Assembly: GCA_973895155.1 (NCBI GenBank)
Contig: OZ316893.1
Span: forward strand, 21,622,955 to 21,686,954
Reading direction: 5' to 3'
Origin: Marsupella aquatica
Lineage: Eukaryota > Plantae > Marchantiophyta
DNA length: 64,000 nucleotides
This document shows, piece by piece, positions 1 to 64,000 of the stretch. Position numbers and translations under genes: made by a program. The stretch's first letter is position 1, and each line of letters opens with the position of its first letter. The notes below the pieces were generated by a model. That model was not told the DNA's origin and did not search any database. It was given only the letters and a program-made list of their open reading frames with translations.

Positions 1-440
1 TTGGCATGATGTTCAGGTTGTTAGCAGGTTGAATTATGCTGGGGTCAATGGTGTGATAATCAATTGATTGGCTTTCCACGAACTGTTAAAGACATGATCA
101 GGGTCATATCAGACGGGGCCAACGACACACACGGGACAATCAAACATTGAGACACATAGAAGGTATTTATACTGGCAAGCTGTCTGTTGACACCAATGGA
201 GATGTTGTTCTTACTTAGTTTATAAGAATGAAGAAGCAATGTACTAACTCCGTCGTTTACCAAGTCAGCGTATGAAAAGCTTGACGAGAACCCGGATCTC
301 GGAGACGGAATAGGCTCCAGAATTTCCAATTTTATAGAACTAATCTTTGTCTATGTTTGCACTTTGGCAGTGAACAGTTTCCAATTCGTTGTTCTGCTGA
401 GATTGAGATTGAGGTTGAAGTCTGCAATTCCTAAATTTTC
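1..440 (-). pseudogene. Degenerate fragment resembling a malectin-like ectodomain (receptor-like kinase remnant), tentative
   Basis: Minus-strand translation across stops/frameshifts gives ...ISSIKLEILEP..., GPV*YDPDHVFNSSWK (cf. malectin-like RYPDDxxDRxW; TGA could be a CGA CpG decay) and SIDYHTIDPSIIQPANNLNIMP. Motif resemblance by eye only; runs off the window edge. Confidence 0.3.
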
Positions 441-485
441 CTATGCTCCATGTAGTTTGGACAGAGATGGGGAGAATAAAAATTC

Positions 486-915
486 AAAGACATTGCCAAG
501 TACCAGGGGATGAGACCTTGGACCCTCTGGACCGAACTTCAAAAGCTCCACTGCACATTACGGTAAGTTCTACAAGCCCCAAGCAAGGCATTCCAAGTCA
601 CTTCATCTGGAATGTTCCAGTGGCATGTCATTGATGAAGAGCTTTGCTTCATCCGAATGTCCGCCCTGCCCAGGAAGATTCACCATGCACGTACAATGCA
701 CAATGTCTGGCTCGATCCCATAATCTTGCGACATAGCTAAAAAGAGTCTACGGCCGTCATCAACAAGGCCTCCATGATAACAGGCTGACAGCACTGCCAC
801 AACGAATAATTATCGGGCTTCACACCGTTTCTGGTCATTTTTCTAAAAAATCCAGGGCTTCATTCCCACATCCATGTTGTGCAAGTCCACAGATCATTAC
901 ATTCCATGCACGAAT
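486..915 (-). pseudogene. PLS-class pentatricopeptide repeat (PPR) gene fragment with E-domain start
   Basis: Minus strand reads FFRKMTRNGVKPDNY.FVAVLSACYHGGLVDDGRRLFLAMSQDYGIEPDIVHCTCMVNLPGQGGHSDEAKLFINDMP and, after a frameshift, DEVTWNALLGACRTYRNV: canonical plant PLS-PPR/E1 motifs, broken by stops and frameshifts. Confidence 0.85.
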
Positions 916-1349
916 TCCATCACGACAGAAGGGACAGCCACTAAGAGACCTCCTGTGGGGAGACCTTTTGCAAGCTCGCCAACGGTTTCTCGGTTCAAAC
1001 CGGTTAGCAGATCACATTTGTGCCTGTTTCATGCTGACTTATCTACGCCTGGGAGGTGGGCAAAGACTGAGCGTAGTCACTAGAACTGCAGCAAATCCCC
1101 GCGTTGCAAAAACTATGGAGACAGGAGCCAGCACTTAGATCGCTTAATCAAAGGGTACTTTACCAGTGCGGGGTCATGTGCATGGAGTTGTGTTTGATAA
1201 TTGCTAGATCACAATAACTACAAATATCCGGCTGGTTTGATTTCAACCTGCGAAAGTAAACTATGAAAGAACCTTCAATCTATTCATGTAGACCCCTGAA
1301 AGTATCCTATGGAGCAAGTAAGCTGCTGCCGGTTGACGTAATGGAGCAC

Positions 1350-1940
1350 TGTAAACTACAGAAGAGCCGTTCATTCACTCTTCTTCACCAAAGAGTAGTT
1401 TGTGTATACATGTGTTTGCACAAGTTGATCTGTTGTACATGGACTTTAAGCTAAGCCCAGTGTAGATGTTGTCCGGAAGTGATCATTTGACTCGTTAAGT
1501 ACTTTTTGATCACGGGCTTAGGCAAACAATTGTAAAATCAGAATTTCTCTTCATGCTCTTGAACTCCAATTGACTTGTTTGAATTTTAGAGTTGAATGGC
1601 TGGCAATGATCTGCAACTTGTCTTTGAGCCGGGTTGGCCAACAAAAGTACCCGAGCTACTCTTGGTCAACCATGAAATTACACTACCAGGGCCCTGATCT
1701 GAGCATACATCTCTACCCATTCCAGGCCCAAGTTCCTCTCCTGGTGATGTGGGGTTACTCCTTTGGGTCGGCTGCTGGTACTCTGTGATCTGTGGGTTAA
1801 CCGTTCTGGTTTCTGGATTTGTTTTCTTTGTTCCCGCGGGAATACAATTGGCGTACAATCGGCTCCTCTGAGCTATAGAAAAACTTTATACCAACACAAG
1901 GGAACCATGATTAGTTGGTGTTTTCTTCCTAAATCCCACG
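1350..1940 (-). repeat. Inverted copy of the downstream flank of membrane-gene copy 1 (approx. 6750-7330)
   Basis: e.g. 1541-1617 is the reverse complement of approx. 7066-7145 (TTGCCAGCCATTCAACTCTAAAATTCAA...GAGTTCAAGAGCATGA). A partial third copy lies at approx. 13690-13822. Confidence 0.8.
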
Positions 1941-2110
1941 TCCATAATAAAAGCATCCCTCAATATTGTAAGCGCAAGGTTTTACTCACTAATCTAGTAC
2001 CTCTGGACACAGGTTCTATCAAATCAAATGTGCCACGTCCCAAATCCTAAGTGAGTAGTAAACATATCTTGTAATCACAAGCTTTTATCCACAAATCTAT
2101 TCCACCATAA

Positions 2111-2222
2111 TATCACATGTGGTATGTAGACCATGTTGTAGCAGAAGCCCCTGCTGGGAAATACCCTATTTAAAGACCTGAAAGTTTCAGCCACAATGAG
2201 CAACCCACAAATTGTGTAAATC
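2111..2222 (-). pseudogene. 3' remnant (copy 0) of the fungal-type membrane protein gene, inverted
   Basis: Reverse complement reads GAAACTTTCAGGTCTTTA..GGGTATTTCCCAGCAGGGGCTTCTGCTACAACATGGTCTACATAC..CACATGTGAT, matching the ETFRSLGYLPAGAFATTWSTY..HVM end of copy 2 (11257-11336). Confidence 0.85.
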
Positions 2223-2333
2223 CTGTCAGGAGAAGTCAGAGGTTACCAGTGTGTAACCATTTCTACAGGGGCCTGCTATAGTCATAATCTGCTGCCCTGA
2301 AAAGTAGAGCCGGTAACCTCTTTCCGGGCAGGA

Positions 2334-2500
2334 GTTACGTATGCTAGTGCAGGTCTGGGCTGGGGTTATAGACTATAACCTGCTCCCGGAATATTCAAAG
2401 AAGCTTTCCGGCTGCCGCCGGTCAGCTTCTTTTCATATTCCGGACGCAAGGTTACAGCCTAGTAACCCTGCGCCCAGACCTGCATTACCCTATACGTAAC
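2334..2500. repeat. Long imperfect inverted repeat (approx. 72-bp arms), fold-back/MITE-like
   Basis: GTTACGTAT..TGCAGGTCTGGGC..CCGGAATAT..AAAGAAGCT pairs with AGCTTCTTT..ATATTCCGG..GCCCAGACCTGCA..ATACGTAAC. Confidence 0.75.
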
Positions 2501-3294
2501 CACTAGAAAGATCATCCTTATGTTGGCGAGATTGCATAAGTCCCCCGGGTTGAGGTCTCCATGTGGCTTTCTATGAGGCACTGGCTGTCTTTGAGGTTCT
2601 TATTTACAACCGAGGGAACAGATCTTGTTTCGAATTCCTGGCTGCTTGGTTGGCAGTTGTATCTTGCAAAGTTTTTATTTGTGTGCGAGTGTGCCTGCCT
2701 TCTGGTATGATGCGCAAGCATCAAAGAACATTTTTTTTTGCCTCGAAAAAACCAATTGAATTCCATTCAAAAAGCCAGCATACAACATGGGGGGCCCAGA
2801 AAACCGGGACACCAACCCAAAAGGACCTAAGGTCAAAAGTGCCGTGGCCGGGAAGAACCGGGAAACCAGAGAAGGAGCTGAGCCTCAACAAAGAACATTG
2901 TTGCGCAAGCATCAAAGAACATTTGAGAAGTTTAAATTTGCAATTTCGATTGTGCTGCTTTAAACTACTATAATTTCCGCTCATGATCTTTTTCGTCCTG
3001 TCTGGGAGCGAAAGAGCATTGTTTATTGCACTGTCCTGCCGTCAATTAGGAGGTTTGCATTGACAGCCCTGGGCACATTTAAAGTGGGACCTTGACATGT
3101 TGAACAGAGGGCAATCTCTCGAACAAATTGAGCTTGTGTTGTGAGTGACATTGGCTATTTCTGAATGCTGCGGCTTTTAATGAAATTCTAGCACTGGGAG
3201 GTTTATGGCCACAGAAGGAGCAAACGCTGTGCATCGTACATGATTCAGCCTAGAACTCCAAAAAGAGTAGTGATGGAAACCCCTGGTTAAATAC

Positions 3295-4941
3295 GACCTT
3301 CATATTAGTCAGCGAGGGTTGATAGATCTATACCAGGTTCGTCGAGAACAATGAGGCGAAGTGGCTCGATTTGAAGGGCAATAGAGCTGCAAATAATTCA
3401 CGGGATTTGGCCAAAGGCAGCAACGTACGAATCGTCCGAGCACATGACACCTCTTCAGTTTGCTACTCTCATTTCCTTAATTTCCCACCCTACTGTCTTG
3501 TAATTTCACTTGTAGTTTCAGTACAGTAGCAAATTCATGGCCAGGGTGTGAGTCCTGATCAACTCAGTCTACACTGACAAATTGCGGTGCAGCGCAGCTT
3601 CGGAGAGTAGTTCCGAACTTGAGTAGGAAAGTCTCGGCAGTGGTGTGGTCCCGATCAACGCGCTCTACATCGACAAATTACGCAGCCCAGCTTTGTAGGG
3701 TAGGTGTGCAGTCGCTCAGCGATTCGAACAACACTACAACAGGTTTTCGGCAGTGGTGTGGGTCCCAATCAACGCGCAAAATTACGCAGCCCAGCTTCGT
3801 AGGGTAGGTGTGCAGTCGCTCAGCGATTTGAACAACAGGTTCTAGCCCATCCTGGACCCTGATCGCCAAGACTTGTTGCAAGCAACTGGCCAGAGTTCGT
3901 ACAGCTGAACTTTTTGAAACGTAATATGCCCTTAAAAATTGTACATCGGGAAGTTGCAGTATTGTGCAGATTCTTGCATGTGACGCCATATCGGCGAAAA
4001 ACTCTTCCCTTACCAAGTTGCACAGAAGTGGGGTCGTGGATTATGAAATCGCAGTTAAATTATTTTCTTCATCATCTGCGCAAAACGAAAAGGCAGAATC
4101 CAGCAGAATATATCCTTGGGCGTTGCACGGTCCTTCCCATCGTCTCGCTTTGTTTACGCCAACCTTCACTTCCACCAAGAGGTCTGCATCTGTTAGAAAA
4201 GCGGAGCAGGAGCGGCGAGCGCTTTGAAACACTGATGCCAAGATGCGGAAGAGCAACTGATGTGTAAAGTCGGCTCTGTTCAATTCGGCTGCTGCGCTGA
4301 ACAGATGCCCAGTCTTCTCAACCAAATAGCTGAGTGGAGGTACTGTTTGTCTGTCCGTCTTTGTTCAGTCTCTGTTCAATCGCTGCCTTTTGAAATGCGG
4401 GGTGGATCATGCAACTTTCTAGTTTCCGTGCGATGTTCTAGTGTATGCTTCGATCTTCTCGGCTAAACGCAGTCCTTATGCGAGTTTGCCTCTTCATTCA
4501 GTTCTCGATGGGCATTGCGTTTGCAGGCAAGCGTTTGTCGTGAAGAAGGCCTTTGCTTTATAGCGTGCTCGAGATCTGAGGGGCTCACAAGGACAAACGC
4601 CAGTTGTGGTCAATTGTTGAGGGGGCTTAGTTATCTTGCGACTTATCGGTTCATGTGAACGCTTCGAAGATCAACTTCCTGTCGACTAGACTGCCAGGAG
4701 CTTTCGTTGCACGGAGCACGCCGCACACATTTTAGCATTTAACATCGGTTGGAGCGATGACTTGACTTGCACCTGATCAAGGTTCCCGCTGGTCACCCTA
4801 GCTAGTCAACGTGAGCCAGGCTTCCGACCGCAACGTTGTCACGTTTGCTCTGGAAAGAAACTATGGCGAGCTTGCGAGAGATTAAGTAGTATCGCGAACT
4901 TCCAGTTGAATCAGCCTCAACACCGTCAACGTTGAGATTAG
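3295..4941 (+). pseudogene. Decayed coding-like module upstream of membrane-gene copy 1
   Basis: Colinear homology with the sequence upstream of the other four full-length copies (shared blocks such as GGAAGAACAACTGATGTGTAA, GTGGAGGTACTGTTTGTCTGT, TTGTGGTCAATTGTTGAGGGGGCT); many indels, no long ORF. Confidence 0.55.
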
Positions 4942-6423
4942 ATGGCTGCCTTTAGAGAAATGACGACTCTAATGATTATGTTGGTCTCAGGAGCGGCGGT
5001 AGGGACAGTAATGGATGTCGTCACGGATATGTCAGTGAGACAAACGACAGTGTTCCATACGAATTGCACCGGACCCGCATCAGATTCCAGCTTCAATGTC
5101 ACTGCAAACACCTTGAACTTCGTCGCTGGACCCAACACCAGAGGAACTTTGCAGATCCTATATAGTTGCATCTTCACACTCTTAATATGCTCTTGGAATG
5201 TTCAACATCTAAACGTCCCTCCCCTGGATAGTAGCGCACGTGCTCTGTTTCTAAAGCCACTTTACATGATTGCCACGTTAACGGTACCTGAGTTGATAGT
5301 CGGGATAGCTTTGACGGAATGTGTGCAAGCCTGGAGGAGTGTGAGATACATGAAACGCATGCTTCCGGAGTTGGTTGAGCATGGAGGTTGGACAATGACA
5401 CACGCTTATTATGCTGGTATGTATGGATTTTTGGTGCGGAAAAGGGTAGCGCCAGAGCCAGAGCCAGGTACAAGTATGTTTCGAAGTTCTGTAATACGGC
5501 GAAGTGATCTATTGGTACTAAATACGGAGAGAATGGTGACGTACCTCAGATCTCTTCCCCCTCCAATTAATTTCGTCACGGAAACGGACATCCAATGCAG
5601 AGCAAAAGGAGACATTTTCCTGAAATGCACTGCAGCATTGCAAATATCCTGGTTCATTGTCCAGATGTCTGCTCGCAAAGCCAGGCATCTACAGATTTCA
5701 CAACTTGAAATTTGGGTTTTAGCGCATGCTATATGTACTTTAGTAAGCTACCTGTTGTGGATAAAGAAACCTCAAAATGTGAGTGTTCCAATCATCTTGG
5801 ATGAGGGCCCTGGAACATTGCCCTCCTGTAATGACTGGATTGACGCTAGATGGGAATTGGACTGTTATGGTGGGACTGAAGATGACGAAGGATTTAAGCT
5901 TCCTCTAGGAATGGAGGCTCGCTTATTCGAAGTGGGCTTGAGCTTGGGAGGTGTTATTTTGGGAACCATTCATCTCTTAGCTTGGAATGTCCACTTCGCC
6001 AGTGACACTGATGAAACTTTTTGGAGGATATCTGCTATTGTAACAATAGCACTTCCTCCACTGCTTTTGGCTTTCTCGACAGTTGGTAAGTTTGCAACCT
6101 TGTCAGTGAGAGGTGTTATTATTGGGGCCATGTATATCATATTTTGGGCCTCCTTCAGAGACGCTGATACAACTTTTTGGAGGATAGATCTAATTTTAGC
6201 AGCAGCGACTCCACTGTCTTGGGCTCTTATACTACTCATACTACTCAGTACTAAGTTTGCAACTACGTCGGTTTTGGGTAGGGTTGTGACAGTTACAGCT
6301 ATTATGTTTTACTCAATTGGTAGGAAGATTCTTATGAGAGAAACTTACAGGTGTTTATGGTATCTACCAGCAGGGGCTTTTACTACTGTCACATGGTCCA
6401 CATACATTCCACATGTGATGTGA
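4942..6423 (+). CDS. Intronless multi-pass membrane protein, fungal-type uncharacterised family (copy 1, intact, 493 aa)
   Basis: Uninterrupted ATG..TGA ORF with many hydrophobic segments and ordered motifs PNTRGT..ILYSC..TLLICSW..HLNVP, PEL, WTMTHAYYAGMYGF, AKGD..K..LQ..WF, ISQLEI, W.KKPQNV..P, GTIHLLAWN..F, FWR, ETYR.L..LPAGAF.TVTW..YIPH. Confidence 0.9.
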   Translation: MAAFREMTTLMIMLVSGAAVGTVMDVVTDMSVRQTTVFHTNCTGPASDSSFNVTANTLNFVAGPNTRGTLQILYSCIFTLLICSWNVQHLNVPPLDSSARALFLKPLYMIATLTVPELIVGIALTECVQAWRSVRYMKRMLPELVEHGGWTMTHAYYAGMYGFLVRKRVAPEPEPGTSMFRSSVIRRSDLLVLNTERMVTYLRSLPPPINFVTETDIQCRAKGDIFLKCTAALQISWFIVQMSARKARHLQISQLEIWVLAHAICTLVSYLLWIKKPQNVSVPIILDEGPGTLPSCNDWIDARWELDCYGGTEDDEGFKLPLGMEARLFEVGLSLGGVILGTIHLLAWNVHFASDTDETFWRISAIVTIALPPLLLAFSTVGKFATLSVRGVIIGAMYIIFWASFRDADTTFWRIDLILAAATPLSWALILLILLSTKFATTSVLGRVVTVTAIMFYSIGRKILMRETYRCLWYLPAGAFTTVTWSTYIPHVM

Positions 6424-8000
6424 TAGAGGGACCATTTTGGGGGAATCATAGATTTGTAGATAAGGTTGATCCAACTTTACGCAACCTTCCCCAAATGGTA
6501 TTTAAAAACTTTTAGGGTTACAGAATCTAGACAAATCAGCAAAATAATTTTCTGTAAAGCTAACTAAAGTTGTGAGGCTCCCCAAAAAGAAAGTAAAGTA
6601 GCTTGTCTTGTAGTTTTTTCCAACCTGCTCAAAAAGATTCTAATCTTAAGAAGAACGATTCATCATTACTTCTTAGAGTATGTTGGGATGAAGATTTTAA
6701 GAACCACCTGAAAACTAATTCCATTATGGACTTCAGATTTGGGAAGAAAACACCAACTAATCATGGTTACCTGGTGTTTGTGTAAAGTTTTACTCTAGTT
6801 TGGAGAAGCCGATAATACGCCAAATGTGTTCCCGCGATGAAATTACTGTATTGGGAACAAAGAAAACAGATCTGAGGAGTCAGATGGGTTAACCAACAGA
6901 TGACGCAGTCAGGGAGACAGTGCTACCAGCCGATCCAAAAGAGGAACTTGGGCTTGGAATGGGTGCAGATATATGCTCAGATCAGGGCCCTGGTGGTATT
7001 ATTTTATGGCTGACCAGGAGTACCTGCAGTGATTTGTTGGCCAACCCAACCCTGCTCAAAGACATGTTGCAGATTCATTGCCAGCCATTCAACTCTAAAA
7101 TTCAATGAAGCCAATGGGAGTTCAAGAGCATGAGGAGAAATTCTGATTTTACAATTGCTTGCCTCAGTCCCCCATCAAAAAGTACTCACCTAGTCAAATA
7201 ATCACTTCGGGCCCAACATCTATACTCACTGGGTTTAATTCAAAGTCCATGCAAAACAAATCAGATTCATGTAAGCATATGTATAAACAAACACTACTCT
7301 CAATCTGGCCAGAAGAAGAGTAAATGATGTCTTTGTATTTTCTAGTGCTCAGTAGAGCGTGTCAAAGTTCTCCCATAATCAAAGTGTTACGACTTTTATG
7401 TTTTGGACATATCACCCATAAGGGTACATATTTTGGTAGCCCATAGCGATTCTGTCCTGGCCGTAAGAACATTTTATGTCCTTAGCCATAACCACACGCC
7501 CTAGTGACAACACTCCCTAGTGACATCTTCCCAAATGAAGACAGGAATATTTCACCCATTATTCGGGACTACCCAACCTAGAACACAAGAGCTAGTTTGG
7601 GGATCCCACAAGTATTTCAATGCATTCAGTCAATTCGTTGGCTCTCCTAGAATCATGGAGGATGGGGAGCCAAAATTCTGCGAAGTGGAGCATGTAGAGG
7701 AGGATGAGAAGATAGAAAGTGTGAAGCAGAGATGATTTGGATACTACTCTTCGGAGAGTTCTCTTTAACGATGGACTCTGGTGGCAGTGTAAGAAACTCG
7801 TCAAGCTGCTGAGAAATTTGCGAGTGGGCAACGCATCTGAGCAAACACTTAGCTTAGACAGGCTCAGATGCTACACTAAATTCGAGCATTGGGAGTTTAA
7901 AAAATAAGGCCAGCGAAGGAGTAAATGTTGTGCCATCGTACATGATTCACCCCAAAATTGCAACGACAGTACAGCAGTGACGCAAAATCTGGGTAGATAT

Positions 8001-10005
8001 GACCTGCATATTTGTCAGCGAGGGTTGATACATCCACACCAGGCTTGTCGAGAACAATGAAGCAAAGTCGCGCCACTTAAAGAGTAGTGGAGAGAATATT
8101 GAGGCAAAGTCGCTCGAGTTGAAGGGAAATGGAGCTGCAAATAATTCACGGCCAATGCAGCGACGTAGCAATTGTTAGAGCACATGCCACCTTTTTAATT
8201 CTTCCTTTCCTTAATTTCCTTTCCAATCCGACCGACTTTGTACTTCATATGCCATCGGTATACCTCTCCAGTGGGGTGCTCCTCAACCTGTAAACGAATC
8301 AATGCAGTGATTTCATCAAAAGGTGGGCGTTACTAATGTTGATTCGATTCCAGCACCTCCACATCCGATACGACCCTGCACACAATTGAGTAGACCGAAA
8401 CATCAGGGAAGTTGAAAAAAGCATTCAATCTCAAGTGAGTACCCACTTGATCTGATAGAGCCTTAGTAGGAAAGTCTCGGTGTGGGTACTCATCAATGCG
8501 CTCTAGACCCGACCCTACCTTGACAAATTACAATTGAGCGCAGCTTCGCAGGGTATGTGTACAGTCGCTCAGTGATTTGAACAACACCTTTGCCATCCCG
8601 CCATCCCGGACCCTGATCTACCCTAGGCCTTCCCAATGATTTCCTCTAGTCTTCCTTATGGGCCTCCGGCGGGTGGTATCTCCGAATAAACAGAATATGT
8701 TTCTTTATCCTATCAAACGCATGATCCCATTCCGTGCTCTCCGTCGATGCGCAGAGAGCGGGCGAGGAGCCTTTTCTACAGTGAGTGCTGAACAGATCGC
8801 CAACTCCTGTAGAACAAAAATCGCCAGAGTTCGAATAGTTCCCTTTTCGAAAGGAAAGGTAAAGTGCTTCCCTGTAGATCGGCAAGTGCAAATTGTAGAT
8901 TTACAGTAAAGCAGAGTTTATTCTGGTGAAATCAAATTGCAGAGGTCGAAAGGTTGAGCTTTTTGAAAGGTATGGTGCTTTACTCTAGATCGACGAGCTG
9001 CAGTATTGAGCTGCAGTATTGTGCAGATTCTGGTCGGCCAAAACTCTTCCCTTACCAAGTTGCAGCGAAGTGGGGATTTGGATTAGCCAAGGTATTCAAA
9101 GACAACGGTTGACTTCGTAGATGATGACACCGCGTATAAGTTGTTTTCTCAACAATCTACGCGAAAAGAAAAAGCAGATTCCAACTGTATGTATTCTTGG
9201 GCGTTGGACGGTCCTTCCCATTAGTGTCGCCTGGATGCCGGGGGAACCTCCACCTCCACCAAGGAGCTCTGCATCTGTGAGAGAAGAGAAGAGGAGCAGG
9301 AGCGGCGAGCATTTTGAAACACTGATGCCAAGACGCGGAAGAACAACTGATGTGTAAAATCGACTATGCTTTCAATTCTACTGCTGCACTGAACGGCTGC
9401 CAGTTTTCTCAAGCAGATAGCTTTGTGGAGGTACTGTTTGTCTGTCTGCCTTTGTTCCATCGCTGCCTTTTGAACGCGGGGTCCTGCAACTTTCTGAGTT
9501 TTCGGGGGATGCTTTAGAGGCGTATGCTTCGATCTTATGGGCTGAGCGCAGTCTTTTCGCGAGCTTCCGTTTTGAATCATTTCTCGATCTGCTGTACGTT
9601 TGCAGGCAAGCGTCTGTCGCGCGGGATGAAGGGCTTTGATATACAACGTGCTCGAGTGCTGAGGAGCTCACGATGCTCTGGCTTCTCTATGGACAAACGC
9701 CAGGTTGTGGTCAATTGTTGAGGGGGCTTACCTTGCAACTAGGGTTTGTCCTATCCGTTCATTTCGCTTTGAAGATCAATTTGCTTTGTACTTAGACCTC
9801 CGCACTTCCTTGCACCAAGCACGGCGCAGACATTCAAGTTTAGTTGGAGTTACGATGTGAATTGCACCCGATCTAGGTTTCGACTGGTTACCCTATGATC
9901 CGTTTGAGCTAGTTACATCCTACCACAAAGTTCAGGTTCCTTTGGGAAAGAAACTATCGAGACCTTTCTTGAGATTGCAATCACAAATTTCCAGCTGCTT
10001 CAGTC
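8001..10005 (+). pseudogene. Decayed coding-like module upstream of copy 2 (longest version)
   Basis: Aligns by eye with 3295-4941 from its first block (GACCTGCATATTTGTCAGCGAGGGTTGATA) through TTCCAGCTGCTTCAG; carries extra segments absent from copy 1. Confidence 0.55.
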
Positions 10006-10008
10006 TCA

Positions 10009-11336
<1,328 letters not shown>

Positions 11337-12692
11337 TAGAGGCACCTTTTGGGGGAATATCATATTTGTGGATATAAAAGCTTGTGATTATCAAGAACTA
11401 TAATACAAGGTCCCTCTCTTGTATACAGTGGACATCTTTTGAATTTGCAGGGCCCAAAAAATAAACAATCTGACAAAGAATAGACAGTAAATTAATTACG
11501 TTTAGTGTGAAGGGAAACTCTCCAAGCAAGAAAAGTGGGCTATGCACGAGAGTCCTTGAAATTTGGTACCATCCATGCATATAAAGTGTTACTCTGGGCC
11601 GACTCTACCATTTTCTACCACTATAAATCCCCTATCCATAATAAAAAGTGTGAATCAATTTTGACCTTTCATCTGAAAACATTGTTTTTTAACACCGCCA
11701 GATATATCCATCACCCCAATTACAATAAATATCTATCCAACATGCCCTTTAGCCTGCTCGCACCTGCCCAAGATGAAAAACTTAATTAAGAAATATTTAA
11801 AATTGATATAAATAAAATGTTTATTTCTCTAAAAATTTAGTGCTAAAAAACTGTTTTTTCCTGTAACTTGATTGTCGTTGGACTCTATGATGGGGTGGCT
11901 GCTATCTTGTGTCTCAAATTCCTATATGCAATGGATAGGTTAATATTGAACATGTATCAATAGTAAAGCTTATAATTTCTTGTCTTGCCTTGACATCTTT
12001 TTTCACCTTGACATATTATTCTAATCTTCACATTTTTAACTCTCCTCAACATCTTTTCCTTGCCTTGCCATCTTTTCTCACATTGACATCTTTATCTTAC
12101 CACAACATTGTATTCTTACTCTCGACATTTTTCTCTCACCCTTGACATTTTTTCTCTCCTCAACATTTTTTGTCACCTTGATATCTTTTTTCAGGTTGAC
12201 ATTGTTTCCTGACAATCTTTCACGACTTTTCTATTTTGTCCAGAGACTCTCAAAGGCTTTGATTTCCATAAACTTAACTTCTGAATGATGCAGTGGCCCA
12301 TCTTGCCGCACCAGTGCCTTAAATCCACTTCCTAGGCCCTCAGCAAGTAGATCCGGCTCCAAAGCTTTGAGCATCGAGACAGATAATGGAAGAAAATTCC
12401 CAGAACCGAGTGCGTTTGTGAAAACTCCATAGAACAGCAAGTAATGCCCCCAAAACGATTATTTTTAGATTGCAGTGTCCGTGAGGATTCTGAGTAGGGT
12501 ATCAACAATTTCACCTGTGAACTGTAGAAAAATGTCCGTAACAACAAAGAACGTAACACGGTAAAAATTTACTGCATGAATGTGCCATCAAATTTCCAAG
12601 ATTGATGGATGAGATCAGATGATTATTGGTGAGGGTGTGCAGGTACTTTCAGTTCAATTGTTAAATATTCTTTGTGAGTTTTGATGGCATTT

Positions 12693-13169
12693 TTTACGGA
12701 CTCCCATTAGAGGTCCTTTCCAAAATTCCTGGCTTCACTGCGCACCACCTCATCATGGCACACCGCAAACCGGAAGAAACTTCTTTTTGGATAAAATTAA
12801 TTTCTACATTCGTGTTTGTGACAACTTTGCTGTAAAAACTGGGACGCCATGCCGTAAAAAAGAATGTGGTGGCGCGCTGTGAAGCCAGGAATTTTGGAAA
12901 GTACCTCTAATGGGGGTCCGTAAAGATTTTATTGAGTACTAAGGAGATTATGAATTTTAGAATTTATTTAGCTTTTAATGAACTTAACATTGATAGATTT
13001 AGTTCTAAAAGCTAGTTTTGTATTTGATGTTAATTATGGTTGCATTGGTAAGTTTGGCAACTATTTCAAGTGTCAAACATTGACTTGTCCATTTTTGAAA
13101 TTTTTTTCTTTAGATTTGGAGGTCCATCTAGGCTTTAGTTTCTAGAATAACATGGGGGTCCACGGATTA
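12693..13169 (+). mobile_element. Deleted copy of a non-autonomous dispersed repeat (longer copy at 58824-59948), containing an internal approx. 55-bp inverted repeat
   Basis: 12693-12866 matches 58822-58995; 12932-13169 matches blocks at 59328-59400 and 59776-59948. 12866-12924 is an inverted copy of the element's first approx. 55 bp. Confidence 0.75.
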
Positions 13170-16100
13170 AATCTGTGCTACTTTGATACATCACAATCAT
13201 AAGTTGCATCAGAAGAGTCTCTCAGCCATAGTTTTGTTGTCTCAAGTCCTTTGGGTTATTCAAGACTTTCTATGATGCGCTTGGGGACTTACTATACAAA
13301 TTTGAAGAATTTTGAATTTTGTGGTGCACCTTGTTAAGGCACATTAAAGTAAAAATATATGACAAGAATTCTTAGTAAGACAAAACATTCGGAAAAGTGG
13401 ATTGGCCATATGGCAATGTCAAGATAATGAGCACCTTAATTAGTTTCTTATGAAGCATGTTGACACCACAAGTAGTCTCTGCGAAAATGAACTATCACTT
13501 GACCCAATCTAGGATGAGAAAGTAATTACTTTGGCTAGCTACTGTTACAGGTTGGATTGATTTATGTACACACTGTTCATTGTTCCAGAAAATACATCAC
13601 CACAGGTTTCACATGGGTCCAGGACCTAATATTTTCTCTAGGGAGAATGAAACAATGCGCCAATTTTATTCCCAGTAACTTGCAGCCAAAACCAGCTAGG
13701 AAAGAAGAAGACAAATCAGTGGAGCCAGAATGTCAACCGAGGAGATGCCCCAGTGCCACCAGTTGACCCAAAGGAGGAATCCCACATCACCAAGAGATCA
13801 ACTTGGGCTTGGAATGGGTCAGACAAAATTCGCTTTCAACAGACAAACTTCGCTTTCAACCACAAAATACTATACCTACACCAAGGTACACTGACTTGTA
13901 CTTGTGTTTCACCCAGAGAACACAATTATCTATTCACTTTAATGATATGTTTTTTTCACTTTATTTATTATAATCATTGTTTCAATATTCTTGAATAGGA
14001 TATGATAGCTTGTGTTTCATAAACTAGTTACATAGATTAGACTTTATTGTGAATAAGTTAAAATAGGTGTGTCTTAGAAGGGCCAGCTATATCACTTTTA
14101 TGTTTTCACAGGGGAGTTTGAATTTCAATTCATGGTGTCAACGGGGATGGGATTGACCCTAAACTTTTTCTTCTCATTTTTTTCTTGTAGACTGTGGACA
14201 AGATCGAGAATGTCTGCATTGTTTTGATCGTTTGCCACTGTGTGTAAACGGACGACAAGACAGTGCAGATTAGGATTGGACTATTCCCCCATTTTCATAG
14301 TGTTAGATGTTGAGTAGCTGGCGATGCCAAGCTGCGGCTATGTTATTGTTCAAAGGCTCTATGCAAAGCTCTTGGCTGCTTCAATTTGAGCAATTCCTAG
14401 TCTTAATTATTCTGAATCAGCAGAAAACCAGTGAAACTCAAGGCCAATGTGGGGGCCAATGAATGTACTCGTTCAAGTGTTGATGGGAACAGTTTTGCGG
14501 TGAAGGCAGCAAATCTTGTGTAACAGAAGTTCATCCGATCCCATAACCAGCAAGATATGATGGGATGCTCATTGTTCTATGTGAAATCAGTACCATCACA
14601 AAGTTTTTGAGGCTTTCATCATCTGAAAAACAATGGATACAGAACAGAGATTATGATGGATAGGTCCTTGGTTTGAATCTCATGCCCAATTGCCACAAGA
14701 AGCACTTATTGTGGTCCCTGTCGATGTACAGCTTCGAGCAAAGTTCTTACATGTCCGAAATAAAAAGCTATCCTTGGCACATACAGTTTAATTACATGTT
14801 AACTTAATAGGTGAATGATGATATAACACCCATTTAAAAATGCTCTCAGTATCCATAGCCAGTTCTTTGGGTGTGAAGATTGTAGATGCAGTGGTGAGCA
14901 GATTCAAATTGTCACAAGAGGATATTGGTGAAAGTACGTGTTTTGTTTTCAAACAGGAGAACCAGCACAACCTAACACACTTACTTACTGCCCATAAGCT
15001 TCAAGTGTCAACAATGAGTTCAACACAAGAAGCAAAAGTGATGTGCTCCAGCAGCTCTACCTTCATTGCAATCCCAAAATAGTAAGTCCAACACATGATT
15101 GGCTCAGGTCCAGCCATGGAGTCTAACTTAGTACATTTTTAACAATAATGGCGCAACTTCAAGTGAGAAGCTTGGGTCCACTTCACTACTAACTACAAAT
15201 TTAACCAAACCCTCAGATGAAGACATGCAATGGCAAAAGACATTACACAGGAGGGGATAAAAACATTTCTTCTTCAAACAGATTACACTCCACACATGTC
15301 CCAATCCAGGCACTGACTGAGTTTTGAAATTTTTGTGTAACTAGTCTATGCACAGTGCACCCTGGCATGAAGATTAGGTTAAGTAACCCTATTAAGTAAA
15401 GTACACTTAATGTTAAGTGAAACCCAGTAATTCACAGTTGGGCGCAGAGGGGCAGCGAGCTAGTGTGGGAAAGCCTGCCCTGAAAAGAAGAGGAGAAAGC
15501 AAAAATGTTAAAACACAGGGCAACACTCCAGCAGGCTATGGGAGCCAACCCAGACGCATTTAATGACTACAGGGACTATTTAGTCTCTCTGAATCACCTT
15601 GGGATGTTCAGATCACTGACCTGGTAGAAATTTTAGAAAATGTAGAAATTTTAATCTGACTACAATAGTAGTTAAAGTCAGATATTATGACCTGAACCTG
15701 ATTGGTGTATTGTTCTTGAGGATTGAGACACATTAACAGATTGAAATGAGGGCAAATAGCGCTAGCCAGACTATAAGCCAAAAATAATCAATGGTGATTG
15801 TTGTGACAAGCTAGTAAGAGGGCCCTGCATGGAGGAAAATAAGAAGGGTAGCCAGGGTCATTTGTAGCCATAAACCTCAGAGCTATCTTGCACGTTATCC
15901 CCCCTCACATCTTGCTTAACTGACAGGAGAAAGCTATAGTGCTGCAGCTTCTGTAGTGTGTGCTTATTTGAAATTCAAACGTAGGGACATTAACGGCCGG
16001 AATGTTACTTTGTGGCCTTTGCCCTCAGACTTGCACTTAACAAGCACAGAATGCTAACCATTGATGGAGTAAATGGACCACAAACCCCTAATGCTAAACC

Positions 16101-16244
16101 ACAAAAGGAGACTCAGCTCTGTGCAATGCAAATGTGAAAGTGTGAAATGGATTAGTGAAAGACCCCTTTTTATGCTAATCATCCTCTCCTTTCTCGAGCT
16201 TTTCTAACCCTAATTTTCCGCACTGATTTTCCCTAATCCACCCT

Positions 16245-16905
16245 AATCCGCCTCCTAAACCTAATTCCTGGCCCGACCCACGAACCTGAACTCCGCCCTG
16301 GCCCCTACATACAATCCCGATCCCCGACCCTGGATCCAGCCCCCGAACCCCGTTCCCGGACCCTTGAGTTCCCCCGCCCCTGATCGACCCTTCCCTGGAC
16401 CCTAGACTCCCGAGCCCCAACCCCAGACTCCCCCCAAACCCCGCTCCCGGACCCCACCCCCGGACTCCCTCCGGACTTCCCCCGCCCCGGACCCGCCCCT
16501 GATCCCCCGATCCCCCGAAATCCCCGCCTCCAGACCCCGGCCCCGAACCCCCGATCCTCTTCCCCCGGCCGTCTACCCCGGAACCTCACCCAGGAGCGCA
16601 CCATCCCCTGGCCGCCGACCCCCGAACTCGGCCCGCCATCCCGGCCTCATCCCCCGACCCCGAACTTTACCCCGGGCCCCGAACTTTACCCCGGGCCCCG
16701 AACTTTACCCCGGGCCCCGAACTTTACCCCGGGCCCCGAACCCGGACCCGGTCCCGACCGGCTTTGGAACCCGGCTCTTAGTTTGGACCGGGGGAGACTG
16801 GGGGGAGTCCGGGAAGTGTCGGAGAATTCCGGGAATTGTTGGGGGGGGGTCCGGGGGGAGTTCAGGAGAATTTCGGTGAATGCGTGAAACTTCCGGTTTT
16901 GGGGC
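16245..16905. repeat. Very GC-rich, strand-skewed low-complexity block with 4x 19-bp tandem repeat CCCCGAACTTTACCCCGGG (16658-16733); probably TE-derived
   Basis: Read directly from the sequence: C-rich plus strand switching to G-rich after approx. 16790; ACCCTAA-like motifs just upstream. Confidence 0.75.
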
Positions 16906-17239
16906 TGTCATTTGATGGTTTTACGTGCCCGGCAAAGCGTCAAGTTGCCCATCAGGTTAAACCAGGCCCCTGGCGCATATGTGCTTCCCGAAGCTGCCTC
17001 ATAAATGCCCGGGCCCTACTCCCTATGGGCATAGGGCTTCGTAAACAATAAATACCCTTACCTTATCCATGGTTACGTGCTGGCATCACTAGTATAGGGT
17101 CGACCTTAATACACTTTAATGGTCAATCTTGGGACCAATGTTACTATTTTCTCCGAGCCAGGCTATTGAGGCACTTCTGGCACAAACTTCTCGGACTATA
17201 AATCTCCTGCACTAACAGGGCCAGACCATCGTCCCGGGT

Positions 17240-18777
17240 TGCAAATTAATCTACATGCAAGGCACCTCCGATCATCAGTGGCTTTGCGGAAGGATTGGAG
17301 GGCAGATAAACTCTTTGGAATCCGCGATTGTATGACAAATTCAACGGCAACAACAGCTGCCGTAGGGGATGACAACCCCGCGTCTAAAAATTGTTTTCCT
17401 TTCTATTCTACTACTCTACTACTTCTCTTCTCTAGCAAAACGCTTCGTGGAGGTAAATATTTGTCGGTCAGTATTCGTCCAATCGCTGGTTTTGAATGCA
17501 GGGTCGGACTGTGAGACAGAGATGCCTCTTATGTAAAGTTTTGCTGAGCTGATTGACATTCGCCATCAGACATTTTACCTCATCACGTACCGAAACTTGA
17601 TTTTCTTGTATCCGATCAAACCACTTTTGTACTCTTGAATGTCTCTTTAATGCCGAAAGGCAAGATCAATGTTAACTGAGATGGATGCTGCAACACCTCC
17701 GATACAACCATGCACGGAATCGAATCGACCGAAGATCGAGGCAAGCTCATAGGTTTTAGACCAAACCTGAACGACTTGCCCAGCACAACTGCTTTGACTG
17801 TTTGTCTGGTTGTAAGTTGTCAAGATTCTGGTGACGCCATAAACGTCAGATCGGAGAAAAGTGTTTCCCTTACCAGGTTGAGTCAAGATTTTTGTTGACG
17901 CAAGATCGTAGAAAAATGCTCCAAGAGATTGACAGAAACAGCATATAGATTGTTTTCTTCAACAATCTGAGCGGGAAGACAAAGTCAGACAACAGTGTTG
18001 ATATATATATATATATATATCCTTGGGCCTTTGGCGGCCCTTTCCATCGGTCTCACTTAAATGCTCACCAAACCTCCAACATACGTACCAGAAGTTCAGA
18101 ATTGGAGGAGCGCTCTGAAACAAGAAGGGGAAGAACAACTGATGTGTAAAATTGGCTCTCTTTTCAATTCTACTGCTGCGCTGAACGGCTGCCAGTCTTC
18201 TCGTGCAAATAGCTTCGTGGAGGTCGTGCAAATAGCTTCGTGGAGGTACAGTTTGTCTGTGTGTCTTTGTTCGATCACTGGCTTTTTGAATGCGGGGTGG
18301 ATCATGCATGCAACTTTCTAGTTTTTGTGCGATGTTTAGTGAAGTATGCTTCGATCTTCTGGGCTAAACGCAGTCCTTATGCGGAGCTTGCGCTTTCAAC
18401 TATTTCTCGATCGGCTATGTGTTTGCAGGCATGCGTTTATGGTGAAGATTGAAGGCCTTTGATCTATAGAGTGCTCGAAATCTGAGGGGGTTCTCTGGCT
18501 TTTCTGTGGCCAGGTTGTCGTCAATTGTTCAGGGGGCTAACCTTCGGGCTTACCTTGCGACCAGAGTTTGTCCTTTTGGTTCATTTGAACGCTTTGAAGA
18601 CCAACCCCCGCAAGTCAATCTTTTCCTGTTCCTTTTCCTTTTCCACATTCAACTTTGTTAGAGCAATGATCTGAATTGCACCTGATCAAGGTTTCCACTG
18701 GTCACCCTAGAGAGTCCGTCTGTCTGAGCCAGACATCCGACCACAACCTTCCAGTTGCTTCAGCCCGAACACCGTCG
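17240..18777 (+). pseudogene. Decayed coding-like module upstream of copy 3
   Basis: Homologous to the other upstream modules; carries an extra, more diverged duplicate of the FSSK.LRGG..SVFVQSL block at approx. 17425-17510 and an (AT)10 run at 18001-18020. Confidence 0.55.
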
Positions 18778-20144
18778 ATGGGGATGGCTGGCTCGAAACA
18801 TAGTCAGGTTTCGGTGATTATCGCTTCCGCTGTAGGGGCGTCAACGGCTGTGGGATTCTATCTCTCCCATGATATTATTTCGAAACAAACAACAGTGTTC
18901 CTTACAAACTGCACCCGGCCCACATCAGATTCCAGCTTCAGTGCAAACACCAGTTCGGGTTTCAACATCATCACTACACCCAACACCAGAGGAACTTCGG
19001 AAATTCTATTGACTTGCATCTTCACACTGCTAATATGCACCTGGCAAGTTCAGCATCTAAACGTCCCTCCCCTGGATAGTACCGGAGTTGGTCTATTTTT
19101 TAGAAAGCCATTTTACATGCTTGCCACATTGGTGGCACCTGAGTTGATACTGGGGGAAGCTTTGGGAGAATGTGTCCAAGCGTGGAGGAGTGTGAGATAC
19201 ATGAAACGCGAGCTTCCTGAGTTGGTTGAGCGTGGAGGTTGGACAATGACACACGCATTTTATGCTGCCATGTATGGATTTATGGTGAGGAAGAGGGTAG
19301 TCGATGAGCAAGACCTTGCCAGTACTCCTATTTCGATAGATAAGAGTATGTTTCGAACTTCTGTAACACGACAAAGTAATTTATTGGTATTAAATACGGA
19401 AAGAATGGTGATGTATTATAAATCGCTTCCCCCTCCAAGAAAATTCATCACGAAAACGGATATACGATGCAGAGCAAAAGGAGACATTTTCCTAAAATGC
19501 ATTGCAGGACTCCAAACCTTCTGGTTCATTGTCCAGATCTGTGCTCGCTGGGCCCAGAATCTATATATTCCCAACTTGAAATTTCGGTTGTAGCATATGC
19601 TATATGTACTTTTGTAAGCTACATGTTGTGGATAAAGAAACCTCGAGATGTGAGTGTTCCAATCATTTTGGATGAGGGCCCTGAAACATTGCCCGGTTCT
19701 AATGACTGGTTTGACACTCGTGAGGCATTGGACTGTTATGACGTTTCTGAAGATTACGAAGGATTTAACCTTCGTTTAGGAATGAAGGCTCACTTAATCA
19801 TAGTGGGCTTCAGTGTGGGAGGGTTTATTTTTGGGGCCATTCATCTCTTAGCTTGGAATGTCCACCTCATCAATGACCCTGAAAGAATACTTTGAAGGGC
19901 ATCTTCAGTTGTAACAACAGCAATTCCTCCATTGCTTTTGGTTTTCTCTACAGCTGGTACTAAGTTTGCCCGAATGGTTCTGGGTAGGGTTCCACCTAGG
20001 GGCCGTGTGACCTATGTGGCTCTTCTCTTTTACACAGCTGCTAGGGTGTTTCTTTTGTTAGAAACTTACAGGTATTTGTGGTTTTTACCAGGAGGGGCTT
20101 TTGCTCTTGTAACATGGTCCAAATACATTCCGCATGTGATGTGA
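18778..20144 (+). pseudogene. Fungal-type membrane protein pseudogene (copy 3), closest paralog of copy 4
   Basis: Nearly colinear with copy 4. The lesions I can see are a 1-bp deletion near 19565-19571 and TGG>TGA at 19893-19895; ends VTWSKYIPHVM*. Confidence 0.9.
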
Positions 20145-23100
20145 AAGAGGAACATGCATATTGGACGAATAATATATTTGTACATAAAAGCTTGTGATTA
20201 CAAGAAATGATTGACTGTCAAGCAAACCCTTAATTACTATAACTTAGAATTTGGGATGTGGCACATGTGATGCCATAGAGTAACTTTGCATGGGGTATCA
20301 AATAATATGCTATCCTACGCAAAAGTTTCCTTGCAGTCTGTTAACAAATTTGAAAAAGGAGGGAATTTCACACTGCCGTCAGATGTACTCTTAGGGTGTT
20401 TTCAACGTACATTGACTCAAATTGTGCCAAAGAGATTTACTGGCTTTTACATTAAATACGTACAAGGTACTGACTACACTAGGCAGTGTGTCAATATAGA
20501 GTACTTTACATAGATTATTTTCTCGCATGTAGAGTCTTCATGGGAAGTACCTTGGTATGAGAGCTTTTTGGACTTTTTGCTGTTTGCTTTTTGAAGTGAA
20601 TTTTTCCTTTTTCTTTGGGTTAATTTTGTTTTTTCCTCCAGTTTTTTGTCTTTTTGTAAACCTGTTGGAGGGAAGAAAAAGGTAGGTAGAGGGAGAGAGT
20701 GGGCGCGGGTGGGAGGGAGGGCGCCTGGAGAGGAAAAAGGAAAAAAAGGACTTTCTCCCTTCTTATATTGCCAAGCAACCCTCCCATGATTTCTTTGCCT
20801 CACTTACATTTTGTTTCCTCATCTAAGTTTCGTTACATTGCATACATCTCCTCACCTTGTCTTCAGTTTACATCGTCTCTGCTTGCCTCACTTGCATTTT
20901 GTTTCCTCACCTAAGTTCCTTTACCTTGCATACATTTCCTTGCCTTGTCTTGACATTGTCTGTGCAACGCACGGGCATTGAGCTATACTTTGATGAATAA
21001 AGACTTTTGATTACCAGAAATTATTATTAAGTAATTCACTTCAGTTGGGATTTAGGAAGGAAACACCAAGTGATCAATCATGCTTACTTTGTGTATACAT
21101 GTAACACATACAATTTACACTTCCAAAACTTTCTGCAGAGTGTCCTTTCTCAGTCTTTCTCCTGTGACCTTTAGACTGGGCAACAATTGCCAACTTACTC
21201 TGGCAACTCCCCAACAAATCATATATGATCCTCTTTAGAAATCTCAGTAAATTAAGATGCCCCTGATGCATTCTATTTAGCCCAGGTAGCTTCTGCTTAC
21301 CTTGGTGTGGAGGTAGTTAAGGGTAGCTGTGATACAGTATTAGCACTACTTTGGCCACATACAGCTGATATGCAAACAACCCCCAAAATATCATCTGATA
21401 GTAGCTTTATACAGGCGTTAAAACAAAGTTTGACTTTTTTTGTCTCCAAAGTCCATGCAAACACTTAAATGTGTGTAAACAATGTATAACACTACTCTTT
21501 CGTGATAGGAAAATTGAATAAACTTCTCCTCCGTATTTGTTATTGCTTGATCACAGTTTTCCATATATAGTATCTCAACCATTATTCTTGACTGGGCTCT
21601 AGCTTCCCATCACGATTACTTCAGTGCATTCAGGAAGGGCGCACAGAGAAAATGTGAGTGAGAGGAAGGGGAGGAGGTTGCGAATGAGAAGTCCCATTCT
21701 TGAAGGTGTTGAGTAGGGGAGATGTGTCTGGGAAGTACTAGACCATTGCAATTTCCATGTGATACATACATATGGCTTACAGTAGGGTACTGGGTTACTC
21801 AGATAGGTACCAAAGTTTTTGAATATTTGAATATATGAGTTAAAATGCATAATAGACTTGAAATTGAAGCCTGGATGTACCTTCATGTTTGTCCAAATGT
21901 TAGGATAGATTGCAACCTGGGTGGACTCCAGCAGAACCCTCTTTTCTGCTCACATAGTAGTTTTATATATACTGCCCAGAAAATGAGAGCTGCCTTTGGA
22001 AGTTTGTGGAACTCTCAATTTTCAATGAAATTTTGACTATTTTAGGCTCATTGGAAGGATCTTCCCAACCAGTTCCTAGTGACTAACCCAAAAATATTAA
22101 GATTATATGGATATAGAGTGGGATTTGAATGCCAAAGTTAACTTCTCAGCCCAAAGTGTTGTAAAACACTCGCTCGTAAGTTACTTAACTAAAGAAGATT
22201 AGGCCCTCCATGCACTTAGCTATACTTGTGCCTCCATTCTTACTTCCTGCCACTCTCCTCTCCACTGTCGATCCCTTTTCCCTGATCCCTACTTACAGTG
22301 AGTCCTGCAATCAGTCCTACGTAGCAATAGATTAGTGTTACCAACACAAAGTGTGGACAATAGTGTTCACAATGAGTGACTGGCCTAATCTTTAGAAATA
22401 CACAACTTTCACTGCTTCTAAAGAGTGAGCCCAAGGTGATCCTATTGAGTAGAAGGGCAAGCTAAGGACTATACGTACTGCACGTAAAACTTTGTTGCTG
22501 GAGGGTGTGAATGAGTGTCACGGTCCATAGGGGTTGCATTGTTCACGACCTCAATTCATGGGAGCATCAATTTTACTCATGGTATGTACATATACTCTGT
22601 CGAATGTCCAGTCGAATGTTCTCAAACTTCCAAAATTCACAGTCTTAGGGCTAGGTTCCAGGGGCCAGGGGCAGGGCCGGAGTACGATCACTCCCTCTGA
22701 TACCCCCTGGCCCCCAAATACACTGTATGTCAATGTGTACACAGTATTTTAAATATATGAATTTTGACTTTAATAGAGCCAATGAGAATGCACTGTACAG
22801 TCATAATGTCACTATATATATAGGGGTGGGGGATCTGAGTGTGTGAGAAAATCATACTCCCTACTACTTTATTTGTACACTCCCTACTCCTCACTCCCTG
22901 GAAAAGAAGTTGTGATCTTATTCGCTCAAATATGCTGACACACATGTGCAATCCTCACTCCCCAGCCCCATGAAATTTTGCCCTTATCGATCCCTCAACT
23001 TTCCAGGAAAAATCTATGGTGCTACGGCTGCTGTGAGTGTTTTATTCAAGATTCAAAGGTCGAGACATCAAGGGTCGGAACGTTTGCAGACTTTCTCCTA

Positions 23101-23917
23101 TTAAGGCATGTCGAATTTCTTCCATAAGCAGAGTCTTACTGCTGTGGATATATATACTCTTCTCTAAGGCTCATACCGACTTGACCTTAGGTACTAAGGA
23201 TTTAAAGAATTTTCTTGGGCACTGGAAGGATTATTGACTAACGGTTGTCATGTTCTTGAGAATTTTCATCTGTGCTGCCTAATGAATGCCAGATTTCAGA
23301 GTGAGACTAATTTTGTGTGTGTGAAGACTTCGGAGTAGAGTGGATGCTAGTCTCCTCATGTCAATTCCTGATTGTGGGCTGTCATGGAGCATTGAAGGGA
23401 AACCCAGATCTATGACAGTTTTTAGGACTATTTATGACAATTGAAAGTACTTAAAGCACCATAGAAATACAAAGGGCGCCTCTTAGGCCCCGCTACAGTC
23501 TAGAATTTTGACAATTGCACCACTGCAGGCCACGAGCAAATCGGAGAAGAAGCTGCCTCAAAACATAAATTGATACCGTAAGCTACTGGTATGGTGGAGG
23601 TCATGAACTCTTCAGTCACTCAATGACATGGAGTGCAATCCAATCAGCTTGCTGTCAATGATGCAAGACTTTCGTTACAACGCACAACAAACACCAGGTA
23701 GCACATAGCAATGCCGTTCGGACAGAGTGTTTTCCTCCTTTCACTTTAATTCTCATTTATTAACAAACTGGCGCTGTCTACTCTCCCTCATGTGTTCAAT
23801 GATGCCTCCCAGGTGCCTTTCACATTCCATGTTGAACTCTGGCTCCTCCACCCTTCACCTAAAGTCTTGACTTAAATCTACTGCACATGCCTACTGTGAA
23901 ACATTCACTCAGAATGT

Positions 23918-24036
23918 ACTGTACATGGCCTACTGTGTCAAGAGGCTGCCACTAGAACCAACTACGTACAGTGGGCACTGTACATGACCTACTGTGTCAA
24001 GAGGCTCCCACTAGAACCAACTACGTACAGTGGGCA
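23918..24036. repeat. Tandem duplication, 2 x 59 bp
   Basis: ACTGTACATG(G/A)CCTACTGTGTCAAGAGGCT(G/C)CCACTAGAACCAACTACGTACAGTGGGC occurs twice. Confidence 0.85.
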
Positions 24037-25624
24037 GTCACAGGGGTCTGGTTGAGCCCCAATTGCATCTTGAGTCCCAATTGCATCTTGCTGAACTGGG
24101 AACTCCAGAAAACGACAGAGGGGCCCTGTTGAATCTACACTTGCTTGAAAGCAACTTTAGAGGGCTATGGTCTAGAGCCAAGCCTCTAGACCCTCACACT
24201 AGACCCTAACTCTAAATAAGTACAAAATTGAAAGTGATGGTGACAAAACAGGAACAGGGCAGGATTTTCTTTTGCCTTCATCTCTATTGACTTTTATCTT
24301 TATTGACTTTCAAGGAAAGTTAGGGTAATCAGGCTAATTCTGCTATTACCGCGCTATTACCTTGGTTCGGGAGCATATGTAGGTTATTTTGTCTATTGAA
24401 GGTTTTCATTTTTGTTTTACCCTTCTATGTTTCTAATTTTCTTTTTTTAGATCCCTTCTTTAGGCCTAATTTATTTTTCAATCTCGCCTATCCTTTTTTA
24501 AAATATGTTATTTTTATTTTTATATTCAAGTTATATTAAATTATATTTTATACACCATGAACGTAGACCCTAACCTCTATCTCCCTAAGAGTGTGATGAA
24601 ATCCAATGGATTGGGTGCAAAAAACAAACACTGCAAGATAATGTGAACTTCTCTTCTCTTAACACTTGGAGTTCTATTTCCTAAGTTGATGTTTGAGTGA
24701 GTTACGTGTTGTTAAGCTAAATCATTATGAGAAAAACATGAGGCCCACAATAATTTAGACGCTAAGCAGTTCTCAGTAGTGGGGTGAACACTTTGTAATG
24801 GAATAAACAGTGAAGAAAAGACAACTATGTAAATAAAACAAACATTGAGTCACAAGCAGGATTATTAGAAAGTTCACCCAAAATGAATGATTTATTATCA
24901 TCAACACAATGGGAATTGAAACACAACAAGAAAAACTATCTTACTTTCTTTTTGGATCTTGCACTTTAGGTATTGAAAGAATATTTCCAGGATATTCGAG
25001 CTGTCAGACATCTAGGTATTTATTTTTAGTATTCCAAAGAATAGACAGGTTCTTGTCATTTAGCTAGCTGAGATAGTCCTAAAAGCCTTTTTTATTGACT
25101 TGTAGTGAATATTCTTTCAAGTTGGAGCAACCTATCAGAAGAAAGCAGCCACTTGATTGGATAGAATAGAATTTCGTAGTTGACCTAGAATCAGTAAAAA
25201 AGCCTAGGCCTGGGTGTGGGTCCCTATCACCAAGCTCTACATTGACAAATTCCAGTAGGGCGTCTCAAACAGGGGGAAAAATGACCTCACAGGCAGCCCA
25301 CGAAGCCCTTGGGCGTACTGAAAGTGGGTACACCCAGGCCGTTTTTTTTGGGGGTAGCCAACATTGAGTGGGGTTGCCGCACTCGCATCAAACACTTGTA
25401 AGCCTGACTCTCTACCTTCCTCTTTTGGGGACAGAGCAACTAGTCGCGAGGTAGTCTGCACATTTTTGCCGGCCCTCCCTATCAGTCGCGACATTTGGTG
25501 CCCGACCAATCAAGACCGTTGGCCTGACTTGGGACAGTCTGGGGGGGGGTGATCCCGCTTGCAAAATTAACATATTTGAGAAAATTTTCACTTGCAAAAT
25601 TAATATATTTGAGAGAAGGCCTAA

Positions 25625-26866
25625 TGCAACGGAGCTTCGTATATTAATTCCGACCTTGAATAGGAAAGCCTCGGCGCCCCTAGGCCGTGGTGTGGGTCTC
25701 GATCACCCTGCATGCTCTACATTGATAAATATCAACGCATCGCAGCTGCGTAGGGTAGGTGTGCAGCAGCTCCGCTATATGAACAACAGTATTGCTATCC
25801 ACCCCGGACTCTGATCGGCAACACTTGTTGCAAGCAAATGGTCAGATCGAGCTTGAAAAGTTGAGCTTTTTGAAACGTAAAATGCCTTTAGACTACAGGT
25901 ACATCGGCAAGTTGCAATGTTGTGCTTCCCTTGGTAACCAATTTGCAGCGAAGTGGGGATTCGGATTATATAGCCAACGTATTCAGTGACAATGGTTGAC
26001 AGTGCTGATTATGAAACCTCGTGTAAATTGTTTTCTTCAACATCTGTGCAAAACGGAAAAGCAGAATCTAACAGACAGTATATATGCTTGGGCCTTGGAC
26101 CGTTCTTCCCATCGGTGTCCCTTTGATGCCCGTCGAACCTCCACCTCCACCAGGAGGTCTGCTGCTGTGAGAGAAGCAGAGCAGGAGCGCCAAGGGAAAC
26201 TCTGATGCCAAGCTAGACGCGGAAGAACAACTGATGTGTAACGTGGGCTCTCTTTTCAGTTCTACTGCGGTGCTGGACGGCTGCCAGTCTTCTCAAACCA
26301 AATATCTAAGTGGAGGTACTGTTTGTCTGTCTGTCTTTATTCAATCGCTGTAGTTTGAATGCGGGGTGGATCATGCATGCAACTTAGTTTCTAGTTTTCC
26401 TGCGATGTTTAGTACCGTATGCTTCGATCTTCTGTGCTAAACGCAGTCCTTATGCGAGCTTGCGTTTTCAATCATTTCTCGATCAGCTATGCGTTTGCTG
26501 GCAAGCGTTTAGCGTGAGCAAGGCCTTTGGTCTACACTGATTTGAGGGGCTCACGGGGTTCTGGCTTTTCTGTCGACAAATGCCAGGTTGTGGTCAATTG
26601 TTGAGGAGGCTTACCTTGCGACTAGAGTTTGACCTGTCGGTTCAATTGAACGCTTGGAAGATTAACTTGCTGTCTAATATATAGACCGCTGCAAGGCCGA
26701 GCAGGGCGCAGACATTTTTCACATTTAACTTCGGTTGGAGCGCTGATCTGAATTGCACCTGATCAAGGTTTGCACTGGTCACTCGAGCTAGTCCGTCTGT
26801 CTGAGCTAGACATCGATCCGACCACAACCTTCCAGTTGCTTTCAGCCTCATCACCGTGGCTGATCG
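25625..26866 (+). pseudogene. Decayed coding-like module upstream of copy 4
   Basis: Colinear with approx. 3585-4930; abuts the ATG at 26867. Confidence 0.55.
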
Positions 26867-28249
26867 ATGGGTGGCTCGAAGCAGAGTAAGGTTATAGTGA
26901 TTATCGCTTCCGCTATAGGGGCATCAACGAGTGTGGGATACTTTCTCTCCCGGGATATCATTTCGAAACCAACAACAGTATTCCATACGAATTGCACCCG
27001 ACCCACACCAGATTCCACCTTCAGTGCACACACAAGTTCGGGTTTCAACATCATCTCTACACCCAACACCAGAGGAACTTCAGAAATTCTATGGAGCTGC
27101 ATCTTCACACTCTTAATATGCACCTGGCAAGTTCAGCATCTGAACGTCCCTCCCCTGGATATTAGCACATTTGGTCTGTTTTTTAGAAAGCCATTTTACA
27201 TGCTTGCCACATTGGTGGCACCTGAGTTGATACTGGGGGAAGCTTTGGGAGAATGTGTCCAAGCGTGGAGGAGTGTGAGATACATGAAACGCGAGCTTCC
27301 CGAGTTAGTTGAGCATGGAGGTTGGACAATGACACACGCTTTTTATGCTGCCATGTATGGATTTATGATGAGGAAGAGGGTAGTCGATGAGGAAGACCTT
27401 GCCAGCACTCCTATTTCGATAGATAAGAGTATGTTTCAAACTTCTGTAACACGACAAAGTGATTTGGTGGTATTAAATACGGAGAGAATGGTGATGTATT
27501 ATAAATCTCTTCCCCCTCCAAGAAAACTCATCACGGAAACGGATATACGATGCAGAGCGAAAGGAGACATTTTCCTAAAATTCATTGCAGGACTCCAGAT
27601 CGTCTGGTTCGTTGTCCAGATGTGTGCTCGCAAAGCCCAGAATCTATCGATTTCACAACTTGAAATTTCGGTTGTAGCATATGCTGTATGTACCTTTATA
27701 AGCTACACATTGTGGATGAAGAAACCTCAAGATGTGAGTGTTCCAATCATTTTGGATGAGGGCCCTGAAACATTGCCCATCTCTAAGGACTGGTCTGACA
27801 CTCGGAAGGCATTGGACTGTTATGAAGTGACTGAAGATTACGAAGGATTTAACCTTCCTTTCGGAATGAAGGCTCAATTAATTGTAGTGGGCTTCAGCGT
27901 GGGAGGCGCTATTTTTGGGGCCATTCATCTCTTAGCTTGGAATGTCCACTTCATCAATGAGACTGATAGAACGTTTTGGAGGACATCTTCAGTTGTAACA
28001 ACAGCAATTCCTCCATTGTTTTTGGCTTTCTCGGGAGTTGGTACTAAATTTGCCACAAAGGTTCTGGGTAATAAATTTGCCACAAAGGTTCTGAGTAAGG
28101 TTCCAGGGGCTGCGACCTATGTAGCTATTCTAATTTACACAGTTGGTAGGGTGTATCTTTTGGTAGAAACTTACAGGTATCTATGGTTTTTACCAGCAGG
28201 GGCTTTTGCTCTTGTAACATGGTCCACTTACATTCCACATGTGATGTGA
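26867..28249 (+). CDS. Intronless multi-pass membrane protein, fungal-type uncharacterised family (copy 4, intact, 460 aa)
   Basis: Uninterrupted ORF with PNTRGTSEILWSCIFTLLICTWQVQHLNVP, WTMTHAFYAAMYGF, AKGDIFLK, ISQLEI, WMKKPQDVSVP, FGAIHLLAWNVHF, TFWR, ETYRYLWFLPAGAFALVTWSTYIPHVM. Confidence 0.9.
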   Translation: MGGSKQSKVIVIIASAIGASTSVGYFLSRDIISKPTTVFHTNCTRPTPDSTFSAHTSSGFNIISTPNTRGTSEILWSCIFTLLICTWQVQHLNVPPLDISTFGLFFRKPFYMLATLVAPELILGEALGECVQAWRSVRYMKRELPELVEHGGWTMTHAFYAAMYGFMMRKRVVDEEDLASTPISIDKSMFQTSVTRQSDLVVLNTERMVMYYKSLPPPRKLITETDIRCRAKGDIFLKFIAGLQIVWFVVQMCARKAQNLSISQLEISVVAYAVCTFISYTLWMKKPQDVSVPIILDEGPETLPISKDWSDTRKALDCYEVTEDYEGFNLPFGMKAQLIVVGFSVGGAIFGAIHLLAWNVHFINETDRTFWRTSSVVTTAIPPLFLAFSGVGTKFATKVLGNKFATKVLSKVPGAATYVAILIYTVGRVYLLVETYRYLWFLPAGAFALVTWSTYIPHVM

Positions 28250-29742
28250 AGGAGCAACATGTGGGGCGGAATAATATATTTGTAGATATAAGCTTGTGAT
28301 TACAAGAAATGATCTTCAAGCAATATTCCCTCATTACACTTATTTAGGTTTTTGGAAGTGGCACATGTGATGCCATAGAGGCACTTTCCATGGGGAATCA
28401 CACACTGTAATATGCTATCCAGCTCAAAAGTTTCCTTGGAGTTACTGTTTTAAAAACTTGCAACAGGAGGGAAAAAGGAGGGAATATCACATGGTTGGCC
28501 ATCCAGATCTATGTATTATAGGGTTTTTTTACACCCATAGATTGACTCAGAATGTGCCACAGAGATTTACTTGCTATGACAATAAATATATAAAAGGTAC
28601 TGACTACACTTGGTCGTGTGCCAGTATATGCAGTCTACACTCAGTGTCTAAGTGCAGGCTCCCGGAAAGACCCTGGGAAAGACACCCCAAACTTGCGCTT
28701 ATGCATGCTATATGCACTATATATGTCATAAGTGCATGGGCATGATTTACACACTGCTCCATATGTGCATATTGCACTTTCCAATAAGTGCATGTGAAAT
28801 CGCTTATGCACTTATTCAAGTGAGTTGTCAGGTCATAGTGCATGATACAACTGCATGATTCAACTGCATAAGTGCATGAAACTACCATGTGTAGTTGTCC
28901 ACTACACTTATCAATAAATATTTCTAGCATATGCTTTGCAGTAATAGACAGAAATGGCTTACGTAGTTGTGCTTTAGTGACGTTGATCTTCACTTACAAA
29001 TGGTGCATTTTTTGTGCATTTACAAAGAAAAAGAAAAATGTTCTAATATTAGGGGACTACACGACCACCTGTAATTACCCACGGATTGCACTTATACACA
29101 GTGCACTTATCCACCTTAGACTGTACTACTTTACATAGAATACTTTGTATGCAAAGTACATTGGTATGAGAGCTTTTTTAACTTTTTGTGGGCTGTTTGC
29201 TTTTTGAACTGAAAAATTACTTTTCTTGTGAGTTAATTTTGTTTTTGGCTCCATTTTCTTCCTCTGTTTTAAAACATTTTAAAACATGTTGGTGGGAAGA
29301 ACAGGGTGGGTAGAGGGAGCCAGTGGGGGTGGGATGCACGGGGAGCAAAAGGAGAGAAAGGGAGGGCACAGGGGGAGGGAAAAGCGAAAAAGGAGATAAT
29401 AAGAAAAAGGAAATTAAACCTCTCCCTCCATACAGTGCGGAGTGACCACACTTGGATCCCATCATTTCTTGCCTCGCTTATATTTTCTTTCCTCACCTGC
29501 ATTTCTTTACCTTGTCTATGTTTTCTTGCCTTGGCTCAACATCTTGTTGCACATGCATGCATTAGGCTATACTTTATGAATAAAGACTTTTGATTATGAG
29601 AAATATTTATTAAGTGGTGCCTTCATTATTAACTTCACTTGGGATTTGAGAAGAAAACACCTAGTGATGAATCATGCTTACTTTGTGTATCTACATCACA
29701 CATAACACATACAACTTACACGTTTGTGTATATTTACAGAAA

Positions 29743-29775
29743 CTAGCCCGATTACCCGTTCCTTGAACGTAAACA
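29743..29775 (-). mobile_element. Putative Helitron 3' terminus (hairpin + CTAG|T)
   Basis: Minus strand: ...CGTTC-AAG-GAACG GGTAATCGGG CTAG T. Lies within an approx. 320-bp stretch (approx. 29722-30040) absent from the paralogous flank of copy 3 (approx. 21120). Confidence 0.5.
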
Positions 29776-30828
29776 GATATGAAAAAAAAAAAAATCTTGC
29801 ACAACAATATTTCTATGCTATTTCCAGTAATCTTTGTCCCATCCTTGTTTTTTGTCCACCCCCATTTCAGTTTTGTCTTTATTTGGAGTTAATATAATTA
29901 TGTCCATCCTCATTTGAAGTTCTTTTTTTTTATTGGGATTCATGATCACTTTTGTCTGTACTGGGGGTTACCGTCTAGAGGCTTCACTCTAGACCCTAGG
30001 CTCTGAAGAGTAGACTTTGTTTGTGCATTTATAGTAAGATTTCCAAACACTTATGTAGATTAATCTCCTTTCCCAGTCCCTGTCCAGTAACCTTTTGAGA
30101 CTTGGCAACAATTGCCAACTCTGGCAGCTCGCCAACAAACTGTTTCTGATCCTCTAGGGAATCTCAGTAATACATGACGCCCCTGTTACATTATATTAGC
30201 CCAACTTCCGCTTGCCTTGGTTTGAAGGTAGTTAAGCCTGTGACATAGCATTAGTCCGACTTTGGCCACTTACATCTCATATGCAGCCAACCCCAAATCA
30301 TCTGAAGGTAGCGTTATAGATGTTTAACAAATTTGACTTTTGTTTGTTTTAGCTGTCAAGTAAACCAAGCCAGGATGTTTGGACTGGATGTCAGTATTTA
30401 ACTAATCAAATGTTCTTTTGATCATGGCTGGAGACAATCACTCACTGTTAATCAGATTTTTGTCCTCATCCCATGTGACTCTAAACTTCCAAAGGCATAT
30501 TACTCGACTTCACAGTTAGAAGTGTTCTAACACCTGCTTGGTTGGACTCTCTAGTAGCTTTCTGTGGTAAAATTGGAGATCATTATAAGTCTTTGAGCCA
30601 AGTTGAAAATTGAGCCCTCCTGTACAAAAAGACTTTATGAAGAAGCCTGGAAAAAATTGAATATAATGGCCAATGATCTGTAAACAAAAGAAGCAAGAAT
30701 GGAACCCTGAAAACATGCTCGTTGGAAGCAGCACTACGTCCATCTCTAGGACTCCCAGTATGCTTTTTCTTAGCTCAGACTCCAGGTCAGATCCTTATTC
30801 TTTTTCAAATTCTCTTTGAGGGAAATGT

Positions 30829-31096
30829 GGGAGGAAACTATGGAGGATCGAGACAACTAGCCACACAACGGGTCAGAGGTCTTGACCAAGAGAAACCCTT
30901 CATCTTCTTCAAAGGCAAAGGAATGAACAGAAGGCTAAAGGCTACCTCAAAGGGCCAAAACAGGGAGGAAACTATGGAGGATCGAGACAACTAGCCACAC
31001 AACGGGTCAGAGGTCTTGACCAAGAGAAACCTTCATACTCTTCAAAGGCAAAGGAATGAACAGAAGGCTAAAGGCTACCTCAAAGGGCCAAAACAG
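30829..31096. repeat. Tandem duplication, 2 x approx. 134 bp
   Basis: GGGAGGAAACTATGGAGGATCGAGACAACTAGCC...GGGCCAAAACAG repeated at 30829 and 30963. Confidence 0.9.
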
Positions 31097-31100
31097 AATC

Positions 31101-31208
31101 TGAAACTTACGGCAGCGCCGTAAACCAGAGCAGAACCCTAACCTGCTTCTTGAAGGGGATCATGGCCGTAGGGGTCCGCTCTGGTTTATGGTGCTGCTGC
31201 AAGTTTCA
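31101..31208. repeat. Hairpin with approx. 40-bp imperfect arms
   Basis: TGAAACTTACGGCAGCGCCGTAAACCAGAGCAGAACCCTA pairs with TAGGGGTCCGCTCTGGTTTATGGTGCTGCTGCAAGTTTCA. Confidence 0.8.
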
Positions 31209-32080
31209 ATTGTCCCAAGAGCAATTCATCCATTACTTTTGCTTCTCAATGCACTCCAGCTTGCTAACTACAGAAAGACCAATGACGTGTTCCTATGGCC
31301 TGCTTTCTAATCAGGAATGCCTTAGATGAGTTCAATGCTTCCTCCTCTCCCTTGCAATGTCAGAATTGCTGCTCAATGTTGAATCTCCCTCCCCAACATT
31401 TGATGTGTGTGATCTATCATGCTCCCTCCCTGAGATTTGTTGTTCTTGTTGTGCTGCTATTTGAAAACACCTTAGATCTGTTGTTTGTACTGTGCTGCTA
31501 TTTGAAAACAACCCTGCCACTTGCTATTGCTACTATTCCAAAATGAGCCTCACTTCCGGATGTTCCAAGGTCTCCGCTAAATCGCCATTATTTGCACTAA
31601 ACTGCCTTGCACTCTGTGGTGAGGTGATATTCTTATAAAAAGGTGAGCCAAGCTCTTACAAGGCCTACTGTAGATAGGAACCAGGCAACGGGGCAGTTAT
31701 AGGGGCCGTTTAAGTCCAGAAGATGGCAGAGGGGCCTTCTAGTCCAAACTTGCTTTTAGAGATGGCTCTGTTAAGTCCAGAAGATCGATAGCATAGGGGC
31801 CTGTTAAGTCCAAACTTGCTTTCAAATATCACGATTCATTAGTAAGATTGAATACTTTTGTCAACTTCCCTTATCTTTGGTCCATATGATTGGCTAGAGG
31901 GTTATCTCTGATGTTGATATGCTTGAGTGGCATTTGTTGGTGTTCTTGCTCCTTGGATTTCTTTTCTTTGTGCTCCATTGGCTTTCACTGTGGGTTGTGT
32001 GTGAATAAGTTTGGCATACTATTGCATTCTTTTTGCGAACAAAGTTTTATAAATTATAAACCACAAAGTAAACATGACTA

Positions 32081-32743
32081 CACTCTTTACAGTATTTAGT
32101 GTCACGAAACAAGTGTCACACACACTAATTACGGGTAGCCCTTGATTTTCAGCCAAGTGACACTATTTACCATCACCTTCAATTTTTAAAATTAAATAAA
32201 TATATTTAAAAATATTGATAATTAGAGATGATAATTTAATTGGTGATAATCCTAAACTGGACTCACTCCAACTATGTAGTTAGTTTGTTAGGATGTTAGT
32301 TTGTAACTTATGTGAGACAACATGTGTTATTCATAGTTGATAGAAGTGAATCAAACATTTATTGTTTGCTCAATGTGGTTGAGTACCTCAAACTGCAATT
32401 TTGTGCTATGTGAGAAATTTCTGAAGTTGGCTCAGCTCAATGTTTGAGACTTAGTATATGGAAAGAGTTATAAGTTTCTGAAGTTTGCTCAATGTTTGAG
32501 TAGTAAATTTTGTAAAGTGTAATCAAATATTGTGCACATTTAAAAAAAATTATAAGCAAATTTTGACTATTGACCATTCTATTTTTTTTAACTTAAGTGT
32601 ACATGTGACACTATTCAATTTACTTACAGTGACCACAATTAGTGTCATACCATATTAGTGTCACACACCCTAATTACTGCCACTTACCTCAAATATAACC
32701 TCACAGTAATTAGAGTGTGTGAGACTAAATAATGTAAAGAGTG
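32081..32743. mobile_element. Non-autonomous TIR element with TA flanks (Tc1/mariner- or Stowaway-like MITE)
   Basis: TA|CACTCTTTACAGTATTTAGTGTCAC ... GTGAGACTAAATAATGTAAAGAGTG|TA: 25-bp TIR with 2 mismatches, AT-rich interior, subterminal GTGTCACAC repeats. Confidence 0.75.
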
Positions 32744-33009
32744 TAGTTAGTTATTTCTTCCTAAATCCCAAGTAAGTAATGAAAGCCCCCCTCAACAATC
32801 ATTTATTGTAATCACAAGCTTTTTCTTGATAATCTAGTATTCCTGGACAAAGTTCCCCTTTATCAGAAAAAGAGCTACTGTACCTCTATCATATCACATG
32901 AGCCGTGTCCCAAATCCTAAGTGAGTAATTAAGGGATGGCTCAAGAATCATTTCTTCTCAAACACTTTTTTATCGATAAATTTATCATTCCCCAAACAAG
33001 GTTCATCTC

Positions 33010-34515
33010 TCACGTAACATATGGCATGTATGTTGACCATGTTGTAGCAAAAGCCCCTGCTGGTAAATACCCTAAAGCCCTGAAAGATTCCCCCAAAATA
33101 CCCAACCTAACAACAACGTAAACCACCAGAGATATGGATGCCATCACTGCTTCACGTATTCCCTATAAACCTCCACTGCATGCCAGTCCATGAATTCTTG
33201 CCGTTGGAGAGGTCCTTTGGAATGCGCCGAGTAAATAGAGAAAAATTGGAATCAACATTGCTGCTTCAAGTGATAGTATCCTCCCAAGTGTGTTCTCAAT
33301 GAGAGTGGGGAAGTCAAGATTCCAAGCTAAGAAATGAAGGACCCAAAAAACACAGCCTCCCACAGTGACGCCAAGTGCGGTATATGTGTCAAGCTTAAAA
33401 TGTAAAGGAAGATTACGTAGTATGTGATTTTCAATCTGACCACAAAAGGAATTAGCATGACTGTCAAACGAGTCCTCCCAAATGGGCAGTGGTTCAGGAC
33501 CCTCATCCAAAAACGTTGGAACACTCACGTTTTGAGGTTTCTCTATCCACAACATGTAGCTTATTACAATGCATACAGCAAACGTAAAAAACCACAATTT
33601 CTAGTTGTAAACCGGTAGATGCTGGACACGGCGAGCAATCACCTGGACCATGAACCATACTACTTGGACTCCTGCAATGCATTTTAGGAAAATGACCAAT
33701 TTTGCTATGCGCTTGATATCCACTTCGGTGGTGAAAACTATTGGGGAGGGAAGGGATTTCAGATAAATGACCATCCTATCTGTATTTAATACCAATAACT
33801 TACTCGATGGCATTACAGAGTCTGGAAAGACACGGGTAGTGGCAAGCTCTAGCTGGCTCAACAATAACCAGATTCGTCAAAGTAGAAGTGAAGGCAAGGT
33901 CTAGCTTGGCGACACTGGTATCTGTCAAAATAGAAGCAGTGGCAAGGTCTGGCCTCGGGGATAATGGTATCTTTTGAAATAGGAGTAGTGGCAAGAGCTA
34001 GGTCTGGCTCGACCATAATGGGATCTGTCAAAATAGAGTAGTGGCAAGGTCTGGCTAGCTCAACGACTATCCTCCTCCCCAACATAAATCCGTGCATATT
34101 AGTTTAAAAACCTTGTGTCCTAGTCCAACCTCCATGCGTAGCCAATTCCGACACCTCGCGTTGCATCTTTGTCACACTCCTCCGCGCCTGGATGAATTCT
34201 CCCAAAGCAATCCCTACTAAAAGCTCAGGTACCAACAACGTGATAAGCGTCCACAACAGTTTTCTCCAATATAGAGTAACATCTTTGCTATTCGGGAGAG
34301 GGACGTTCAGATGTTGAACCTCCCAGGTGCAGATTAAGAGCGTGACGAGACAGCCCCATAGAATCTTGAAAGTTCCTCTAGTGTTGGGTGCAATGATGAA
34401 GTTGAATCTGGAGCCTCATGGGTCGAGTGCAATTTGTGTGGAACACTATTGTTGTTGCCGCAACAGGAATGGAATACAGAAACACTAGATGCACATAGTA
34501 CTTCATGACAACCAT
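33010..34515 (-). pseudogene. Fungal-type membrane protein pseudogene (copy 5, inverted)
   Basis: Minus strand: MVVMKYYVHLVFLYSIPV..HTNCTRP, PNTRGTFKILWGCLVTLLICTWEVQHLNVP, GGWTRTQGF* (TAA at 34104-34106), WIEKPQNVSVP, HFLAWNLDFPT, LPAGAFATTWSTYMPYVT*; several frameshifts. Confidence 0.9.
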
Positions 34516-35870
34516 CTAATCTCAGCGTCAACAACGTCAAAGATTAAAGCAGCTGAAAATTTGTGACCGCAATCTCTCGCAAAGGTCTCAAAATTTTATT
34601 TCTAGAGGGAACCTGAAAAGGTTGTGGTCGGGTGTTATAGCGTAGATGGACTAGTGGCTGAGTAGGGAAACCTTCATAAGGTGCAAGTCACATCGTCGCT
34701 GCAACCAAAGTTGAATGTATATTGCCCCCTGGGCCCTCACTCTGTGTAAAAGAAGTTGACCCCCTGCGATCGGGCCCTTTCGTGTTTACCCCTTGTTATT
34801 TCTATTTTACCATTAAAAGTTCTCTTATTACCGACGGGATTACCGATAATAATTATAATTATTAGTTCAAAATGAATAAAAACTACCCTTGGAGCGTTCG
34901 CACGTCCTCCATGTATTAGTTAAGACTGAGGGCCCAGGGATATTGCCTCCATCGTGCTTGGTGCAGGAAAGACGTGCGGCGGCCTAGTAGAAAGCAAGTG
35001 ATCTTCAAAGCGTTCAAATGAACCCATCAAAACTCTAGTTGCAAGGTAAGCGCCCTCAACATTTGACCACTGCCTCGTGAGTCCCTTAGAAGTTGAGCAC
35101 GGTGTAGATCAAAGGCCTTTTTCCCAACAAACGCTTGCCTGCAAACACACAGCAGTTTGAGAGATAATTCAGAATGCAAGCTCGCATGAGGACTGTGATT
35201 AGCCCAGAGGATCTAAGTATACTTCACTAAAACATTGCACAAAATCTCAAATGTTGCATATATGATCCACCTCGGATTTGAAAGGCAGCGATTGAAAAAA
35301 ACTGACAAACAAACAGTACCTCCACGAAACAAATTGCTTGAGCAGACTGGCAGCTGCGCAATGCAACAGTAGAATTGAAAACAGAGCCGATTGTACACAT
35401 CAGGTGTTGTTCCGTGTCTTGGCATCAAGTGTTTCAAAGCGCTCGCTGCTCTTGCTCCTCTTCTCCCCGCTCTTCTCTCACAGATGCAGACCTCCTAGGT
35501 GGAGGTTCAGCCGGTATCAAAGCGAGACCGATGGGAAGGACCGCGCAAAGGGCAGGGACACATGTATACTATTGGATTTTGCCTCTTTTTCTCTGCACAG
35601 ATTGTAGATGACAACAATCTGTACGCGGTTTCATAGTGCCCGAAGTCTTGAACTCTTAATATCGCTGAATTCGCTGGCTAATCCCAATCTTCATTGCACT
35701 CCGCTTGGTGAAGGAACCGATTTTCTACGATCTGGCGTCACCAGAATCTTTGACAACTTAGAACTTGCCGATTTAAAGTGGCAATCAGCTCAACATACCT
35801 TTATATGAGCTTCATCTCTGTCTCAGTTTGACCCCGCATTCAAAAGCCAGCGAATTGAACAAAGACGCAA
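34516..35870 (-). pseudogene. Decayed coding-like module upstream of copy 5 (inverted together with it)
   Basis: Reverse complement matches the other upstream modules; ORF 35213-35437(-) LMPRHGTTPDVYNRLCFQFYCC..FRGGTVCLSVF preserves part of the probable ancestral frame. Confidence 0.55.
34727..34939. mobile_element. 213-bp MITE with 13-bp perfect TIRs and 8-bp target-site duplication
   Basis: ATATTGCC|CCCTGGGCCCTCA ... TGAGGGCCCAGGG|ATATTGCC; absent at the homologous position of the other upstream modules. Confidence 0.85.
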
Positions 35871-38056
35871 CGAGGGGTATGAGAAGAACAGGCATGAGAA
35901 CACCGGTTGTCAAATAAATTGTCTTTGGCACGCAGCACACTACATAGAAGTTTCAGACGCGTTTGGAAAAATATGTTAGACCTTTTTGTGTGAAGTTGGG
36001 AGAAAATTAAGATGAGGCCAAATGCACTTGAAAAAGTATTTTTCTGTTGAAATCTCTCGCCCGCACATGTTTTGGCTAGGTGTCAGCCAAATACTGGAAA
36101 GAGTACACTCAGAAACTTGTTGGCTGGGAACATTTATGCTATAAGATGGAGCACCGTTGCTATAAGATTGGTCCGTTCAAACGTGTTCCACTCCAATGGC
36201 CATATCTGCTATGAAACTCATGCTCAGCTTCTGACTCTTTATAATTATTCTCCCTCAAATTGACGGTGCTACTGGTTTGGTTTGTCTGTAGCATGTGAAC
36301 CAATGTTGTCATTGTCACCATGGTCATCACAAGGTGCCTGATCCTCGGCTGTCTGTTTTAATCTAGCAATCTTTCCAAACCTGCATACACAAATTATAGA
36401 TCTGCAAATGTCTTGTATGTGGACATGGCTTGGCCATTCATCAGAGCCAGAGAACCTAGGCATTGATCAAACTCTTCAAAGTTATTGAAGCACTCACCCA
36501 AATTGATTTGAGCAGCTTCTGCTACTAATGTAACAGAGGAAGACAGTCAAGTCATCACGCTAGGACATGTATTCAATAACATCAACCTTATTTTATGTGG
36601 GGAAGATTGGGCTTTAGCATAGACCCCCCAATCACATTTGGACTTAGCACATTTTATGAGAAAAAAATGTCCAAAGAGTCCCATGGCACCTTCTTCAACA
36701 GTTCTGCCATCCAATATCCTGGGGGGGTCTCAACATTCTTTTGAGCCCTTAGACATTCTTGTGTGTCGTGCGTTCTTGCCCTCTCATGATAGGGGACATT
36801 GACCTCCCAAACATGATCACCTCTGGTCCACAAATGCATTGCGCAGTGTTTTTCATGCCTGACATACTCCCTCTATTTAAGCATACTGTACACATAAGGG
36901 GAGTGGAAACACTCACAACCTTGTGGTGCGAGCGCATGCGCAGAGCATGTGCATAAAGACACCCAAAAGTTTTGTAACATGTCAGTGATTTGGCAGGTCC
37001 TCCTTTGAGTACATCCCAAAATACATTGTCAAAAATTATTTTGTTCAAGATATGTGCATATTTAGCTTTTACGCACCTATGCAATGGTTTACTCCAAACC
37101 TAAGTTGTTTAACTACAAATATAATACATTTGTTATAATTAGATGGATGTCAATGTCTGCAACACATTTTATATGTTGTGGTTGCATGAAATTGGTTCAT
37201 CCCACACTGTGGTCTTTGTATACATTATTGTCAAATGTATACATGATCTAACTGGGAGGCTATGTGTCATCTTGACTATTCAGGCTCAGCAAAGTTGTGC
37301 ACTGGCACCTTTAAGTCCACCTTTAAGTCCATCTCATGGCTGGGGAAAATTTCTCAATAAGCTTCCTGCTAGAACTTAACAAACCTTGGAAAAGAAAGGG
37401 TTGATTGTAGATTATATTGATTAGTATATTATATACTAATGTTATTATAATTATTATGTGCAATAATAGCTCCTCGTAACTTGAGCTTAAGCTCGCATTT
37501 TGGGGGGGGGGGGGGGGGGAGGGGGCACGCATTATACACCACAATGAACTGTAAACAAGACCTTATACACACAAAGCCAGGCCTAAGGGTATAGTCTTCC
37601 TGAAGGGGTCATCCAAATGTGGACCGGGCATTCTTATCCAAAAATGCACCAAAAAATGCAAAGTTAGCAATCACGGAGGGCATTAAGATTATATATTTAT
37701 TTAGCTAACTGGGATGGCGCAAAGGTAGTGTGCTATTCTAGCGAGATGCACCAAAAAAATGCAAAGTGACGGCATTAAGATTAATTATTTAATTATTGAG
37801 CTAACAGGGATGGCACAAAGGTAGTGCGGTATTCTAGTGAGATGCATGCCCACCAATTCAGAGACGCAAATAGCAACAAAGAGCAATTCTTACGAGCTGC
37901 GATTCGAAGAAGACACCCCCCACCAATCTTCTCCTTTATAGACAAAGACCCACAAAGTGAAATCACCTGAAAAATTCGTACATACAAACGGAAGTGACTT
38001 CAGAGGAGAAGAGAAGAGAAGAGAGGAGAGGAGAGGAGGAAGCTGAACTGAACAGG

Positions 38057-41262
<3,206 letters not shown>

Positions 41263-43965
41263 TAGATTGGCTTTTCGCTTTCAAACTTGGCACCTTCGAG
41301 TGTTGAGCGTTCTCCTTCAGCTGCCGTAACTGGCAAGCCAAGAGTTTGTACGAAAACAGGGCACTGCACTTAAATTTTGTCAAAATGTTTGTTAAGTTTC
41401 AGACAAGGATTCGACCTTGTCTCAGGAAGGATTATTGCAGTAGAGATGGTAGACCTTAGCACTCCAGCACCTCTCCAGAAGTTGTTACCCAAAAGTCAAT
41501 CGAAAGATGTTCATGATGTCTGGTGGATTGCTGTTTCGTCGAGATGTGCCATACGACACATACTGAAAACACAGCAACACTCTGTAAAAGACTGCCCTAT
41601 TAATATTTGGAAAGTTGATCCTTTGATCCGTTGATGCTCAGAACTATATCACAGCCACCTTTTGATTTTATTCATTGTTTTATTCTGAAAATACTGGAAA
41701 TGGCCTTTGCATTGAACGCACATAGGAGTGTATGGAACTATTTTAATGTTGTAGGACAGGTTTGTCAGCGTTACTCTGAACTTATGGGCATTTGGTATCC
41801 GGATTCCTGCTTTTATCAGGTTTTCTTGTCATACAGGCCATCACGACGGCCAGGCGACACGGAATTTAGTTAGCTAGCTTGCATTGCATGCATCTTGTTC
41901 CAAGGTGTCAACATTCGTGATTCCATGCTAGATTCTAAGAAACAATATGTTGGAACCTGTCCACTTCGAGCCGGACCATACCTCTGCGACGTTGGCTTCC
42001 CCCTGGGATAATAGGAATTAGGAAGAGATTTCTGGGAGATTCCCCCCTCCCTGTTTTCGCCTACAAATAATCTTTGAATCTTCGATTGATTGGATTCTTA
42101 GCTTGCAGGGCCCGGGTACCACAGTGCCCAGGGCTTGCATCCTGATACAAGAGGCCTTACTCTTTAATGTAATTTTTGTAAGCCTACCAGAAGGCTCCAA
42201 GGCTGATAGCAGGCTCCTGATGCGACTTTTGTGTCGATGCGGCCTGGCTCTCGTTTGTACATGAAAATCGCAATCATGGAAATCTGAAATCCAATCATTA
42301 ACTTCTCAGAATCAGTAATGGATTTCACTTACAAAAAACGCCTTGGCCGTTGGGAGATGCCATCTGAGCCGACTAGGCAGTACACTGAAATCACTATCTC
42401 ACCATTTCTGGAGTGGTATAATTATGTAATAGCATGACCGTGACCACTGAACTGTACAATGCTTCTAAGAAACAAGTAGGCATGTCCGAAACTCGTCGGA
42501 CCGTCAGTAACATCATAAGTCTACTAAAGTTGCACGTGACCAATTAACATTGTAGTTTGCTGTTAGGAAGCAAGTACGAGAGGCAACAAACCTGACCATA
42601 AGTAGCTTCATAATTAGTACGTATATTGCAGTGGCATGTGACCATCAGAACTCAGGACTGTTGTATACTGTTAGAGGCAAGTACAGTAGGCAAGGAGGAA
42701 ACACATGAAAGGACCAGCATCATGATCCAACGTGCGTAGTCGTCTACATCAAAGCTGGTGGTAGGGAAGTGGTGGACAAACCTGAGTGGGCTCCTTTGCC
42801 CTACTAGAACGGTCAGCAAAAACGTTGATATCTTTGGTACTATGTGGGAGAAATATCTGCCCAGATGGTGGACAAAGAAGGCTAGAGAATCAAAGGAAAC
42901 ATTAGTTTAAATTTAAGACTGGGCGAGAGTTTCAAGAATCTAAACCTCAAGCAAAAGAATCCGGGCAATAATCTAGAAGCTGAAATCTACGGCATACATA
43001 ACAGCGGAGATACATCTGAGCAAAAATTGGGCATTGTAGGCTAAGGATCTGAAGAAATGTTAGCCTTCGAATAGGTTGAGAGTTTCAAAAAATAGATGGG
43101 AAAGAACTCGAGAAATATTGAATAAAAGACGAACTCCACGACTCTCAAAACTCCAAAGAGGTGTAACAGAAATTGGCCCAACGAAGGCTAATGGCTTTTA
43201 ACTAAGGTCTAAGCACAAGAAGGGTTAGAGCTACAAGCAACGAGGGCTGGGGTGGATAAGACGGCAGGAGCATCGAGAAGGGAGGGCAACAAGGGTGGGA
43301 AAATAGAGTGGCAGGGCAGGGCAGGGAAGGGAAGGGAAGGGAAGGGAAGGGAAGGGAAGGGAAACCTCGATAGAACATCTCCTGGGAGCTTCAACCTCAA
43401 AAATATCGTACGAATTGTTTTCCGGTAACCACATTTTCCATCTTTTTTTTCTCAGTATTACATTAGAGGATTTAACAGTAAAATATAGGAATTTCATGAG
43501 CAATCACACTGAATGTTGAGTTCTTAGCAAGCAACAGAGTCTGGCTGTCAAGAACAGACGTAACAGAACATAGTTGTAGGCAAATCTTCGAGCTTTCAGG
43601 TCGATGTCTGTCCTTCTCTCCTAAGTGTTCTACCTGATCGGAGAGCTTAAGGACGATGCTGATTGGTTGCCAGCAAGATAGCTTTCGCTTTCGATCCACA
43701 GCTGGGAAATGCACCCATCTGTCACCTGTGCTTGATGACCGGATCACAGATTCACTGTCTTCATCTTATCTGCTTCCATTCGCGATGAACAGAAATTGTG
43801 AATCGAGACACAACAAGTTTGAGAGACTCAAGATGGTGAAAGACATTCAGAGTGTATTTTCGCTCTCAACTCTCTTTATTCTATAGATGATTGAAATGAG
43901 TCCAGCATTAAACAGAAAACCCGAAGGAGTGCTCTGGGTCTCAGCATGTCATTAGTTGCCAGCCG

Positions 43966-44326
43966 TCTATTTAGACCTCAAAGCTGTTGTACTCTTGGAT
44001 TCAAACTCCTTTGTTTGACTTGGCTCAGTCCAGCCGTTACTTTAGACGGGAGGGAGTGGTCTGGGTCTAAGCCAACTGCCTCTCTACGGTAGACGTAGAA
44101 GGTTTTTAAGACAGGTTTTTAACCGAAAGAAATCTATAACGAGATCTATTTAGACCTCAAAGCTGTTGTACTCTTGGATTCAAACTCCTTTGTTTGACTT
44201 GGCTCAGTCCAGCCGTTACTTTAGACGGGAGGGAGTGGTCTGGGTCTAAGCCAACTGCCTCTCTACGGTAGACGTAGAAGGTTTTTAAGACAGGAATTTA
44301 ACCGACAGAAATCTATAACGAGATCT
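43966..44326. repeat. Near-perfect tandem duplication, 2 x 179 bp
   Basis: TCTATTTAGACCTCAAAGCTGTTGTACTC...AATCTATAACGAGA starts at 43966 and again at 44145. Confidence 0.9.
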
Positions 44327-46959
44327 GTCTAAAATTCTCTCTAGCAAGTGAGCAGATCAGAAATTTGACTGTAGACTAAACTTTCTACATCCGAACTACT
44401 GGAATCAGAACTTAGATTGTCTGAGTTATCCTGAAAACCTTCTAGGACGAAAGTGCTGCAATGCATTTTGGCGAGCAATGAATTGACATCATACTGCCCA
44501 ACATCTATAACCCTACAAAGCTTTTGTTGGTATCAAAAATATGAAACAGTGCAAAAGAACAGGAAGGCCAAACAGGGAGAGGGTACCAAAGTCAAAACAA
44601 CCCAATAAAGCTTTTCCTCTATCAACAGTAAAACAATCAATCTCAACTTGTATGTCATCAGCATTGCTTTCCCCTTTTGCAATGCGATCATGTGAAATTC
44701 ATATACTATCGACAGTGTACATGTAATCATCCAAAGTCGACCCTATCTAGAGTAAGTGTGTCACCAAAGAGCCCTGTCTTGAGCGTCACCATTTAGGTGC
44801 TTTTTGGCCTACCTGATAGGCGGTAGATCAAAAGAGAAAAGTTTCCCAAACAAACGAGAAAAGTGCCACATCAATGACGTACAGCTTTTTCAAAGTGCGG
44901 CATATCGGGGACCCACTTTCTCTCTCACCTACCTAACCTACAGGACAACAGCTAGTAATGCACATTGTGGGTTTAATAAGTCATGTCCAAAGCGTGGAAC
45001 ATAAAAAAACGCATCCTATGGTACTACGGAGTACGTTGGCCACATGACCAGCTCTCGGAAATGGAAGATGAATTAGCTGTAAGTATGCAAGTATGTTTTC
45101 AATGCAAATATAAATGTTGTATTGTAGTCCCGTCCTAAAGGAAATCTCGGCAATGCCCCTCTGCCCATGTCCATGATCTTGGCTAGGGTGACCCTTTTGG
45201 CAATGCGTACAACCCCCCCAGTAAGGCAAGGTTCGGTTAGGGGAGTCCACTAACTTATCTCCACCCTTCCTTGCTAATAAATGTTCTGGACAGGGTTCCT
45301 TGTTGCCCCCCTCCCCTCCCCCCCCCCCCCAATGACCTATGCTGGTACTGAAGTGGATCAACCACGAGGGGAGGAGTAAATTATAACAGGAGAGGGCGAA
45401 GACAAGACAGTGAAGTTAAGTAAAGATCTTGAATGAGTTTAGTGTGGCTTGTGTGGTGTTTGAAGTCACTCAAATATAAGACAAAGTAATGTATAGTAGA
45501 TTCTCTCTCTCTCTCTCTCTCAAATCCTGCAAGTGGCTTGAGAAGAAAACCCTGTGTGTTATCTTTAAATAGCTTGATCCTTCTGCATTGCACAAAAGAT
45601 ATTGAGGTGAGAAAAGATGTCAAGATGAGGAAAAGAAGTAGAGGTGAAAAAAATGCTGAGCTGAGGACTGAAAAGATGGTGAGGTGAGAAAAAGATTTAA
45701 AGATCTTTAGCCCTTTTTGAAGCCCGTTTTGAAGTAATAAATCTGGGGTGTTCTTTTTTTGTGTTTTGTTTCTTTTGGTAGTGATGGGGAAGTTAAATGG
45801 AAAGGGAAGCCAAACAACTCAAGATCTGCAAAACTGATGCTCAGATCCACCACTCCCTTGAATCTTCCAACCCAGCCTTCCAACCCAGATGAACCAGCTC
45901 ACTTTTGATCCAAAAGATGTAGATTTCTTAACAAGGAAAAGTACTATTTGAGTTCAAAAGAGGTCATATGATCCAGGTCACGCTGATCCGTCGGACTTCA
46001 GTTTTCAAGATCTATTGTTATTGTTTTTTGTACGGCATTAGGTGGGAAGCAAGAGTCTGTATCTACTGTAAGTGAAAGGAGAACTGAGGCTGCATAAAAG
46101 AGATATGGTCAAAGAGAGAGACAGAGACAGAGATCCACTACCATAAGTGTGACCTGTTGAGAGAGAAATGTACCTGAGTCTTAATTGAGTCAAGAGAATT
46201 GAAGAAGACACCAACCCAACCAAACCCAACCCAACCCAACCCAAATGATGAAGAGTGGAGAGGGTATTATGGTGAATATGTAATACACACTGGAGCAAAT
46301 TTGTAAAGGAAATGATGAACAAAACCTTCTCAGTATGCATGACACTGCTCAACATCAAGAGCATATATAACAATGCCAAAGAACAAACACTGGGTGACTC
46401 AATCCCAAAGGCAAAAACCCAAGGGAAACACAAGAGAAGAACCCAGGTTTGACAAAAATCCGAAAAACCATTGTTGGGGACTCCCCAACAATGGAAAAAA
46501 ACTAAAGTCCTACCGAGCAACAAACTGACAAGCACCATAATAAAGTTTGGGTGTAAACAGCACAAGAGGGTCAGTGTGACAGATTGCCCAAATTTTGAAG
46601 CTGCTATACAGTGAATCCACCTTTCAGATTTTGTCTTATTTAGATATTTTATGACATGTTTTTTATTTCAATGTGCCTTATCAAAGTGCAGTATTTGTGT
46701 TATTTGAATTCTTAATTAATTTTTGGACCCCTTTAATATTTGGTACCCTACAGTATTTTGAACTTAGGTTGGCAGCCCTCTTAATTTTTAATCTTTGTTA
46801 TCTCTTAGATTTCAAGTCTAAATAGTTCTCATGAGTGAGAGAAATCATTCTAAACAAGCTGGACACACCCTATCTTAAGTTCCTCTCATGCTATTCTTTC
46901 CTAGGTTTATGGTTTTTAATTGGGTGTCATTAATAAAGTTTATTGAATTAATAAGTGCA

Positions 46960-47250
46960 CAGATCCAATCATACCTTTGTGCCATAGAACTTGAGTGCAC
47001 TTCTCAGGGCTAGATCAGTTCTTGAGGGCCTGTGCAGTTTTTTGTATTGAGAGACGGCCTTTCCCCCCAGTTTTAGTCCTCACCGCCTTATTTCAGCAGC
47101 GCGTGTCTGTGGCTCTTCAACGGGCTCAGGCATTCACTCTCCTTTGTACGGTTGAGCTGTTTGTTTTAGGGCCTCCCATCAAATTTCGCTTCGTGACCCT
47201 CCTATGCGGTTTACTCCAGAGCTCTACTAGGCTTTTCAGTTCTCTGCTCA
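46960..47250 (+). mobile_element. 3' fragment of a CRE-like (restriction-like endonuclease) non-LTR retrotransposon
   Basis: Translation ..GLDQFLRACA...LFQQRVSVALQRAQAFTLL resembles the C-terminal QR(I/L)SVA(I/L)QRG(N/Q)A motif of CRE/RLE elements; the upstream part is decayed. Confidence 0.55.
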
Positions 47251-48247
47251 GTAGGGTGTTAACCTTCATGGTTCCTTTGGAGGTTACTTTTTGGCCTCAT
47301 GCCTTCTTTGGCTTGTGGTTGGGAACCCTTTGACTTGTTTTTCTTGGGACCTTTTCTCCCCTTCATTGGGTTGTTTTGCCTTAGTTTGGAATCTTGTCTC
47401 CCCGTTCTTCGTTTTCTGCCTTTGTGCAGTGTGATATATATACTTCTCACATAGAACTAGAACTTCTCATTGGTCATTATGTGTTTTTCTTTGCATGTGC
47501 TCTACTTATACAATTTTATCCCACTCACTTCCAATATGTACAATAGGTCTACTCTTATATTTGATCCTACTTACATATCACTACAAGACAAAAATCAAGC
47601 ATGTTTGTGCTACATCTCTTGCTATGCTATGCTATGCTGTCATGGCAAGCATAGCTAGACAATAGACAGATTGCCCAACATCATTGGAATCTGTGTGCCT
47701 TGGAAACCGAAAGGTGATTCACAAGAATCATTACTGTTGCTCGGTCATTAGAGGACAGGAGCACTGGAATGGAAAGGAACGGGGTTCCTTGGGCAGTACT
47801 GGGTATTGAAGATCCAAGATCCAAGATCCCAAGGCAGCAACTACCCCAATGAGCAGGATTCGTTCCATCAAGTGGCTGCTGCAGTGCAGAGCGTCTCACA
47901 GAGGTTCCCAATCTTCCTTGTCGTCATGATTGCTTGTCACAAGGGCCACACGGAACCCACTGCTGCTCTCTCCAAGACAAGATCGCCCAGAACGAGAAGA
48001 AAAGGAATAGAAGGAACCCACTGTTGCTCTTTACAAGACAAGATCGCCCAGAAAGAGAAGAAAGGAATAGAGTGCAGTAGAAGGAGACTCAAAGCAAAGC
48101 TTGGACAGTGAAGGACGACGAGAGGAGAGCAGATAAAACGTGAGGAAGGAACGAAGAGGAGAGGAGGGGGAAGAGAATTGAATCAATAAGCAGCGATTTT
48201 GGATAGTGGGTTGGAAGGAAGATCGAGGCTGGGAGCAGGCAGCAGGA

Positions 48248-51200
48248 ATGGGGGAGCTGGATGCCACATCGCTTGTTAGCGAGCTGCGTGAGTTGTTCGA
48301 TGCGGGGAAGACGAGGAGCGCGGAGTGGAGAATCGGTCAGTTGAAAGCGTTGATTCGAATGTTGTCGGAGAACGAGAAGGAGATCGCTGCTGCAGGAAAG
48401 GCGGACATGAATAGGCCCCCTTTCGAGTCCTTCACAATCGAGGTGATAGCCCACATCCGAGAATCCCTCCTCCGTCCTCCTAGAGGTCCCTCTGTCTGGC
48501 TATCCTCGATTGCCTTGTCTTGATTTCACCTACGAATCCCTTGTCTCTCCATTTCTCTGCATCGTGTTCTGTTTCCTCTGTTTCTCTTCGCTTCTCTTCT
48601 CTTCTCTTCACACTTTCACTCTATTTCTCTTCCGTCCATTTATCTTCCCGTCGCTTCAAAGGACTTGTGTTGATTTTGCACAACTTTCACTGCAATTTTG
48701 TCTGTTTGCTTATTTCTTCTCTTCTCTTCTCTTCTCTTCTCTTCTCTTCTCTTCTCTTCTCTTCTCTTCACACCAGCCTTTTCCCTCTGTTTCTCGTCTC
48801 TCTATTTCTCTTCCCGTCCCTATTCCTCGTTTCAAGGGATTTGTTTGGAAAATACACGACTACTCCCTTTCTACACTTGTCGTTTCTCTTTTGCTCGTCT
48901 CTTGTGTTACTCTTTCACGTCGATTCCACCTGACCTGCCTGCCATCTCTTCTTCGACTGCAGTGCGTCGCAATATTGGATTCAGCCAAGTATGCGTTGGC
49001 GAATGTGAAGAAGTGGATGGCACCGCAAAAGGTAACGTGTCAAATCTTATCTCATGCTACAACGGGTCGGAGATCGGTGGACGTTATTCTGGTGTTCTTC
49101 CATTCTCATGACCTCACAAACTTCAGGCTTTTGAGCAAGATTCTTGCCTCGAAATAGGAACTTGTCAATCACCGCATGCTGGGCCCCGGTCCTTGCGGGG
49201 ATGGTTGTTGTGCAGCTTCGGATTTGGTTAGCTGCAGTTTGGCAAGCATGGTGTTTTGCCTCGTCGAGTGATGGTGGCAATGGCAGTTATAGTCTTACTG
49301 GTAGCTCCAACTCTGCAACCTGGAGGCATGACACGGCATTTCGTTTTGCAGATGCCGACCGTGCTGTTCGCTAAGCCAGCCTCAGCTGCGATAATTCCAG
49401 AGCCGCTGGGTGTCGTACTCATCATCTCTCCATGGAACTTCCCTTTCCGTGAGTGCTTCGTTTCGTGTACATGCATCGTGGTCTATACAGTGAAAGGCTG
49501 TTCCTTGTTTGCTGGTATTGGGTGCTGCCGAGTTCTTCTTATCTCTGTTCTTCTTGGAAGCCAAGTCACTGGGCGGCAAAGTGCTAAATATTTCCAGCCC
49601 AAGGGAGTGGATGGTCAGGAGTGAAGCATCCTCAATAACTGGGCAGGCAGGGATTCCGCTCACTAAATAGGCAGGGTGGAATTGTACTTCACAGATGGGT
49701 ATCGAGAGAATTGTGCGTTTAGAAGTTTAGGAACGGATCCTAGTTTCGGAAGAATTAGACTCACTTGATGAGCATGGAGGGATTGTCCTCACTAGATGCA
49801 GGGATTATGCTCACTAAGCTAGTCAGGGAAGGATTTTGCTACCTACAGTAGGTGGGCAAGGTGGAATTATACTCACGAGATGAGCATGGGGGCACCGTTC
49901 TCACTACATTAGCAAAGGAGGATTATTCTCACTAGTTGGGCATGGAGTGAAAGGAGGAACTACTCTCAGTAGATGGGCCCAGACGTGGGAACTATGTCTC
50001 TGCTGCAGAGGAAAATCTTTGGTATATGCGCCTTTGAATTTAAAGGCTGTGCGACCGATGCCTTTGGATGTCTGGTTCTATCTTGCAAAATGCGAGTTGA
50101 TGTTTGGGACTTAACCTTGCGAGCTCATCTCTTTCTGGTGCAGTTCTGTCGTTCGATCCCATGATCGGTGCGATTGCGGCGGGCAATGCAATAGTGCTGA
50201 AGCCATCAGAGCTGGCCCCTGCATCCTCGGCTTTATTGGCCAAGCTCATTCCCTTATATTTGGACCCGAGCACAATTCGAGTCGTCGAAGGCGGAGTATC
50301 AGAGACGACTGCTCTACTGGAGCAGGCATGGGATAAGATCTTCTATACAGGTTTATATTTTTCTTTCAAGTTGTACATGAATTTAGTTAATTGAAACAAT
50401 AAAGTGGGAATTTTATTCGTTTCATTTTAATTGAATGAATTTGTATTCACTATTTGTAATTATTATCCGTTCTGGCTATTACTATACTGAATGAATTTTA
50501 ATGAGCTTGCCAATATCCTGAAGGCTCTGTTATGTGCCTCTGCAGGAGGCTCCAGGGTCGGGAAAATTGTCTTGACAGCTGCAGCGAAGCATCTGACTCC
50601 CTGCGTTCTGGAGTTGGGTGGAAAGTCACCCTGTTTTGTTGATTCCACGGGAGATTTAGACGTAAGACTTTTGTTGTACAAGTGTTTTTCAGAGGCTGGA
50701 ATAACTTGTACACTTCGGTAGCCTTTGTTGCAGTGTGAATGGCTGCTGTGTCAAATGCACTTAGGTGACGAGGCTGATTGCAGGACTAATTGTTGAGTTT
50801 TGTCCATAACTGTGCTGTGGTTGATGAACTGAAGGTTGTGGCAAGACGAATTGTTTGGGGAAAGTATGCGAGTAACGATGGACAAGCTTGTATAGCGCCA
50901 GACTACGTCCTAGCGGAAGAATCCATTGTGCCCAAGCTTGTGAGTGTACACCACTACCGCATTGCCTTGAAACTATGGAGCTTTAGTAGGCCTGGCTGTA
51001 GGGAAATCAATTGGAGAAACAGAAATGGTACCGGCATTTCAACTTTTTCCAGTAGGGTGTGGAGTTCTGAACTGATTCTGTCTTAGCTATCTCGTGATTT
51101 TCTTGCATTGTATTTGACCTGTTTAGTCGGCGCTGTCCCTTTTACTAAGGTTGCTTCTGTATGATTGCCTTATGCAGATTACAAAATTCAAGGAAGCACT

Positions 51201-52630
51201 CAAAGGATTCTATGGAGAGGATCCCTTCAATAGTCCAGACATATCTCGTGTGATTAACAATATGCACTTTCAGCGCCTTTGTGGGTTACTGAATCATGAG
51301 AGTACAGTGGAAAAAGTTGTACATGGTGGGCAGGTTAATGAGAAGGAACTGTAAGTACTTTATTTTTGGCCATTACATGTTCAGTAGGCCTTTGAAATGA
51401 ATGAATTCGCTTGTCATCTTGTCATACAGTGAGCATGCTAATGGATGGGCAGATCCAACGTTTTATAACAAATTGAAAAATTCTCTCCTTATTTCTGTTT
51501 GTTTTAGGTATATCGCGCCGACTATTATTCTGGACCCTCCCCTGGATGCGCCAGTTATGCAGGAAGAAATATTCGGCCCGTTGTTGGTCATCATCACTGT
51601 AAGTTCTGCTCTTTCTGTTTACTTGCTGAGTTTTCTCACCTGTAAGTTATGGATTTCATATAGTTCTTCTGTCGATACTTGGCCTGGTTTCATCTAATTG
51701 TACTTGTTGGAATGAATGACTTTTAAGATGTCGTTGAAACGGATGAACGATTGGTGCAAACATTCACCTAGATTAGATGTGCTCTTACTTTTATCAAGTT
51801 CTAAGGGTAGATATTGATCAGTGATGCTGAGGAGATTCCTGGACCAGAGGACTTTTTGTGTTTATAAATAGCGTGTGCCTGATCGAACGACTTAATTCCT
51901 TGGTGAAATTCATGGACTACCCCATTGCGTTCCCATTTATTGGAAAATTTTCTGGTTCTGGAATAGTGTCAAGGCCAACTTGGTATCTAATCTCCGGGTT
52001 TGTGGATTTTTTTTCAGGTCAAGAACGTTAATGAGGCGATCAAAGTCATCCGAGCTGGGCCCAAACCATTGGCCCTGTATATATTTTCGACGAACAATAG
52101 TGTGGTGGAGCAAATACTGGAAAAGACTTCATCTGGAGGAGTGACTGTCAATGATTGTCTGATGCATGTATGTTCTCAACTTAGTTATCTTTTGTGCTCT
52201 ACGACCTCTCCCATTAGGATTGAATAACTTGATAATGAGCTAACTTTCCATACGTTGAACAATTTTCCCTTTCAAACCTTGCCAAACTAGTCAGCCGAGA
52301 TGTGTTACTATCCCTAAAATTTTGTAGTTTTGCTTCGGAATGGTAAGTGCTGCAGGAGGTTCCTCTAATCCTAACTGTTTTGATTTTTTTTCACAGTTCT
52401 TACAACCAGACCTACCCTTTGGAGGTGTGGGAAACAGTGGATACGGAGGCTATCATGGAAAGTACTCTTTCGATGAATTCAGTCACAAGAAGGGAGTCTT
52501 GTACCGGCATTTCTATGGAGACTTGCCCATTAGGTATCCCCCCTATACCGCTAAGAAACAGAAAATCGTACGGGCCTTCATGGGTGGCAGCTTATTCAAT
52601 CTGATTCTCACACTTTTAGGTTTCAGATAA
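48248..52630 (+). CDS. ALDH3: Aldehyde dehydrogenase family 3 (ALDH3H/3I-like), 10 exons, 478 aa
   Basis: Exons 48248-48442, 48963-49031, 49352-49448, 50144-50350, 50546-50661, 50835-50939, 51178-51350, 51508-51598, 52018-52167, 52397-52630 (1437 nt, GT-AG). Motifs [44 protein letters not shown] (catalytic Cys), [24 protein letters not shown]. Confidence 0.95.
48714..48768. repeat. (TCTTC)n microsatellite in ALDH intron 1
   Basis: Read directly from the sequence. Confidence 0.9.
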
Positions 52631-55600
52631 ATTGTTTGGTATCCGGCAATAGGCACAGTTCACTTCAGAAACAGATGGCGGAATAGGAGAAGCCTGTTTC
52701 AGACGCCTCCCTGATATATTAAAGTCCTGGCGATATTTATGTAAGTCCCTGCGACCAGGTGGGAGCACGTCAGCTTGTATAGATGTATTTGATCGTGCAT
52801 TTGAATTATCTGCCCACAAGGGCAGTCAAGGAAATATTTGCCCATTCAGGGAGTACAGTGTAGTCTTTTGTTATTGTTCACTCGGTGTGCACTTGCTGGA
52901 ATTTATTTATTCTGTTCACGTGCCTTCTCTGGCTTTGTGCGGGCTTCGAAAGCTGGTCTCTGGACATAGTTTGTGTTTCCTGATAAGCCATTAGTTGGTT
53001 GGAATTATTGCACACAAGCTCAAGTGTATGAGCTGTCTGTCACCCACAAGCAATTGTCGTGGAAACAAGACTTACAGCACTCTGAGCTTCACAGAAAATT
53101 TCTATAACGTTTCGACGAAGCCAACATCGTATACCATATTGCTTAGGCACTGACCATGTACTCCGTGTATATGACGGAAATGTACCAGATGTCTGATGTC
53201 AAACATGTCGAGAGTTTACTTCCATGATTTGTCTTTTATTTATCCGGTTCTGAGACTCTGGACTGGCCATACAACATCTCCCTACATAGGTGGTACGCTT
53301 CCTTCTTCAAGTTCTGGGCTGTGGATGTATGTCCAATTCTCAGTCTTTCCGACTTCTCTGGACATTTGACTTTGGGCAGGCGTAAGTTCATTAACCTGAG
53401 AGGGGTTGACTAACTTATCCTAGGCAATCTTCGAGCACCAAAGACACCCTCGAAGTCGCCACGAGGTCAATGATTTGGAAAGTGCTTTATATTCGTCATT
53501 CACGTAAGCCTTATCAGAGCTGGGCCTTTATACTTTAGTTTTATTGCCTCGGAATATTTTTTAGTCAACAAAAACAAAACGGCAGCCCCACGCGGCCTAG
53601 CTGGGGCTCTGTTGGGATGACAGCAGCGTGTTTTTCCGTCTAAAGAACGTGAACTCGTGGTCTTCACGGTTCTTGAAAAGAGGCCGCAGCCGACAACTTT
53701 TGCCACCGTCGTGTTGAGTGGCCTCCGTGAAGGATCGGCATGTTCTTGGTGCTGGAAGATTGGTCTCATATGCGCATCGTGTTGACTGTTTGCCTGAGCA
53801 CAATCCAATCATTATACTGTATACCACAATAGTCTACTTTCCGCGTGTGGGAATTGATGAAAGTGCGCAATTACTTGAACAAAAAGGAAGTGCTTGACCT
53901 TCAAGACGATGCCAGTTTGAGTGAATCCCTTAGTTTTCTCGCTGATATGGGCTTTTCCTGTGTGCCCTCACGATCTGGGAAGTGACTCCACTATTAGTTT
54001 GTGGATCAGGATCTAGCAGAGTTTAAATCTGTTGAGAACCGTTTCCGGCAATTTCTTTATGAAGGATTGTGACTTCATGTTCCATTTCAGAGCTTCATTT
54101 GCAGAGCATGTTTGGTGCCATCTCTAGTCGCATCTATTCAAAGTGTGAGCTAACCATATCCCCAACGATTTCCTGGCACTTGAAGATCGCTGTAGCATCT
54201 TATTCAGTGCTAGGATGTCCACACTCATTGGTGAATTCAACAAGGCCCTTTTATCAACCAACCCAGTTTCTCTGTTCTTGACAGGAAAATATTGAGAACA
54301 TGTACCATTTTTCAAAACACATCCTTTGTATATAAGAGTTCTAGCCAACAACAACCTCATTCAATTTGAAGGCAATGTACACACACTTTTGAAGAAATGT
54401 CAAACTTCCCCACAACCTCGTTTCTCGATCCACTCTGGAGTAACTCCATTTGTATCTGTCGTAGGAAAAAAGAATACAAACATAGGGATTATATCAAGAA
54501 TCAAAGGAGGAAGTTTATTTTTAAGGAGATGACTGACAGTTCCATCCCACTTGTGACGAAGCTGTGAATCTCAAACCTCAATCCCACCTCGAGCAAAAGC
54601 TGATGATCAATCGACTCAGATAAGGACACAGGGGCACCCACAGTCCATGAAGCAAAATCTAAAATTACAATCCACATATGGAGCAAGTGCTTACAAACTT
54701 ATTCCCTACCCCCGTGAGCATGGGCCAGGGCCTTAGTTTGTTTCAACCAAAGTATCAAATTATTAAAAACTTAATTTACTGTCTAGGCTATCTAATGAGT
54801 TACTAGGTAATTCACTGCATCCACTATCAGACATGGTTCATCAAACACTATACTATCCAATCCTTCCCATTCTGGAGTATAGTCTATTGATGAAACAAGT
54901 CTAACTGCTCATTCCTTGAATGACATTAGAGTGATAACAAAAATCAGCATGCATGATCATTTTGACATACCATTCAACATCTTATTCTGCTCTCCATCGA
55001 CATAGATTTGGTGGGGCCCTAGAGTTACGGTTTAGAGGCTTCACTCTAGAAGCCCGGACCCAAACTCTAGCTTCTGTTCACAAAGTAGTAATAAGATGCC
55101 ATCTGGGCGGGAAAGCAATCATGGCTATTCACTGGAAAAATGGATTTTTTGGCAACGTTTGTTTCGCCAAAACACCTCCCCATGCCCCCTCCTGCCTCCA
55201 GCTGCCCCCTCCGCCTTGCCATCTATGCCTCAACCTTATCCTCTGTGCATCACCTGCCACCTTTGCATCACCCTTTGTGCCTTGCCCTTGCTATCCGTGC
55301 CTTGCCCTCAATAATCATGCACTGCATGGGCAGCAAGCATGTTTTAATAAATGGGAGAAAAGCACCAGGCAAAGTTTGAGATTTGGCCACATTATGGATG
55401 TGGCCAAATCAGGGTGAGTAGACTGTTATGTAGGCCCTGATCCAGGCTGAGCTGAGCCTGGTCTGGCAATTAAATTTTGGGACTCAAATAGGGGCTGAAC
55501 CTGTTGAACTTCATCTGAATGTGCTTTGCAGAAAATCACCGGACAATTCTATTGAAGCATAATGAGACAACTTCAAGAATGCAAACTTTGAGTTTCACAC

Positions 55601-57904
55601 CATTGCGCCGCACCTCAACCAGAGTTTTTTCATGAGTCTATTTCTTTCCAAAATGCCTGTAGTGTGAAAAATAAAGCTTTTATACCTTACATCTGCATCA
55701 GCTAATCAAAATGCATATTTCTAGGAATCATATATGCGCAAGCTTAGAAATCTTGGAAAAACAAGAAAAAACTTTAGTTGGAGATCTTGTCTAAGCTTAT
55801 AATATTTAGAAATCTTGGAATAACAAAACAAAAACCTTTAGTTGGAGATCTTGTCTAAGCTTATAATATTTTGGGCGAAAGAGTATTGGAGGTTGCCCTT
55901 GCAGACTTAGTTACTACACTAAATGTGGACCATTAGAAAATCACATTATTGCAGTGGTCTACTTTACACCTATCGTTTCTTGTTTGGAGTTTGCATGCAC
56001 TTGCCATCTTCTTTTGTGTTTTGTGCCTTTCGTGTCTTCCTCTCTCGACCTCTTTTGCTTTTACTCTATTGTACTTGTTTGGCCCTTAAAAAACTTAAGT
56101 GGACCTCTTTTACCTTTCCTTTTCTGACAGACAACACTGTCCCATGATCTTTGACAATTTCCATGGCAACCTTTTCTGTGATCATGGGTGCACTTTAGTG
56201 TATAACAGTATGTTTCATGGATGTCACTGTGGACAAGGCTTTATACACATCCTAGAAAGTTAACACTCTGAAAAAATTGTAAGAATGGCTTCTACGAACA
56301 GAAATAACAAAACCCTGACAACGTGCAATGAAATAGTATACAGGATCCCATAAAGGTGGGCTTCTTTGGCCGTGTATTGGTCCTTTTGGGAGGGGCCTTT
56401 GCAGAACTACAAGTCACCTGGTTGTAGCGTATATGAGAAGTTATGCTTAAAAAACCAATGGATAAAAACTTGCTCAAGAAGCATGTAAGCTAAGTAGATA
56501 GCACATGGGAACAAGAATGAAGGGGCACCCACAGCCAGCGTTTGTTTAGTGGCAAAAATTGACTAGATTCCACCTAGCTTAAAACTGTCCCCCACTTTTG
56601 GCAGAACAATTCTAACTTTTTTTACTTCCATTAGCTATTCTCCCACCTGTGCACAGACCCCATTAGCCAGAATCTAATGATCAATAATTATTTTTCTATT
56701 AATTATTTAGACTAAATTTGTATAAAGCTAAGAGGTCAAATAAGGTGCTTATAACACAACCATAGAGCGTATTGTTTTATGCATATCTTCTAGAAAGTGA
56801 AGTAGGTTATCTAAACTTCAAAATGAGAATATCTGTAGATTATTCTATTTCAAATAAAGTGTTTCCAGAACAAAATAAAGAATATTCTACCTTCTATACC
56901 TTTACGAAGGCCACTAACATCCCAAATGTAAACACTTATGGAATACTCTGTTTTGAAAATAGGGATATTTAATTACGTAAGGATTGCACATTGTATTAAA
57001 ATAATACAGTAACTTATCCCCCAGAAGTTGACCTTGGTGGAGCTGGCTTGCAATCATGTGAGGAGCACAGAACTTCTTTTCCTTTTTTCAATTAGTTCGT
57101 GGACCCCTATCTGTTTTGATTTGATTGAGATAAATGTGTTATACAATGTGTGACACTAAACATAGGGCACTCAGATCATTCTCTCGCTCAATTGAATTGC
57201 TAGTTGCTTTTGATTTGGTGTCAAAAACTGAATTGACAATTGCAAAGCTTATACCATTTTTGCTTTGTGAGTAGGCTGGTGATTCGTGGCTGTTGAATTG
57301 TCCTTCGAATTGTCTCCCACTCATGCTCGTTGACACTGGTTACGACGTCTGGGTTGGGAATTCTCGTACAACAAATTACAGTAGTGGACATCTGACACTT
57401 AGCAGGACGGACAAGGTTCAATCTAGCTTCATCCCACATCAAATTTTGTAAGTCTTTATCTTGTGCCAGTCTACTCTAGAGAGTCGAGCAAAATTTAACT
57501 AAGTTTTACCAACTTGTGTGCCTGACTACTCTAGAGAGTTCGTTGTTGAAATTCTTTTGCTGTAGGATTTTTGGAATTGGAGCTTGGACGAGCTTGCTGC
57601 AGACGATTTACCAGCCACGTTGGGGGTTGTGTCGTCCAAGACTACTATGCCCATTCATTATGTCGGTTACTCGCAGGTATCAATCCACAATAAATTCCAC
57701 CCAATCAATTGAGATATAGAAGCAATTATATCAGTCGGTTACTTGGGTAGCAAGATTTAATAATTAAGGAATTCAATCACAATTCACAAAAAAGGGTGGG
57801 CAATCGGTTACTTAGGGTAAATAAAACGGAGGGTGAGCCTATTGCTAAAGCACAGTTGGTTACACAAGGTAGATAAAATGGTTATTTTTTATTACTTTTT
57901 ACGT

Positions 57905-58074
57905 CATCTTTTACGGCATGGCGTCCTCAATTTTACCAAAAATTTGCAGCAAACATGAAAGGTGACGTAATTTCATTGTGGAAACCAATCCGTTCCTGTT
58001 TGCAAAGCGCCATGATGATGTGGCACTCTTTGGAGCCAGGAATTTTGGAAGGGACCTCTAGTGGGGTCCGTAAA
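57905..58074 (-). repeat. Inverted partial copy of the 5' part of the 58824-59948 repeat
   Basis: TTACGGCATGGCGTCC...GGAGCCAGGAATTTTGGAAGGGACCTCTAGTGGGGTCCGTAAA is the diverged reverse complement of 58822-58990. Confidence 0.75.
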
Positions 58075-58823
58075 TAGAGTGGAATGGGAGATGAGTGGCT
58101 GACACATTTTTCCCTTTTTCCTTTTCCTCTGTTTGCACGGGTGTGCATTTGCCAGGTTGCATTTGCCTCTTCTTTAGTGTATGGTGTTTTCTCCTCTTCT
58201 CCTTTTAGGTACATTGCCACTAAAGATGTTCTAACTTATAATATTGTCACTATCCTTATTGCATTATAAATATGTCACGGGTTTGGTATATTCCTACCTT
58301 TGTTACTTTGTCAAACTTGTCGTTTTTATGTGAAACAGTGGCATATTTTGTAAATACAAAAAAACCATGTCAATATTATCAATTTGAATATATCTAGTGG
58401 CAAACTAATTAAACGTTTTTCTCCTCATGGACCTAGCTCTTTGCTTTGTTTTGTCCTTTTTCCTAGATTATGGTTCTTTTTCCTTAATTTTTCTTGTTTA
58501 TAGACAAGAAATGACATAGATATGCACCAACATAAAAAAAACTGAGGCATTATGGATCCAATGATTGTAAGGATGGAAATATTTAAATGAAACTTAAATC
58601 CAAAATGTTTCTTCTATTTGTGTGTTTTTTTGTTTTTTGTTTTTAAAGGGGAAATCTGTGAAACCCCACAGAAAGGGAAGAGTCGGCCACAATAGTTGAA
58701 CCAAAGACCTATCAATCTTGACTCAAGTGAGCTATCACAAAGTCATTCTTCTATTTGTGTTTTTCTTTATTTGTTGAGGACTTTCCTCGACTCGACAGAC
58801 ATTCCAATCTTTATCCTATTCTT

Positions 58824-59948
58824 TACGGACCCCCATTAGGGGTCCTTTCCAAAATTCCTGGCTCCACAGCACGCCACATCATCATGGCACGCTGCAAACA
58901 GGAAGAGACTTGTTTTTGATAAAATTAACTTCTGCATTCATGTTTGTGGCAAGTTTACTGTAAAAACTAGGACGCCATGCCGTAAAAAAGAATGTAAAAA
59001 AAACTCACATGCAAATCAAAAGACAAAAAGATTGAGGTAAAACTTCTCCCAATAACTATTTTATTCTCCCGATAGCAATTTTTGATTTGACATTGCTAAG
59101 TCAAATCATAATGAAAACTCACGTTTAATATGGTGTTAGAAAGATCTTGAAGAGACGGTCCTGATGAGCTCATCATTGTCATCATTCGATAAGAATTGAG
59201 TAAATAATTTGAAAAATAAATTTTACCCGTGATTTCATAGTCTCTAACATGAATAGAAATCTTTGTTGTACAACCCCTTAAATGTATACCCCTTCCATGA
59301 GAATGAACCTAAAATTGACAGTTTTTATGAGTACTAAGGAGATTATGAATTTTAGAATTTCTTTAGCTTTTTAATGAACTTAACATTGATAGATTTAGTT
59401 AAGTTCTAAATAGATTATAAGTTTCCAATGTTCTTTAGTTTTCCAATGAGTGTAACATTGGGAGATTTTATCAAGTACTAAAGTGGTCATGAGTTTCTAA
59501 CTTTCTCTAGCTTTCGATCTATTCCAAATTCCACAATTGAAGATTTGTTTCCATGAAACCTTTTGTCTTAAATGATTATGCAAAGTTATTAATTTGATGA
59601 CACCGATGACTTCTCTCTCTTAGTCTATCTACGTGTAGGAATTGAAAGTGATTACTTTTGATGCAACTTCAGTGCATCCAGCATCCCTTCGATACCGTGG
59701 AGGAAACCGTCGAGCACTATTTTGCTGAAGTGGGCAATTAAGCTACCCACACATTAAACAGTAGTTCACAATGCAGCTGGTTTTGCGATTGATGTTAATT
59801 ATGGTTGCCTTGGTAAGTTTGGCAACTATTTCAAGTGTCAAACATTGACTTGTCCATTTTTGAATTTTTTTTTCTTTTGATTTGGAGGTCCATCTAGGCT
59901 TCAGTTTCTAGATAACTGCCTCTAAAATAACATGGGGTCCACGGATTA
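58824..59948 (+). mobile_element. Approx. 1.1-kb AT-rich non-autonomous repeat with short subterminal inverted repeats (GGACCCCCAT...ATGGGGTCC)
   Basis: Both ends are defined by homology with 12693-13169; no coding capacity seen. Confidence 0.65.
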
Positions 59949-61243
59949 ATTAACAATGTTTATAAGCAAAACTATGACAAATATGAGCCCAAACAGACCA
60001 CCATGTTTGGCAAACAATCTGGATGGACCATCCTTAAATGTTGGTTTTTTGCTCGCGTATATGGGCACCAGCAGTTGCTTGGTCAATCCTTGGGGGCCTC
60101 AATCCAAGGGGTGTCCCATATCACGTGCGAAGTTTTGGGGGTATAAACACCCTAAAACTTAAGTCAATAAAGTTTTTTTAGTAATTTTTCTAAAATGGAA
60201 TATTCCAAGAACAATCTCAATTTGGATTTAAAAAAACCCTATGATTCTTATAATTCTCAAAATTGGATTGAAATAACCCTAATATTCTTCAACAAAAATT
60301 TAAAAGTATTTCACTAAAGTCAATCAAAAAACCCTATACTTATTCGCACGTGATGGGTCGGAAGAAAAGAAGTGAGGACCCCAGGGGTCGATTGTGTCCC
60401 TTTGTCAAACATGGTATTCCATCTGAGCATTAACTTCATACCTATATCTAAATCTTCTTATATTGTTGGGGCCTCTCCACCCAGAATGTGGGCGGGAATG
60501 TGGGAAAGGCCCCAAAGATGTTTTTTCCATTCAGACAGCTACATTGTCTAGTGTTGCTAGCTTCTTGGTTTTGAGAGAGGTTTTGACCTTAGTTTGTAGC
60601 CAAAAGAAATGTTCATAATGCAAATATTACCATAAGTATTTTATTTAAGTGCAGCAATCAAAATTTGACTTTGCAAAGGAGTGCCCAATTTTCTTGATCA
60701 TTGGGAAGACCCAATGGTAAACCTTATTTGGGAGAATAAGACTATATAGTGAAGGTCAAACTCTACAATTAAGATTTAGGAATGTTAATGATGGGTGTAT
60801 AGAGATTCCAGGTTGGAGAGGTCCCCAACTCCGCAAGAATGTAGCATTTTAGGGATCCAGTCTTCAGGTTGATGAACAAAATTGTGCTCTTGGTATTTCT
60901 CCAAAGTGTCAGCAACTTCAATGCAAGTGGCTTACAAGACCAACATTATTTGACATCTATCATATCCTGCAGTCCCGCTTCCAGTGTAACATCAACGGGT
61001 GTGAAACATTGAGCTGCTAGAGCAAAGAGGACACCAATTTTGGAGCTATCATGGCATGGCCAAAAACTCACGGGCAGCCTGGCCTCGAGCTAAGCCACAA
61101 GCAATTCTAGTGGACTTGTGTAGCAATGTATCCCGCCTCCACCTTTTAGCAGCTGTGCATGTTTGATGCAGAGAGTTCACTTTTCAATATTCCTCAAGCA
61201 CCCATAATTTTGCGTAGTTGTAGGATGCATGCATGGAGCAGGG

Positions 61244-61700
61244 TGTTGGGAAAAAAGCATTGTCCAGGATCGACACAAAAGTCACATCAACAATGCGCAC
61301 ACCAACAACTCATGCACATTCACCATGAGACTACACAGCATATAAGTGGTTTACCCTAATGAGCATAGATGACATTCGCAACGGCAAGCTCATGAACCAT
61401 CCAACGCACAATAGTCGACACAGAGAGATACGTGGTTCACCTCCACATGAGGCTACGTCCACGGGAACACACAAGAGCTTTACTGCACTCTAGGCCGACC
61501 GGCCATACCAAGAATCCACAGCACAAGCTCTCCCTATCTCTCAACTAGCTCCGTAACAATGAGCCTAAGTTCCACCAGGGTCTGGCATCAGCCCTGGCTA
61601 TATGCACAACAACACTACCGCTAACCTTAGCTAGGTCCTAACCCGAGTTAGCCTAACTATGGTTAGCACAAGAGTCACAAGACTAGAGCAATATCTAACA
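61244..61700 (-). repeat. 3' LTR of the copia element (approx. 457 bp)
   Basis: Right boundary set by the PPT (plus strand CTAACA|AACTCCCCCTT). Left boundary inferred from TGTTGG at 61244 (TG...CA); the second LTR is not in the window. Confidence 0.65.
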
Positions 61701-61910
61701 AACTCCCCCTTGACTCTTGTCTTGGGGACTGGACTAAATGCTACCATATGGAATCCTCAGCGGGAAGTTCTAGACAATCACCAAACCAGGTCTCCCCCTA
61801 AAAACCACCACAAGGGTTAACTAAGGGTTAACTAGAACTAAGCCGTAGCCTAACAGGAATGAGTAATCCATATACAAATAGTCACACATTGCTAAATAAC
61901 TCTACTTGCA

Positions 61911-63707
61911 CTACAACTGCAAAACTTGCAAAGTAGCATGGTGTCTTGAGAAACTCTCCAAAGGAATCACTTTGGTAAAAGCATCAGCGGGATTGAGCTT
62001 TCCATCAATCTTGACTAGCTCAAAAGTTTTATCAGACACTACTTGCCTGATAAAATGGTACCTGATATCAATGTGCTTCACCCTGCTATCCATCACCTGG
62101 TTAGCAGCCAAGTGAAGAGCACTCTGACTATCACAGTTTAGAGTCATTTTTCCATGCTTTAAACCCATCTCCGCGATCAACTTATCCAACCAAATTGCTT
62201 CATTTGCAGCTTCTGCTGCTGCAACATACTCTGCTTCTGTAGTAGACTGAGCTATGCACTTCTGAAAGGTAGATTTCCAACTGATACATCCTCCTCCAAG
62301 AGTGTATACAAACCCAGTTGTAGATCTCCTTGTATCCAGACAGCCTCCATAGTCAGAATCTACATAGCCAACTAACGTTCTATTTGATCTGTTATCAAAT
62401 AGTAATCCATAGTCCTGTGTTCCCTTCAGATACCTGAGAATCCACTTCACAGCTGCCCAATGTATCTTCCCTGGATTTGACATGAATTTGCTAACCTTGC
62501 CCATCGCTAGGGCCAAGTCAGACCTAGTACAAGTCATCAAATACATCTGACTGCCTACTGCCTTCTCATAAGGAATCTTAGCCATCAGACCTTTCTCCAC
62601 AGCATCCGTAGGAGAGAAAGCTAATGATAACTTGAAATGTGAAGCTAAAGGAATACTCATTGGCTTACAATTTTCCATGTTGAATCGTGCAAGTACTTTC
62701 CTCGCATACTGGCCTTGACTCAAGCACAACTGTCCAGTCTCAGAGTTCCTAAAAATCTCCATCCCTAAGATTCTCTTGGCCTTACCAAGATCCTTCATCC
62801 TGAATTCAGCACTCAATTTCGCCTTGAGACTGTCAACCTCAGATTGATCTTTAGCCACAATCAACATGTCATCCACATAGATAACCAGAATGATGAAACC
62901 AAATACATCATTCTTGACTGATTTCGTATACACACAAGGATCATACACCATCCTTGTAAAACTTTGAGCAAGCATGAAATCATCAAACCGCTTGTTCCAC
63001 TGTCTGGGAGACTGCTTCAATCCATACAAGGACTTGAGAAATTTGCAAACTAAGTTCTCTTGGCCCTTCTTCATAAAGCCTAGTGGCTGTCTCATGAAGA
63101 TCATCTCTTCCAAGTTGCCATCGAGAAAAGCAGTAACAACATCCATCTGATCCATCACCAGACCAAAAAACATAACAAGCTGACACAAGATCCGAATTGT
63201 GGAATACTTAGCAACCGGTGAAAAGACCTCATTGTAATCCACTCCTTTCTCCTGAGTGAATCCCTTGACAACAAGCCTTGCCTTGTAGATCTTGTCTCCA
63301 CCCTCTGAAGGACTATCCTTCAACTTGTAAATCCACTTGCTGTCCACCACTTGCTGACCTCTTGGAAGCTCCACCAGCTCCCATGTCTTGTTGTCACTCA
63401 AAGATTGCAACTCTCTCTGCATTGCTGTATTCCACTCATGCTTCTGCTTTGAAGCACAAGCCTCACTATACGAAGAAGGCTCTCCTTCTTCCAAGATCAA
63501 AGCCATATCATCTTCATCAGGTGCAATGTCAATATCATCTAGCTTAGATGAGTCTGCCCATTGACCATACCTGGTATGAGCTCTAGTAGAACGACTTGAA
63601 GTTCTTCTAGTAGATGACTCAGACTGATCTGTTGCTGCTGCTGGTTGAATTTGAGGTACCCCAGCAACAATTTGCTCCTCTTGTTCCATCATAGGAACCA
63701 GCTCCAA
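61911..63707 (-). CDS. Copia pol fragment: reverse transcriptase + RNase H (frameshifted relative to the integrase part)
   Basis: KARLVVKGFTQEKGVDYNEVFSPV, MDVVTAFL, SLYGLKQSPRQW, YVDDML, GYVDSDY, STTEAEY, CDSQSA, KHIDIRYHFIR. Confidence 0.9.
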   Translation of the reverse strand: MELVPMMEQEEQIVAGVPQIQPAAATDQSESSTRRTSSRSTRAHTRYGQWADSSKLDDIDIAPDEDDMALILEEGEPSSYSEACASKQKHEWNTAMQRELQSLSDNKTWELVELPRGQQVVDSKWIYKLKDSPSEGGDKIYKARLVVKGFTQEKGVDYNEVFSPVAKYSTIRILCQLVMFFGLVMDQMDVVTAFLDGNLEEMIFMRQPLGFMKKGQENLVCKFLKSLYGLKQSPRQWNKRFDDFMLAQSFTRMVYDPCVYTKSVKNDVFGFIILVIYVDDMLIVAKDQSEVDSLKAKLSAEFRMKDLGKAKRILGMEIFRNSETGQLCLSQGQYARKVLARFNMENCKPMSIPLASHFKLSLAFSPTDAVEKGLMAKIPYEKAVGSQMYLMTCTRSDLALAMGKVSKFMSNPGKIHWAAVKWILRYLKGTQDYGLLFDNRSNRTLVGYVDSDYGGCLDTRRSTTGFVYTLGGGCISWKSTFQKCIAQSTTEAEYVAAAEAANEAIWLDKLIAEMGLKHGKMTLNCDSQSALHLAANQVMDSRVKHIDIRYHFIRQVVSDKTFELVKIDGKLNPADAFTKVIPLESFSRHHATLQVLQL

Positions 63708-64000
63708 GCCCGAAGCTTCTCCATCTCTCCTGTCATGAACTGCATCATGACTAATCTCCCCCTCAACCCAGTCCGGGATGGGAGATTTCCCCTTGTCAGT
63801 ATGGGAGTCCTGAGAACTCTCCCCCTCCTTTGATGATCGGATTCATTAAAGGACACATCTCTACTGACAATTAGCTTACAGGTTACTAGATCCCATAACC
63901 TATAACCCTTCACACCTTTGTGATAACCAAGGAAAATGCACTTCTTCGACTTGGACTCCAACTTGGATCGAAGCTGGGAAGGTGTAAGCACATAAGCATC

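Follow-up and report, generated by a model that had tools for sequence, protein, structure and literature searches.

A gene cluster of probable ascomycete origin, encoding predicted multi-pass membrane proteins, among plant genes of the liverwort Marsupella aquatica

In Marsupella aquatica, six related loci form an array within the window analyzed here, a stretch of 64,000 nucleotides on contig OZ316893.1. Comparison of the window with itself by tblastn and blastn, together with six-frame reading and alignment, distinguished five long copies (c1 to c5) and one remnant (c0); two of the loci are intact and three are broken (Table 1). The main tblastn E-values among the copies, from 1e-31 to 1e-180, were far beyond chance. 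The array lies between a pentatricopeptide repeat (PPR) remnant on one side and the spliced genes for CFIm25 and an aldehyde dehydrogenase on the other, with CFIm25 at a distance of 2.2 kb. The exons of the dehydrogenase gene, which we take to belong to the ALDH3 subfamily, join into a single frame of ∼475 amino acids, and its introns are of the GT-AG type. The PPR profile match is weak (E 0.007 at 606-809), and the PLS class and E-type motif of this remnant, recognized by eye, are likewise our assumption. Spliced gene models and domain matches thus bore out the sequence-only reading, which had placed CFIm25, ALDH3, a PPR fragment, and a copia element on the same sequence. A repeat within the array (12689-13170) recurs at 57.9-59.9 kb.

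Table 1 Positions of the array loci, their upstream regions, and neighboring plant features, counted from the first letter of the window
Feature	Position	Strand	Evidence
PPR remnant, broken, presumably PLS class with E-type motif; left plant flank	~380-1000 (approximate ends)	-	Three-frame reading
c0, C-terminal remnant of family gene	2111-2221	-	blastn to c2, c4, c1, c5 ends, E down to 2e-27; alignment
Conserved upstream region of c1	4034-4919	+	Upstream alignment; GTGGAG/GTAC splice-donor-like site, GT at 4340
c1, intact ORF, 493 aa	4942-6423	+	Self-comparison, ORF reading
Conserved upstream region of c2	9046-10008	+	Self-comparison, upstream alignment
c2, pseudogene	10153/10186-11336	+	tblastn/blastn self-comparison, six-frame alignment
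Conserved upstream region of c3	18121-18760	+	Self-comparison, upstream alignment
c3, young pseudogene	18778-20144	+	Self-comparison, alignment
Conserved upstream region of c4	25735-26842	+	Self-comparison, upstream alignment
c4, intact ORF, 460 aa	26867-28249	+	ORF reading, self-comparison
c5, inverted pseudogene	33013-34515	-	Self-comparison, alignment, reading-frame check
Conserved upstream region of c5	34953-35870	-	Self-comparison, upstream alignment
Host CFIm25 (NUDT21) gene, 7 exons	38057-41186	+	NUDIX_2 domain match
Host aldehyde dehydrogenase gene, presumably ALDH3 type, 10 exons	48248-52630	+	Aldedh domain match
pol (RT/RNase H) of a copia-type retrotransposon, continuing past the window edge	61911-64000	-	RVT_2, E 1e-68

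The copies differ in their state of decay. The remnant c0 is recognizable at the DNA level only (E 2e-27 to the end of c2), and homology of its 3' flank extends on to ∼1912. In c2, which retains a signal-peptide-like ancestral start, we found stops, a frameshift near 11033, and the loss of ∼46 codons including the WTMTHAF motif. While the counts of two intact genes, three pseudogenes, and one remnant given earlier were correct, "full-length" did not hold for c2, which is near-full-length. Copy c3 shares 90% DNA identity with c4; it lacks one base near 19567 and is further interrupted by a stop at 19893. The break was also present in reads (run X1, base missing at depth 14/41), and reads additionally revealed a further copy resembling c3. 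In c5, frameshifts and stops are accompanied by one loop expanded by repeats. The intact c1 contains an internal duplication of its TM5-TM6 segment, with ∼5945-6030 repeated at 6107-6186 (blastn E 1e-8); none of 2000 shuffles attained its protein score.

The coding parts of the copies are collinear and contain no introns. The regions upstream of the five long copies also resemble each other, with identities of 67-78%, and GTGGAGGTAC is identical in all five. From the conserved donor-like site, which lies at 4340 upstream of c1 and at 26316 upstream of c4, the upstream region of c1 likely comprises a promoter and a 5'-UTR intron, so that the earlier statement that introns are lacking stands for the coding sequences and probably not beyond them. 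The upstream region and coding sequence of c5 are separated by the insertion of a high-copy repeat (∼34727-34939), whose bin depth in run X3 was 39,680, compared to ∼150 in its vicinity.

Purifying selection acts on both c1 and c4 at sites conserved across the family. At 80 such codons, dN was 0.05 versus a dS of 0.31, giving a dN/dS of ∼0.16. Of nine indels in the coding sequence, seven had lengths divisible by 3 and the remaining two together come to 135, versus 1 of 23 upstream. Of 3000 runs of simulated neutral evolution, 4 and 3 ended with an uninterrupted frame. Overall dN/dS between c1 and c4 was 0.76 (CI 0.58-1.03), or 0.67 for the core (CI 0.48-0.95), and these high values indicated that constraint is weak outside the conserved sites.

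By full-length profile match, motif residues, and predicted fold, the window copies belong to an uncharacterized multi-pass family of Dikarya with 17,009 clusters at 50% identity, presumably the one known as PANTHER PTHR35043. Matches by phmmer to non-plant members reached E-values down to 1e-56, and the alignment contained all of the ordered motifs that the sequence-only reading had listed. In common with the Dikarya family, the copies keep these motifs and most near-invariant residues (26/31 in c1, 27/31 in c4). In contrast to it, they reside in a plant genome; in c1, c3, and c4, the leader is longer and remodeled, the MGGF motif shows a Gly-to-Tyr change, and the Pro of FPT is lost; and c1 carries its duplicated helix pair. 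An ESM Atlas cluster of the family is labeled Pfam PF29556 (69 members, mostly Ascomycota); the model of a relative from the leafy liverwort Calypogeia fissa matched it with a TM-score of 0.80 over 369 residues, both structures being predictions, and feature scores to Asco- and Basidiomycota clusters were 0.96-0.97. Searches of Pfam, NCBIfam, PHROG, and PADLOC returned no credible family, nor did our local Pfam copy return PF29556, and a literature search, which included the names PTHR35043 and PF29556, found no paper on the family.

Comparisons with solved structures likewise yielded no credible relative. No credible sequence relative was found in the PDB (best E 0.17; none in a second search), Foldseek in PDB and BFVD gave no fold match (best E 0.73), and VIA-align with the whole model or its N-terminal half gave partial bundles only (best Z 9.4 and 7.6). 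Known folds compared were MFS, CLC, rhodopsin/GPCR, bestrophin, Orai, and NINJ, and the lack of a match is no proof of a new fold. Structurally, the closest match was that of the C-terminal helices to NINJ2 (Z 9.4, rmsd 4.9, 101 aligned residues). We do not take it as kinship to the membrane rupture proteins NINJ1/NINJ2, as the match covers only a fifth of the protein at 10% identity, in the chance range for helix bundles.

The AlphaFold2 model of c4 (pLDDT 80, pTM 0.80) shows a leader, seven full helices, and a hairpin at Pro119-Glu120. A family member is predicted to be a seven-pass protein of the secretory pathway with a re-entrant Pro-Glu hairpin. It would have an N-terminal leader and carry an N-C-T sequon in a lumenal segment, the lone Cys of which would contact that of the partner subunit across a two-fold axis. 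The subunit contact comes from a homodimer modeled on the Calypogeia protein P0003 only, which scored 0.46, compared to 0.00 for the best of three controls. Runs agreed in at least 86% of contacts with a pLDDT of at least 68, and the lowest-error contact was Cys29-Cys29. Among microbial proteins, 21 of 30 solved homodimers but none of 23 monomers attained the mark for this score; among eukaryotic ones, 17 of 29 homodimers and none of 30 monomers did, with only 1 of 7 among the dimers without an older solved relative. The contacting Cys is present in 151 of the 158 non-plant rows with a residue at this position, and the segment contains a single Cys in 151 of 178 rows. The model hence predicts that the protein forms a homodimer with a Cys-Cys contact.

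In the model, the invariant Glu120 on the re-entrant hairpin is predicted to face a polar stripe of Lys238, Gln244, Gln251, Arg255, His354, and Arg428. Hairpin and stripe would form a solute path, and we tentatively favor a channel or transporter among the possible mechanisms, a reading that draws exclusively on conservation and secondary structure. A protein of the same fungal origin might instead be a membrane-embedded enzyme, in which His91, Glu120, and His157 (or His354 and His458) bind a metal or catalyze on a lipid or secondary metabolite. These residues are conserved among 178 non-plant rows (His91 in 167, Glu120 in 177, His157 in 174, His354 in 172, and His458 in 138) and are all kept in c1 and c4, and other fungus-derived liverwort genes are described, in excerpts of PMC12513842, as secondary-metabolism enzymes. 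However, the protein contains no recognizable enzyme motif, and 36 neighboring ORFs at 17 metagenome loci gave 15 Pfam matches, each of another kind, without any pathway gene that recurred, and an enzyme is unlikely.

Somewhat less likely still is a seven-helix sensor or membrane-damaging effector of non-self recognition, taken up for dealing with fungi. The size and fast divergence of the family, its highly variable cytosolic loops, the birth and death of copies in the plant, the match to NINJ2, and the Ankyrin and WD40 repeat genes that adjoin 2 of the 17 metagenome loci would fit such a role. On the other hand, the NINJ2 match spans residues 322-435 only, Z-scores below ∼13 are ordinary for helical bundles, none of 28 proteins scanned had a signaling or NACHT fusion (one had a DnaJ fusion), and tandem turnover can be explained without a defense role. 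The earlier suggestion of a defense or fungal-interaction role found no direct support here, and we retain a channel or transporter as the preferred mechanism.

The closest relatives of the window copies were four proteins of Calypogeia fissa (37-44% identity) on Mb-scale contigs, of 5-47 Mb for the three from the first search, and all remaining named relatives were from Dikarya fungi. In a first search, 18 of 45 matches carried an organism name (3 from Calypogeia, 15 from fungi); in a wider search, 33 of 66 (4 and 29); and among 30 individual look-ups, 15 (2 and 13). Orthologs from other plants or algae, whose broad presence would have spoken for vertical inheritance, were absent from the named matches (33 of 66 in the wider search), as were prokaryotes. 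The word search, with 39-66 matches against a family of this size, has low recall for distant members, and an exhaustive search gave the best 150 matches without organism names. The four Calypogeia proteins (CAM6088010.1, CAM6084336.1, and two paralogs), unnamed predictions without a study, group with the window copies in a single clade (100/100). Two of the four lie on contigs of equal length (5.4 Mb) and so are possibly clustered as well. The Calypogeia proteins keep a short signal-peptide-like start, which in the window only c2 and c5 have.

Plant rows formed one clade in a FastTree of 186 rows (support 100), a quick IQ-TREE C20 tree of 69 rows (100), and an LG+F+G4 tree of 38 rows (100/100). 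The same seven rows joined this clade in all three trees (99, 98, and 97.5/95), and the three of them with names were Xylogone, Podospora, and Xylaria. The largest tree left out rows shorter than 300 aa, the two smaller sets were hand-chosen to span its clades, and all trees lacked a true outgroup. In AU tests, for which constrained trees came from a fast search, joining the plants to the Mycena-containing clade was rejected (p=0.001), and their placement outside every ascomycete row of the ingroup was not rejected (p=0.069). A metagenome scan gave 46 loci, none of them near the plant clade (best 34%).

A transfer from a fungus to a liverwort, including its direction and the Pezizomycotina as donor group, is very probable. 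Another origin, either an ancient eukaryotic gene retained by none but Dikarya and some liverworts or receipt from an unsampled donor, is improbable. Such an origin could draw on the unrejected AU placement, the missing outgroup, the four of seven sister rows without an organism name, and the identity to fungi of only 30-37%. Against it, an ancient gene requires many losses, and by MAD the plant stem comes 28th of 73 branches as a root position, with the midpoint root elsewhere. Moreover, the segment F..NCT.P...FV..P..RGT at the N-terminus is common to the plant copies and the ascomycete subfamily and is absent from the Mycena, Leucocoprinus, and Fibroporia rows. Two insensitive pattern scans, suited to close relatives only, found none in prokaryote genomes or viral contigs, and no credible NCBIfam or PHROG family emerged. 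The transfer from Pezizomycotina is probably old, shared with Calypogeia fissa and preceding the split between the two liverwort lineages. Since some relatives also lack introns, the gene was probably transferred as DNA; their absence does not call for retroposition, because 8 of the 46 metagenome loci also carry the gene in a single uninterrupted frame.

The array was present in five public runs from three studies, at a depth similar to that of CFIm25 in runs covering both. Contig depths in run X1 were 12 for c1, 13.4 for c5, 13.2 for the spacer, and 9.4 for CFIm25. In run X5, whose sequence differs from the window, array copies had depths of 4-8 and a CFIm25 intron 5.6. Allelic variants occurred in runs X3 and X5, high-copy repeats are interleaved with the array copies, and GC content is ∼0.44 throughout the window. 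Because of the host-like depth across three studies, the interleaved repeats, and the plant flanks on both sides, we conclude that the array is physically integrated among plant genes and does not represent contamination. A chimeric assembly of fungal contaminant and plant DNA, in whose favor no contig of the public runs spans from the array to CFIm25, is extremely improbable in view of these depths, variants, repeats, flanks, and uniform GC content and of the closest kin on chromosome-scale Calypogeia contigs; no sign of such a join emerged.

Match taxonomy, trees, read depth, and selection together support the fungus-to-plant transfer with subsequent local amplification that had been proposed from the sequence. 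In the account we favor, a plant ancestor would have acquired a gene without introns from a fungus of the Pezizomycotina, and local duplication in the nuclear genome would have produced the cluster. Selection would then have preserved two of the copies, which are predicted to be membrane proteins of the secretory pathway and would work as a Cys-linked dimeric channel or transporter. For this account as a whole, we estimate a probability of roughly 0.55. According to excerpts of PMC12513842, gene transfers from fungi to bryophytes are common, with an average of 229 transferred genes in bryophytes. The array is therefore a new instance of a known, frequent process and not a new kind of event, and the family may already figure in the transfer tables of that study. 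Like the array gene, FBT (fruit-body lectin), RDS1, YANB, EUPF, KP4, and NAS are fungus-derived bryophyte genes with few introns and an accessory or multi-copy character, as far as the excerpts of PMC12513842, PMC11906373, and PMC12454661 describe them. These genes encode lectins, enzymes, and toxins with a known domain, whereas the array gene encodes a polytopic membrane protein without a solved fold.

As one more entry on a long list of fungus-to-bryophyte transfers, the array draws its value from the access it offers to a very large family of fungal membrane proteins. The plant copies reveal which residues survived a jump between kingdoms, and the model singles out the conserved lone Cys at the predicted dimer axis and the invariant Glu at the re-entrant hairpin as a sharp first test. 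More speculatively, this family, among the largest unstudied ones in fungi, might consist of disulfide-linked dimeric channels or enzymes of an unsolved fold. Leafy liverworts would have captured the gene from an ascomycete and placed it behind a promoter of their own with an intron in the 5'-UTR; they would now cycle through copies, varying in number between plants, as a tool in dealing with fungi. If the plant uses the protein against or with fungi, this would be one of few examples in which a polytopic membrane protein was captured and came to act between plant and fungus.

Between 2.1 and 35.9 kb, the window holds one gene as five long copies and one remnant. Self-comparison of the window and alignment bore out the six related loci of the sequence-only reading, two of them intact (c1 and c4, 58% identical); its three full-length pseudogenes (c2, c3, and c5) are indeed broken, but c2 is not full length. 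Since related upstream DNA (0.6 to 1.1 kb, 67 to 78% identity) accompanies every long copy, the duplicated unit comprised the gene and its promoter. The coding parts contain no introns. The description "intronless" thus holds for the coding sequence but not necessarily upstream, where a donor-like GTGGAG|GTAC, identical in 5/5 copies and followed by a T-rich stretch, leaves room for a 5'-UTR intron, possibly acquired after transfer; an upstream TTTGCAG|G is conserved in 4/5 copies. In c1, the segment TM5-TM6 is duplicated internally, which would add a helix pair and leave the topology unchanged. The leaders of c1, c3, and c4 have lengthened and diverged strongly, pseudogenes c2 and c5 retain a Calypogeia/fungal-type signal peptide, and the lineage that survived may have altered its targeting. 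A cytosolic loop of c5 is expanded by repeats, and Calypogeia paralogues carry short repeats in the same loop.

The array is flanked on the left by a broken PPR stretch and on the right by a CFIm25 gene (7 exons), an ALDH gene (10 exons), and a copia element, all four named in the sequence-only reading. Exon-like DNA adjoins a GC-rich island without a Pfam match, which is possibly the promoter of a spliced noncoding or degenerate host locus within the array. A hydrophobic frame between CFIm25 and ALDH, likewise without a Pfam match, is probably noncoding.

Features of the gene array and its surroundings (window positions)
Feature	Position	Description
c0		110-bp C-terminal remnant
c1	4942-6423	intact, 493 aa
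c2		stops and frameshifts; ~46 codons missing
c3		stops and frameshifts
c4	26867-28249	intact, 460 aa
c5		inverted; stops and frameshifts
Leaders of c1, c3, c4	4942-5040, 18778-18880, 26867-26965	dN ~1
TM5-TM6 duplication in c1	5945-6186	72% DNA identity
Expanded loop of c5	33880-34060	repeats
GTGGAG|GTAC	4340, 26316	also at equivalents of c2, c3, c5
Inverted 640-bp duplication	1344-1948, 6723-7350	76%; 3' flanks of c0 and c1; part recurs at 13699-13819
Short inverted-repeat element (MITE-like)	12689-13170, 57896-59950	several copies; first site at very high depth in every run compared there
Exon-like DNA	13.5-16 kb	
GC-rich island	16178-16880	61% GC; short tandem units; minus-strand Gly-rich frame
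Unit of variable depth	14000-20650	possible copy-number variation or collapsed duplicate
Base absent from c3	19567	in c3-like reads
Recent tandem duplications	30829-31096, 43966-44326	135 bp, 98%; 182 bp, 98%
Hydrophobic frame	46038-46667 (-)	166-209 codons, partly simple repeats

A chimeric join with a fungal contaminant was judged from five public sequencing runs of three studies (X1 to X5), in which the region at 31.5 to 41.4 kb is present; parts of the array were compared in all five and the CFIm25 half in X1, X2, X3, and X5. X1 contigs matched the window except for one gap in the spacer contig, with depths of 12 (c1), 13.4 (c5), 13.2 (spacer), and 9.4 (CFIm25), although X1 is possibly the source sample and, if so, not independent of the window. 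Depth was 69 to 90 on c5 versus 58 on a CFIm25 intron in X2, and 192 versus 118 to 218 on CFIm25 pieces in X3. X5, from another study, carried diverged alleles at depths of 4 to 8 on array copies versus 5.6 on CFIm25. Array depth thus resembles CFIm25 depth. Repeats between the copies reached hundreds of times single-copy depth, and the one at 12.7 to 13.2 kb was seen again at 57.9 to 59.9 kb. No single contig in the public runs joined the array to CFIm25; contamination is very unlikely. The reads also pointed to at least one further c3-like copy. Depth of the 14- to 20.6-kb unit was ~1.5-fold single copy in X1 and about half in X4, and X5, at low depth, had little or no cover at 14 to 18 kb; contig depth, a weak basis, hints at copy-number variation of this unit.

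The best matches to the array proteins came from the leafy liverwort Calypogeia fissa (Jungermanniales), at 37 to 44% identity on contigs of 5 to 47 Mb. This kinship suggests that the host is itself a leafy liverwort. All matches with an organism name were from Calypogeia or fungi: 3 and 15 in a first search (18 named of 45), 4 and 29 in a second (33 of 66), and 2 and 13 in individual look-ups (15 of 30). The named matches suggest, but do not prove, that the family is missing from other plants. In three of three trees (FastTree, 186 aligned proteins; quick IQ-TREE C20, 69; LG+F+G4, 38), window and Calypogeia copies formed a single clade (100/100), adjoined each time by the same seven sequences (support 99; 98; 97.5/95), three of them named as Xylogone, Podospora, and Xylaria. 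This placement supports the fungus-to-plant transfer first proposed from the sequence. One Calypogeia protein clustered with the window copies, apart from its own paralogues (90.8/97), suggesting that duplication predates the split of the two plants. AU tests rejected a grouping of the plants with the Mycena-containing clade (p=0.001) and did not reject a position outside all ingroup ascomycetes (p=0.069); the plant-stem root ranked 28/73 by MAD, in a tree without an outgroup whose root position is not fixed. The N-terminal segment F..NCT.P...FV..P..RGT is common to the plant copies and an ascomycete subfamily and is missing from the three basidiomycete sequences. We consider transfer from Pezizomycotina highly probable (about 0.88). 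As the gene lies in one open frame in 8/46 metagenome loci, transfer of DNA from an intron-free donor suffices.

Between c1 and c4 (dS 0.31), overall dN/dS was high at 0.76 (CI 0.58 to 1.03; core 0.67, CI 0.48 to 0.95), while dN was 0.05 at 80 family-conserved codons (ratio ~0.16) versus 0.24 elsewhere. Coding indels were in frame, 7/9 being multiples of 3 and the remaining two totaling 135, versus 1/23 upstream; 4 and 3 of 3000 neutral simulations ended with the frames still open. Together, these results argue that c1 and c4 retained function at least into the recent past.

An AlphaFold2 model was confident (pLDDT 80, pTM 0.80; N-half pLDDT 86), and comparison with solved structures by sequence and fold, including Foldseek, returned generic bundles at most. 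The model has a leader, a helix at 71-89, two helices with a kink at Pro119-Glu120, and further helices at 235-257, 264-282, 338-356, 365-398, and 403-441; two variable loops are closed off by a small sheet. Signal-peptide-like starts, an N-C-T sequon (92/158 nonplant sequences), and charge bias point to a lumenal N terminus, seven passes, a reentrant hairpin, and cytosolic variable loops. Two copies of a Calypogeia protein gave a predicted pairing score of 0.46 (best of 3 controls, 0.00), with contact agreement of ≥86%, pLDDT of ≥68, and Cys29-Cys29 as the tightest contact. The pairing mark was reached by 21/30 solved homodimers and 0/23 monomers from microbes and by 17/29 and 0/30 from eukaryotes, there by only 1/7 homodimers with no older relative. 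The models support self-pairing of this protein but fall short of demonstrating it. Independently of them, the contact cysteine is the sole one of its segment in 151/178 sequences, as an interchain disulfide would require. Two basidiomycete proteins (P0082 and P0172) each carry two family domains in tandem, which could be fused neighboring genes or a covalent dimer.

Eleven polar residues in or at the membrane are invariant and retained in c1 and c4 (Arg69, His91, Glu120, His157, Lys238, Gln244, Gln251, Arg255, Glu266, His354, and Arg428). Acidic residues at reentrant hairpin tips, next to a polar face of a helix, are a typical feature of channels and secondary transporters; by this analogy, we tentatively favor a dimeric channel or transporter among the mechanisms. 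A His/Glu membrane enzyme ranks second, and a sensor or death effector slightly behind it. Neighbors of metagenome members (36 ORFs, 17 loci) gave 15 Pfam matches, all different, so no pathway is indicated; a plant defense role is a guess.

Gene transfer from fungi to bryophytes has ample documentation. PMC12513842 counts 1,809 transferred families, with a mean of 229 genes per bryophyte, and describes few introns and many genes of unknown function; single cases appear in PMC12454661 and PMC11906373. A literature search found no paper on this membrane family, which the HGT tables of PMC12513842 may list. The array is a well-supported, real new instance of this documented transfer. No credible family match was found in the copies of Pfam, NCBIfam, PHROGs, and PADLOC searched; the ESM Atlas grouped the proteins with Asco- and Basidiomycota clusters annotated as "hypothetical protein," the nearest structure cluster being labeled PF29556 without a family name. 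With 17,009 clusters at 50% identity, the family is large and unstudied, and the main interest of the array is that it exposes it.
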